Shown piece after piece: positions 1 through 64,000 of a stretch of 64,000 nucleotides of DNA. The translations under genes were made by a program, and so were the position numbers. The notes beneath the pieces are model-generated. The model did not search any database and was not told the origin of the DNA. It saw nothing but the letters and a program-made list of their open reading frames with translations. Within the stretch, counting starts at the first letter, position 1. Each line of letters begins with the position of its first letter. The stretch is from Monocercomonoides exilis PA203 (lineage: Eukaryota > Protista > Preaxostyla). The DNA is taken from assembly GCA_001643675.2 (NCBI GenBank), contig LSRY02000003.1:2232001-2296000 (forward strand), given 5' to 3'.

Positions 1-447
1 GGTGTTCTTATCTTAATTTGATCCATAAAATATCGAAATTCTGTTGGTAAAAATGAAACAGTCACAGTTACCCCAAGCTCAGGAGGCAAATACTCCTTTT
101 TTCCAAATGTAAATTGAAGGGTTCATCAAATATCGCGAAACAAAGAGTTAGATTCGAAAATAAAGAAAAATGCAAATATTTGATAAAATAGTTAAAACCT
201 TTTTTGTATATTTTATTGAAAAAAATCTCGTTTCTGGTTGCAAAATATCAAAGCGAATATTGCTTTGACTTTTGTTTGATACAACAAATTTTAAGGTCAT
301 AGCCTCATTCAAGCGATCAATTTTGAAATGAAGAGTTTTCGGCTGAACGAGAAGTGCATCGCTTTCAGATTGCCGTGAGTAATCATAAAGATCTAATGGA
401 TTGAGAACGTTTGAGTGAATTGCAGAGTAAGAATTTATTTGGGCCAT
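1..447 (-). CDS. CFAP221: CFAP221/PCDP1-like ciliary central-pair protein, 5' end (exons 447-199 and 95-<1; runs off the window)
   Basis: ATG at 447 (MAQINSY). A GT..AG intron at 198-96 joins '...QPKTLHF...VSNKSQSNIRFDILQPETRFFSIKYTKK' to 'EYLPPELGVTVTVSFLPTEFRYFMDQIKIR'. This matches the ASH/Ig-like N-terminal pattern of CFAP221 (P..LHF...N.S...I.PP.T..F.I.Y.KK..L.PGL...V.V.F.P.E.RY..D.I.I). Confidence 0.7.
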
Positions 448-939
448 GAAATACTCTTTAAAAATCACCAAACGGAATAAAACCATTATATCATTTTAAA
501 TAAATTTTTTATTTATTTAAAAAAAAAGAAAAATTTAACCCATCTTTAAACTATCTGTTATAATAACACATAAATGTGATAAAATAATTCTCGAAACATT
601 TACAAAAAAACTTATTATTCATAGAAAAAGTTTCCTCAAAAAATTTGTAACATCAATAAAAATATCTCGCACTCAATCTCAAACAATAACCAGACATAAA
701 AAATTACATAATTTCAAGTTCGAAGAAAAGAAACTTGAAATTTTCACAAAACACTTTTATTCACGAAAAAGGGTTAACATTGTCTGGTCATTCTGAGAGA
801 ATGTTTTCATTCTGTAAAAGTATTCCAATAAAAGTTGAAAAAAATAAATGATAATAAATTCATCTAAAAAACATCAATAACACAATAAAACTAAAACAAA
901 TTTGCTAAACATAATCAAAATGTCAAAAAAAACTCGAAT

Positions 940-1530
940 TTATTGCTCCTTTGCTTCGCAGATTTTTTGGAAATTATCAAATTCTTTGCTAACATCAAAA
1001 TAACATGAAAACTTAATGCTTTCTAGGAAAAGAAGTTCTGAACTATTGATGTCTGAAAGTGGAACACCAACAACAGTGCTCCACCATTTATTTGTAAGAG
1101 GTTGATCTCTCTCAAGTTTTAGTGAAACCAAGAGAGACATTGCAACAAGAGTACCAACGGTTTTGAATGTCACAATTCCCGGCGCTAAATTATCAGAATC
1201 AAGCAAATTATGTAGAAGAGATACTGCGCAACACAATTCCAATGAATCAAAGTTTGCATATTCTCTGACAAACATTAAAAAGTGACAAATTTGAAGAGAC
1301 AAGCTTTGAGATGTATCTGAAATAGAATCATTGGAATATAAACGAAGTGTTGCAACAGAATAATCCACTTCACCATCAGGCAATAATCTTTTGTATAATG
1401 CTGCTGCAAATATCTTTCCGAGATGTTGTGAGACTTTTTTGACAAATTCATCTTGAACTAGATGTTTTCTCCGAATCTTTTTTGAAAAAGGAGGAACAAC
1501 AACAGCATGCGCCAAGGAGTTGGACTCCAT
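940..1530 (-). CDS. Cyclin, PHO80/cyclin-U/Y-like cyclin-box protein
   Basis: Intronless ORF, likely ATG at 1530 (MESNSLAH). Cyclin-box C-terminal motif 'LVAMSLLVSLKLERDQPLTNKWWSTVVGVPLSDINSSELLFLESIKF'. Confidence 0.75.
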   Translation of the reverse strand: MESNSLAHAVVVPPFSKKIRRKHLVQDEFVKKVSQHLGKIFAAALYKRLLPDGEVDYSVATLRLYSNDSISDTSQSLSLQICHFLMFVREYANFDSLELCCAVSLLHNLLDSDNLAPGIVTFKTVGTLVAMSLLVSLKLERDQPLTNKWWSTVVGVPLSDINSSELLFLESIKFSCYFDVSKEFDNFQKICEAKEQ

Positions 1531-1795
1531 AATCTCGCAACAAAATAATTGAAATTCGAGACAGCTTTTTTTTTTATTGATTTCTTCCCATAATATTCCT
1601 TTCAATTATAAATAAATAAAAACAGTCAATTGTTTTGTTCGTGTTCTCATAACAAAAAATAATTAATTGTTGCAATGACTAGAAATAGGAAATAAGTGTG
1701 GAAGAAAAGTCAAATAAAGAAGCCAAATTGGTGCTGATGAAGTGAATTATACAAAAACAATTAAAATGAAAAATTATTAATTTAGAACAGTTTCA

Positions 1796-4467
<2,672 letters not shown>

Positions 4468-5149
4468 GACGTTGATGCTTCGGCTATTTCAGAAGTTCAC
4501 TTTTTCTTTCAAATGAAACAACCCTTACTTATTATTTTTCATGATCAATGAGTTAGCAGTTATCAATATGAGTTCGAAATTCTTCAACATAAAACCAACA
4601 GTTATAAAAAAATTAAAAAATAATATTCAGTGAAAATGTCGAGAGCATGTTTGCATTTACGACGTAAAATAAAAATCAATTCAATTCAAAAACAAAAAAT
4701 TAGTAAACTTTTCAAAAAAAAAAAGTTTATCAACACTTAATTAAAGAAACGGCCTGCAATTCATAATAATCCTCAAAAATAACATCCCATTGAAAAATAC
4801 AATACAAAAAATAGTTTCAAATTGATCTACTACAAAACGAATAAAAAAATATTGCTTAAAAAATACGTTGTGAATTAATTTGATAAAAGCTTAACATTTT
4901 TTGATCTTCAACTTTCTTATCTCAAAGAATATATTCGAAAATCAAATCAAATAAATAAATAAATAAATAATGGTAGAAAGATAGAAAAAGAGAAAAGAAA
5001 AGAAGAAAAGAAGAAAGAAAGAAAGAATAAAAGAAAGAAAGAAAGAAAAAGAAAATGTTGAAATAAACAAAGAAATTAATTAATTAATTAATTAATTAAT
5101 AATTTCTTTCTTTTATTTTTTTTCTCTTGTTCCAATCTAAGCATCATTC

Positions 5150-6879
5150 TCAAATAGATGGATAGTTTGAAAAAGGAGTGATGTGACTAGAAATATTGCA
5201 AGGAGGAGGAAAAGAAAGAATTTGAGAAGAAGAAGAAGAAGAAGAAGAAGAAGAAGAAGAAGAAGAAGAAGAAGAAGAAGAAGGAGAAAGAGAAGAAGAA
5301 GAAGAAGAATTTTGAGGAGGGCGTTTGAATGGAGGTAAAGAAAGAACTGAAGGAGAGGAGGAAGAAGGAGAAGAGGAAGAGGAAGAGGAGGAGGAGGAGG
5401 GAGAGGGAGAAGAAGAAGGTGAATATATTGGAGGAGGAAGAGAAAGTTTCTGAGAAGAAAGAGAAGAAGAGGAGGAGGAAGAATATGAAGAACGAGAGGA
5501 AGGTGAAGCAGAAGAAGAAGAAATAAAGCTATTTGTTGGAATTGGCGATGGAAAAGAGAAAGAAGATGATGATGTATATTGTGAAGAAGGAGAAGGAGAA
5601 GATGATGATGAAGGAGATGAAGAATAAGAATAAGAAGGAGAAGAAGGAGGAGGAGGAGAAGAAGAAGAAAAAGAAGAAGTTATTGGTTGAGTATTCGAAT
5701 GTGATGGAGAAGGAGAAGAAGAACCAGAAACTGGAGGAAGAGAGGGATACGACAGAGATGAAGGAGAAGTGGCATAAGAAGAAGAAGAAGAAGAAGAAGA
5801 GACAGAAGTGATTGGAGCAGGAAGTTTTGCAGAAAAAGAGGAAGAAGAAGAATAGGAAGAAGAAGGTTTAGAAGAAGAAGAAGAAGATGATGATGATGAT
5901 GATGATGAATAAACATAAGGAGGAGGAAGTTCATTTTCTCTGCTTCTATTGCTGCTGCTATAACTGCTGTTACTATAAGGAGAAGGAGAAGAGGAAGGAG
6001 ATGAGGAAGGCGATGGAGTAGATGGATGAATGAGCAGAGGAGCTCCCTGCAGTGCAGACTTCGCACTGGCCTGTGCACCCGAAAGAGGAGAGGAAGTAGA
6101 AGCAGAAGAAGAAGAGACAGAAGAGAGAGAAGCAGCAGAAGGTGTTGGGATGAATGTTTGCATCCGCCGGGCTGATTGTGAGGTGGGGAATTCCATGTCT
6201 TCTTCTCTTACTCCTTCTAAATAAAAATTTACAATTTTTTTCCCATAAACAAAGAGAGCGTAAAGCAGACTATGTGATGCAAAAAATCCACCAATAGATG
6301 CAGGGCGGTTTAGCCAAGACGGAATACCCTTTTTATATAAAAATAATTTTTATTTGAGCATTGAAAGTTCAAGCATCAAAATTTTATAAAATAATATATA
6401 TTCACACATTCCCTGTGAGACGTTTGCATAAATCGTCAGCGAAATGATTGCAATTTCGAGTTAGCAAATGATACGATTTTGCTGGATATTCGATTTTTAT
6501 GAATTTCAGTATTCTCTCGATTTCGTCATCGCTTTTGTTGCAAATACCAATAAAACGCTGTTCCTTAAATTTGCATGTTCCAAGTTCTTCTCTTGGATCT
6601 TGTTCCCAAACGCCAGTGCCTGATTCTCCACCTCCAAATCCATATTCTTAAAGAAAATAATAAAATGAACAAATAAATGATTATCTATAAACCTTTCGTT
6701 TTAATTTGTACTCCACTGTGATATATTCCCTGAAAAATAAATGTATATTTTTAAATTTTATTCAATTCGTTAAAAACAGTTCAATATGAAATCATTCAAA
6801 ATACCAATAAAGAATTGTTCCAATTTTTCCCCTTTAACAAAATATCATATATATTAATATATATGGGTGTGGAGAACAT
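5150..6879 (-). CDS. PPPDE/DeSI-family desumoylating/deubiquitinating isopeptidase with long Ser/Pro-rich tail (4 exons)
   Basis: Spliced translation from ATG 6879: MFSTPIYINIYDI..|GIYHSGVQI..EYGFGG..GVWEQDP..YHLLTRNCNHFADDLCKRLTGN|GIPSWLNRPA. The catalytic His (YHSG) and Cys (NCNHF) are present. The last exon runs into the Ser-rich ORF 5150-6196. Confidence 0.88.
5225..5310 (+). repeat. (GAA)n tract encoding poly-Ser on the minus strand in the DeSI tail
   Basis: Direct inspection. Confidence 0.9.
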
Positions 6880-6991
6880 TGCACAGATTGTGTTGAAATT
6901 ATCTCAAATAAAAATCAGCAAAACAATAATTGATCTGACCCTTTTCTGAACATCTTCATCATTTTTTTTATAACTTGAAGTTATTTCATTT

Positions 6992-9900
6992 ATGATTGAA
7001 GATCAGGAGGTTTAAACTCTTTTTTTCAATATAAAATTACAATTACTGTATGATACATATTTCTTAGTCATCACAACAACCTCAAAACACAGAAAATGTA
7101 AATACAAAAGCTTTTTACGACCATACAAAAATTATTGTCAGAAACCTTCCATTCGATGTTTGTTGCGCTGTAAATTGTTATTATCTAATTTCTTATGAAT
7201 AAATCTGAAATTAATATTCTGAAATTTTGTAGATATCTTCAGAAAATTTATCTGAACCATTTCAAAAATTTGGAAAAATTCTTGAGGTCATAATTCCACA
7301 AAATAAAACAGGTATTAAAATGTCTATTTGTGCACTTTGTGAAGTAATTTATTTTCCACTTTTCAGAGAAGAGAGGTCGTGGATTTGCCTTTATCCGATT
7401 TTCTGAAAGAAAAGAAGCTGTGAATGTATGATTAAATACATATAACTTTTTTTTTCGAATTTTAATAATGTTTACCCTATTATTAGGCAAACAATGAAAT
7501 GAATGGTGAATTTGTTTCTTCACGTCGTATTGCAACAGATATGTGTGAACCTCTAACCGAAGAAGAAAAAGCATCTCTTCCAAAAGTTACACCAAAACAT
7601 ATCGTAGATCGTGTTGGTCGCAAACGTAGAATGGTAGATGGTTCTGATGATGGTGAAGGATCAACTCGTAAAAGAAAAGATAAATATAACTCAAAGAAAA
7701 GGGGGAAAAAATACACGAAAGAGAAAAAAGAACAAACAGAAGAAGACGATGATGATGGGCGAACATTATTTATCAGAAATCTTGCATTTGAAGCAACTGA
7801 AGAACAATTGAAGAAAATGTGTGATGATATTATTTTGAAGAATACAAAATAATATTAATATCTAATTTAAAATTTCAATTTTTTATTAAAAAAAATGTTC
7901 ATAATAATTCAGTTTTTCTCCCTTTGGCCCAGTTGAAAAATGTCTTCTTGTCAAAAACAAGATTACCGAAAAGCCAACAGGAACAGCCTTTGTTCGGTTT
8001 CTGTCAGCGATCGATGCTTCGAAGTGTCTCAACACATATTTCCAACAGCAGGCAGCCAGTGGAGCAAACGCATTAAATGAAGAGAAAGTGCAAGTGACTC
8101 AAACTTCTTCTTCTTCTTCTTCTCAGTTTGTGTTGGACAAAAGGCCGTTGTGGATATGTGCAGCTGTGTCGAGGGAGAAGCTGGCAGAGATTCAGGCAGA
8201 GAGGAAAGAGAGAGAGAAAATTGGGGAAAAAAACAAGGACTCGAGAAATGTGTATCTGCTGAATGAAGGAGGTGTGTGTTCGAAAGAATGCGTTGATATT
8301 TCTTTTTATTTCTTTTTATTTCTTTTTATTTATTCGCAAAAATTGCATTCATAATGTGACATAGTAATTGTCCCTGGAACGCCTGCAGCTGAGGGAATGA
8401 CTGATTATGATTGGAATCTGAGGAGGAGTTTGCCTTCAATAACAATTCGAATTAAGGAATATATTTTTTCAAAATTGATTTTTTTTAATCTTTCTCATGT
8501 TTTTTGTCAATATTCTTTTTGGTTTTCCTTTGAAATTCGTTTGCTTTCCATTGAAAATTAACATTATTTTTATCGCCTAATGTTATCAACATTCGACAGG
8601 ATTGTCGGAGTCGAACCGGAAGAAGCTGCTCAATCCATCCACTTATGTCTCCTCCACGCGCCTCTCCATCCACAACCTGCCATTCTACATGTGTGGAACA
8701 GTCAATCCTTCTTCTCTCTCTTCCTCTTCCTCTTCTTCCTCCTCTTCCAAAAAGAACACAAACAAATCTTCTTCTCTTGTTTCGTCGCCGACGCTGCTGA
8801 AGAGGCTGGTTGTGAATGCAGTTTTGTGGGGGAGGCAGAGCAGATGGGAGAAAGAGAAGCAGAGGTGGGAGAGGATCTATGGGAAAGCACTGAAACAGAA
8901 GGAAAAAGAAGAGAGAATGAAAATGAAAAGGGAAATGAAGATGAAGAAAGAGAATGAAGGGAATGATGATGAAGAAAATAAAACTTCTTCATCATCATCA
9001 TCATCTTCTTCTTCTTCTTCTTCATCATCTTCTTCTTCTTCTACTTCTTCTTCTACTTCTTCTTCTTCTTCTTCTTCTTCTCTAACTTCAGCATTGTCTG
9101 TGATTCCACCTTGTCCTCCTCCGCCTTCGACGAAAGTGAACATCAAGCAAGTTGTGATTGTGAGAGAGAAAGAAGATGCTTCAGCACAAAAAGGGAAATA
9201 TGAGAGCAGCAAACGGAAGAGGCAGTCGAGGCTGGGAAAGCCGAAGGGATATGGTGTGAATTGCATGTGTTATTCGGAAGTGTCAATGAAAATGTCTTGT
9301 TTTTTGAAATATTATTTTTATTTTCCTTTTCCTTCTTTCTCTTTCTTTCACAGCCTTTGTGGAGTTCCTCACCCATGACGATGCGCTGCTGTGTCTGCGT
9401 GTTCTGAACAACAATGCGGAAGCGTTGAGTGTTCTTGTTTCGAAAGAGGAGTGGGAGAAAGAGAGGAAGCGATACAGAGACAAGACAGAGGAGGTGGTGA
9501 AGAGGGAGAAGGAGATGTATTTGAGAGAGGAGAAGGAGAAGAGGAGGAAGGAGGAGGAAGAGAAGAAGAGGGAGATGATGATGAGCAGGCAAGATGAAAA
9601 TGATGACAGTGAAGAGGAAGAAGAGGAGGAGGAGGAAGAAGAAGAAGAAGAAGAAGAAGAAGATAGTGAAATGAGCAGCGACGATGAAAAAGTCACCAAG
9701 CGCAAAATATCGAAGAAGAAGATGGGAAAAGATGAATATGAAGACGAAGAAGAAGATGAGGAGGAGGAGGAGGATGAAGATGAAGATGAAGAGGATGAGG
9801 ATGATGATGAGGATGACGACGACGACGACGACGACGAAGAGGATGAAGATGAAGAAGAAGACGAGGAAGAAGAGGATGAGAAGTTTTTGCGGCAAGAATT

Positions 9901-10569
9901 GGAGAAGCTGAGAGAAGAATCGATTCGTGAGAAAGAAGAAATGAAGAACAGAAGGGGAATGAAGAAAGGGGGAGGGAAAGAGAATGAGGAAGGGAATGCG
10001 CAAAAAGGAGAGGAGGAGGAAGAAGAAAGCAGAGTGGATGAGATGATAAGGAAGAAAGTGGGGTCTCTGTTTCCAGAAGTTCCTTGCTATCCTCCGCCTG
10101 CTGTTCGGCTGGCTGTGCAGTTTGCGATAGAAGACAAGACAGCAGTGGCGAAGCACGAGAGAGTGAAGAAGTGGGGAGGGAATGCACAAGCACGGTGTGT
10201 GAGAAGAGAGGACGAGGAAAAGAGGAGGAGATGGATGGAGGAGATAATGTTATTTGGAGGGTTATATTGGTTTTTGATTTTTTTTTTTTTTTTTCAAATG
10301 ATTTTTTTGAACTTTAAATTTATTTTTATTTTTCAATGAATGTTTTGTCTTGTATTTCTTATCATTTTATTTTTTTTTTTATCTATCGCTGCTGATTCAT
10401 CAACAGCCATTCGTCGAAGGTGATGTCGAGTGAAATGAGGAAGATGAAGCGACGAGAACAGAAAAGAGCAGCGAGAAAGTGGAAGCGGCAGCATCCGGGT
10501 GAGACAGGCACGAAAGGAGGGAAAGGCAAAAAGGGAGGGAAAGGAGCAAAAGGAAGGAAGAGGAAGTGA
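6992..10569 (+). CDS. NOP4: RBM28/Nop4-like nucleolar multi-RRM ribosome biogenesis protein (multi-exon)
   Basis: RRM motifs IIVRNLPFD, RGRGFAFIRF, RTLFIRNLAF, PTGTAFVRF, 'DSRNVYLLNEG', 'KLLNPSTYVSSTRLSIHNLP', 'KPKGYG|FVEFLTHDDALLCLRVLNNN', 'RLAVQFAIED'. Basic C-terminus ends TGA at 10567-10569. ATG at 6992 is inferred. Confidence 0.88.
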
Positions 10570-12680
10570 TCGATGGATGAGAGTGAAAGAGGAGAAAGGG
10601 AAAGAAAGGAAAGGAAAGGAAAGGAAAGGAAAGGAAAAGGAATTTGGTGTTTGTTCACTTCAAAGGAATGGATGAAGAATGAATGAAGCTTCGTGGTTGA
10701 TTTGCTTTCTGGAAGCACAAATTATCTTTTCAATTCACGTTTTAAACCAAAACAAGCATTTTTCGTTTCTTCATGTTTTTATGCACTTTTTTCATGAAAT
10801 TCCATGCAAAATGATGTTCAATCGATGTTTTCCTTTTCATTTTTATTTTTTTCAAAATTGAAAATCCTGAGTGAATAAATAAAAATATGGAACTAATTAA
10901 CAAAATAATTTGCAAAACTTAACAAGCAAGGCAATTGCACATTATGGAAGCGAGCACATTGAGCAAACATGCTCTTTCAAGCGGAAATCAAAAGGATTTT
11001 AATCACAAGTTGGTGATGGAAGGAGAAATTAAGATGAATATCTGAAGCACATATCCATTGCACACTGATGACGTTTGATCTTTTTATGCACATTCACGAA
11101 TGAGAATAAATGTATTCATATTGTGTTGAACATTTATTTTTGTTTGAACAATGATGGATGGATTGTTATTCATCACATGAAAATCCAAAAATTTGTTTCT
11201 GGTGAAGAAATGAAAACGAGGAGTGAAGCCGACGAGCAGCAGAACGAAGATGCACAAAATGATTTTTCAGAAGAAGAAATCCACTTTCGGCAAGGAGAAG
11301 AAAAGGGAGGAAAGGGTGTATCGAAGAAAGAAAGAAATGCAGATGAGAAAAAGTGGAAATACGAAAATTGAGAGTGCTCATGATATCGCAAAACACCTTA
11401 CGTTCATTCCAATTGAAGCAATGTTGAAGCTGAAAGAAGATTTTATTGAAGAAAAGGAAATGAAAGAGGAAAATGAGGAAAGGAGAAAACAGAAATGAGG
11501 ATTGCCAATTGTTTCCTATTTTTTGTTGGAAAGAGGAAAAGTGGCAAGTCAAATGTTTGAAGGATTTAGTGGTTCCTGCTTGCCAGAAGAATATTAAACA
11601 AAAAACGAGGCAGTCAGATTCACATGTGTTTCAACAATAATCTTTGCATTTGTTTTCATTAACTTCATAATTCAAGACTTTGAATAATCTCATCAATTCA
11701 CATCATCTTCTTCAACATCAACACCTTCTTTCTTATCATTTTCTTCGTCTTCTTCTTCTTCTTTAACATCTTCAATTTCCTCTTCTTCTTCAACATCTTC
11801 ACCTTCACCTTCATCTTCACATTTTTTTTTACACTTTTTACTGGATCAGAGAACCGAACTTCAAACACATTTATTCCATTCAATTCAACAGCTCCGCAAA
11901 ATTGAACGGAAAATTGCTTCATTTCCTTTCCTTCGTCTCTTCAGTCAATCAATAAAGGAGCTTTCTTTGCATTTTTCATTCACAATTCTCGTGATGAAAA
12001 AAAGGCGATTTGGAAAAATTCATTTATTTCATTCAAATCAACTTCTTCAACGCCTTCTTCAACAAGCAACAAAAATAATGTTGAATTTTTTATTTCATTC
12101 AACTCCCGTCAAATTCAGGGCCAAGCCTCATCTTTCGTTTCAATTCAGAAGCACAATCAAATATTCATTCTTTCACAGAATAACAGCTAATGTTATTTTA
12201 CCAAGGAAATTGTACAATGTTTAACCAAGAAAAGCTGATCATCAGGCATTCAACAGAAAACAGAGATTGAATCTGACTTTTTTGATTTTGAAGATCAAGC
12301 ATCTGAAGTGAAAAGGAAATGGTATTGAAGCAATTTATTTATGAAATGGATGTGTTCCTAAATAGCCTTCTGCAGATTACACAGATACGAAACTGGAGCA
12401 AATTGTTGAAAATGAAAAGAAAAGGAAAATCAAGAAGAGCATGCTGATATGCTTGAAGAAATCCTATTTGAAGAGATGAAAGCGATGAATCTTTTTTCTT
12501 GAGCTCAATTCATATTTGATGAAAAGGAGAAAATAGAGGAAGAAATGACGAAGAAATGGTTTTATATGAGCGGAGATTAAAGATAGATTAAAAAAAATAA
12601 ACTTCTGGTGAAAAGAAGATGATAGGTGTAGGATATTTCTCTGATATGAAAAAATGCTCAAAATTAATAAATGGAAGAAA

Positions 12681-13889
12681 TTATAAAGAAATAAGATAAA
12701 GGTTATTGTTATCAATGATTTTTGTATGAACCAAGCTGAAAGTGAGTGTTTGAGTTGGGACAAATGTTGAGGTGAGGAGGGTGAGAGAGGCGTCGTGGAG
12801 GAGGGAAATGAAGCCAGTGAGGGCATACTCGATGGTGGCACATGGGGTCTGTTGGGGTCTGCCACAGGCATCGACATCACTTCCACCATTTGCAACGATT
12901 TTATTCTGGGCAATGAGAGGGAGCCAGCCATTGTACACATCGCTATCAGCTGTTCCTGCATTCCAGACTCTTTGTGTTGGGGTTGTTGAGCCACAATTCT
13001 CAAATGGAGATTGGGTGATACTGCTTCCATTGAAAAACACATCATTTCCTCTGCCATTTGTTGCAGTGTTGCCATCAAAGAAACAGAAAGTGATGAATTT
13101 TATTCCATTCATCCAATCATATGTTCTTGTGCAGCACAACGCAGCACCACCATAGGAAGTTGGATTTTCGACTTTGTTGTTTATGAACTGGCACTCTTGG
13201 AGCAAGCATTGTTTTGGTTTTTGTGGTGGATGCCAATTGAATGTGACTGCACCAGCTGCATCACCGCCAGTATTTGCAATACAGGTACAATTTTTGAACA
13301 AGAATTTTGCATCAGATGGCATGTTATCGAGCACGAAATACCAACCAGTTCCATAATTGCCTGTTATTGAGCAACTTTCAACTTTGTTTTCTGAGAATGT
13401 CCAAACAGAATTAGGTTGATTGCAATACAAATAAGCAGCTCCTGCATGAGCAGCTGAACAGCTTGTGAAATTGGATTTTGCGATATCAACTTTTAACAAA
13501 TAATCACAATATAACGCTCCGCCATATTCATTTGTTGAACAATTGTTGAACGAACAAGAAGTGACTGTGAGATTTGCATTTGCACAATCGATATAAAGTG
13601 CACCTCCACGACTTGATCCACTTATTGAATTATTCCATTCGCACCACTCAAATTTATGGCTGTTCTCATCAAAAGTGGCCAATCTTCCAGGTGATTTTCT
13701 TTCAGTTTCAGTTTCAGTTCCAACATGAACCACAGCAGCATTTGATAAAGATCGTGTTTGGTGGAGGAAAGAGGCATTGAAAGCAGAGAGAGAGGTGGAT
13801 GGACTGTTGAGGGAAGGGAAGAAAGAGAGTTGAGTGGATGATAATTGAGATGTGAATTGAAAATGAATGTTAAAATCGAAAAATAACAA
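12681..13889 (-). CDS. Cys-rich GGA-motif beta-helix (Pmp/pectin-lyase-like) cassette c1, 5'/3'-truncated
   Basis: Repeated GGA(L/A)..C..SxF..C rungs. Constant blocks SLNSPSTSLSAFN..FEWCEW and KFITFCFFDGNTATNGRGNDVFF..CG.PC. The ORF begins at TTG, with no credible ATG or signal peptide. Confidence 0.75.
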   Translation of the reverse strand: MLFFDFNIHFQFTSQLSSTQLSFFPSLNSPSTSLSAFNASFLHQTRSLSNAAVVHVGTETETERKSPGRLATFDENSHKFEWCEWNNSISGSSRGGALYIDCANANLTVTSCSFNNCSTNEYGGALYCDYLLKVDIAKSNFTSCSAAHAGAAYLYCNQPNSVWTFSENKVESCSITGNYGTGWYFVLDNMPSDAKFLFKNCTCIANTGGDAAGAVTFNWHPPQKPKQCLLQECQFINNKVENPTSYGGAALCCTRTYDWMNGIKFITFCFFDGNTATNGRGNDVFFNGSSITQSPFENCGSTTPTQRVWNAGTADSDVYNGWLPLIAQNKIVANGGSDVDACGRPQQTPCATIEYALTGFISLLHDASLTLLTSTFVPTQTLTFSLVHTKIIDNNNLYLISL

Positions 13890-16242
13890 TTATTTATTTA
13901 AAATTCATTAAATTATTCAAGATGAATAATTTTAGCATTTATTTGCATATAGTGTTGAGATTTTCAATTATTTTATCACAAACAATTTTCGATGAAATTT
14001 CTATGATGGCAAATATGAATTTCTTTTTGTTTCTCTTTTTATCAAATCTTTTTAGAATTGATATCCTTTTGATTTCTGCAACAAATTGGAAAATCATTAT
14101 TTTGTTTTTCACACAATCATCAAAATACCTTTTGTATTGCTTTTTGAATTATTTTTTGTTCAATCGAAAATTTTCGGTTTGATTAGAGAATGTACTTCTT
14201 TTGTTTTGTTCTTCAAATGCCTAAATAATAATTATTATTTTGCAACCAGAAAATGAAAAATTGATTTTTAAAAACAATAATCAATTTTTTCATTTTGGTA
14301 GGAATTAAAAGCTTTGTTCTGCAATAACTTGACATTCAAAAGGAATTATTAAAAAATGCCATAAATAAATAAAAAATGTGAAATTCTGAATGTAATTTTT
14401 GGGATTGGAGAACTTCTTTGATTTTGATAATTTCTTCGTTTATTCGTTTCAATTCTGTATTATTTGAATTATTTTTTTGAAAAGCAATGAACAATGGATT
14501 TTCAAAAATGTTTGGGTTTCATTCTTTTGTCGAAACAATCCAGTGATGTTTTGATTGATATGTGAGTCTATTCAAAGATGTTTCCACAAAATCATTCTTT
14601 TCAACTGAATAAAAAAATGAAAAATAATTATTAACATCCCACTTATCATTTCATGAATATTCAACAAATATTTATCATCACCTTTTTTGAATCATCTTTT
14701 TCAATCGAATGTTATCACAGTGTCAAATATTCATTATCACTATTTTTGTTCTTGTGAGAAGCTTTTTGATGAAAAAAAATATTGTGTGTTCTTCTTCAAA
14801 TGATCCATTGTGAAGACCAAAATCTTTTTCATATTCTGAACGAGAAAAGTGATATTCTCCATTATCAAGGTTGTCTGTCCTTGACAACAACAGTTCAATA
14901 TTGGGTGATTATCTTTGAAATCATAACAATAATCAATTTTTCAGTGTTATCATTTAATTGTTTTTCAGACATTGATTCTGGAAATGCGAATGTTTGAAGT
15001 GACAAATATTTCAAACAAAGGTTGAAAAATGAACAAAGAATGGAAATACACTTCAATTTTGTTATTTTTCTTTTTTGAGAAATGAAAATTGAAATTATTA
15101 ATTTTTATAATTTTGAAAAATTGAAAGAGATAATATTAATAACATCAAATCAACTGAAGTTTATCCTCTCAATGGAAAGGACTCATTTTATATGGAACAA
15201 TGGATAATAGAAATAAATACTTTTATTTTTTTATTTTGAATTTCAAACAAATAAAACCAGACACATTTTTGAAATATTTGCTAAGCTTTTCCATTTCCTT
15301 TCTTTTCATGCAATACCAAAAAAACAAAATCATTCATTTCATTTGATTTTCTTTTTTTTGTTTGCTAGTACTTTATGGCTAATTTTTTTTTTGAAAACTT
15401 CCTTTTGTTTAATTATCAAATAAAATAAAAATCATATTTTTTAAATCAAATTTTTGTTCCAACTAATAAAACTTCACCAAAATGGAAACAGAACCTAAGA
15501 AATGTAATTATTTCCTTTTAAGAAAAGAAATGTGAGTGGGAACAGAAATTTGTTGAAAAATTGATTTTTTTTTTTTTTTTTTTTGCAAAATTAAACAAAA
15601 AAAAGTTTTAATGAAAAATTGACAATATCATCTTTTTCTCATTAAAAAATACATCATCCTTGATTGGTCAATGCGAATACAGAATCAAATAACGATAAAT
15701 ATTACAGATAAGGTGTTCTTTTGTATTTCAAAGATTATTTTGCAAAATGAAAAACAGTGGAAATATTCACGCCAAATGTCAATAATGAAATGATTTTTCA
15801 GAATAAAATAATAAAGTCATCCTTTAATTCTCTTTCACTAGTTGTATTCAAATGAAGTTGTTCTTTCACAAATGAATGAAATGAAAAAATGAAATGATTT
15901 ATAAACACCACTTTCTGCTGAGTTCTTTCCAGAAAACGAATATTTAATAACATTGGTATATTTCGATTTCTTGTTGAATTTTGTGTTTTCAGTTTTCTCA
16001 GAAATAAATAACTTTTGAAAACGCGATCTTTTCGTTTTTTTGATGAAAACGTGAAAATGAAACAAAATGAAAATTTAATTATTGATTCAAAAATTCATTT
16101 CTATAATTTTTTTATTTTCATTTTCATTGCAGAAAACACAAGGCAATTTTTTTTCATCAAAAAGAATAATTCAAAGGAAAAATGAAATAGTTTAAGCAAT
16201 TTCATTTTTTTTTTACATAAACATACACAAAAGAATTTTTAA

Positions 16243-17595
16243 AATTTCTCTTTTCACTCTTCCTATACTCTCTTTTCAATCATCTCCTCGTCCGAATCCC
16301 ATCCATTTCAACCATCTCTTCCCTCTCACTCACTCAACTCATCCGTTTCCGCCTCCTCAACAACCTCAACCACTTCTTCTTCCACAAACTCCAATACCAA
16401 TACTATCCCCTCTTTATCCATTCATTCATCCCTTTCCATCTACTCAACCATCTTCCTCCACACCCACAACCCCATCGATGGCTCCATTCTCCCCAACCTC
16501 AACAGCCCATCCACCTCTCTCTCTGCCTTCAACACCTCTTTTCTCCACCAAACTCGATCTTTATCAAATGCTGCTGTTGAGCACATTGGAAATGAAACTC
16601 ACAGAAAGAATTTAACTCGACTGTCCTTTACTGAATTGAATAGCTATCTCTTTGAGTTGTGCGAATGGAATGATTCAAATGGAGGAAGTGATTGGGGTGG
16701 AGCACTTTCTGTTGTTTGCGCAAACGCAAATCTCGCTATCACTTCTTGCTCATTCAGTAAATGTACAACCACAGGAAGTGGAGAAGGTGGAGCAATATTC
16801 TGTCAATATTTATTACAAATCAGCATCACAAAATCGAATTTCACAAATTGCCAGGCGAGACATGGAGGAGCTGTGGAAATATGGACTCCTCAATCTAATT
16901 CCGTTTGGGCATTCTCTGAAAACAGAGTGGAAAGTTGTTCAATAACATATTGGTGTGGAACTGGCTGGTATTTCTGGCTCAATGATATGCCATCAAATGC
17001 TCAATTCTTGTTCACAAACTGCAAGTGCATTGCCAATTCTGGTGGAGATTCTACTGGTTCTCTCACATTCAATAATCCTCCACAAAACAAACCAACTCAG
17101 TTTTTGGTTGATGATTGCCAATTTATAAATAATAAATTAACTGCTTCTTCGACATATGGAGGTGCTGCCATCTATTTGGATGTCACTTATTCCTGGATGA
17201 GCGGGCTAAAATTCATCACATTCTGTTTCTTCGATGGCAACACTGCCACAAATGGCAGAGGAAATGACGTGTTCTTCAGTGGAAGCAGCATCACTCAATC
17301 TCCTTTCCAGCAATGTGGATCAACAACTTTAACAAAAAGAGTGTGGAATGCAGGAACTGCAGATAGCAGTGTGTACAATGGATGGCTTCCAATCATCAAC
17401 CAGAACAAAATAGTCTCAAATGGTGGAAGCGATATCGATGCCTGTGGCAAAACACAGCAAAGCCCATGTGCCACGGTGGAGTATGCTCTCGGATGCATTG
17501 CTCCCTTCAGCGATGCCTCCCTCTCTCTTCTCGTCTCCACTTTCACTCCCACAAAGACTCTCACATTCCGTTCTCCAAATACAAAAATCAAATGA
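16243..17595 (+). CDS. Beta-helix cassette c2 (frame open from 16243 with no upstream ATG; stops at TKIK*)
   Basis: Same family. The frame is open from just after the TAA at 16240-16242 through HTHNPIDGSILPNLNSP to a TGA at the shared 3' breakpoint. Confidence 0.75.
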   Translation, partial: NFSFHSSYTLFSIISSSESHPFQPSLPSHSLNSSVSASSTTSTTSSSTNSNTNTIPSLSIHSSLSIYSTIFLHTHNPIDGSILPNLNSPSTSLSAFNTSFLHQTRSLSNAAVEHIGNETHRKNLTRLSFTELNSYLFELCEWNDSNGGSDWGGALSVVCANANLAITSCSFSKCTTTGSGEGGAIFCQYLLQISITKSNFTNCQARHGGAVEIWTPQSNSVWAFSENRVESCSITYWCGTGWYFWLNDMPSNAQFLFTNCKCIANSGGDSTGSLTFNNPPQNKPTQFLVDDCQFINNKLTASSTYGGAAIYLDVTYSWMSGLKFITFCFFDGNTATNGRGNDVFFSGSSITQSPFQQCGSTTLTKRVWNAGTADSSVYNGWLPIINQNKIVSNGGSDIDACGKTQQSPCATVEYALGCIAPFSDASLSLLVSTFTPTKTLTFRSPNTKIK

Positions 17596-19020
17596 AATGA
17601 TGAATTTTTTCAGGTTCTCATATAAATTCTTTCATTTTCCATATCATAGAAAACTCCTATAGCTATCATAGCTTTTTCAATTGGAGTATATATCATCATT
17701 ATTTTTTCAAAAAGCACAACATAAGCTCAGATAAAAACATATTTCTTTCATTTTCTATTTGATTTGGCTTCTTCATCAAACGAAAACAAAGCTCGTTGCT
17801 TTAAGAAATCGTCGATTTCTCCTCTTCAATATTCATCTCTTCGATCATATCAGAAAGTTCTTTAAAACATTTATTTCCTCAACATTCCGATTTCAATATG
17901 CTTGTATCCGATTAGCGCTAATATCTCATACAATTTCTTTTCATATAAGCCTTTCCCTCTAAATTGATTTTCTTCTTTATTTCATCTTCAATGGCTCACA
18001 GAAGGTGTATCGCATTGAGAAATCTCTCGAAGATCATTTACATCATCGTTCGTTCTAAATAACGTCTTCTGCCCTGCTCCTTCTGTTTTCTGTGAATTCT
18101 TTCAATCAAAAAACGAAAAAGTCAGAATCGATTTTCTTGCTGATTGCACGCCTTCTGACAGCTTTTCTTGGCTAAAAATAGAATCGTTTCCGTTGACATA
18201 TAACTTCAGCTTTTGAGTTTCCAAATTGATATCGATGATGAGGCCTGGAGCTGAATTCGGGGGGAGTTGAGTGAAATGAACAATTCAACATTATTTTTGT
18301 TTTTCATCGAAGAAGGAGTTGAAGAAGTTGATTTGAATGAAATGAATGAATTCGTCCAAAAAGCCTTTTTTCATCACGAGAATTGCGAATGAAACATAAA
18401 ATGAAAGCATATTTGGTGAACGGTCGTTGAGAGGAAGAAAAGTGAATGAAATAATTGTTAGTTCAATTTGTCTGCGCTTCCAATTGAACAGTTTAAATGC
18501 ATCAGAAGGTCGATGATCTGATTCAACTTCAAGTGAGTTATTATGGCATTGAAGGAGTTAAAGATAATGGTGAAGATGGCATAGCTGGTGGGAAAGGACA
18601 AATCGCAGAAGAAATTATAGAATTTGAAGAAGATGAAGAAGATGAGATCATTGAGAGATGAACAATCAGTCATATAGCATTTCTGAAGAAGATGAAAAAA
18701 ATGACTTGTATGATGTTGTCAGTTGGTGAAATGTCACATTTGACAAGTTGATTTCAGAAGGAATATAAAACCCCAATAACAAATAATATTGGCCAATTCG
18801 CATTTATTTGTCAATGAAGATTGATATCTTCAGTTCATTTGCAAACTTTGAGTGGTTTCATTGCTTTCTCTTCAAAAACATAAAAATAATGATGTTTGTC
18901 GGTTGGCTCTGAAAATACAAAAGACATAAATATCTGATGAAGATAAAAGTTAAGTTGAATACGAAGATGAATACAAAGATAAAGAAGCAGTAGAAGAAAA
19001 AAAAGAAGGTAATGAAGGAA

Positions 19021-19135
19021 AAGGAGGAGGAGGAGGAGGAGGAGAAGAAGAAGAAGAAGAAGAAGAAGAAGAAGAAGAAGAAGAAGAAGAAGAAGAAGAA
19101 GAAGAAGAAGAAGAAGAAGAAGAAGAAGAAGAAGA
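19021..19135 (+). repeat. (GGA)n/(GAA)n microsatellite
   Basis: A short GGA run followed by a long pure GAA tract. Confidence 0.9.
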
Positions 19136-21729
19136 TGTTGAAGTTAAAGAAGAAGAAGAAGCAATATGTGACTGAAGAAGATTTTGTGTGTTTTTTGCAA
19201 TGCGATTCATAACAGGCGTGCTTGTCGATGAATAAACAGGTGAATTGTGAGAAGGCGAATCTTGTGTTTGCAAACCGAGAAATGAGAAAGATGGTTGATT
19301 GAATGAAGGAGAATTATCAGAAGAAGAAGAAGAAGAAAAAGATGGAAATGATGTGATAGAGAAATGCGGAATCAGTCGAACGATATTTATGATGTTGAGA
19401 ATAATTTGCATGAAGTCGTTGATTGGCCGAAATGTTTCATTTAATGCATTCACTTCAGATTGGCCAGAAAAAATTCAATCACTAAATATGTGACGAACAG
19501 ATTGTGAAAATCAATCTTGCTGTATTTCTTCAAAGTTTATTGACTTTCTTTTTGTAATTTCCTCTCCTTTCCCCTCGAAAATTGAAAATGTTGATTTTTC
19601 TCAATTTCCATTCCCTTCTTCCATTCAGCTCACAAACTCCTCAGAAAATATCAATCCCCTCCTTTTCTTCATCTTTCCCCATCTCTTCCAAAATATCTTC
19701 TCCTCTCATTAAAATACCCCTCTTCCATTTGAAAGCTTCAGAAAATTCTTCTTCTTTTCCACTTTTGCCCTCTTTTCTTTCTTTTCAAAATCCATTTCTC
19801 CAATCAACAATAATCACCTTCTTCATCATCCTCAACCACTTCTCTATATATTTTCTCCCTTTTCTTCTATAAATCTCCACTTGCTCCTTCCCCACCCCTT
19901 TGTCTCAGAATTTCTTTCATTTATAAACCCCTCTCGAAATATAAACATTCCAAAAAATACCCAACTCCCACCTTCTCCCACAAATAATCCTCTTCCATCT
20001 CTTCTCTGCCCCATATCCCTCATGTTCATGTTATTGACAAGATAAACATCAAATACTTTTTTGTATCGTTGAGAATATTATTAAAGGAGATGATCATGCC
20101 AAAAACAGAAAAAAACACATCCTGACAGGCAACACAATGTGGACAGGTTGAGAAGACCCTTCAGTGAGATATACGATATATTTTGTGGAGATGCATTCAG
20201 TGTTGCATTTTGACCATTCTGAGACTGAAATGAAGAGATTGATTTATTTTTGGAATGATGATGGCTGTGGAAATGAGGCTGTTTGGCAAAATACAGTCAA
20301 AGAGCAGTTTGTTCTTTATTTATTTTATTTATATGAATATTAGCCTTTTGATGTTTTTTGTGTTGTTTTCAGGGCAGGAGGTCAAAAAGAATGAAAATGA
20401 ACGAAAGCGGGATATCTCGTTGTGCAGGGTGGCTATCGAGTTGAGCCAGCAAATTCATATGGAAAGTGCCCAGGGTGAAGGGATTGGGAAGGAAATTGGA
20501 GATGATATTTTCAGACGAAAAACAGGACATTTTTCAATGAGAAAGATGGAATTTGAGTTGAATACATAAATTTCACATTTTTCAGAAGAGCAAGATATCG
20601 CTACATTTGATGGAGAAACAACTGATGGAAAGGATGATTTGCGAATCAGATGATGAAACATTCGAAAACGAAAGGAATAATGAAATTGATAAAGAAAACA
20701 GGTGCCAACGGGATAAAATATAGGCATTGGCTTAAAAATAGGTTCTGAAGGTTTGTTGATATATTTTTTGAATTTATTATTATTTTGTTTAAAGAATGCT
20801 GAAAGAATGAGGGATTTGCTGACTTTGAAGAAGAAAAAGAAAAGCAAGGAAGGAAAAATAAAGACAGACAGATGAAATGCGAGATATTTCGAAGATGTCT
20901 GGCATTAACCTTTGGCGAAGAATTATTTTTGAGGAAAGAAGATTTTTTGTGAAATAAGGGAAGCGAAAGAAGAAGAGATGGAATGAAAAAGGAATTGCTC
21001 AATATTTCATATTTTTTGTTGGAGAGAGAGAAAGAGATTGAGCTGAAAGTGAAAAAGGATTCAGATGTTTCTCCTCTGCAGAAGAAAAAGAAACAGAAGA
21101 AGAGAATTTCAATGAATTTCTCTGTTGATATTTATTGACTCCCATCTTCTCAATTGTCAACAATTAATCGTCTCATTCAATCCATTCATCATCTTCTTCT
21201 TCTTCAAATACATCAACATTTCACACAGCTTCTTCTTCATTATCATCATTCACTTCATCTGATTGGATTTCTTCATGATCTGTTTCATCATCAGAGATCA
21301 TGAATGAAATGAAAAGGAAACAAGGAAATATATTGATGAAGGAAATAATCAGAAATGAGAGTTAGAAGGTGAAAAAAGAGGAGAAAGAGAAAGAGAACGC
21401 GAGTGAAGAGATTATTTTGAGAGGGGATTCAGAAAGGAAATGGAATTGAGATGGAAGATATTTTTTGAATGAATTAAAGAATAATAGGAAGAAGAGGAGA
21501 GAAAAAACAGGAATTTTCACAAAGAAATGTATTTGGATAAATAGAGGATAAATTTGAATGAAGAAATAACAAATAAGAGCAAATGATGAAATTCAGAAGA
21601 AAACTAAAATTTCAAATTTGAGAGAAAAGAAGAAATGAGAGAAGAGGAGAAAATACAGAGAAAAAAAATTAGAGAAGGAAACAAGAAATGCATTTCATTG
21701 GAGAATTTGGAAAGAAAAGCTAGAATCGA

Positions 21730-22680
21730 TCATTTTTTCTCAGCGTTTTCAGCTGTGTTGCTGTTCCACACTCTTTCAGCTGGGGTTGTTGATCCACAAT
21801 TCTCGAATGGGGATTGAGTGATTGCATTGCCACTGAAGAACACATCGTTTCCTCTGCCATTGGTTGCAGTGTTTCCATCGAAGAAGCAGAATGTGATGAA
21901 TTTCATTCCATTCATCCAGGAATAAGTTGAATGATAATAAATAGCAGCGCCTCCATAAGAAGAAGAAGCAGTCAGATTGTTATCGATGAACTGACAATCA
22001 TTAACCAAAAATTGATTTGGTTTGTTTTGTGGAGGCCAACGAAATGTGAGTGAGCCGGTTGAATCTTTACCAGAATTTGAGATGCACTTGCATTTGGAAA
22101 ACATGAATTGACCGTTTGAAGAAAAATCACCAATATAGAAATACCATCCAGTTCCATAAATGCTTGTTATTGAACAATTTTCGACTTTGTTATCAGAAAA
22201 TGAATAAATGGAAGATGATTGTCTGCCATCAATATCAATTGCACCTCCATGAGGAGCAGAACAGTTTGAAAAATTTGATTTTGCAATATTCTCATTTTGC
22301 AAACAGTAACTGTATAACGCTCCACCACCAGTATCGCCTGTGATCGAACATTTGCTGAATGAACAGGAAGTGATTGTGAGGTTGGCATTTACACAAAAGA
22401 CTTTAAGTGCTCCTCCATGATCGTTTCCTCCATTTGAATCTTTCCATTCACACCACTCAAAACAATGGCTATTCTCATCAAAAGTGGCCAATCTTCCAGG
22501 TGATTTTCTTTCAGTTTCAGTTCCAATATGAACGATAGGTGCATTTGATGAAGATCGAGTTTGATGAAGGAAAGAGGTGTTGAAGGCAGAGAGAGAAGTG
22601 GATGGGCTGTTAAGGGAAGGGAGAATGGCACCATCGATAGGGTTGTGAGTGTGGAGGAAAATGGTTGAGTGGATGGAGAG
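21730..22680 (-). pseudogene. Beta-helix cassette c3 (short 3' class)
   Basis: Same family; ends at 'RVWNSNTAENAEKK*'. Its 5' ~500 bp is nearly identical to c7. Confidence 0.72.
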
Positions 22681-23344
22681 GAATGAGTCGGAGGATTTTG
22701 TTTGCCAGATGAACTCAACGTTGAAAAAACTGAAATTAAACGATTTCTGCGAACATCTTCATTTTTGTTTGTCTTCATTTATCTTCTCAAATCTCAATCT
22801 TCAATCAACTCATTTTGTACGTTCATTCAACACCTTCAAAATCTGCTTCAAATCATCAACAACATATAACACAACAATTTCCTCAACATCCACTTCATCT
22901 GTTTTGAATTCTCCATCAATTGCGTCAACATCAGAGAAAAGGAGAGAAAAGAAGAAACGAAGAAATTATACAGCTGAAGGGAAAAAATTACAAATGAAAA
23001 TTGGAAGAACATAGATTGGAAAATGAAAGCAGGCAAGAAAACTCACATAAAGCCAAAGAAAATTTCTTTCATCTGGAATTGCAGCTTCACAGACTTCTTC
23101 TTTTGAGGATGGAGAGGAAAACATTTTGTGGAATCTTTCTGAAGCCGCATGGCTTCTGTGGAATTTTTGCCTTTATTCAACAGAATGAGCAGATGACAGC
23201 AACTGCAGCATTTTCCATTTCTGAATTGATCTTTTCACATATTCCACTTTTTTTTTTCGTCTAATGTTAGACCAGAACGATTATTCATTCATAATTAGCA
23301 TAACTTCTTCATCTTCTAATTTCAACTCAACTTTTTAAGAAAGC

Positions 23345-24330
23345 TTGTTTTATCTTTTCCCATCGATCGAGAACGGCGATCTTTCACAGCTGGTTGATCT
23401 TTCTGATCCGAATGTGGATGTGGTGTTTGTGGATCCATTGGAGCTGTTGTACGACACGAAAGCCTATTTCAAAAAGCTTCTTGTGGCAGGGGTTGCACAG
23501 AAGTCGTCTCTTCGCTCAGCGCCTTCGTCTTTTTCAACGGGAGCAGCACGCCGATCAACTTCGCCATTCCGGAGTCGGAGAAGCGAAGAGAAGAAGGCAG
23601 CAGAAGACGATAAGCTATCTTCTTCTTTTTCTTCTTCAGCAACTGCGATTGACCCTTCGGATGAATTTGCTGTAGCAGCGTCAAACAAGTCGGCTGGAGC
23701 GATGGACAACATCGAGAGGTGGCTGTGGTGTATGATAGTCACGGATTGTCGTTTCTGAGGGAGCAACAGACGCTGCATGGATATGTTGTGGCTCGGCGGG
23801 CGGTGCTGTATGGGGGTGTTGTGTGTGCACACGATGTGGCGCTTTCAGCGATACTTTCGGTTTCGCTGGTCGCCCCGCTTCCTTCGCTTGCAGTGTAAGT
23901 TAGCACGAAGTCGGGGAGCAAGCGGATCTTTTCAGCGGCAGATGTGAATGCGTTCCCGTCGATCTACGATCTGTTTGACCCGTCGCTGCTGCCGTCGGCG
24001 ATAGCGCGGCTGGTGTCGCGATCGCCGCAGTCGAGGTGTGTGGAGGTGAAACTGGACGACGAAGTGATGGGGCGAGGGGTTGCAGTGTGTGAAGTGGGGA
24101 GATTGTGGAGAAGGGGCTTTCGGCAGCGGGGATGAGGATGGAGGATGTGGTTCTGTCACAAGCAGCGATTGCGCTGGCTGTGCTGGAGGAGCGAGAAGAG
24201 GCAGAGGGAGGTGATAGGAATGAGGAGAAAAGCGAGTATCCGACAGCTCACAGAGAGTTTGTGGAGAGAATCAAAGAGAACCAGGGGAAGCTGGAAGAAG
24301 CGATGGCGCCTTTGATTGTGGAGGCGCTTG
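23345..24330 (+). pseudogene. IQCH-like (IQ motif-containing H, ATP-grasp-like region) pseudogene fragment
   Basis: 'LVDLSDPNVDVVFVDP..YFKKLL' and 'DVALSAILSVSLVAP..STKSGSKRIFSAADV..IYDL..VKLDDEVMGRGVAVCEV' match my recollection of IQCH conserved blocks. Disrupted by a frameshift near 23750 and an in-frame TAA at 23896-23898. Confidence 0.65.
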
Positions 24331-26955
24331 GGATGAGCGGGCTGAGGTTTGTGAAGGCAGAGACTGAGGTGGGTGTAAGCAAGCAGCATCCAATGAAACC
24401 TGAAGTGTGCAGTTCTTCTCCATCCAATGGCATTCAACAGGAGAACAGAAGAGCAGCAGAAGAAGAAGCAGCAGATGGATCTTTGGGCATGACTTCAGAT
24501 GGAAGTGCAGAGGAAGTGGGAAAAGATGTGGAACAGGTGGAAATGTCGAAAAGTGGTTTAGAGATGAATGAGGAATCAGGGAGAGAGGGTAGTTCGATTG
24601 ATTTGGAAGAAAAAGAGAAGAAACAGATAATAAGGGATTGGAGAAAGACACCCACAATAAAGCATTCCCGTATCCTCAAAAGCCAAAGGAACATACAAAA
24701 GCAGTTAAAGAATATGACTGGGGATAAATAATGTGACTCATTTGGCGAGCCTGAAAAATTTCCAGGGTCATTTTGTGAGGAAGAAACGCTGCCTCTTCTA
24801 CCGCCTTTGGGAGAACAGAGGGAAGAAGGCGGGGAAGGGAAGAGAGGAGCGGCAAATAATCGTCTTCTTGGTCGGTTCAATGACATTCGGAATTGTTTGA
24901 AAAGAGGGAAGATGATGAATGAGCATCATCCTTCACCATCATCCGCTTCAAATTCATTGAATGTTGGGAGTCAGCCTCATTTTGAGCATCCATGCAGCAG
25001 TGCTTCTGTTGTGATTCAACAAGAAGAATGCAAACAAATTCCTCTATCATCATCATCTTCTTCTTCTTCTTCTTCTTCTTCTTCTTCATATTCCTCTTCA
25101 TATATGATCTCGAATTCGAGTAGTTGTGATTGTATTGCAATTGTTTCTATCTAGCAGCACACAATTTGAGAGTGTCTCCCACACGTCAATGCTGTCGAAG
25201 ATTCCCTTTTGGAGCACTTGTGAAGGCTCTGGTTGCTCATATGTGCAAATGCCTTCTCCGCCTCCACACTCTTCAGATGCACTGTTTCTTCCTCCTCTTC
25301 ATCTTCATCTTCATCTTCTTCGCTTTTATTTTCCTCAGCATTTTCATCACCATTATGGATATCGTCACTTTCTCCTCCATCAACGTCATCTTCAATCACA
25401 GTCTGTTTCATGTCTCCATTCGGATGATTATCTTCGTTTGACTCAGCCACACGCAAATGTTTGCTGTTTGATGAGCAATGTTGATTTTTTGGGAGAGTTT
25501 ATAAATGAAATAGAAAATGGATCAAAAGGAGATGAGAAAGAAAAAGGAGCAGAGAAATAGCAGAAGAACAATAGAAATATGAAGAAGGAAAAGAAGAAGA
25601 AGGTATATTCAGAGAGAAGAAGAATATTCAGAGAAGAGGAGGGAGAAGGAGAAAATTGGATTGATGATTGATGATTGGACTGTGAAAGAGGAAAGGGAGA
25701 AGCAGAAACGTGAATGGTGTTTGTATTTCTTTGATGGGTTCTATTTCTCTGAAATCTTCATCTTCTTCCTTCTTTCTTCTTCCTCGTCTGATTCATCACC
25801 AATTTCAACATCAAAACAAGCAAGATTATCTTCAATGCATTCTTTTCTTCTTCTTTCTTCTTCTTCTTCTGTTTCATGTTCTTCTTCACTGCTTTCTGCA
25901 TCCTCATCTGATTCATTCACTCAAACAATCCAATCTTCCTCTGCCTTTGGGCTATATTACACCTACTTCTCTTCTTCTTCTTCACCTTCTTCTTCGTCTT
26001 TTTCTTCGTCTTCTTCGTTTTTTTATTTTCATTCTTCTTCGTTGTGATCTTAACCTTTTTCTCCTTCGTTTCCGCCTTTTTTTCTTCCTTTTTGGTGTTC
26101 TTCAACTTCTGCATTGTTTTTGCAATATTCATCTCACTTCCTTCTCGATCGGCAATTGGCCTTCTGATGCATTCATTCATCCAAATCAGCAAAGACGCTA
26201 AATTGTACATAACATAGCTTCATTAACTTTTCTTCTTCTCATCGTCCATTCACCACATACGCCATCATTTCATGTTTCATTCACAATTCTCGTGATGAAA
26301 AAAAGGCGATTTGAGCAACTTCATTCATTTCATTCAAATCAGCTTCTTCTTCAACGCCTTCTTCGTTGAAAATCAAGAAGTGCCATTTCCATTTCATTCA
26401 ACTCCCGTCAAATTCAGGGCCAAGCCTCATCTTTCATTCTTACTCAGAAAGACAAAAGGATTATTCATTCTTTCACAGAATAACAGCTAATGTTATTTTA
26501 CAAAGGAAATTGCACAATGTTTAACCAAGAAAAGCTGATCATCAGGCATTCAACAGAAAACAGAGATTGAATCTGACTTTTTTGATTTTGAAGATCAAGC
26601 ATCTGAAGTGAAAAGAAAAAGTATTCAAGCTATTTTTGTTTGAAATGGATGTGTTCCAAAATAGCCTTCTGCAGATTACACAGATACGAAACTGGAGCAA
26701 ATTGTTGAAAATGAAAAGGAAAGGAAAATTTAGAAGAGCATGTTGATATGCCTGAAGAAATCCTATTTGAAGAGATGAAAGCGATGAATCTTTTTTCTTG
26801 AGCTCAATTCATATTTGATGAAAAGGAAAAATTTGATGAAGAAATGACGAAGAAATAGTTTTATATGAGCGGAGATTAAAGATAGATTGAAAAAAATAAA
26901 CTTCTGGTGAAAAGAAGATGATAGGTGTAGGATATTTCTCTGATATGGAAAATGG

Positions 26956-28413
26956 TCAAAAATGAGAAAATGAAAGAATTTGTATGAGAATCAGATAAAG
27001 TTTATCATTTCCTGTGATTTTTGCATCAGCTGCGCTGAAAGTGAGTGTTTGAGTTGGAACAAATATTGAGGTGAGGAGGGTGAGAGAGGCATCGTGGAGG
27101 AGGGAAATGAAGGCGTTGAGAGCATACTCGATGGTGGCACATGGGGTCTGTTGGGGTCTGCCACAGGCATCGGCATCAGTTCCATTGCTGGCAACGATTT
27201 TGTTCTGGGCGATGATTGGAAGCCAGCCATTGTACTCAACATTATCTGCAGTTCCTTGATTCCACACTCTTTTCGATAGGGTTGTTGAACCACAATTCTC
27301 AAATGGTGATTGGGTGATGCTGCTGCCATTGAAAAACACATCGTTTCCTCTGCCATTAGTTGCTGTGTTTCCATCGAAGAAACAGAATGTGATGAATTTC
27401 ATTCCACTCATCCAAGTGAAGGTGTACATGCAGCACAGCCCAGCTCCTCCGCGTGTGGAGGAGGCAGTCAATTCATTGTTAATAAATTGGCACTCATTGA
27501 TCAAAAATTGACTCGGTTTGTTTCCTGGAGGATTATAAAATGTTAAAGAACCAGCAGAATCTCCACCAGAATTTGAGATACACTTACATTTGGAAAACAA
27601 AAATTGAAAATTTAACTGATTATAATCTAGAGCAAAATACCAACCAGTTCCACACCAATTTGTTATTTTACAACTTTCCACTCTGTTTTCTGAAAATGAA
27701 TAAACAGAATTTGATTGAGGATAAGCAATGCAATTTGCTCCTCCATTAGCCGCAGCGCAACTTGTGAAATTTGATTTTGAAATGTCAGTCTTCAACGAAC
27801 GATTACAATATAATGCTCCGCCGTGGCCATTACCTGTACAAGAGCAATTGTGAAATGTGCAAGATGTAATTGTGAGATTTGCATTTGTACAGTTGACTTT
27901 CAGAGCACCTCCATGATCACTTCCGCAATTTGAATCGTTCCATTCGCACCATTCAAAGCGATGACTTTCAACATTAAATGAAGTCAGTCTACCTGGTCTC
28001 TTTCTATCTGTTTCAGTTCCAACATGTACAATAGGTCCATTTGATGAAGAACGTGTTTGGTGGAGAAAGGAAGTGTTGAAAGCAGAGAGAGAGGTGGATG
28101 GGCTGTTAAGGTTGGTGAGGATGGCACCATCGATGGGGTTGTGGGTGTGGAGGAAGATGGTTGAGTAGATGGAGAGGGATGAATGAATGGATAAAGAGGG
28201 GATTGCATTGATGTTTGTGGAAGTGGAAGAGAGAGAAGAGGAAGTAGTTGATGTGAATGAATTGAGTGAGAATGAGAGAAGTGATGGAAGTGAGAGATGG
28301 AACGAAAAGGAAATCAAAGAATGAAAAAGATGCTTTATAATGGATTGATTTTGTTGAAAGAGCTTTTGCAGTTTGCAATATTTAAAAAAATGAAATTGCT
28401 CAAATTGTTTCAT
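26956..28413 (-). CDS. Beta-helix cassette c4
   Basis: 485-aa ORF of the same family. It has an ATG (MKQFEQF), but the equivalent ATG frame is closed by a stop upstream of c2 and c11. Confidence 0.75.
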   Translation of the reverse strand: MKQFEQFHFFKYCKLQKLFQQNQSIIKHLFHSLISFSFHLSLPSLLSFSLNSFTSTTSSSLSSTSTNINAIPSLSIHSSLSIYSTIFLHTHNPIDGAILTNLNSPSTSLSAFNTSFLHQTRSSSNGPIVHVGTETDRKRPGRLTSFNVESHRFEWCEWNDSNCGSDHGGALKVNCTNANLTITSCTFHNCSCTGNGHGGALYCNRSLKTDISKSNFTSCAAANGGANCIAYPQSNSVYSFSENRVESCKITNWCGTGWYFALDYNQLNFQFLFSKCKCISNSGGDSAGSLTFYNPPGNKPSQFLINECQFINNELTASSTRGGAGLCCMYTFTWMSGMKFITFCFFDGNTATNGRGNDVFFNGSSITQSPFENCGSTTLSKRVWNQGTADNVEYNGWLPIIAQNKIVASNGTDADACGRPQQTPCATIEYALNAFISLLHDASLTLLTSIFVPTQTLTFSAADAKITGNDKLYLILIQILSFSHF

Positions 28414-29266
28414 TTTTCCTTCAAATTATTCTTTTTGATGAAAAGAAATTGCCTTGTGTTTTCTGCAATGAAAATGAAAATTAAAAAATTATAGAAATGA
28501 ATTTTTGAATCAATAATTAAAATTTCATTTTGTTTCATTTTCGCGTTTTCATCAAAAATCAATGATATCAAATTATCAGAAAATTTTTATTTCTGAGAAA
28601 ACTGAAAACACAAAATTCAACAAGAAATCGAAATAAACCAATCGCATATTAAATATTCGTTTTCTGGCTTGAACTCTGGATACTCGGAATTATGAAATTA
28701 TTTTTTCCCCCACTTATTTGTGAATAAATAACTTAAGAAGAATATAATGGTGAAAGTGAATTTAGGGATGGCTTTTTTGATTAATTATGAAAAATCTTTT
28801 CATTCACGACTTTGGTGTGAATATTTCCACTGTTTATCATTTAGCAAAATAATCTTTGAAATTCATAGAAACACTTCATCTGCGATATTTATCGTTATTT
28901 GATACTGTATTTGCATTGACCAATCAAGGATGATGTATTTTTTAATGAAAAAAAGATGATATTGTCAATTTTTCATTAAAACTTTTTTTTGTTGAATTTT
29001 ACAAAAAAAAAAACAAAAATCAATTTTTCAACAAATTTCTGTTCCCACTCACATTTCTTTTCTTAAAAGGAAATAATTACATTTCTTAGGTTCTGTTTCC
29101 ATTTTGGTGAAGTTTTATTAGTTGGAACAAAAATTTGATTTAAAAAATATGATTTTTATTTTATTTGATAATTAAACAAAAGGAAGTTTTCAAAAAAAAA
29201 TTTGCTATATGGTGCTTGCAAACAAAACAAAATATTTAAATGAATGTTTTGTTTTGTTTTTTGGTA

Positions 29267-29716
29267 CAGTCAAAACCGGATATAATCACGTCGAATATAA
29301 TCACATTCGTTTATTGTCACATTTCTCGATGCGCCGACATTTTTTGCTTGCTTTTCATTCATTTTTCATCGCATATAATCACAGAGCTAAATATATATAA
29401 TTACATTTCGTTTCATTATGGGTGGATTTTTCATTGAAAAATTTACTATTTGATCAAAAATCTCATTTTTTTGATTTCACGAAATAATGTTTAAATAAGT
29501 CTAAATAACATAATAAAACATAAAAAATTGTTATTTCGATTGAAAAATGTGTGGTTGTGTAGGATTAAAAAAAATGGAAAAATTTACCCAAAATAAATTA
29601 TTTCAAAAATTATTTTTCATTTTCTTCTGTGTAAAGCATCATCGTGTATAATCACAATCGGATATAGTCACAAAAAGTTGTGCAAAAACCGATGTGATTA
29701 TATCTGGTTTCGACTG
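29267..29716. mobile_element. ~450-bp non-autonomous Tc1/mariner-pogo-type MITE
   Basis: TIRs CAGTCAAAACCGGATATAATCAC ... GTGATTATATCTGGTTTCGACTG, each flanked by TA. The paralogous empty site at ~15300-15325 (revcomp ...tttggTAttgcatg) has a single TA. Confidence 0.88.
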
Positions 29717-31096
29717 TATTGCATAAAAAGAAAAGAAATGGAAAAACCTTCCAACTGTTTCGACAATGAATAAGACTTTAATTGTTTGAAATGCATATCA
29801 AAAAATAAAAGATTTATATTCTATTATTCATTGTTTCTTATGAAATGAGTCATTTCCATTGAGAGTGTCATCTTCATTTGATTTAATATCTCAAACATTT
29901 TTTTTCAATTTTTCAAAAGAAATTTCAATAGAGAATTTCAACTTTTTTCTTTCAAAATAAAAAAAAGGACAATATTGCAGTGGGATGTCATTATTTGTTT
30001 ATTTTTCAACCTTTGTTTGAAATATTTGTCACTTCAAACATTCGCATTTCCAGAATCAATGTCTGAAAAACAATTAAATGATAACACTGAAAAATTGATT
30101 ATTGTTATGATTTCAAAGATAATCACCCAATATTGAACTGTTGTTGTCAAGGACAGACAACCTTGATAATGGAGAATATCACTTTTCTCGTTCAGAATAT
30201 GAAAAAGATTTTGGTCTTCACAATGGATCATTTGAAGAAGAACACACAATATTTTTTTTCATCAAAAAGCTTCTCACAAGAACAAAAATAGTGATAATGA
30301 ATATTTGACACTGTGATAACATTCGATTGAAAAAGATGATTCAAAAAAGGTGATGATAAATATTTGTTGAATATTCATGAAATGATGACTGGGATGTTAA
30401 TAATTATTTTCCATTTTTTTATTCAGTTGAAAAGAATGATTTGGTGAAAATATCTTTGAATAAACTCACATATCAATCAAAACATCACTGGATTGTTTCG
30501 ACAGAAAATTGAGAATCCATCATTTTTGAGAATCCTTTGTTCATGGCTTTTCTGAAAAATGATTCCAATAATACAGAATTGAAAAGTGAATAAACGAAGA
30601 AATTATCGAAATCAGTGAAGTCCTTCAATCCCAAAAATTTTCATTCAAATTTACATATTTTCAATCAACAACAATGATTTTTTTAAAGGAAATATTTTTG
30701 AGTATCAAGTTATTGTCGAACTTGACTATTGATTCGTTTTTAAATCAAAAATTAATAATCATTTTTAAAAGTCAATTTTTCATTTCCTGGTTGCAAAATA
30801 GTAATTATTATTAAGGCATCTGAAGAACAAAACATAAGAAGTACTTTCTCTAATCAAATAGGTGTTTTCGATTGAAAAAATGATCTTTCAGAAAATAAAA
30901 CAGATGACAGCTTGACAATAAAGTTGGAAAAAATAAATGATTTTTCTAATTATTTGTTGGAATAGAAAAATTTCAATTCTAAAAAGATTTGACAAAAAGA
31001 GAAATAATTAATTATGAACACTTTCCAATAAAGACATTTAATTGAAAATAGTTTTGAAAAAAAATAATTGAAAATCTCAATACAATATACAAATAA

Positions 31097-32401
31097 ATGC
31101 TGAAAATATTCATTTTGATAAAATTTCATATTTTGAAGCAAATTCTCGATATTTTTCAATGGCAAAATTCAATCTCTTTCTCTCCATTCACTCCTCTCTC
31201 TTTCTTCTCTTCACTCAACAGCCCATCCACTTCTCTCTCTGCCTTCAATGTCTCTTTCCTCAAACAAATACGTTCTTCATCAAATGATCCTGTTGTACAT
31301 GTTGGAACTGAATCTCAAAGAGTGAAACCTGGAAGGTTGACTTCTTTTGATGAGAACAGCCATAAATTTGAGTGGTGCGAATGGAATGATTCAACTGGTG
31401 GAGAAAGTTATGGTGGCGCACTTTCTGTTTCTTGCATAAATGCAAGTCTCACGGTCACATCTTGCTCTTTTCACAATTGTTCAACTACTGGGGAAGCAGG
31501 AGCGTTATACTGTGGGCAACTATTGAATATTAACACTGCAAAATCAAACTTCACCAGCTGTTCAGCTGCTCATGGTGGAGCAGTAACTTCTTGGGGTCCT
31601 CAATCAAATTCTGTTTGGACGTTCTCAGAAAACAGAGTTGAAAGTTGTTCGATAACGTATTGGTGTGGAACTGGTTGGTATTTCTATATTGGTGCTTTTC
31701 CAGAAAACGGTAAATTCCTATTCACCAAATGCAAGTGCATCTCAAATTCTGGTGGTGATGCTGCTGGCTCTCTCACATTTCACTGGCCTCCAAATAACAA
31801 GCCCAACCTGTTTTCAATCGTTGAGTGTCAGTTCATCAATAATAAGTTAACTTCATCATCCACTTATGGCGGAGCCGGAATATACTTTGATGGAACTTAC
31901 TCTTGGATGAATGGAATAAAATTCATCACATTCTGTTTCTTCGATGGCAATACGGCTACAAATGGCAGAGGAAATGATGTGTTTTTCAATGGAAGCAGCA
32001 TCACCCAATCCCCATTTGAGAATTGTGGTTCAACAACTCCAACAAAAAGAGTGTATAATAATGGACAAGATGATAACGCTGTGTACAATGGCTGGCTCCC
32101 CCTCATTGCCCAGAACAAAATCGTTGCCAGCAATGGAACTGATGCTGATGCCTGTGGCAGACCCCAACAAACCCCATGTGCCACCATCGAGTATGCCCTC
32201 ACTGGCTTCATTTCCCTCCTCCAAGACGCCTCTCTCACCCTCCTTTCCTCAATATTTGTTCCAACTCAAACACTCACCTTCAGCGCGGTTTACACAAAAA
32301 CAACAGGAAATAATGACTTTTTTCTGATTTCTATATTATTCCTTCCATTTTCTTATTTTCACCATTTTCCATATCATAGAAAAATTCATAAGCTATCATA
32401 G
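31097..32401 (+). CDS. Beta-helix cassette c5
   Basis: Same family, 434-aa ORF. Homology begins near 'SLNSPSTS' (~31205). Confidence 0.75.
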   Translation: MLKIFILIKFHILKQILDIFQWQNSISFSPFTPLSFFSSLNSPSTSLSAFNVSFLKQIRSSSNDPVVHVGTESQRVKPGRLTSFDENSHKFEWCEWNDSTGGESYGGALSVSCINASLTVTSCSFHNCSTTGEAGALYCGQLLNINTAKSNFTSCSAAHGGAVTSWGPQSNSVWTFSENRVESCSITYWCGTGWYFYIGAFPENGKFLFTKCKCISNSGGDAAGSLTFHWPPNNKPNLFSIVECQFINNKLTSSSTYGGAGIYFDGTYSWMNGIKFITFCFFDGNTATNGRGNDVFFNGSSITQSPFENCGSTTPTKRVYNNGQDDNAVYNGWLPLIAQNKIVASNGTDADACGRPQQTPCATIEYALTGFISLLQDASLTLLSSIFVPTQTLTFSAVYTKTTGNNDFFLISILFLPFSYFHHFPYHRKIHKLS

Positions 32402-35400
32402 CTTTTTCAATTGGAGTATATATCATCATTATTTTTTTCAGAAATCCATACCATCAACAAGACAAAAATATTTCTTCGTCATTACCTCATCTAATTTTTC
32501 TTCTCCATCAACTACAAATTAAGCTCATGAAAAAAGATTCATTGCTGTCGTATCTTCAAAATACATTTCTTCAAGCATATCAACAATCTCTTCAAAAATA
32601 TCTGTTTCTTTTATCACTCCAATTTCTCCTTTTTTGAGCGCTGCAGACGCACTTATTTCATAGAATTATCCTTCGATTATTGATTTTCCTAAAACAACCG
32701 CTTTCTCTCTTTGTTTCATCTTCTGCGATTTGTTGAAGGAGCATGACGTTGTGAAATCTGCCGAAGGCCATTTTGGAACCCATCCATTTCATAAAAGGAT
32801 TTCTCCAATTCTTTTTCTTTTTCACCTGTGTATCCTTCATTCACTGAAAGAAGGGGGAAAGCATCCTCCTTTTTTATTTCACGCTGCTAATAGACTATTC
32901 TTGTTTAATTAAGTATCTTTTCTATTTTTATTAACTTCAGCTGACATTATGCGTTGTAATAAGTAATTCTTTGTGTCTTTCCAAATAGCAACAATAGATG
33001 AGATCTGGCCCTGAATTTAACTAAAGTTAAATGAAATGAAAAAAACAGTATCATTTTTGTTGTTCATTGAAGAAGGCATTGAAGAATAAATGGATGAACA
33101 CAATTGTTGAAATGAAGATAGATGCTGTGTGAATGTGCGAATTATTGAGGAAGAACGAAGATGAAGTTGAAGTCAAAGAAGACGAAGAAGACGAAGAAGC
33201 AAAATTTGAATGAAGAAGATTTTGTGTGTTTTTGGTTAGCGATTCATAACAGGCATGCTTGTCGATGAATAAACAGGTGAATTGTGAGTAGGCGAATTTT
33301 GTGTTTGCAAATAGAGAAATGAGGAAGATGGTTGATTGAATGAAGGAGTATTATCAGAAGAAGATGGAGAAGAAGATGATGATTCCACGATGACCACGAA
33401 GATGAAGTTCAAGTCGAAAAAATGTGAATATATGTGGTAATAGGGAAATGCGCAATCAGTCAATTGACATTCCTAAAGAAGACGTTGAGATTAATTTGGG
33501 TGAAGTCGTTGATTGGGCCAAATATCGAATTCAATAAGTTGATTTGACAAAGAGCAAACAATCGTTATCGAAATATTTGTTGAAGGCCGAAGAAAATTGG
33601 TTGATGAAAGATGACATCCTCAGTTCGTTTCTGCCTTTTTGAAATTGTTCTGCACTTCACTGAGAAACAAAAAATGAAAATATTTCTTAATTTCCTTTCC
33701 TTTCCATTCCCCTCTTCCATTCAGCTCACAAAATTCTCTGAAAAATATCAATCCCCTCCTTTTCTTCATCTTTCCCATTTTCTTCCATAAAATCTTCTCC
33801 TCTCATAAAAAAATACCCCTCTTCCATTTGAGCATTTCTCATTTTCCTTCTTCTTTCCCGCCTTTGCCCTCTTTTCTTTCTCTTCAAAATCCATTTCTCC
33901 CATCAACAATCAGTCCTCTTTCATCATCCCCAGTCACTTCTCTATATGTTTTCTCCATTTTCTTCTCCAAATCTCCACCCGCTCTTCCCCACCCCTTTGT
34001 CTCAGAATTTCAATCAATCAAAAACCCCTCTTGAAGCATTAACATTCTCAAAAATATACTCAACCCCCACCTTCTCTCACAAATAATCCTCTTCCATCAC
34101 TTGTATACGCCTTATCCCTCATGTGCCTGGTGTTGATGAAATAAACGTGATATACTTCTTTGGGTGGTTGAGAATATTATTAAAGGAGAGGATCATGAGA
34201 AAAACAAAAAAAACACATCCTGACAGGCAACGCAATGTGTACGGGCTGAAAAGACCCTTCAGTGAGATATACGATATATTTTGTGGAGATGCATTCAGTG
34301 TTGCATTTTGACCATTCTGAGACTGAAATAAAGAGATTGATTTATTTTTTGAATGATGATGGCTGTGGAGATATGCATTCTGGCAAAATACAGTCGAAGA
34401 GCGGTTTGGTATTTATTTATTTTTCTTTATATGAATATTTATCTGTTGAATGTTTTTGTGTTTCTTTCAGGGCAGGAGGCGGAAATGAATGAAAATGAAT
34501 GAAAGCGGGATATTTCGTTGTGCAGGGTGACCATCGAGTTGAGCCAGCAAATTCATATGGAAAGTTGCCAGGATGAAGGGATTGGGAAGGGAATTGGAGA
34601 TGATATTTTCAGACGAAAAACAGGATATTTTTCAATGATGAGGGTGGAATTTGAGCAGAATACATGAATTTCACATTTTTCAGAAGAGCAAGAAATCGAT
34701 GCATTTGATGGAGAAACAACTGACGGAAAGGATGGTAGGAGAATCAGATGATGAAATACTCGAAAACGGAAGGAATTATAAAATTGAATTGGAGGAAAAC
34801 AGATACCAACTGAATAAAATATAGGCATTGGCTTAAAAATATGTTTAGAAGGTTTGATATTGTTATTTTTTTTGAAGTGATTATAATTTTGTTTTATTTT
34901 TGATGCTGAAAGAATGAGGAATTAGATGGCTTTGAAGGAAAAGAAGAAAAGCAGGAAAGGAAAAATACAGACGGACAGATGAAATTCAAGATATTTCGAA
35001 GATGCCTGGCGTTGGGCTTTGGCGAAGAATTATTTTTGAGGAAAGAAGGGAAGCGAAAAATTGAAAGAAATGGAATGAAAAAGGGATCGCTCAATATTTC
35101 ATATTTTTTTTGTTGGAGAGAGAGAAAGAGGATTGAGCTGAAAGTGAAAAAGGATTTGGAGGATCTTATTTGCCAGAAGAAAAAGAAACAGAAGAAGAGA
35201 ATTTCAATGAATTTCTCCGTTGATATTTATTGGCTCTCATCTTCTCAATTTTCAACAATTAATCGTCTTATTCAATCCATTCATCATCATCATTACCATC
35301 TTCTTCTTCTTCCTCTTCTTCAAACACATCAACAACATTTCACACAGCATCTCCTTCATTATCTTCATCCTCATTATCTGATTGAATTTCTTCGAATTCT

Positions 35401-35752
35401 GCGTTGAAATCAGAGATCGTGAATGAAATGAAGAAGAAGAAGAAAATTTGCAGCTGAAGGAAATATTCACAAATTAAAATGAGAAAAAGAAGAATGAAAG
35501 AAGAGGAGAAAGAGAAAGAGAAAGCGAGTGAAGAGATTATTTTGAGAGGGGATTCAGAAAGAAAATGGAATTGAGAAGATGGAAGATATTTTTTGAATGA
35601 ATTAAAGAATGATAGGGAAGAGGAGAGAAGAAATAGCAACTTACACAAAGAAATGTATTTGGATAAGAAAAGGAAGATGCTTTAGAAGAGAAAAAATTGA
35701 AAAGCAGAACAACAAAGAAGGCAAATCGATGAATTACAAGAGAAATCAAAAG

Positions 35753-36928
35753 TTATGAAAAGAGAGAGAAAAGAAGGAAAGAGACGAGAGGAGATGATAA
35801 AGAAAGCAAAAATGAGAGATGGAAGCAGGAAAAGCATTTCATTGGAGAATTTGGAAAGAAAAGCCTAAACCTGTAGTTTTTATCGGTGAAGTCAGCTGTT
35901 CCTTGATTCCACACTCTTTGTGTTAGAGTTGTTGAACCACAATTCTCAAATGGAGATTGAGCTATGGAATTACCATTAAAGAACACATCGTTTCCTCTTC
36001 CAATTGTGGCGGAACTGCCATCGAAGAAACAGAATGTGATGAATTTGAACCCGCTCATCCAATCATATGTTCTGGTGCAATGAATACCAGCACCACCATA
36101 GGAAGTTGAAGTGCTTGTCAATTTATTGTTTATAAACTGACAATCATTAATTAAAAATATACTTGGTTTGTTTCCTGGAGGGTAATGAAATGTGAGAGAA
36201 CCAGCAGAATCTCCTCCAGAGTTTGAGATGCACTTGCATTTGGAAAACAAGAATTGGCTTGCTGAGGTCATATTATACACATGAAAATACCAGCCAGTTC
36301 CAACAGTACCATTTATTTTACAACCTTCAACTCTATTATCTGAGAATGAATACACAGAAGATGATTTTTGACCATCAATACAAATTGCACCTCCGCGAGT
36401 AGCAGAACAGTTTGAAAAATTGGACTTAACGATGTTCACATTTGACAAATATATACTGTATAATGCTCCACCAGCATAATCGCCTGTGATCGAACATTTG
36501 TTGAATGAACAAGAAGTGATGGTGAGGTTGGCATTTGTGCAGTTGACTTTAAGAGCACCACCATAATCATTTTGTCCATTTGAATCATTCCATTCACACC
36601 ACTCAAAGATATAGCTGTTCAAAGCAGTGAAGGACAATCTGCTTAATTTCTCTTGTTGAGATTCAGATCCAATATATTTCACAGGATCATTTGATGAAGA
36701 GCGTGTTTGGCGAAGGAAAGAGGTGTTGAAGGCAGAGATGGAAGTGGAAGGGCTGTTGAGGTTGGGGAGAATGGCACCATCGATGGGGTTGTGAGAGCAT
36801 TGGGAGAGTGAGAGAAAGTTGCAAAAAGGATGGAGAAAAGGATATAGAAGAAGAAGAAAAGGAATGCAAGATAATAATCTTCCGCGCTTCATAAAGTGCA
36901 CTTTTGCAGTTATTTTTGTGTTAGACAA
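35753..36928 (-). pseudogene. Beta-helix cassette c6 (short 3' class)
   Basis: Same family from HNPIDGAILPNL to RVWNQGTAD, then reads into unrelated flank. Confidence 0.72.
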
Positions 36929-37913
36929 TGAAATTTATCAGAGCTTTTCAATTTCCCTTTGTGGTGTTATTTAACCAAATTATAAACGTATCTTATGTGT
37001 CTTCTTCAAAATAGACACAAAAATATTTGCGAAACAATCATTCAACTCACAAATTCAGTTTTTGATTTTTGTCTTTAAAGCTCAATTTGATGATGTTTTG
37101 TTGCAATTCCATTTAAAAGCAAAAGAGAAAAACCGTTGTAAAAAATGATATTTTTTTAAAAAAAAAAATAACTCTCTATGCCAATAAGAAATTTTGAACG
37201 AAGAAAAAACTGAAAATACACTTCCTGCAATTTTTCAGGATGGATTTCTGGTTTGATTTGTATTCAAAAACTCCATTAATAATTAGCCAACTTTATTTGT
37301 GTTTAACCCACTTAACCTATCAAAGCCAGTTTATTAGATCAGAAAATTTTTATTCATATTTCATTAATGAAATGAAATTCTTTTCTTATTTTCAATAAAA
37401 AAGTTTTCATGAAAACGCAAAGAATTTAAAAGCATTATTATTCCCAAATGTTTCTATTCAGTTCTCTTTGTATTTTTATTATAAAATCACAACATATTCA
37501 TTAAACAATGATCATTAAAATGATGAAACATTAGAAATTAGGACGAGGTATTGACTAAAATATCTGCAGTCATAAGCAAAATCCTCCGAAATGAAGAAAA
37601 CCCTTCAATGATATAATTCAAAAAATAAAAATTAAAAAGTTGGATGGAATATAAAAAAATAAAATAAAATAAAAATCTGCTCGATTTTCCAATAAACTCA
37701 ACACGTGAATGTGATATCTTTCAAACTGCGTTATAAATGCAACACTAAACAGAAAAAAGTATTGTTGACAACTAACATTAAATTACATTTAAAAAATTTA
37801 TATATAAAATCAAAACAACAATACCTATAAAACTCCGAAAATGATATGTCCCACACATCATTTTCATTAAAAATATCACAAATTACAATTTCATTCCTCT
37901 CCCCTCTCTTCGA

Positions 37914-39449
37914 CTAGTACACCGACTTCCCCAACTCCACACTCTCCGGCAGTTTAATCTCCGCCTCTGAACTTGCCATCTGGTTCGTCTGCATTTTGCT
38001 CGGCTGATAAAGGGCAGGCTGTGCAGCAGCTGTTGCGGCATAGCCCTGATAGGCATACGCATTCTTGTCGTATCCCCCACCCACCGCCGGCTGACCCATC
38101 ATCGGAGCCAGGCTCGCCCCGACAAACGCGCTGTTCCTCTTCCTGCGGCGGGTGACGATGCAGATGACAGTAACGACAGTCACAACGGACAGCGCAAGCA
38201 GCACAACCACAACGACAATGGCAATGATGCCGCCAGGTGTCAGCCTGTGCCTGTTGTCTGACGAGCGTTTTCGGAAGAGCAGATCGTCCATGTCGACGAC
38301 AAACGGGCGGGACTGCTTGTATGCTTTGCTCGTAGCAGGATACTCAAAAGTGGCATTGAACCTCGCTGGGAAGTCGTTTTCATGTATTTCAACTCGAACA
38401 TAACTCGAATTGACAGGCGTGATGGCAAGCTTCCGGAGCTCGTTGTCCGTCCCGTTTGCACAGAACATCAGCTCGCATGGCAGATAATGCAAAACAAATA
38501 TCGTCAGTGAGTAAATGTCTCCGCTAACAAATTCCGCACTCGAAACGGATTTGATAACCGGAGTGAAAAACGGTTCGCGATCTTCCGTGAGCGACGTTCC
38601 AGCCGCGCGGCATTTTCTCAGGTCAAAGAAATTTCCCTTTTCGTCGCTTCCAAATTTTTCATAAGTACCACTTGCATTGACGAGGCCATCTCCAATGCAC
38701 GTCAGAGGTCTTCTTGAATTATACACACTTTCAACTATTGACGAAGAAAACTCTACGTTACTCAGTTTAAGTGTGCCTTGATTCATGAACAAAGCCCCCA
38801 AAGTGCTTGATATGTCCGAATCATGTATTTCCGTTGTACAGTTATTTAGCTCGAAACAGGCATGATTCCAATTACAAACTTCTGTATCTTTCAAATGTTT
38901 TTTGTCGTAATTTGAAAGATCTGTGAAATGAACGTTTCGAATGGTAACGTTTGAAGTATCTGCAGTTATGACCTGATGAGCTTCGCTCATTTTTTCCCCT
39001 GGTTCAAGGTAATTTGCATAAAATATTGGACATTTAAGTGAAACTGATGAATTTTTCAAAATAAAGGCAATGGGAAAGCTATCAATTTTCCATATTAATG
39101 TAATGTTTATATATTCCAACGAAAGTTTTGCGTTTTCAACTTTGAAAAAATACTCACCTTTGTCATTCTCCAAACAGCAGTTTTGATCAGTTTCTTTTGA
39201 ATTGAAGACAGTTACCTCACCTTTAAGAATGTCCATTTTATCAATATAATAAGTGAATGGCTCTAAAGATATGTTACGCTTCAAATCATTGCTGGTTTTC
39301 TTTATCAAATACTGCAACTCAAGACATGGCTTTTCTTTTGTTCCGCAATCTTCGCTATTCACACCCTTTTTGTAGTGCACATAATACGTTACCGTATCGT
39401 CATCACTTAGGATAAATTCAACAACTAAACACAATTTCAAAAGCCACAT
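37914..39449 (-). CDS. Type I single-pass membrane protein with beta-helix-like ectodomain
   Basis: Intronless 511-aa ORF. N-terminal signal-like segment (MWLLKLCLVVEFILS); 'YYV..G.NSEDCGTKEKPC' cap motif; TM 'GGIIAIVVVVVLLALSVVTVVTVICIV' followed by RRRKR stop-transfer; Tyr-containing cytoplasmic tail. Confidence 0.8.
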   Translation of the reverse strand: MWLLKLCLVVEFILSDDDTVTYYVHYKKGVNSEDCGTKEKPCLELQYLIKKTSNDLKRNISLEPFTYYIDKMDILKGEVTVFNSKETDQNCCLENDKGEYFFKVENAKLSLEYINITLIWKIDSFPIAFILKNSSVSLKCPIFYANYLEPGEKMSEAHQVITADTSNVTIRNVHFTDLSNYDKKHLKDTEVCNWNHACFELNNCTTEIHDSDISSTLGALFMNQGTLKLSNVEFSSSIVESVYNSRRPLTCIGDGLVNASGTYEKFGSDEKGNFFDLRKCRAAGTSLTEDREPFFTPVIKSVSSAEFVSGDIYSLTIFVLHYLPCELMFCANGTDNELRKLAITPVNSSYVRVEIHENDFPARFNATFEYPATSKAYKQSRPFVVDMDDLLFRKRSSDNRHRLTPGGIIAIVVVVVLLALSVVTVVTVICIVTRRRKRNSAFVGASLAPMMGQPAVGGGYDKNAYAYQGYAATAAAQPALYQPSKMQTNQMASSEAEIKLPESVELGKSVY

Positions 39450-41692
39450 TCAAAAAAATGATCAAAACTCCACAATTATCTTACACTAATTTATTATAAT
39501 GGTAAATTTGATTTAAAAAATTGTTAAAAATTGTTCTTTATTTTTATAAATAAATGATTCATTTTTGCATTTCTGGTAAAAATTAAAACAAGAAATTATA
39601 TTTGTCTCTTCTATCAGTTGCACATCTTTCTGTCAAAAAAAAATTAGAAAATAATTAAGTTAAGTGGTTAAAAAATTTCTATCATAAAATGAGTTAAATC
39701 TTATTTTTTGTTTTCCGCAAATAGGTGATTATTTGTGAAATTATCGCTCCATTTATAAGACTGATTTTGTTCACTGGCATTAATATATATTGAAATTCGA
39801 AAAAATACATTTCTTTTTCTAAAGAGATAATATTTTTTTGTGATACGAATAAATAACTTATCCTTCTTCCTTCAAATTCCCTGAATTTTTATCTCATCAA
39901 AAAACTGTGCTTTCAATTTTTGAAAAATGAAGATTTTTCAAGTGAAAATATTTCTCATTATTTTTTCATAATTTCGATTTTTTGTTTCTTCATAAATGAA
40001 AGAAATTCATTTTCCCATAAAAATTTGATGTTATTCTGAACGAAGCAAAAATCCATCAGGTTATATATATTGCAACTTATTTCGAAGAATTATTTTTTTT
40101 TTTTGAATGACGATTTCAAAAAAAGTTAAAAATAATTTTCAAAATCGATTTGCATTCTATTTCGATCAAATAAACAATTTCGTTTGAAAGATTTTATGAA
40201 ATAGGTCGTACGAAATTTTGCTATATTTCGAAATCAATTAACAAGAATAGAATCAAAATTTGGGGCTATATATGTCTCAATTTTTTTGAAAAGTTCATTT
40301 TGTTAAATTTTCAAATAAAATAAAAATTTCAAATTTCAATCAAATTTCAGTTCACAATTATGAAATTTCCTGAAATTAGATATAAAAACAATGTCTTGAT
40401 TTTGTTTTTATATCAGCAAAATTTGGTGAGTGTGAACAGAAATTAGATTAAAATATGATATTTTTATTTTCTATGATAATTAAACAAAATGAACTTTTAA
40501 AAAAAATTTTGACATATTCTGTTTTAGGTATTTTCATTGAAAAATTATGCACTTTTCATTGACTTTTTGAGTTCAAAAAAACACAATAAAAATGTGTCCA
40601 TTTTTTGAAATTCGTGAAATGCTGGAAAATTTGAAGTTATGATTTCAACAATGCCTGTTTACGGAAATGAAAATCAAATAAATTTTTAAATCTGGCAAAG
40701 TGCAAAAATGTTATAAGAAAAACATTTTTTGCTTGCTTTGTGCATAAAAAGCTCCAAAGTCCGTATTTTCCCCCATTTGTTGAATCAAAAGTATGAAAAT
40801 TTATTTTTATAACTATATTTTTGTTCATTTTATCTTTGTATTTTCAAGAATTAAACAAGCACAAAAGTTGATAAATTTACAAAGAAATTATCAAAATAGT
40901 TTTTTATTCTGATATATCCTGATAATATTCAGTGTTCAATAATTGTCAGAAAACTGCATTGATTTGACACCCGTTTTCAAATTTCACATATTTAAAACAT
41001 GATGTAATTGTTGAATTATTGATTCATGAAATTTTCTGAAAGTTTGATATTTAAAAAATTTTGAAAAATTCAAATTTATTTTCCCCATATTTTTATCAAG
41101 CTTATGAAACGAAAGAAACAATAAACTGAACAAATAGTTTCCAAAAGAAGAATAATCCAATAAAATTTCATGTTATGATAGATATTGCATTTCAATTTCA
41201 AATGAACTGCTAATTTCATTTATTTCTGTAGAAAATAATTTTTATTTAATTTTTATTTTTATTTTAATTTTAATTTTTATTTTATTTTTGTTTCTTTTCA
41301 TCAAATAATACTGATAATAAGTGTCTGAAGTGATATAACAAAAAATAACCATTCTCTTATCTAATATAAAATTTTCAATGAACAAATGATTATTCAGAAA
41401 ATAAAACTGAAGGTATTTTGATGATTGGGAGAAGTATAAAACAATGATTTTTCGATTCTTTGTTGGAATAAAAAGAATTTCAATTCTAAAAAGATTTGAG
41501 AAAAAGAGAAACAAAAAGAAATTCATATTTGCCATCATATAAATTATATTGAAAATTGTTTGTGAAAAAATAATTGAAAATCTCAACACTATATGCAAAT
41601 TAATGTTAAAATTATTTATTTTTAATAATTTAATGAATTTTAAATAAATAATTGTTATTTTTTGATTTTAACATTCTTTCTTCACATCTCTA

Positions 41693-42934
41693 TTGTCATC
41701 CACTCAACTCTCTTTCTTCCATTCCCTCAACAGCCCCTCCACTTCTCTCTCTGCCTTCAACACCTCTTTCCTTCATCAAACTCGATCTTCATCAAATGCA
41801 CCTATCGTTCATATTGGAACTGAAACTGAAAGAAAATCACCTGGAAGATTGGCCACTTTTGATGAGAATAGCCATTGTTTTGAGTGGTGTGAATGGAAAG
41901 ATTCAAATGGAGGAAACGATCATGGAGGAGCACTTAAAGTCTTTTGTGTAAATGCCAACCTCACAATCACTTCTTGTTCATTCAACAAATGTTCGATCAC
42001 AGGCGATACTGGTGGTGGAGCGTTATACAGTTACTGTTTGCAAAATGAGAATATTGCAAAATCAAATTTTTCAAACTGTTCTGCTCCTCATGGAGGTGCA
42101 ATTGATATTGATGGCAGACAATCATCTTCCATTTATTCATTTTCTGATAACAAAGTCGAAAATTGTTCAATAACTAGCATTTATGGAACTGGATGGTATT
42201 TTTATATTGGTGATTTTTCTTCAAACGGCCAATTCTTGTTCATCAAATGCAAGTGCATCGCAAATACTGGTGGAGATTCCACTGGTTCTTTAACATTTCA
42301 TCACAGTCCAGTTAACAAACCAAATCAATTTTCAATCAATGATTGTCAGTTTAGAAATAACAAATTGACAAATGCATCTTCTACACGCGGAGGTGCAGCG
42401 ATGTGTTTTTATCCTCCATATCCTTGGATGAGTGGAGTTAAATTCATCACATTCTGCTTCTTCGATAGCAACACTGCAACTAATGGCAGAGGGAATGATG
42501 TATTCTTCAATGGAAGCAGCATCACTCAATCTCCTTTCCAGCAATGCGGTTCAACAACTCCAACAAAAAGAGTGTGGAATGCAGGAACTGCAGATAGCAG
42601 TGTGTACAATGGATGGCTTCCAATCATCGACCAGAACAAAATCGTTGCCAGCAATGGAACTGATGTCGATGCCTGTGGCAGACCCCAACAGACCCCATGT
42701 GCCACCATCGAGTATGCCCTCACTGGCTTCATTTCCCTCCTCCAAGACGCCTCTCTCACCCTCCTCACCTCAACATTTGTTCCAACTCAAACACTCACTT
42801 TCAGCGCGGTTGACACAAAAATCAATGGAAATGATAAACTTTTTCTTACGTTCTTTCCTTTCCTTCATTTTCTCATTTTCGCCATTTTCCATGTCATAGA
42901 AAAATTCATGAGCTTTCATAGCTTTTTCAACTGA
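41693..42934 (+). CDS. Beta-helix cassette c7
   Basis: Same family. 5' core identical to c3; upstream flank (41240-41690) homologous to that of c1. Confidence 0.75.
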   Translation: MSSTQLSFFHSLNSPSTSLSAFNTSFLHQTRSSSNAPIVHIGTETERKSPGRLATFDENSHCFEWCEWKDSNGGNDHGGALKVFCVNANLTITSCSFNKCSITGDTGGGALYSYCLQNENIAKSNFSNCSAPHGGAIDIDGRQSSSIYSFSDNKVENCSITSIYGTGWYFYIGDFSSNGQFLFIKCKCIANTGGDSTGSLTFHHSPVNKPNQFSINDCQFRNNKLTNASSTRGGAAMCFYPPYPWMSGVKFITFCFFDSNTATNGRGNDVFFNGSSITQSPFQQCGSTTPTKRVWNAGTADSSVYNGWLPIIDQNKIVASNGTDVDACGRPQQTPCATIEYALTGFISLLQDASLTLLTSTFVPTQTLTFSAVDTKINGNDKLFLTFFPFLHFLIFAIFHVIEKFMSFHSFFN

Positions 42935-45900
42935 CGTATATATCATCACTAATTTTTTCAAAATCCTTAACGTCAGCTCAAATAAACATATTTCTTCGTC
43001 ATTTCTTCATCTATTTTCTCCTTTTCATCAAAGGCAAATTCCGCTTGTTGCTTTACATCATCTATTTCTTCTCTTCAACATGCATTTCTTCAATCATATT
43101 CGAAGGTTTTTCAATTATTATATTTTCATCAGCTTTCATATTTCAACTTGTTCGCGTCCGATTAGCGCAACAACCTCTTTGAAATTTCCCTTCAAATAAG
43201 TCTTTTTCTCAAAATAGCTTTTCCTTTTCTTCTCATTTTCAACTATTTGCTCCAGTTTCGTAGCTGCAAAATCTTCCGAAGGTTATTTTTTGGAACCCAT
43301 CCATTCCAAGCAAAAATTGCTTCAACGTTCTAACCTTTTCACTTCAAATGCTTCATCTTCCAAATAAAAATGCCAGAATTGGTTCAGTTGTTGATAACGT
43401 GCAGATTTTTCTTTGCTTTGTGCAGAATCACTTCCGTCGAAATATAATTTCTGCTGATATTCATTAATTGAATAAATATTTCTTTGTATCTTTCCAAATC
43501 GCAACGATAGATGAGGTCTGGCCCTGGGTTCGATGAGAGTTGAATGAAACGTAAAAATCAACATAATTCTTGATGTTCATCGAAGAAGGCGTTGAAGAAG
43601 ACAAAGAAGAAGATAATATGAAAAGACTGATGTTGAACAGATGGCTTTTTTTCTCATCGGAATTGTTAAAAAAAATGAAACGAAGAATCATTTGACGATT
43701 GATCTGCCGAGTTTAGGAAAAGTGAATGAAGCTATTTTCCTTTCGGTTTTGTGGTACTGCTGATTGCACAGCTTAAATGCATCAGAAGGTCGATAGCCTG
43801 ATCCAACTAGTTGAATGTGAAAACGGCATTGAAGAAGCATAAGATAATGGTGAAGATGGCGTAGCAGGTGGGAAAGAATAAAACGTAGAAGAAGATGAAG
43901 AAGATGAAGAAAAAGAAGAAGAAGTTATTGAGAGATGAACAATCAGTCAAATAATATTTCTGAATAAGATGATGAAAATGACTCGTATGATATTGTCAGT
44001 TGGTTAAATGTCACATTTGATAAGTTGACTTCAGAAGGAATATAAAACCCCAATAACAAATAAAATTGGCCAATTCGCATTAATAAGTCAATGAAAACTG
44101 ATATTCTCAGTTCATTTGCAAACTTTGTGTGGTTTCATTTCCTTTCTCTTCAAAAACAAAAAACAATGGCGTATGAATGCTGGCTCCGAAAATACAAAAG
44201 GCATCAAATGAAGATGAATACGAAGATGAAGAGGAAAAGGAAGAAGTTGAATAAGGTGAAGAATATGATGCTAAAGAAGATTGCTTTGCTTGTTTTGAGG
44301 TTGATGGTGATGAATGAGATGATAAAGACGAAGAAGAAGACGAAGAAAAAGAAAAAGAAGGAGAAGGAGAAGAAGAATGAACAGGAGAAGGAGTGCTGTG
44401 TGCGGAATATATCTGTCGGAGATAAAGCTTTCAGGTCGCATTTCTCCGAATGAGAATGTTCTCATTTGCTTATTTTGGAATTGACGGAAAGAAGAAGAAG
44501 ATGAAGATGATGAAGATGATGAAGATGATGATAATGCTGATGAAAAAGGAGAAGAAGGAGAAGGAGGAGAAGAAGAAGAAGGAGAAGATGATGATGATGA
44601 AAATATGAAAAAGTCGAATATGCCAAAACTCATTCATTCTCATTCAATCACATTCAATTCTGCTCTGTGTGTGTGTGTGTGACTGCAACAGCATGTCGAG
44701 CAGCTTCAGTTGGATCATCTGAAATCCCACAACCAGCAGTCGACTGCAACAAGACACCAAACAGCACAACAAATTGTCCCTCCTCTCCTCTCCTCTCTTC
44801 TCCTGAGTCTGTCAACACATTCACCCAGCCACAGACAGATTGTCTTCCTCATTCCCAGCGTTCAGAAACAGCCTGCTCCTCTCCCACAAAAAAAAAAACT
44901 GCACCCAGCCAATCTGCTGCTCCAATCACATTCAGACAATTCAAATGTTCGCATGAAAATAATATCAATCGCTTCGCATTCCAATTCCGAGCAGGCGCTC
45001 CTCAAAAAATGCTTGTTCCATCATCTCCTGCAGCTCCTGCGCCGCAGACTCGCCCCCAATCCAAAACTCGTATGAATTCTGCAATTAATTCGCATATCCC
45101 GCTGCTTCAGGCGCTTCTCCCAGGAAGCCCATCGCTTCATCTCAGCAGCAGCGTCTTCCCCATTTTTTGAGGCATTTCCCCTTCAGCAAGAAGATTCTCG
45201 ATGCCTTCACCAAAGCCTGTCTCTGCCACAATCAGCAAATCTCACTCAATCGAGGCCGGCTGACCAAAAGCAGCAAAGCAAGCTCCAGAAAACATAGCAC
45301 AGAACAAAACCAAACTCTCTCCAGATTGCACTCAAAATGCATCGCTTCTCCAATGACAAGCAAAATCGCCCAAACGAAATCGGCCTTCCTGCCTGAAACG
45401 TCCCATCCAGCCTCAAACATTCGCTGATCGCCATCCAAAAATAAAAAAAGAAAAGAAAAGAAATTGTTGCATTTCTCCGCTTCTTCGCATCGCACACTCC
45501 AAAAAGTTGCTTTTCTCGCTCATCTGCCCCTCCTTCCCCATTTTGTTTGCTTGTTTGTTTGTTTGGCCTCTCAATCCATGCTGCCACTCTTTTCCTCATA
45601 TTTTCTTCTTCAACAGCAAAATAACAGCCCTCGCAAATTCGTGCTGAATCGCCCTGCATGCGGAGCAAGCGATTCTCCTGCTGCCAGACTTGCCTTCCCA
45701 GCACATCCCCTGCCGTGCCCTAACAAAAGCAGAGCATTCACATTCGAACTGAAATTACCCTGCGGCAATCGCCTTGCTGCTGGCACTTGTGCTCCAACAG
45801 CATCTGCAGCTCCAAGCACCCGCTCTATTGCGGTCGCTTTTATCGCCACAACACTCCCTTCCAACGAAGCGCTCTCAGCAACTGCTGTAGTTGCACCCCG

Positions 45901-48900
45901 CCGGTTCCAATGACAGAATCTCCCTGATCCAACATTGCAGGCACAGCCCTCAATTTCGAACTCTTTTGCAGCAGGTCTAATGGCATCCTCCACTTGTGCC
46001 TTTGCAGTGATTCCATCATCCAAATGCATCGCCCTTATGCTTCTCCAATCCGCATGCCCCAAGGGCTCGCCCATCTGAGGTTAATGCGATCCAGAACAAC
46101 TCTTTCAAACATTTCCTTTGCGCGCTGCTTGCTCACCAGTCACAAAAACGAATCAATCCTTAAGGGGAAGTTTTTTCAATAATGATTTTATAGCAGTAAT
46201 CGAACTATTCATTGCATCGTCATACACGGCTACTCACTGCCGAGTGCACAAATTAATTCTCCACAAGAACGCAAACCCAAACCCAATTCGAGGATGGCCA
46301 CGCTTTGCTTTGCACTCGTATCGGGAAAAAAAGTGGAACTATATATCCCCAAAGCCAATCCCCTTGCCGACGATACAAACAGCATCAGTGATGCCATGGC
46401 AGAGGAAAGAAGACAAAGACAGCACATTCAATGAGACAGAAGAATTTCAAGCAGAAAAATTTCTTTTCAAGCCCAAAAGTGAAAATGTTCTCATAGAATT
46501 CATTCATTGCACGAGTAATGCAGTTGTAAAATGCAATGATCTCCTTGTTGCGACAAATCAGCATCCGGATCTGCGTTCTCACACAAAAACTATCAAATTA
46601 ACCGCTCAAACAAATTGAAACTCATGCCACAAAAACAGGGCGTCTTCCCCGCATGTAATGATTTATGCTCTTGCAAAAGGAACTGGCTTGATGGTAATAC
46701 ATATTTTCGTTCAGAGACAGCTCGTTTCGGACAAAACTTGCCCATCTTAATTTCTAAAAAGTTTTCCTTTTGCACACTGCTTCCGAGCACTTGCCTCACG
46801 CAACACAATTTTGTTCTTCCAATTCCATCTCAATTTAATGCTGCAGTCTGGTTTGAATCATCAGCCAGCTGATTTAAATCATTCTGCACAATGCCCGATT
46901 CGTTCCAAGGTTCAGCGCAATTAACCTTCACGAAAATATATTGGCGCAAATTTTACATTTCTAGACAAACAGAGAAAAGCATATTATGAGCGTAAAACGA
47001 CTCAAAACTCGCATAAAAATTCAATATAGTGTTTCGTATTTGATTATGGTTATAAATTCATCATTATCGAGCAAAGCATGGGAGCTATTCGTCACAAGAT
47101 TTGTTAATAATTATTTGCAACAAATGAAAAGCAAATATTGTTTTCGGAATCAATCGAACAGTCGTCATGGAAAAAATGGATTATGATCATCAAAATGCTT
47201 TTGAACTTTATTTCTTGAAGCTGTTTTGAATTGGGCTTGCTTGGGTTATTGTGCGGAAGCAGTTCGTTTAAAAGCTGGATGAAATATTTTCATTTGTGTT
47301 TGTGAGTTATTTTTCATGCTTTGTTGTTCATGAATGGAAACAATTTTTCTGCAGAATGAATGGTGCGTCAGCGCAAAGCGCTGCACCTGTACAGCAATAG
47401 ACGAAGGACAATGATACTCTACAATTGTTGCTAAGGTTCGCATTCCAATGGGCCCAGAAGAAAGATTTGAATATGGAAAGTCTTTATGAATGGTAATTGT
47501 TCAGAATATTGGAGAATACGAAATTAAAGAGGGGGACGAAAAATATCCATTTGAACATACGAAAATAATACTTTTTTCGATAATGCTGAAGTTATGTTTG
47601 TGTAATAAACCGATGGATATGCTTCGTTTTGGTCATCATATATTTTCAAGCTAGATTGAGCAAAGAGAAAGAGAAAAAGAAGAACAGGGAAATGTGGAAA
47701 AGAAGAAATTAAAGAATTGTCTGAGCAAAATGAAAAGCTCAAACACTCAAGCGAGTCTAGCACGACCATTGAAAAGGAATAAAGGCAAATGGATAACTGC
47801 AAAGAAAAATAAAGGAGGCAACAATAACAAAAGGAGTACGAACAAGAAAAAATGAAGGAAGGGAACTCCCATTTGCGAATGACAAAACAAGTGGTTGAAA
47901 AGGCGACGAATTTGATTACAAACGATGAGCAAGACAAGGGAATGTTTTGTGTTTGCCTGTACCAAACAAAGACAGCAAACAGCAATATCTGCTGAATCGA
48001 CTGCTTATTTCGTTCATTTGTTCTTCGACTTGTTTGCCTCAGCTGCAAGTCCAATAAAGCAACAGGGCTTACAAACGCAGTTGCCTGACAAAAACAAAAG
48101 GACTTATTTTTGCAGAGCGAAACAACGGAACAGGAAGCAAGTTTGAAGGGGTAAAAAATCCGCCTTCAAGACAGCCACGAGTTACAAAGCATGGTAGAGT
48201 ATCCCAACAGAGAAATGATTCATTGCAGCAAATAGACATGGAAATGAAAAAAGGAAGATTTGCCAAAAGAGACGAATGACAGGGCATCACAAGAGGAAAG
48301 CAAAGAAGAAAATGAAAATATTTGCCAACTTTGTGATGCAAATGAGAAAGAAAAATGAAAAAGATGAAGAAAACTGCCGAAAAGTGGAAGACTTGAGATT
48401 GATTCTAAATGAGTAGGAAACAGCGAAGCAAAACACGATAAAGCGAAATGAACGCGAGTGTGGTGGCAACAAAAAAAGAGAAATGAGCAGAAGAGATATT
48501 TCAAGCAAACGAAAAACAGCACCAAAGTGATCAAAAACAAACAAGAAAAGGAAAGGAAAAAAAAATGTCAGTTTGGATTTTATTGAAAAGAAAAATGCTG
48601 CAGTATCAAACAGGTGGTTCATTGCTGTTATCGTCCTTTTCTTGATCTTCTTCAGATCAACTGAGTGTGCTCCAAAGTGTGTCAAATGCTTGCTGCTTGT
48701 TGTTGCATGCTATTCTTTTCATCTTCACAGGCTTTTTTGTTTTGTCTCGTTGCTTTCCACTTTTCTTTTCCAGAAAAAGCTCAATCTTGTGTTGCTCTCC
48801 CCTGCTCGCTTCCGAAGCATTGATATTTATCAACGCTTTTTGTCTCAAACTACATTGACGTTGAAAGGTGTTTGCACAACTTAAGCTTCGTGCGACAATC

Positions 48901-49701
48901 ACATGCTAATAAAAGTGATGGCGAGGGTTATTCCACTTGCCCCATTCCTTCGTTTTCTGCTTCCTTTTCCTCCTCATTTTTATCAAACTTCTGCAACATC
49001 ATCGCAAGGATTCCACCTTTCAAATCACATCTCTGTTGTTTGTGATGCCTTTCATCTTCGTCCTCCTCACTCACTTCCATGGATATCAAAAATATTGTTA
49101 TTTTCTTCCCATCAAAATCCATCAGATTCAATGACGGGCCTTATCTCCTGTGACTATTCAGGAGCACAACACTTATTTTCAATCTGTCGCAACCAGTGGT
49201 CGAGTCTGTGCAGGAATGGAAGTGATGCTATTTTTAGCCAAGAAAAGCCGATCAGCAGGCGCACAACAAAAAACACAGAGAGAGATCGATTCTTTCTTTT
49301 TCATTTGGAGGTTGAAGGGTATGCAGAAGAAAAAGAAGAAGGAGGAGGAGAAGCTGTTCAGAACGAGTGATTTGACAGTGTCTTTCGAGAGATTTTGCAA
49401 CATCATGTGCATTCAACGAGTCGCGAAAAATAAAAAGAGAAGATGAACTGAATTTGAAGGAGAAGTGCATTCAAATGAGGATTTACGAAAGGGGGGCATG
49501 AATAGCATGCAGACAAATTGGAATGGAAAAATTGAAGAAATTATAATTTATGTGAAACTACAAGATATCGTCGAAGAAATACTCTTTTTGAAGAAAGGAA
49601 AAAGATAATACCTTCGCACTGAGGGCTGACTCGAAATTGAAGAAACAAAATTAGAGAAACTTATGAGGATATATTTTTTCTGCGTTGATGTTATTCTTTT
49701 T

Positions 49702-51030
49702 CTAAGCAAATAGTAGCATATATGCCATTTGAAAATGGGATGAAAGCTCATGAATTTGGCAATGATACGGAAAATATTCAAAAATTAAAAGAAATAATGA
49801 TAGAATATTAACTGTTTTATATGATGAAAATAGAAGGAACAATAAAGAAATCAGACAAATTTCATCATTTCCAGTGATTATGGTGTCAGCCACACTGAAG
49901 GTGAGTGTTAGAGTTGAAACAAATATTGAGGTGAGAAGGGAGAGGGAGGCATCGCTGAAGGGAGCAACGCACCCGAGAGCATACTCCACTGTGGCACATG
50001 GGCTTTGCTGTGTTTTGCCACAGGCATCGACATCAGTTCCACCATTTGCAACGATTTTGTTCTGGTTGATGATTGGAAGCCAGCCATTGTACACATCATT
50101 ATCAGCTTGTCCATTATTCCACACTCTTTTTGCTGGGGTTGTTGATCCGCATTGCTGGAATGGAGATTGGGTAATGCTGCTGCCATTGAAAAACACATCA
50201 TTCCCTCTGCCATTTGTTGCTGTATTTCCTTCGAAGAAGCAGAATGTGATGAATTTTACTCCACTCATCCAGGAATATGTGTCTCTGAAAAACATTGCAG
50301 CACCTCCCCATGAAGTTGAATTTGATGTCAATTTGTTGTTATTAAACTGACAATCATTAACCAAAAATTGACTCGGTTTGTTGCTTGGAGGCCAATTAAA
50401 TGTTAAAGAACCAGCAGCATCTCCACCAGAGTTTGAAATGCACTCGCATTTGGTGAACAGGAATTGACCGTTTGATGAAAAATCACCAATAAAAAAATAC
50501 CATCCAGTTCCATAAATGCTAGTTATTGAACAATTTTCAACTCTGTTGTCTGAAAATGAATAAACGGAAGATGATTGCCGACCATCAATGCAAATTGCTC
50601 CTCCATTTTGTGCTGAACAGTTTGTGAAATTGGATTTAGCAATATTCACATTTGATAAATATATGCTGTATAACGCTCCACCATTTGTTCCATTTGTGGA
50701 ACAATTGAAAAATGAGCACGAAGTGATTGTGAGATTTGCGTTTGTGCAGTTGACATAAAGTGCACCTCCCCAGGAACTTCCACCATTTGAATCATTCCAT
50801 TCGCACCATTCAAATTTATGGCTGTTCTCATCAAAATCATACAACCTTCCAGGCGTTTTTCTTTCAGTTTTAGTTCCAACATGAACCACAGCAACATTGG
50901 CTGAAGATCGAGTTTGATGGAGGAAAGAAGCGTTGAAGGCAGATAGTGAAGTGAATGGGCTATTGAAGTTGGGGATGATGGCACCATCGATAGGGTTGTG
51001 AGTGTGTTTGAAGATGGTTGAGTGGATGGA
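49702..51030 (-). CDS. Beta-helix cassette c8
   Basis: Same family. The ORF call is 49702-50889, with homology extending upstream through the HNPIDG block. Confidence 0.72.
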   Translation of the reverse strand, partial: SIHSTIFKHTHNPIDGAIIPNFNSPFTSLSAFNASFLHQTRSSANVAVVHVGTKTERKTPGRLYDFDENSHKFEWCEWNDSNGGSSWGGALYVNCTNANLTITSCSFFNCSTNGTNGGALYSIYLSNVNIAKSNFTNCSAQNGGAICIDGRQSSSVYSFSDNRVENCSITSIYGTGWYFFIGDFSSNGQFLFTKCECISNSGGDAAGSLTFNWPPSNKPSQFLVNDCQFNNNKLTSNSTSWGGAAMFFRDTYSWMSGVKFITFCFFEGNTATNGRGNDVFFNGSSITQSPFQQCGSTTPAKRVWNNGQADNDVYNGWLPIINQNKIVANGGTDVDACGKTQQSPCATVEYALGCVAPFSDASLSLLTSIFVSTLTLTFSVADTIITGNDEICLISLLFLLFSSYKTVNILSLFLLIFEYFPYHCQIHELSSHFQMAYMLLFA

Positions 51031-51189
51031 GAGAGATGAGTTGAAGGGTTTTGTTTGTCAGATGAATGCGGAAACAAAGTTGAAAAACCAGAAAAAATTG
51101 GAAAATCAAATATCTCGGTATTTGTTTATTTATTTATCTTCATCATTCTCAGCTTCAATCAACTCATCAATTAATTCATTATCATCACC

Positions 51190-51268
51190 TTCTTCAAATT
51201 CTTCTTCAAATTCTTCTTCAAATTCTTCTTCAAATTCTTCTTCAAATTATTCTTCAAATTATTCTTCC
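51190..51268 (+). repeat. 12-bp tandem repeat (TCTTCTTCAAAT)n
   Basis: About 6 copies visible. Confidence 0.8.
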
Positions 51269-51758
51269 GCTTCATCTATTTTGAATTTCTTCACATTTGA
51301 TATCTGCATCAGAGATCATGAACGAAATGAAGAAAAAGATGAACTTTTGCAACTGAAGGAAATATTCGGAAATAAGAAAGAGAGGAAGAAGAATGAAAGA
51401 AGATGAAAAAGATGAGAAAGAGAAAGAAAAAATAAGATCCTGTTTTTTGGATAATTGATAAATGGAAAAGAGATTGAGAGGGTTGAAGAGATTTTTGTGT
51501 TAAAGAGAGAAGATGTTTCGAAGAGGAGATTCGAGTTGAATGTTGAATTTGGAAGGAAAGTATTTGGATAAACGGATGGTAATTTTGAGAAGCGGTAAAA
51601 CAAACAGGGGCAAATGACGAGATTCAGGAAATAAACTATCAAATTTGAGAGAAAAGAAAGAATGCAAGGAGAGGAGAAAATAGAGAAAGCAAAAATAAGA
51701 GACGGAAGTTAGAAAGACATTTCATTGGAAAAATTAGAGAAGGAAAGATAAGCTACGG

Positions 51759-52694
51759 TCAGCCATTATATTCAGCATTATCAGCTGTTCCTTGATTCCA
51801 CACTCTTTTTGATGCTGTTGTTGAGCCACATTGCTGGAATGGAGATTGGATGATGCTGCTGCCATTGAAAAACACATCGTTTCCTCTTCCATTTGTGGCA
51901 GTGTTGCCATCGAAGAAACAAAATGTGATGAATTTTATTTCATTCATCCAAGTGAAGGTTGCATCCAAATAGATGGCAGCGCCTCCTCGTGTTGATGAAG
52001 TTGATGTCAATTCATTATTTACAAATTGGCAGTCATTTACCAAAAATTGACTCGGTTTGTTTTGTGGAGGCCAATTAAATGTTAGAGAGCCAGCAGCATC
52101 ACCACCTGAGTTTGAAATGCACTTGCATTTAGAAAACAGGAATTGGCAAGTCGAAGTCATATTATTGAGCCAGAAATACCAACCAGTTCCACACCAGTAT
52201 GTTATCTTACAACTTTCCACTCTATTTTCTGAGAACGTCCAAACAGAATTCGTTTGAGGATACCTGATGCAATTTGCTCCTCCATGGCCAGCCGAGCATC
52301 CCGTGAAATTTGATTTTGCCATATTTATTTTCAACAAGTAATGACAGTATAATGCCCCTCCACCACTATCACTTCCTGGACAATTGCAATTGAAAAACGA
52401 ACAAGAAGTGATTTCGAGATTGGCATTTGTGCACTCAACATGAAGTGCACCTCCATTATCATTCCCACTATTTGAATTTTCCCATTCGCACCACTCAAAT
52501 TTATGGCTGTTCTCATCAAATGAAGTCAATCTTCCAGGTTTCGCTCTTTGAGTTTCATTTCCAATGTGTTCAACAGGGGCATTTGATGAAGATCGTGTTT
52601 GGTGAAGGAAAGATGTGTTGAAGGCAGAGAGAGAAGTAGATGTGCTGTTGAGGTTGGGGAGGATGGCGCCATCAATTGGGTTTTTGGTGAGCAA
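51759..52694 (-). pseudogene. Beta-helix cassette c9 (left palindrome arm; W->TGA stop)
   Basis: Same family. Ends 'ADNAEYNG*' where other copies continue NGWLP. Confidence 0.75.
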
Positions 52695-53755
52695 AAGAAT
52701 AAATCAATAGAAATAGAATAGAATTATATTTGTAAAGTGTGCATTCACGATGATGATTATGAAACGGATGATAGATTGATCATTATTGGAATCTAAATTT
52801 TATAATTGCTTTTTTTCTGGGTTTTCTTTGGAATATTATTTTTGAACGAGTGAGCGATGCAGCAGGAGAAGAAGAAAAAGATTTTCATTAGAGCATGAAT
52901 TATTTTGTTGAAAGAATGAGTGTTGTTTGAAATTGGTATAACGCGTTGACTGAGATTATGATATTTGTTGTGAGCATTTTCATTCTGTTTGCCTTCTGAA
53001 CGATTGTGCTTTCTGTGGTAAAGTCGAAAAAAGATTGATAAAAAAATATCTGTTCTTTGTTTTTCTTTTTCTTTGTATTTGTTGCACAATAAAATAATTT
53101 GAAATGAGAATTTTTGTGCATGAAATGGTGAGCTTGTGGTTTGCCATTGTCGAATTTTGAAAGTGTTGTTAATTGTTGTTGTTGTCGAAACGGAGTTATT
53201 TGTTTGTTCAGATTTTTTCAAAAATGTTATTTTTCTTGGAGCGTGAATAATTGTGGATATCTTTGTGAATATTCAATCCTCACAACAATTATTGATATTT
53301 GTTTTCCATTAATAATAATTCATATGTTGTTTCACAAAAAAACACATCAAAAAATTCTTGCAAAGTGATTGATTTACATGAAAAAAATTTTTTTTGAAAA
53401 AAATGATTATTGGCAAACCCATTTTGCCATTGGTGATTGTGATTTCACTTCTTCTTCAATATTCATATTAAAGACAGTAAAATACTTCTTTACATTGAAA
53501 AATATTTTCCAACAACAAAAAACACCACAACAAACTGAAATATTGATTGTTTATGAATTCGTTTATTGAATGCGCTTTTTTTCAAATAACTATTTATTTT
53601 TTCTCATTTTTGAATTCTATTTTGTCTGTCAAACATTTCGGTTTGAAAATTCATTTTGAATATTTGAAAATGAACCCTTGAAGTTGATAACTTCTTTTCA
53701 ATAGACCATTTCCTTTCTTTCGTCTCAAACATTGGCTTTTTTTGCAATTACTATA

Positions 53756-54204
53756 CAGTCTAAACCGGATATAATCACTTCGAATATAATTATATTCGTA
53801 TATTGTCACATTTTTCGATGCACAGACATTTTTGGCCTATTTTTCATTCATTTTCCATCGCATGTAATCACTGGGCTGAAAATATATAATCACAATTTTT
53901 ATTATTGTGGGTGATTTTTTCATTGAAAAATCGATTTTTTGATCAATAATTTAAATTTTTCACTTTTTCAAAAATGTGCTCAAATACGTCTAAATTATGT
54001 GTATTTATGATCAAAAATGTTCAAGCAAGTGAAAAAAGTGTATTTGTGCAGAATTTCCAAAAATAAAAAAATCGACCCAAAATTAATTATTTATGAAATT
54101 AATTTATATTTTTTCTATGTAAAGCATCATCGTGTATAATCACAATCGGATATAGCCACAAAAAGTCGTGCAAAAACCGATGTGATTATATCCTGTTTAG
54201 ACTG
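53756..54204. mobile_element. MITE copy 2 (same family as 29267-29716)
   Basis: TA-CAGTCTAAACCGGATATAATCAC ... GTGATTATATCCTGTTTAGACTG-TA. Confidence 0.88.
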
Positions 54205-54904
54205 TATATCGGACATTTTATTATGGATTGATAAATAAATGAAACAAAAATTTGCAATAATCCACATCCCCCAAGAAATATGTTATTTCAAAAATAACAT
54301 CAAAAATTATTGAAATTAGAAAATTTATGATTCAAATTGGAATAATTATCTTTATCATCCGTTTATTATTCATAATTTATAAAAGAAATTATTCAAATTT
54401 GATAAACTAATCTTTCAAAATCATATGGATGATTATTTTTGAAATCATATATCTTCTGTTAAAATTGTAGGATCGAAAAAATTCTTATTTATTTGTTGGA
54501 AATGAACAACGAATAATAACAAAGTTAAACAAATACATCACTGTTTTTCTTTTAAATAAGACATCTAATTTTCAAGCAATAAAACACCCTTCAATATTTG
54601 AATGATTAATATTTAGCTAATAACGAATACACATTAAAAACTCAGACTACGAAAAAAGTTATGATTTCAAAAATAATCATCCATATGATTTTGAAAGATT
54701 AGTTTATCAAATTTGAATAATTTCTTTTATAAATTATGAATAATAAACGGATGATAAAGATAATTATTCCAATTTGAATCATAAATTTTCTAATTTCAAT
54801 AATTTTTGATGTTATTTTTGAAATAACATATTTCTTGGGGGATGTGGATTATTGCAAATTTTTGTTTCATTTATTTATCAATCCATAATAAAATGTCCGA
54901 TATA

Positions 54905-55353
54905 CAGTCTAAACAGGATATAATCACATCGGTTTTTGCACGACTTTTTGTGGCTATATCCGATTGTGATTATACACGATGATGCTTTACATAGAAAAAA
55001 TATAAATTAATTTCATAAATAATTAATTTTGGGTCGATTTTTTTATTTTTGGAAATTCTGCACAAATACACTTTTTTCACTTGCTTGAACATTTTTGATC
55101 ATAAATACACATAATTTAGACGTATTTGAGCACATTTTTGAAAAAGTGAAAAATTTAAATTATTGATCAAAAAATCGATTTTTCAATGAAAAAATCACCC
55201 ACAATAATAAAAATTGTGATTATATATTTTCAGCCCAGTGATTACATGCGATGGAAAATGAATGAAAAATAGGCCAAAAATGTCTGTGCATCGAAAAATG
55301 TGACAATATACGAATATAATTATATTCGAAGTGATTATATCCGGTTTAGACTG
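54905..55353. mobile_element. MITE copy 3 (palindromic mirror of copy 2)
   Basis: Reverse complement of 53756-54204 with the same TA flanks. Confidence 0.88.
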
Positions 55354-56406
55354 TATAGTAATTGCAAAAAAAGCCAATGTTTGAGACGAAAGAAAGGAAA
55401 TGGTCTATTGAAAAGAAGTTATCAACTTCAAGGGTTCATTTTCAAATATTCAAAATGAATTTTCAAACCGAAATGTTTGACAGACAAAATAGAATTCAAA
55501 AATGAGAAAAAATAAATAGTTATTTGAAAAAAAGCGCATTCAATAAACGAATTCATAAACAATCAATATTTCAGTTTGTTGTGGTGTTTTTGTTGTTGGA
55601 AAATATTTTTCAATGTAAAGAAGTATTTTACTGTCTTTAATATGAATATTGAAGAAGAAGTGAAATCACAATCACCAATGGCAAAATGGGTTTGCCAATA
55701 ATCATTTTTTCAAAAAAATTTTTTCATGTAAATCAATCACTTTGCAAGAATTTTTGATGTGTTTTTTGTGAAACAACATATGAATTATTATTAATGGAAA
55801 ACAAATATCAATAATTGTTGTGAGGATTGAATATTCACAAAGATATCCACAATTATTCACGCTCCAAGAAAAATAACATTTTTGAAAAAATCTGAACAAA
55901 CAAATAACTCCGTTTCGACAACAACAACAATTAACAACACTTTCAAAATTCGACAATGGCAAACCACAAGCTCACCATTTCATGCACAAAAATTCTCATT
56001 TCAAATTATTTTATTGTGCAACAAATACAAAGAAAAAGAAAAACAAAGAACAGATATTTTTTATCAATCTTTTTCGACTTTACCACAGAAAGCACAATCG
56101 TTCAGAAGGCAAACAGAATGAAAATGCTCACAACAAATATCATAATCTCAGTCAACGCGTTATACCAATTTCAAACAACACTCATTCTTTCAACAAAATA
56201 ATTCATGCTCTAATGAAAATCTTTTTCTTCTTCTCCTGCTGCATCGCTCACTCGTTCAAAAATAATATTCCAAAGAAAACCCAGAAAAAAAGCAATTATA
56301 AAATTTAGATTCCAATAATGATCAATCTATCATCCGTTTCATAATCATCATCGTGAATGCACACTTTACAAATATAATTCTATTCTATTTCTATTGATTT
56401 ATTCTT

Positions 56407-57330
56407 TTGCTCACCAAAAACCCAATTGATGGCGCCATCCTCCCCAACCTCAACAGCACATCTACTTCTCTCTCTGCCTTCAACACATCTTTCCTTCACC
56501 AAACACGATCTTCATCAAATGCCCCTGTTGAACACATTGGAAATGAAACTCAAAGAGCGAAACCTGGAAGATTGACTTCATTTGATGAGAACAGCCATAA
56601 ATTTGAGTGGTGCGAATGGGAAAATTCAAGCAGTGGAAGCAGTCGTGGAGGTGCACTTTATGTCAACTGCAGCAATGCAAATCTCACAATCACTTCTTGT
56701 TCATTCAGCAATTGTTCAACAAATGAATATGGCGGAGCGTTATTTTGCAAATATTTATTAAACGTCAACATCGCAAAATCCAATTTCACAAGTTGCTCAG
56801 CTGCACATGCCGGAGCTGCTTATGTTGGCTGGAACCAGCCCAGTTCTGTTTGGACAATTCAACAAAACAGAGTCGAAAGATGCTCGATTACAGACTGGCG
56901 GAGCATAGGCTGGGAAATCGTTCTCGATAACATGACATCAGACAGTCAATTCCTATTCAAAAATTGTGTTTGCGCTGCAAATACTGGCGGTGATGCGACT
57001 GGTGCAATCTCATTCAATTGGCTTCCACCTGAAAAGCCAAAACAGTGCTTGCTCCAAGAGTGCCAGTTCTTAAATAATAAACTGAATGCTTCATCGATTT
57101 ATGGTGGCGCTGGCATTCATTGCACCAGGACATATGATTGGATGAATGAAATTAGATTCATCACATTCTGCTTCTTCGATGGAAACACAGCTGCAAATGG
57201 AAGAGGGAATGATGTGTTCTTCAATGGCAGCAGCATCATCCAATCTCCATTTGAGAATTGTGGCTCAACAACAGCATCAAAAAGAGTGTGGAATCAAGGA
57301 ACAGCTGATAATGCTGAATATAATGGCTGA
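56407..57330 (+). pseudogene. Beta-helix cassette c10 (right palindrome arm; same W->TGA stop as c9)
   Basis: Identical to c9 up to FEWCEWENS, then a different core, then the same 3' end 'TASKRVWNQGTADNAEYNG*'. Confidence 0.75.
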
Positions 57331-60300
57331 CCGTAGCTTATCTTTCCTTCTCTAATTTTTCCAATGAAAAGGCTTTTCCACTTCCTTCTCTCTTCCAAGT
57401 ATTTTTGCTTTCTCTATTTTCTCCTCTCCTTGCATTCTTTCTTTTCTCTCAAATTTGATAGTCTTTTTTCTGAATCTTGTCATTTGCCCCTGTTTGCTAT
57501 TTCGCTTCTCAAAATTACCCTCCGTTTATCCAAATTCTTTTCTTCCCAAATTCAACATTCAACTCGAATCTCCTCTTCGAAACATCTTCTCTCTTAAACC
57601 CAAAAATATCTTCAATCCTCTCATTCTCTTTTCCATCAAGCATGAATCCGAGATCAAGAATTTCTTTCTCTTTCTTTTTCTTATTTTTATTTGTTATTTT
57701 TTCCTTCATTAATATATTTCCTTGTTTCCTTTTCATTTCTCTCTTAATCTCTGATGCAGATATCAAATCATGAAGAAATTCAAAATAGATGAAGTATATG
57801 TTGAGGAAATTGTTGTGTTATATGTTGTTGATATATTTGAAGAAGAAGAAGAAGAAGAAGATTGTAATGATGATGAATGGATTGAATGAGACGATTAATT
57901 GTTGACAATTGAGAAGATGGGAGTCAATAAATATCAACGTAGAAATTCATTGAAATTCTCTTCTTCTGTTTCTTTTTCTTCTGCAGAGGAGAAACATCTG
58001 AATCCTTTTTCACTTTCAGCTCAATCTCTTTCTCTCTCTCCAACAAAAAATAGGAAAGATTGAGCAATTCCTTTTTCATTCCATGCCTTCTTCTTTCACT
58101 TCCCTTATTTCACAAAAAATCTTCTTTCCTCAAAAATAATTATTTGTCAAAGCCCAACGCCAGGCATCTTCGAAATATCTTGAATTTCATCTGTCCGTCT
58201 TTATTTTTCCTTTCCTGCTTTTCTTCTTTTCCTTCAAAGCCATCTAATTCCTCATTCTTTCAGCATCCAAAATAAAACAAAATTATAATCACTTCAAAAA
58301 AAATAACAATATCAAACCTTCTAAACATATTTTTAAGCCAATGCCTATATTTTATTCAGTTGGTATCTGTTTTCCTCCAATTCAATTTTATAATTCCTTC
58401 CGTTTTCGAGTATTTCATCATCTGATTCTCCTACCATCCTTTCCGTCAGTTGTTTCTCCATCAAATGCATCGATTTCTTGCTCTTCTGAAAAATGTGAAA
58501 TTCATGTATTCTGCTCAAATTCCACCCTCATCATTGAAAAATATCCTGTTTTTCGTCTGAAAATATCATCTCCAATTCCCTTCCCAATCCCTTCATCCTG
58601 GCAACTTTCCATATGAATTTGCTGGCTCAACTCGATGGTCACCCTGCACAACGAAATATCCCGCTTTCATTCATTTTCATTCATTTCCGCCTCCTGCCCT
58701 GAAAGAAACACAAAAACATTCAACAGATAAATATTCATATAAAGAAAAATAAATAAATACCAAACCGCTCTTCGACTGTATTTTGCCAGAATGCATATCT
58801 CGACAGCCATCATCATTCAAAAAGCAATCTCTTCATTTCAGTCTCAGTGTGATCAAAATGCAGCACTGAATGCATCTCTACAAAATACATCGTGTATCTC
58901 ACTGGAGGGTCTTCTCAGCCCGTACACATTGTGTTGCCTGTCAGGATGTGTTTTTTTTGTTTTTCTCATGATCCTCTCCTTTAATAATATTCTCAACCAC
59001 CCAAAAAAGTATTTGATGTTTATCTCATCAACACCAGGCACATGAGGGATATGGGGCAGAGAAGAGATGGAAGAGGATTATTTGTGGGAGAGGGTGGGAG
59101 TTGGGTGTTTTTTTGAATGTTAATATTTCAAGAGGGGCTTTTGAATGGAAGAAATTTGGAGACAAAAAGGTGGGGAAGAGCAGATGGAGATTTATAGAAG
59201 AAAATGTAGAAAACATATAGAGAAGTGACTGGGGATGATGAAAGAGGACTGATTGTTGATGGGAGAAATGGATTTTGAAGAGAAAGAAAAGAGGGCAAAG
59301 GCGGGAAAGAAGAAGGAAAATGAGAAATGCTCAAATGGAAGAGGGGTATTTTTTTATGAGAGGAGAAGATTTTATGGAAGAAAATGGGAAAGATGAAGAA
59401 AAGGAGGGGATTGATATTTTTCAGAGAATTTTGTGAGATGAATGGAAGAGGGGAATGGAAAGGAAAGGAAATTAAGAAATATTTTCATTTTTTGTTTCTC
59501 AGTGAAGTGCAGAACAATTTCAAAAAGGCAGAAACGAACTGAGGATGTCATCTTTCATCAATTAATTTTCTTCGGCCTTCAACAAATATTTCGATAACGA
59601 TTGTTTGCTCTTTGTCAAATCAACTTATTGAATTCGATATTTGGCCCAATCAACGACTTCACCCAAATTAATCTCAACGTCTTCTTTAGGAATGTCAATT
59701 GACTGATTGCGCATTTCCCTATTACCACATATATTCACATTTTTTCGACTTGAACTTCATCTTCGTGGTCATCGTGGAATCATCATCTTCTTCTCCATCT
59801 TCTTCTGATAATACTCCTTCATTCAATCGACCATTTTCCTCATTTCTCTATTTGCAAACACAAAATTCGCCTACTCACAATTCACCTGTTTATTCATCGA
59901 CAAGCACGCCTGTTATGAATCGCTAACCAAAAACACACAAAATCTTCTTCAGTCAAATTTTGCTTCTTCTTCACTTTCTTCTTCTTTGACTTCATTCTTC
60001 CTCTTCTTCATCTCTTTCATCTCCTTCTTCTTCTTTGACTTCATTCTTCCTCATTGATTCGAACATTGAAACAGCATCTATCTTCATTTCAACAATTGTG
60101 ACCCTCCTTTTCTTCTTCAACGCCTTCTTCGATGAACGAATTAAAAATATTCCTATTTCTATTTCATTCAACTCCCGTTAAATCCAGGGCCGAGCATCAT
60201 CTTTCATTCTTTCTCAGAAAGATAAAAGGCATATTTGTTGTTTTACGGAATATCTTTAAAAATTATTTTACAAATGAAATGGTTCAATGTCAAATCAAGA

Positions 60301-60663
60301 ATAGCCGATCATCGGGCACACAATCCATGAAGGTTGCCTCTGCATAATTTATTTTGAGATTGAAAGAATTACAGGAAGAAGAAGGAACAAGATTGGAAAA
60401 GATTTCTTTGAACAAACAGTTGCAAGGATGGTTTTCGAGAGATTTCGCAAGGCCACATGCCTTCAAAAAGTCTCAGAAGATGAAACGATGAGGGAAACTT
60501 ATTTATTTGAAAAGGCATATTTAACAGAAAATTCAATGAAAGAAGAGAATAAATGCCCGACAAGCAATGTTGATTTCATCAAATGCACATGTGAGATGTT
60601 TTCTTCAATTTTGTGTGCCATCTCCCCAACTTTCTTCGACTTTGCCTTCATTTGCACATAAAT

Positions 60664-63130
60664 TCACCGACAAGCCAGCTGATGAAATGATTTCTGCCTT
60701 ATGATCTGCACCTTCTTCAAAAAACCCATCGCGTTTTGTGTCCTCTTGTAGGGCATCTTTGATGTCCAACAATACATTGCTTTGATGCCAAGTATGTTTT
60801 CCATATGTTCATCATAAGCTGAATGCCCGTTGAGAAATATAAACAAATCGACATTCCAATCACCAAGTGCTTCTGTTCTGTCATGTCCAGCAACCGAGTT
60901 GTCTTTCTGAGCGATGCTTGTCATGAAGGCGAACAAGGGTTCCTTCACAGAAGCGACAAATGATTCACACACAAAATACACATCTCTTCCGACACTGGCC
61001 TTGTTGGCTGAAAACACGATATTGGTGATGGAAAAGGTTGTGGATGACACTTCTGAATCATCGTTGTACTCGATCATGAGAGCGCCGCCTCTTCCTCCAG
61101 AACTTGTATCCTCGCTCACAGAGCAGGTGGAGAAGGCTGTGTCACTCACTGAAAAGGAGTTGGCAGTGGAAGATGAGGCGAATGAGATGCACCCGCCATT
61201 GGTGGCTGTCTGTTGGCTGAACTGTTCTGAGTTGATACTGGTGATGGTGCAGTTGGCGAGGGAGAGGGAGAGGGCAGGGGAGGTGGCAGAGGAGAGAACA
61301 CAGCTGGTGGGGGTGGCAGTGGAGGTGATGTGGGTGATGTTGGAGGAGTTGAGGGTGAGGGGAGCGGTGAGGGAGGTGAGGTGGAAGATGCTTTGACTGT
61401 TGAGGGCGAGACTGGTGATTGCTGTGTGGTTGAGGGCGATGGAGCCAGCAGTGAGGAAGAAGAGGGGTGTTTTTATTGTTATGGAGGTTGTTCCGGTGAT
61501 GGTGGTTGTGTTGAGGTTGAGGGACGGGGAGTTATCGGAGAGGTGGAAGAGGATGGGGGTGATTTGATTTGAGGAGTTGTGGGAGATGGCGAGGGCAGAG
61601 ACTGTGAGGGAGCCCTGGGTCTGTTGGAAGAGGGCAGACGAGGCAGATGGATCTGGTGAAGAAGATGCAGATGAAAATGATGAAAATGATGAATTTGATG
61701 ATGATGACTGTGATGACTGAGAATATGAGATTGGTGGTTGGGGAATGCCACTGGAGGCGATGGTGGTGGCATCTGTTCCGTTTCCAGTGATTTTTGTATT
61801 TGGAGCACGAAATGTGAGAGTCTTTGTGGGAGTGAAAGTGGAGACGAGAAGGGAGAGGGAGGCATCGCTGAAGGGAGCAACGCATCCGAGAGCATACTCC
61901 ACTGTGGCACATGGGCGTTGCTGTGTTTTGCCACAAGCATCGACATCACTTCCACCATTTGCTACGATTTTGTTCTGGTTGATGATTGGAAGCCAGCTGT
62001 TGTATTCAGCGTTTTCAGCTTGTCCATTATTATACACTCTTTTTGTTGGAGTTGTTGAACCACAATTCTCGAATGGAGATTGAGTAATGGAATTACCACT
62101 GAAAAACACATCGTTTCCTCTGCCATTTGTTGCGGTGTTGCCATCAAAGAAACAGAAAGTGATGAATTTTCCTCCATTCATCCAGTTATATGTTGCATAA
62201 CAGTAAATGGCAGCGCCTCCATAATTAGTAGAGGCAGTCAATTCGTTGTTAATAAATTGACAATCATTGATCAAAAATTGACTAGGTTTGTTACTTGGAG
62301 GATAACGAAATGTTAAAGAGCCAGCAGAATCACCGCCAGAATTTGCGATGCATTTGCAGTTTGAAAACAGGAATTGACCATTTGATGGCATGTCATTAAG
62401 CAAGAAGTACCAGCCAGTTCCACACCAACTTGTTATTGAACAACTTACCACTCTATTTTCTGAAAATGTCCAAACAGAACTGGATTGTGGCCAGCCGACA
62501 TGAGCAGCTCCTCCATGAGCAGCTGAGCAACCCGTGAAGTTTGATTTTGAAATGTCAATTTTCAACAAATATACACAGTATAATGCTCCACTATGATCAT
62601 CAGATGAGCAATTGTCGAATGAACAAAAAGTGATTGTGAGATTTGCATTCGTGCAGTTGACATGAAGTGCACCTCCACGACTGCTTCCACTGCTTGAATT
62701 TTCCCATTCGCACCATTCAAATTTGTGGCTGTTCTCATCAAAATCAAACAATCTTCCAAGTGATTTTCTTTGAGATTCATTTCCCACGTGCACGACAGCA
62801 GCATTTGTCGAAGAGCGTGTTTGGTGAAGAAAAGAGGCATTGAAGGCAGAGAGAGAAGTGGATGGGTTGTTGAGGTTGGGGAGGATGACTCCATCGATGG
62901 AGTTGTGAGTGTGTTTGAAGAGGGATGAGTGGATGGAGAGGGATGAGTGAAGGGAGAAGGAGGGGATAGTATTGGTATTGGAGTTTGTGGAAGAAGAAGT
63001 GGTTGAGGTTGTTGAGGAGGCAGAAACGGATGAGGTAAGTGAGTGAGAGGGAAGAGATTGTTGAAATGGATGGGATTCGGACGAGGAGATGATTGAAAAG
63101 AGAGTATAGGAAGAGTGAAAAGAGAAATTT
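60664..63130 (-). CDS. Beta-helix cassette c11, longest copy (709-aa ORF call plus upstream homology)
   Basis: Only copy continuing past TKITGN, into ~370 aa of Ser/Thr-rich beta-helix rungs (NGGCISF, RGGALMI, FSANKASVGRDVYF). No TM segment before the stop, and no ATG start. Confidence 0.78.
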
Positions 63131-64000
63131 TAAAAATTCTTTTGTGTATGTTTGTGTTAAAGAAAATGAAATTGCTCAAATTGTTTCATTTTTCCTTCAA
63201 ATTATTCTTTTTGATGAAAAGAAATTGCCTTGTGTTATCTGCAATGAAAATGAAAATTAAAAAATTATAGAAATGAATTTTTGAATCAATAATTAAAATT
63301 TCATTTTGTTTCATTTTCGCGTTTTCATTAAAAAAACGAAAAGATCACATTTTCAAAAGATATTTATTTCTGAGAAAACTGAAAACACAAAATTCAACAA
63401 GAAATCGAAAAATATTCCAATAATTATAAATATTTGTTATCTGGCTTAAACTCAGCAGAAATTAGTGTTTATTAACTTTTTTTATCCCCACTTATTTGTG
63501 AATAAATAACTTAAGAAGAATATGAGGGTGAAAGTGAATTTAGGGATGGCTTTTTTGATTAATTATGAAAAATCATTTCATTATTAACATTTGGCGTGAA
63601 TATTTCCACTGTTTATAATTTTGAAAAATTATCTTTGAAATTCAAAAGAACACTTCATCTGTAATATTTATCGTTATTTGATACTGTATTTGCATTGACC
63701 AATCAAGGATGATGCATTTTTTAATGAAAAAAAGATTATATTGTCAATTTTTCATTAAAACTTTTTTTTTGTTTAAATTTCAAAAAAACAAAAATCAATT
63801 TTTCAACAAATTTCTGTTCCCACTCACATTTCTTTTCTTAAAAGGAAATAATTACATTGCTTCGGTTCTGTTTCCATTTTGGTGAAGTTTTATTAGTTGG
63901 AACAAAAATTTGATTAAAAAATGATATTTTTATTTTATTTGATAATTAAACAAAAGGAAGTTTTCAAAAAAAAAATTAGCCATAAAGTACTAGCAAACAA

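Follow-up and report, generated by a model that had tools for sequence, protein, structure and literature searches.

We found that the window (the whole 64,000-nt stretch of Monocercomonoides exilis DNA that was analysed, in which the coordinates of copies c1-c11 are positions) holds 11 short or truncated copies of one module (about amino acids 340-734) of a family of giant receptor-like genes, and that these units are not free-standing cassettes. Such copies form an array near a chromosome end, and within the family recombination is most active there. We lean towards the view that it is a recombining birth-and-death array and a de facto variant pool from which modules can enter functional genes, as a by-product and with no dedicated machine for programmed one-way switching.

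Eleven truncated copies of a receptor module

The original prediction described 11 paralogs, each with near-invariant blocks around a divergent core, in the layout of a donor archive with truncated copies. A six-frame motif scan and tblastn with full-length family members located exactly 11 copies in the window, on both strands and in the places predicted. All of them have a LNSPSTSLSAFN...FEWCEW block (the 5' or N block) and a FITFCFFDGNTATNGRGNDVFF...CGSTT block (the 3' or C block). Identity to the consensus is ~0.9 in the blocks versus 0.58-0.90 (mean ~0.76) in the core, so the "constant" and "variable" parts do differ as predicted, though only moderately. The same identity profile is repeated in the full-length genes.

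Truncation, which was also predicted, affects all 11 copies. By tblastn, they match only aa 268-734 of the full-length protein (65-79% identity to this part of ORFs of 2954-3084 aa), except that c11 reaches aa 1160. Other parts of the 3000-aa protein are absent from the window apart from c11, and no match to anything beyond aa 1160, which would include the transmembrane (TM) segment and the kinase-like domain, was found anywhere in the window. An in-frame upstream ATG is present in c4, c5, and c6 and absent from the other 8, in which the first in-frame ATG comes no earlier than codon +110 to +231 of the module.

Two classes of 3' junction were seen. Class A (after ...TKI.GN) is found in c1 (12708..13826, minus strand, module aa 362-734), c7 (41726..42832, plus strand, aa 367-734, with flanks of the c1/c5 type), and c8 (49867..51045, minus strand, aa 341-734). 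c2 (16204..17589, plus strand) comprises the module and the upstream Ser-rich linker (aa 268-731) and has a stop 2 codons before the class-A junction. In 15 copies, the class-A junction is at an identical nucleotide position with homologous sequence beyond it, and therefore it had a single origin. (The conserved sequence downstream of class-A copies resembles decayed coding sequence on the opposite strand.) Class B (after ...AENAE) is found in c3 (21739..22686, minus strand, aa 345-658), c9 (51762..52688, minus strand, aa 351-661), and c10 (56413..57327, plus strand, aa 351-661). Of the copies with a start codon, c4 (26956..28413, minus strand) is a 485-aa ORF with module aa 334-734 at 27007-28209; c5 (31097..32401, plus strand) is a 434-aa ORF with module aa 367-734 at 31199-32311; and c6 (35753..36892, minus strand) is an apparently complete short-form gene of 379 aa with module aa 355-669 (copy at 35849-36796). 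The longest copy, c11 (60475..63126, minus strand), covers aa 283-1160 with an ORF at 60664-62793, and has a frameshifted tail in common with MONOS_11557.

The parent genes and the fold of the module

A search for full-length members with a signal peptide and a TM segment had been proposed as a check, and such genes were found. The full-length ORFs (2954-3084 aa) encode a signal peptide, a long β-helix ectodomain, a TM segment, and a kinase-like tail that matches PF07714 over the C-lobe only (E = 4e-10). These receptor-like genes of ~3000 aa are intronless, and intact family ORFs of 2500-3100 aa are spread over many contigs. (Adjacent genome pieces, such as L001 and L005, were joined for reading uninterrupted ORFs only.) In an unranked genome sample, 13 of 37 copies were full-length in appearance. 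Across the genome there are 444 C-block motifs, versus 196 instances of a motif just downstream of the module.

The parent genes are evidently the "tyrosine kinase-like" family of M. exilis. "Protein tyrosine kinase / TKL" is the largest family of this organism and overlaps "unclassified repeats" (Karnkowska 2019, PMC6759080; Treitli 2021, PMC8767320); the parts of these two papers drawn on here give no account of ectodomain modules, of an array of short forms, or of gene conversion. The window copies are homologous to the ectodomain of the kinase-tailed members but lack a TM segment and kinase-like domain of their own.

No other long stretch of the ectodomain is as variable as the module, which is best explained as a membrane-distal right-handed β-helix bounded by Ser-rich linkers. 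An AlphaFold model of a window copy has pLDDT of 70-91 over residues 48-300, and all of its top 50 VIA-align structural matches are right-handed parallel β-helix proteins (Z = 14-18), which bears out the fold that had been proposed from the sequence. Foldseek gave no significant match in the PDB, and a Pfam search of the c4, c5, and c11 ORFs matched no family, including PF02415 and PF13229; distant sequence relatives (from HMMER) carry these two Pfam repeats. The 5' block is predicted to be disordered and belongs to a Ser-rich linker. Chlamydial Pmp-type proteins have the same fold, and GGA[LI] and FxxN-like motifs of their kind are present in the module copies. In contrast to those bacterial autotransporters, the module lies in a eukaryotic type-I receptor, and the three window ORFs searched have no Pfam match.

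An array near the end of a chromosome

Short-ORF copies are concentrated at 1.48-2.51 Mb of C25, at a density of about 2 per 10 kb. C25 is a chromosome-sized contig that ends in TTAGGG repeats, and the array, to which the window belongs, reaches to ~40 kb from the telomere. Among the 150 best kinase-tail matches in the genome, none is on C25 beyond 1.32 Mb. Within the window, the pair (c1,c2) is an inverted segmental duplicate of the pair (c5,c4), and because of this there is no need to invoke an invertible spacer.

Exchange among copies and with full-length genes

The cores had been predicted to be mosaics, and we found clear signs of segmental exchange. c9 and c10 lie in the left and right arms of a palindrome (51462..57636, centre near 54555), and their cores are unlike each other. 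From the centre to ~52480 / ~56625 (module aa ~427), identity between the arms is 100%; it falls to 55-75% through the core and returns to 85-100% from the C block. (The assembly combined ONT data with Pilon, and assembly or polishing could in principle have influenced arms with 100% identity; PMC8767320.) A search for perfect donors of the two cores found genomic matches of at most 94% identity for c10 (C25:2429566) and 87% for c9; the best full-length matches are 81-82% (81% for c10). Similarly, c3 (22115..22614, minus strand, module aa 367-536) and c7 (41737-42235, the first part of this copy) share a tract of ~500 nt at 98-100% identity. Outside this tract they are 74% identical within the module and their flanks are unrelated. 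Among the pairs of copies compared, non-coding flanks are 0.8-0.99 identical, versus 0.61-0.78 for the cores.

The family sample comprised 113 of the >440 copies. A tree intermixes the junction classes and the full-length genes. In a permutation test, 28 pairs exceeded the global 95% run length, and the longest shared runs were 199, 165, and 150 polymorphic sites versus a permuted maximum of 66. Near-identical tracts are present in all classes of pairs, and their endpoints lie in several conserved rung motifs, beyond the two blocks alone. Tracts common to the cassettes and to full-length genes had also been anticipated: 11 pairs of a full-length and a truncated copy are above the global permutation threshold, and 13 tracts (at least 100 nt and at least 98% identity) join full-length and array copies, including c1 with L016 and c5 with L070. 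Sharing of tracts is 3.7 times as frequent in pairs that involve an array copy (p = 4.5e-4).

Of the tracts examined for direction, one was polarisable and 10 were uninformative. In the polarisable case, the full-length gene L011 and the array copy L041 have an identical tract of 201 nt that is most similar to L038, an array relative of L041. This suggests, from sequence relationships, a transfer from the array to the full-length gene. For the cores of c4, c9, and c10, the closest full-length relative is only ~80-82% identical. Therefore, simple recent "refreshing" from one extant full-length gene is insufficient to account for their intact frames.

Cores remain open and the 3' block is conserved as protein

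The core is open in 23 of 24 array copies versus 5 of 24 dispersed fragments (p = 1e-7, from unranked samples); the neutral expectation for a stop-free core is 1-10%. Thus the array cores are kept open without start codons, which agrees with the layout of a donor archive. dN/dS is 0.25 in the truncated and full-length sets alike, and dS among array copies is 0.5-1.0. These values make it very improbable that the array is an inert graveyard of pseudogenes, that is, debris of segmental duplication at a repeat-rich chromosome end whose frames are open through youth: the copies are truncated and have lost leaders, a few array copies carry stops, and dispersed fragments elsewhere clearly decay, but the array copies are mutually old and still intact in 23 of 24 cases, their dN/dS is 0.25 rather than ~1, and c4 and c5 are transcribed (see below).

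In a donor archive, conserved flanks would be expected, but the 3' block varies freely at synonymous sites. Its dS (0.67-1.05) equals that of the core, with dN/dS of 0.10-0.13 and codon homozygosity of 0.58-0.64. Because synonymous divergence in the C block is the same as in the core, the conservation of this block is at the protein level and does not reflect a DNA signal for recombination. The N block has about half the dS of the core.

Short forms and their transcription

c6 appears to be self-contained: its module stands between a signal-peptide-like leader (MKRGRLLSCIPFLLLLYPFL...SQC) and a hydrophobic C-terminal tail (FHLSFLLSLSSPLVSFLLFSLFS). The genome has ~10-15 relatives of this leader. 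(For c6 and for MONOS_11907, the signal peptide was called by eye.) Annotated short models, such as MONOS_11907 and MONOS_18537, also exist in the genome, and both junction classes end in hydrophobic tails. The leader of MONOS_11907 has decayed homologs before c3 (without an ATG) and before c8 (with a stop and no ATG). c1 has a leader-like upstream ORF that is cut by a stop and no in-frame upstream ATG, and c2 has no upstream ATG either; overall, the leaders of c1, c3, c7, c8, c9, and c10 are interrupted or lack an ATG. In c3, c9, and c10, stops separate the module from the tail, and in c9 two of them come directly after the module. The apparently self-contained c6 and the decayed leaders elsewhere suggest that the copies began as short-form genes and not as pure donor cassettes, contrary to the original prediction.

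We looked for upstream leader exons and splice sites before c1, c5, and c7 and found only AT-rich non-coding sequence, plus a stop-broken short ORF for c1 and c7. In RNA data from one study (short assembled contigs, for c4 and c5 only), no splice joints were seen. Locus-specific contigs for c4 run from ~28558 to ~26928 and cross the truncation junction at 27007, and contigs for c5 run from 30822 to at least 32499. RNA contigs are absent from the 2-kb spacer between c4 and c5, and at the mapped ends the transcripts fit the ORFs within ~150-275 nt. Thus, c4 and c5 are transcribed from their own loci, and the original prediction had named own-locus transcription of the cassettes as a result that would contradict it.

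Explanations for the array

The sequences show that the units multiplied through segmental, often inverted, duplication that carried their non-family flanks along. Whole or partial cores were then replaced through homology-dependent exchange, by gene conversion and by crossing-over between repeats, and the endpoints lie in locally conserved rung motifs. Each junction class may have begun as a small secreted or anchored gene with a new hydrophobic leader, one module, and a hydrophobic tail. c6 would still be an intact short gene, as c5 and c4 might be, and most copies would later have lost the leader or the start codon. Open, protein-like cores in start-less copies would then be explained by frequent exchange, which couples these copies to selected short forms and to full-length genes. 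Start-less copies with open cores would also be expected of a selected donor archive.

It is possible, though we consider it unlikely, that most array copies are independently functional short genes that encode secreted or anchored single-module proteins (such as soluble adhesins or decoys), with recombination being incidental. The ORF of c6 with its leader and tail, the annotated short models, the fit of the c4 and c5 transcripts to their ORFs, a dN/dS of ~0.25, and the hydrophobic tails of both junction classes are all consistent with this. Against it stand the 8 copies without an early ATG, the interrupted or ATG-less leaders of six copies, and the stops before the tails of c3, c9, and c10, and no upstream exon or splice joint was seen (upstream of c1, c5, and c7, or in the RNA of c4 and c5).

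We are slightly more doubtful that the array is a dedicated donor archive, in which module variants are kept by selection and copied mainly one way into expressed full-length receptor genes so as to vary the exposed β-helix face. This idea would suit copies that are truncated and mostly start-less, yet have open cores, as well as the single dominant telomere-proximal locus, the position of the module as the most variable long stretch of the ectodomain, and the L011/L041/L038 tract. Furthermore, array and full-length copies share tracts at 3 times the rate of full-length pairs, a non-significant difference (p = 0.17). However, directionality is based on that one tract, and tracts occur in all classes of pairs. 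RNA is made from c4 and c5, the C block lacks conservation at the DNA level, and the leaders and hydrophobic tails point to an ordinary short-gene origin. Also, the genome has no single expression site; full-length family members number in the dozens to hundreds and are scattered across many chromosomes.

Comparison with known systems

In Trypanosoma brucei, VSGs are expressed monoallelically from a few telomeric expression sites, and the arrays are largely silent, with most array copies frame-broken. The M. exilis array resembles the VSG arrays in that partial or defective copies of surface genes lie near a chromosome end, form conversion mosaics, and have complete relatives elsewhere. It differs in that full-length genes are dispersed, 23 of 24 cores are open, both tested copies are transcribed, and just one module of a multi-module receptor is arrayed. 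In Borrelia vlsE and Anaplasma msp2/p44, there is one expression site, transfer from silent donors is strictly one-way, and the flanks are conserved at the DNA level. Start-less open donor-like copies, a variable core between conserved parts, and exchange of short segments are shared with these systems, but in M. exilis the 3' block lacks conservation at synonymous sites, RNA is made from c4 and c5, and there is no single expression site. The var genes of Plasmodium falciparum are complete genes, and subtelomeric contingency families evolve by ectopic recombination. The likeness is that paralogs close to chromosome ends recombine to give in-frame mosaics of an exposed domain, that the endpoints sit in locally conserved motifs, and that a dedicated class of donors is not needed. 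In contrast to var, the M. exilis array consists mostly of single-module short forms or relics that are packed into one region of ~1 Mb.

Implications

Until now, descriptions of the largest gene family of M. exilis have gone no further than "tyrosine kinase-like" genes overlapping unclassified repeats. Our analysis indicates that these are giant β-helix receptors, that one receptor module was spun off into a megabase-scale array near a telomere, and that this is where the family recombines most. It also carries a warning for annotation: the ~28.9 Mb of "unclassified repeats" in the M. exilis genome may partly be such gene arrays. The array is a concrete and testable case of the diversification of a surface receptor repertoire in a free-living or commensal protist. 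It also offers a natural experiment on the maintenance of open frames by gene conversion in copies that lack a start. More speculatively, and we think this improbable, the distal megabase could be a selected library of ~200 open-frame, ligand-facing module copies that feeds segmental gene conversion into the dispersed full-length receptors. If so, a commensal, mitochondrion-less protist would have a system that diversifies its receptor-kinase repertoire, and this system would be comparable to the VSG and vls archives except that its acceptor genes are many and its donors are transcribed.

Truncated copies of a giant receptor-like gene family

Our six-frame motif scan of the window found both conserved blocks at exactly 11 places, on both strands, so the 11 paralogs with a constant-variable-constant layout that had been predicted are present. 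These copies (c1 to c11) are 73-90% identical to each other over ~900-1000 nt by self-BLAST of the window, which also identified larger duplicated blocks of 2-3 kb that take in flanks from outside the family. Protein searches matched only "uncharacterized" proteins of Monocercomonoides exilis. Full-length members with a signal peptide and a transmembrane (TM) segment, which the original prediction called for, do exist: the genome carries intronless ORFs of 2954-3084 amino acids, with a signal peptide, a ~2550-aa ectodomain, one TM segment, and a ~400-aa tail whose end matches the C-lobe of PF07714. The largest family reported for M. exilis is "protein tyrosine kinase/TKL", which overlaps unclassified repeats (PMC6759080; PMC8767320), and these giant ORFs fit that family.

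By tblastn against the window, ten copies match only amino acids 268-734 of the full-length proteins and c11 matches amino acids 283-1160; the rest of the full-length proteins has no match anywhere in the window. The 5' ends of the copies lie at four or five points within a Ser-rich linker, and the 3' ends form two classes. In class A (c1, c2, c4, c5, c7, and c8) the junction is after aa 734, and in class B (c3, c6, c9, and c10) it is after aa ~661. Because the class A junction is at the identical nucleotide in 15 sampled copies and the downstream DNA is homologous, class A has a single origin. The conserved class A 3' flank (11895-12708, 26196-27007, 32311-32600, and equivalents) contains decayed coding-like sequence on the opposite strand, such as YTPIEKAMIAYEFFYDMENGENKK.

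Fold and constraint

The predicted beta-helix fold was borne out. An AlphaFold model of the module, built from 23 family sequences, has pLDDT of 70-91 for residues 48-300 and consists entirely of short beta strands; the first 47 residues (the 5' block) are predicted to be disordered. Foldseek gave no significant match to this model, and exhaustive structural alignment returned solely right-handed parallel beta-helix proteins (Z 14-18). A HMMER search of 1.8 billion representatives identified other M. exilis subfamilies (30-38% identity), one Streblomastix strix protein, and bacterial "outer membrane repeat" proteins; PF02415 or PF13229 was present among other relatives scanned with Pfam.

Full-length genes, the window copies, and the other truncated copies have the same conservation profile (~0.9 in the blocks and 0.58-0.90 in the core), with dN/dS of ~0.25 in every set. 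The core is the most variable long stretch of the whole protein, by a modest margin. The predicted contrast between blocks and core stands at a moderate level. The C (3') block is conserved as protein and not as DNA, since its dS (0.67-1.05) equals that of the core and its dN/dS is 0.10-0.13. In the N (5') block, dS is about half that of the core.

Cores are open in all 11 window copies, and 8 of the 11 have no in-frame ATG before codon +110 to +231. With simulated neutral divergence of 5-10%, only 10-1% of cores stay free of stops. In unranked samples, the core was intact in 23 of 24 array copies; among dispersed copies from other chromosomes that are not full-length, it was intact in 5 of 24 (p = 1e-7).

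Two short segments on either side of the module (aa 270-295 and aa 770-800) show conservation that extends to synonymous sites, with codon homozygosity of ~0.9 versus 0.5-0.7 inside the module. They are carried by full-length and long copies, and in the window only by c11 (~61.5-61.6 kb) and upstream of c2 and c11. A 32-nt string encoding QGSLTVSALAI is nearly invariant across ~196 genomic copies, using a search pattern that admitted all synonymous codons. Either a DNA-level element or homogenisation by conversion may account for this pattern.

The array on C25

The genome contains 444 occurrences of the C-block motif, against 0 in controls, and 196 of a motif immediately downstream of the module. 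Copies with short ORFs concentrate at 1.48-2.51 Mb of contig C25, which ends in TTAGGG repeats and corresponds to the complete 2.54-Mb chromosome reported by Treitli et al. (PMC8767320). The window is C25:2232001-2296000 and so falls inside this range. Arbitrary 10-kb samples of this array held 0-3 copies, with the same module every time. At 24 copies in 124 kb, this density extrapolates to roughly 200 copies in the whole array. None of the best 150 kinase-tail matches in the genome lies in the array region. In the window, the head-to-head pairs c1/c2 (12434-17590) and c5/c4 (26196-32593) are inverted segmental duplicates of each other, which explains the flipped spacer there with no need to assume an invertible switch. 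At 1.49-2.51 Mb, many copies form inverted pairs with equal match scores (for example, 1547436/1553231 and 2050464/2065139), and palindromic duplication seems to be the array's usual mode of growth.

Other genes lie within the array. An intact gene at 37914-39449 (minus strand), a small and distant relative, encodes a 511-aa type-I membrane protein. This protein has a signal peptide, a TM segment, a short tail, and a CG..PC..Y motif that resembles the motif found between modules in the giant family. At the window's left edge (940-4420, minus strand) are a cyclin-like ORF and a SAM-domain kinesin (Pfam E down to 2e-65), so normal genes are interspersed in the array. A GC-rich block at 44600-46100 (~45% versus 25-38% around it) has overlapping ORFs of 150-170 aa on both strands, with no Pfam match.

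Exchange among copies

In the assembly (ONT plus Pilon), the arms of the c9/c10 palindrome are 100% identical for ~2 kb, up to module aa ~427; beyond this, identity is 55-75% for ~550 nt before it recovers at the C block. Copies c3 and c7 have ~500 nt in common at 98-100%, with unrelated flanks. For c1/c4, c1/c7, and c2/c11, the flanks or tails are 0.8-0.94 identical while the cores are 0.64-0.78, which is the reverse of what is expected for simple duplicates. The junction classes are scattered among full-length genes in a tree of the cores.

In a GENECONV-like permutation test, 28 pairs exceeded the global 95% threshold; of these, 4 were full/full, 11 were full/truncated, and 13 were truncated/truncated. 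The sample of 113 copies amounts to only a quarter of the family. In it, tracts of 100 nt or longer with at least 98% identity occurred at a rate of 1.75% in array/array pairs, 0.90% in full/array pairs, and 0.30% in full/full pairs. Such tracts were 3.7-fold enriched where a pair included an array copy (p = 4.5e-4); the difference between full/array and full/full was not significant (p = 0.17). Tract endpoints lie at several conserved rung motifs (~aa 430, 500-515, 525-545, and 600) and are not confined to the two blocks. Direction could be judged in just one case, that of a tract shared by full-length copy L011 and array copy L041; the sequence closest to this tract is an array relative of L041.

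Probable short-form genes and relics

The copies had been expected not to be transcribed as genes of their own, and this fails for c4 and c5, which are covered by RNA contigs (at least 97% identity) from their own loci. The RNA data are four runs from one study, in which 25-30% of the words from a 6-kb test stretch were present, and the evidence is at the level of contigs and concerns these two copies. Coverage of c4 runs from ~28558 to ~26928 and includes pieces with 0 mismatches, both within the variable core and over the class A junction; for c5 it extends from 30822 to 32499 or beyond. In all four runs, depth was zero across the 2-kb spacer that separates these two copies.

Leaders were judged by eye. 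Copy c6 has a leader (MKRGRLLSCIPFLLLL...), then the module, and then a hydrophobic tail, and reads as a complete small gene. Its leader has ~10-15 relatives in the genome. The leader of MONOS_11907 is hydrophobic and different from that of c6, with decayed versions upstream of c3 and c8. In c1 and c7, a c5-type leader-like ORF is interrupted by a stop, and in c3, c9, and c10 stops separate the module from the hydrophobic tail. Given the RNA from c4 and c5, the gene layout of c6, and the decayed leaders and tails elsewhere, the copies look like short-form genes and their relics.

Probably a recombining birth-and-death array

The original prediction was a donor reservoir for the full-length genes. 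The mosaic cores and the tracts in common with full-length genes agree with this, but c4 and c5 carry RNA, and copies have the leaders and tails of short genes. We therefore consider it unlikely that the locus is a dedicated archive of module variants. What our data show is an array that recombines and evolves by birth and death, rather than silent cassettes that supply a single expression site. The best explanation for intact cores alongside decayed leaders and tails is frequent exchange with copies that are under selection, which would keep the cores intact. Through this exchange, the array works as a pool of variants, regardless of whether it is selected for that role.
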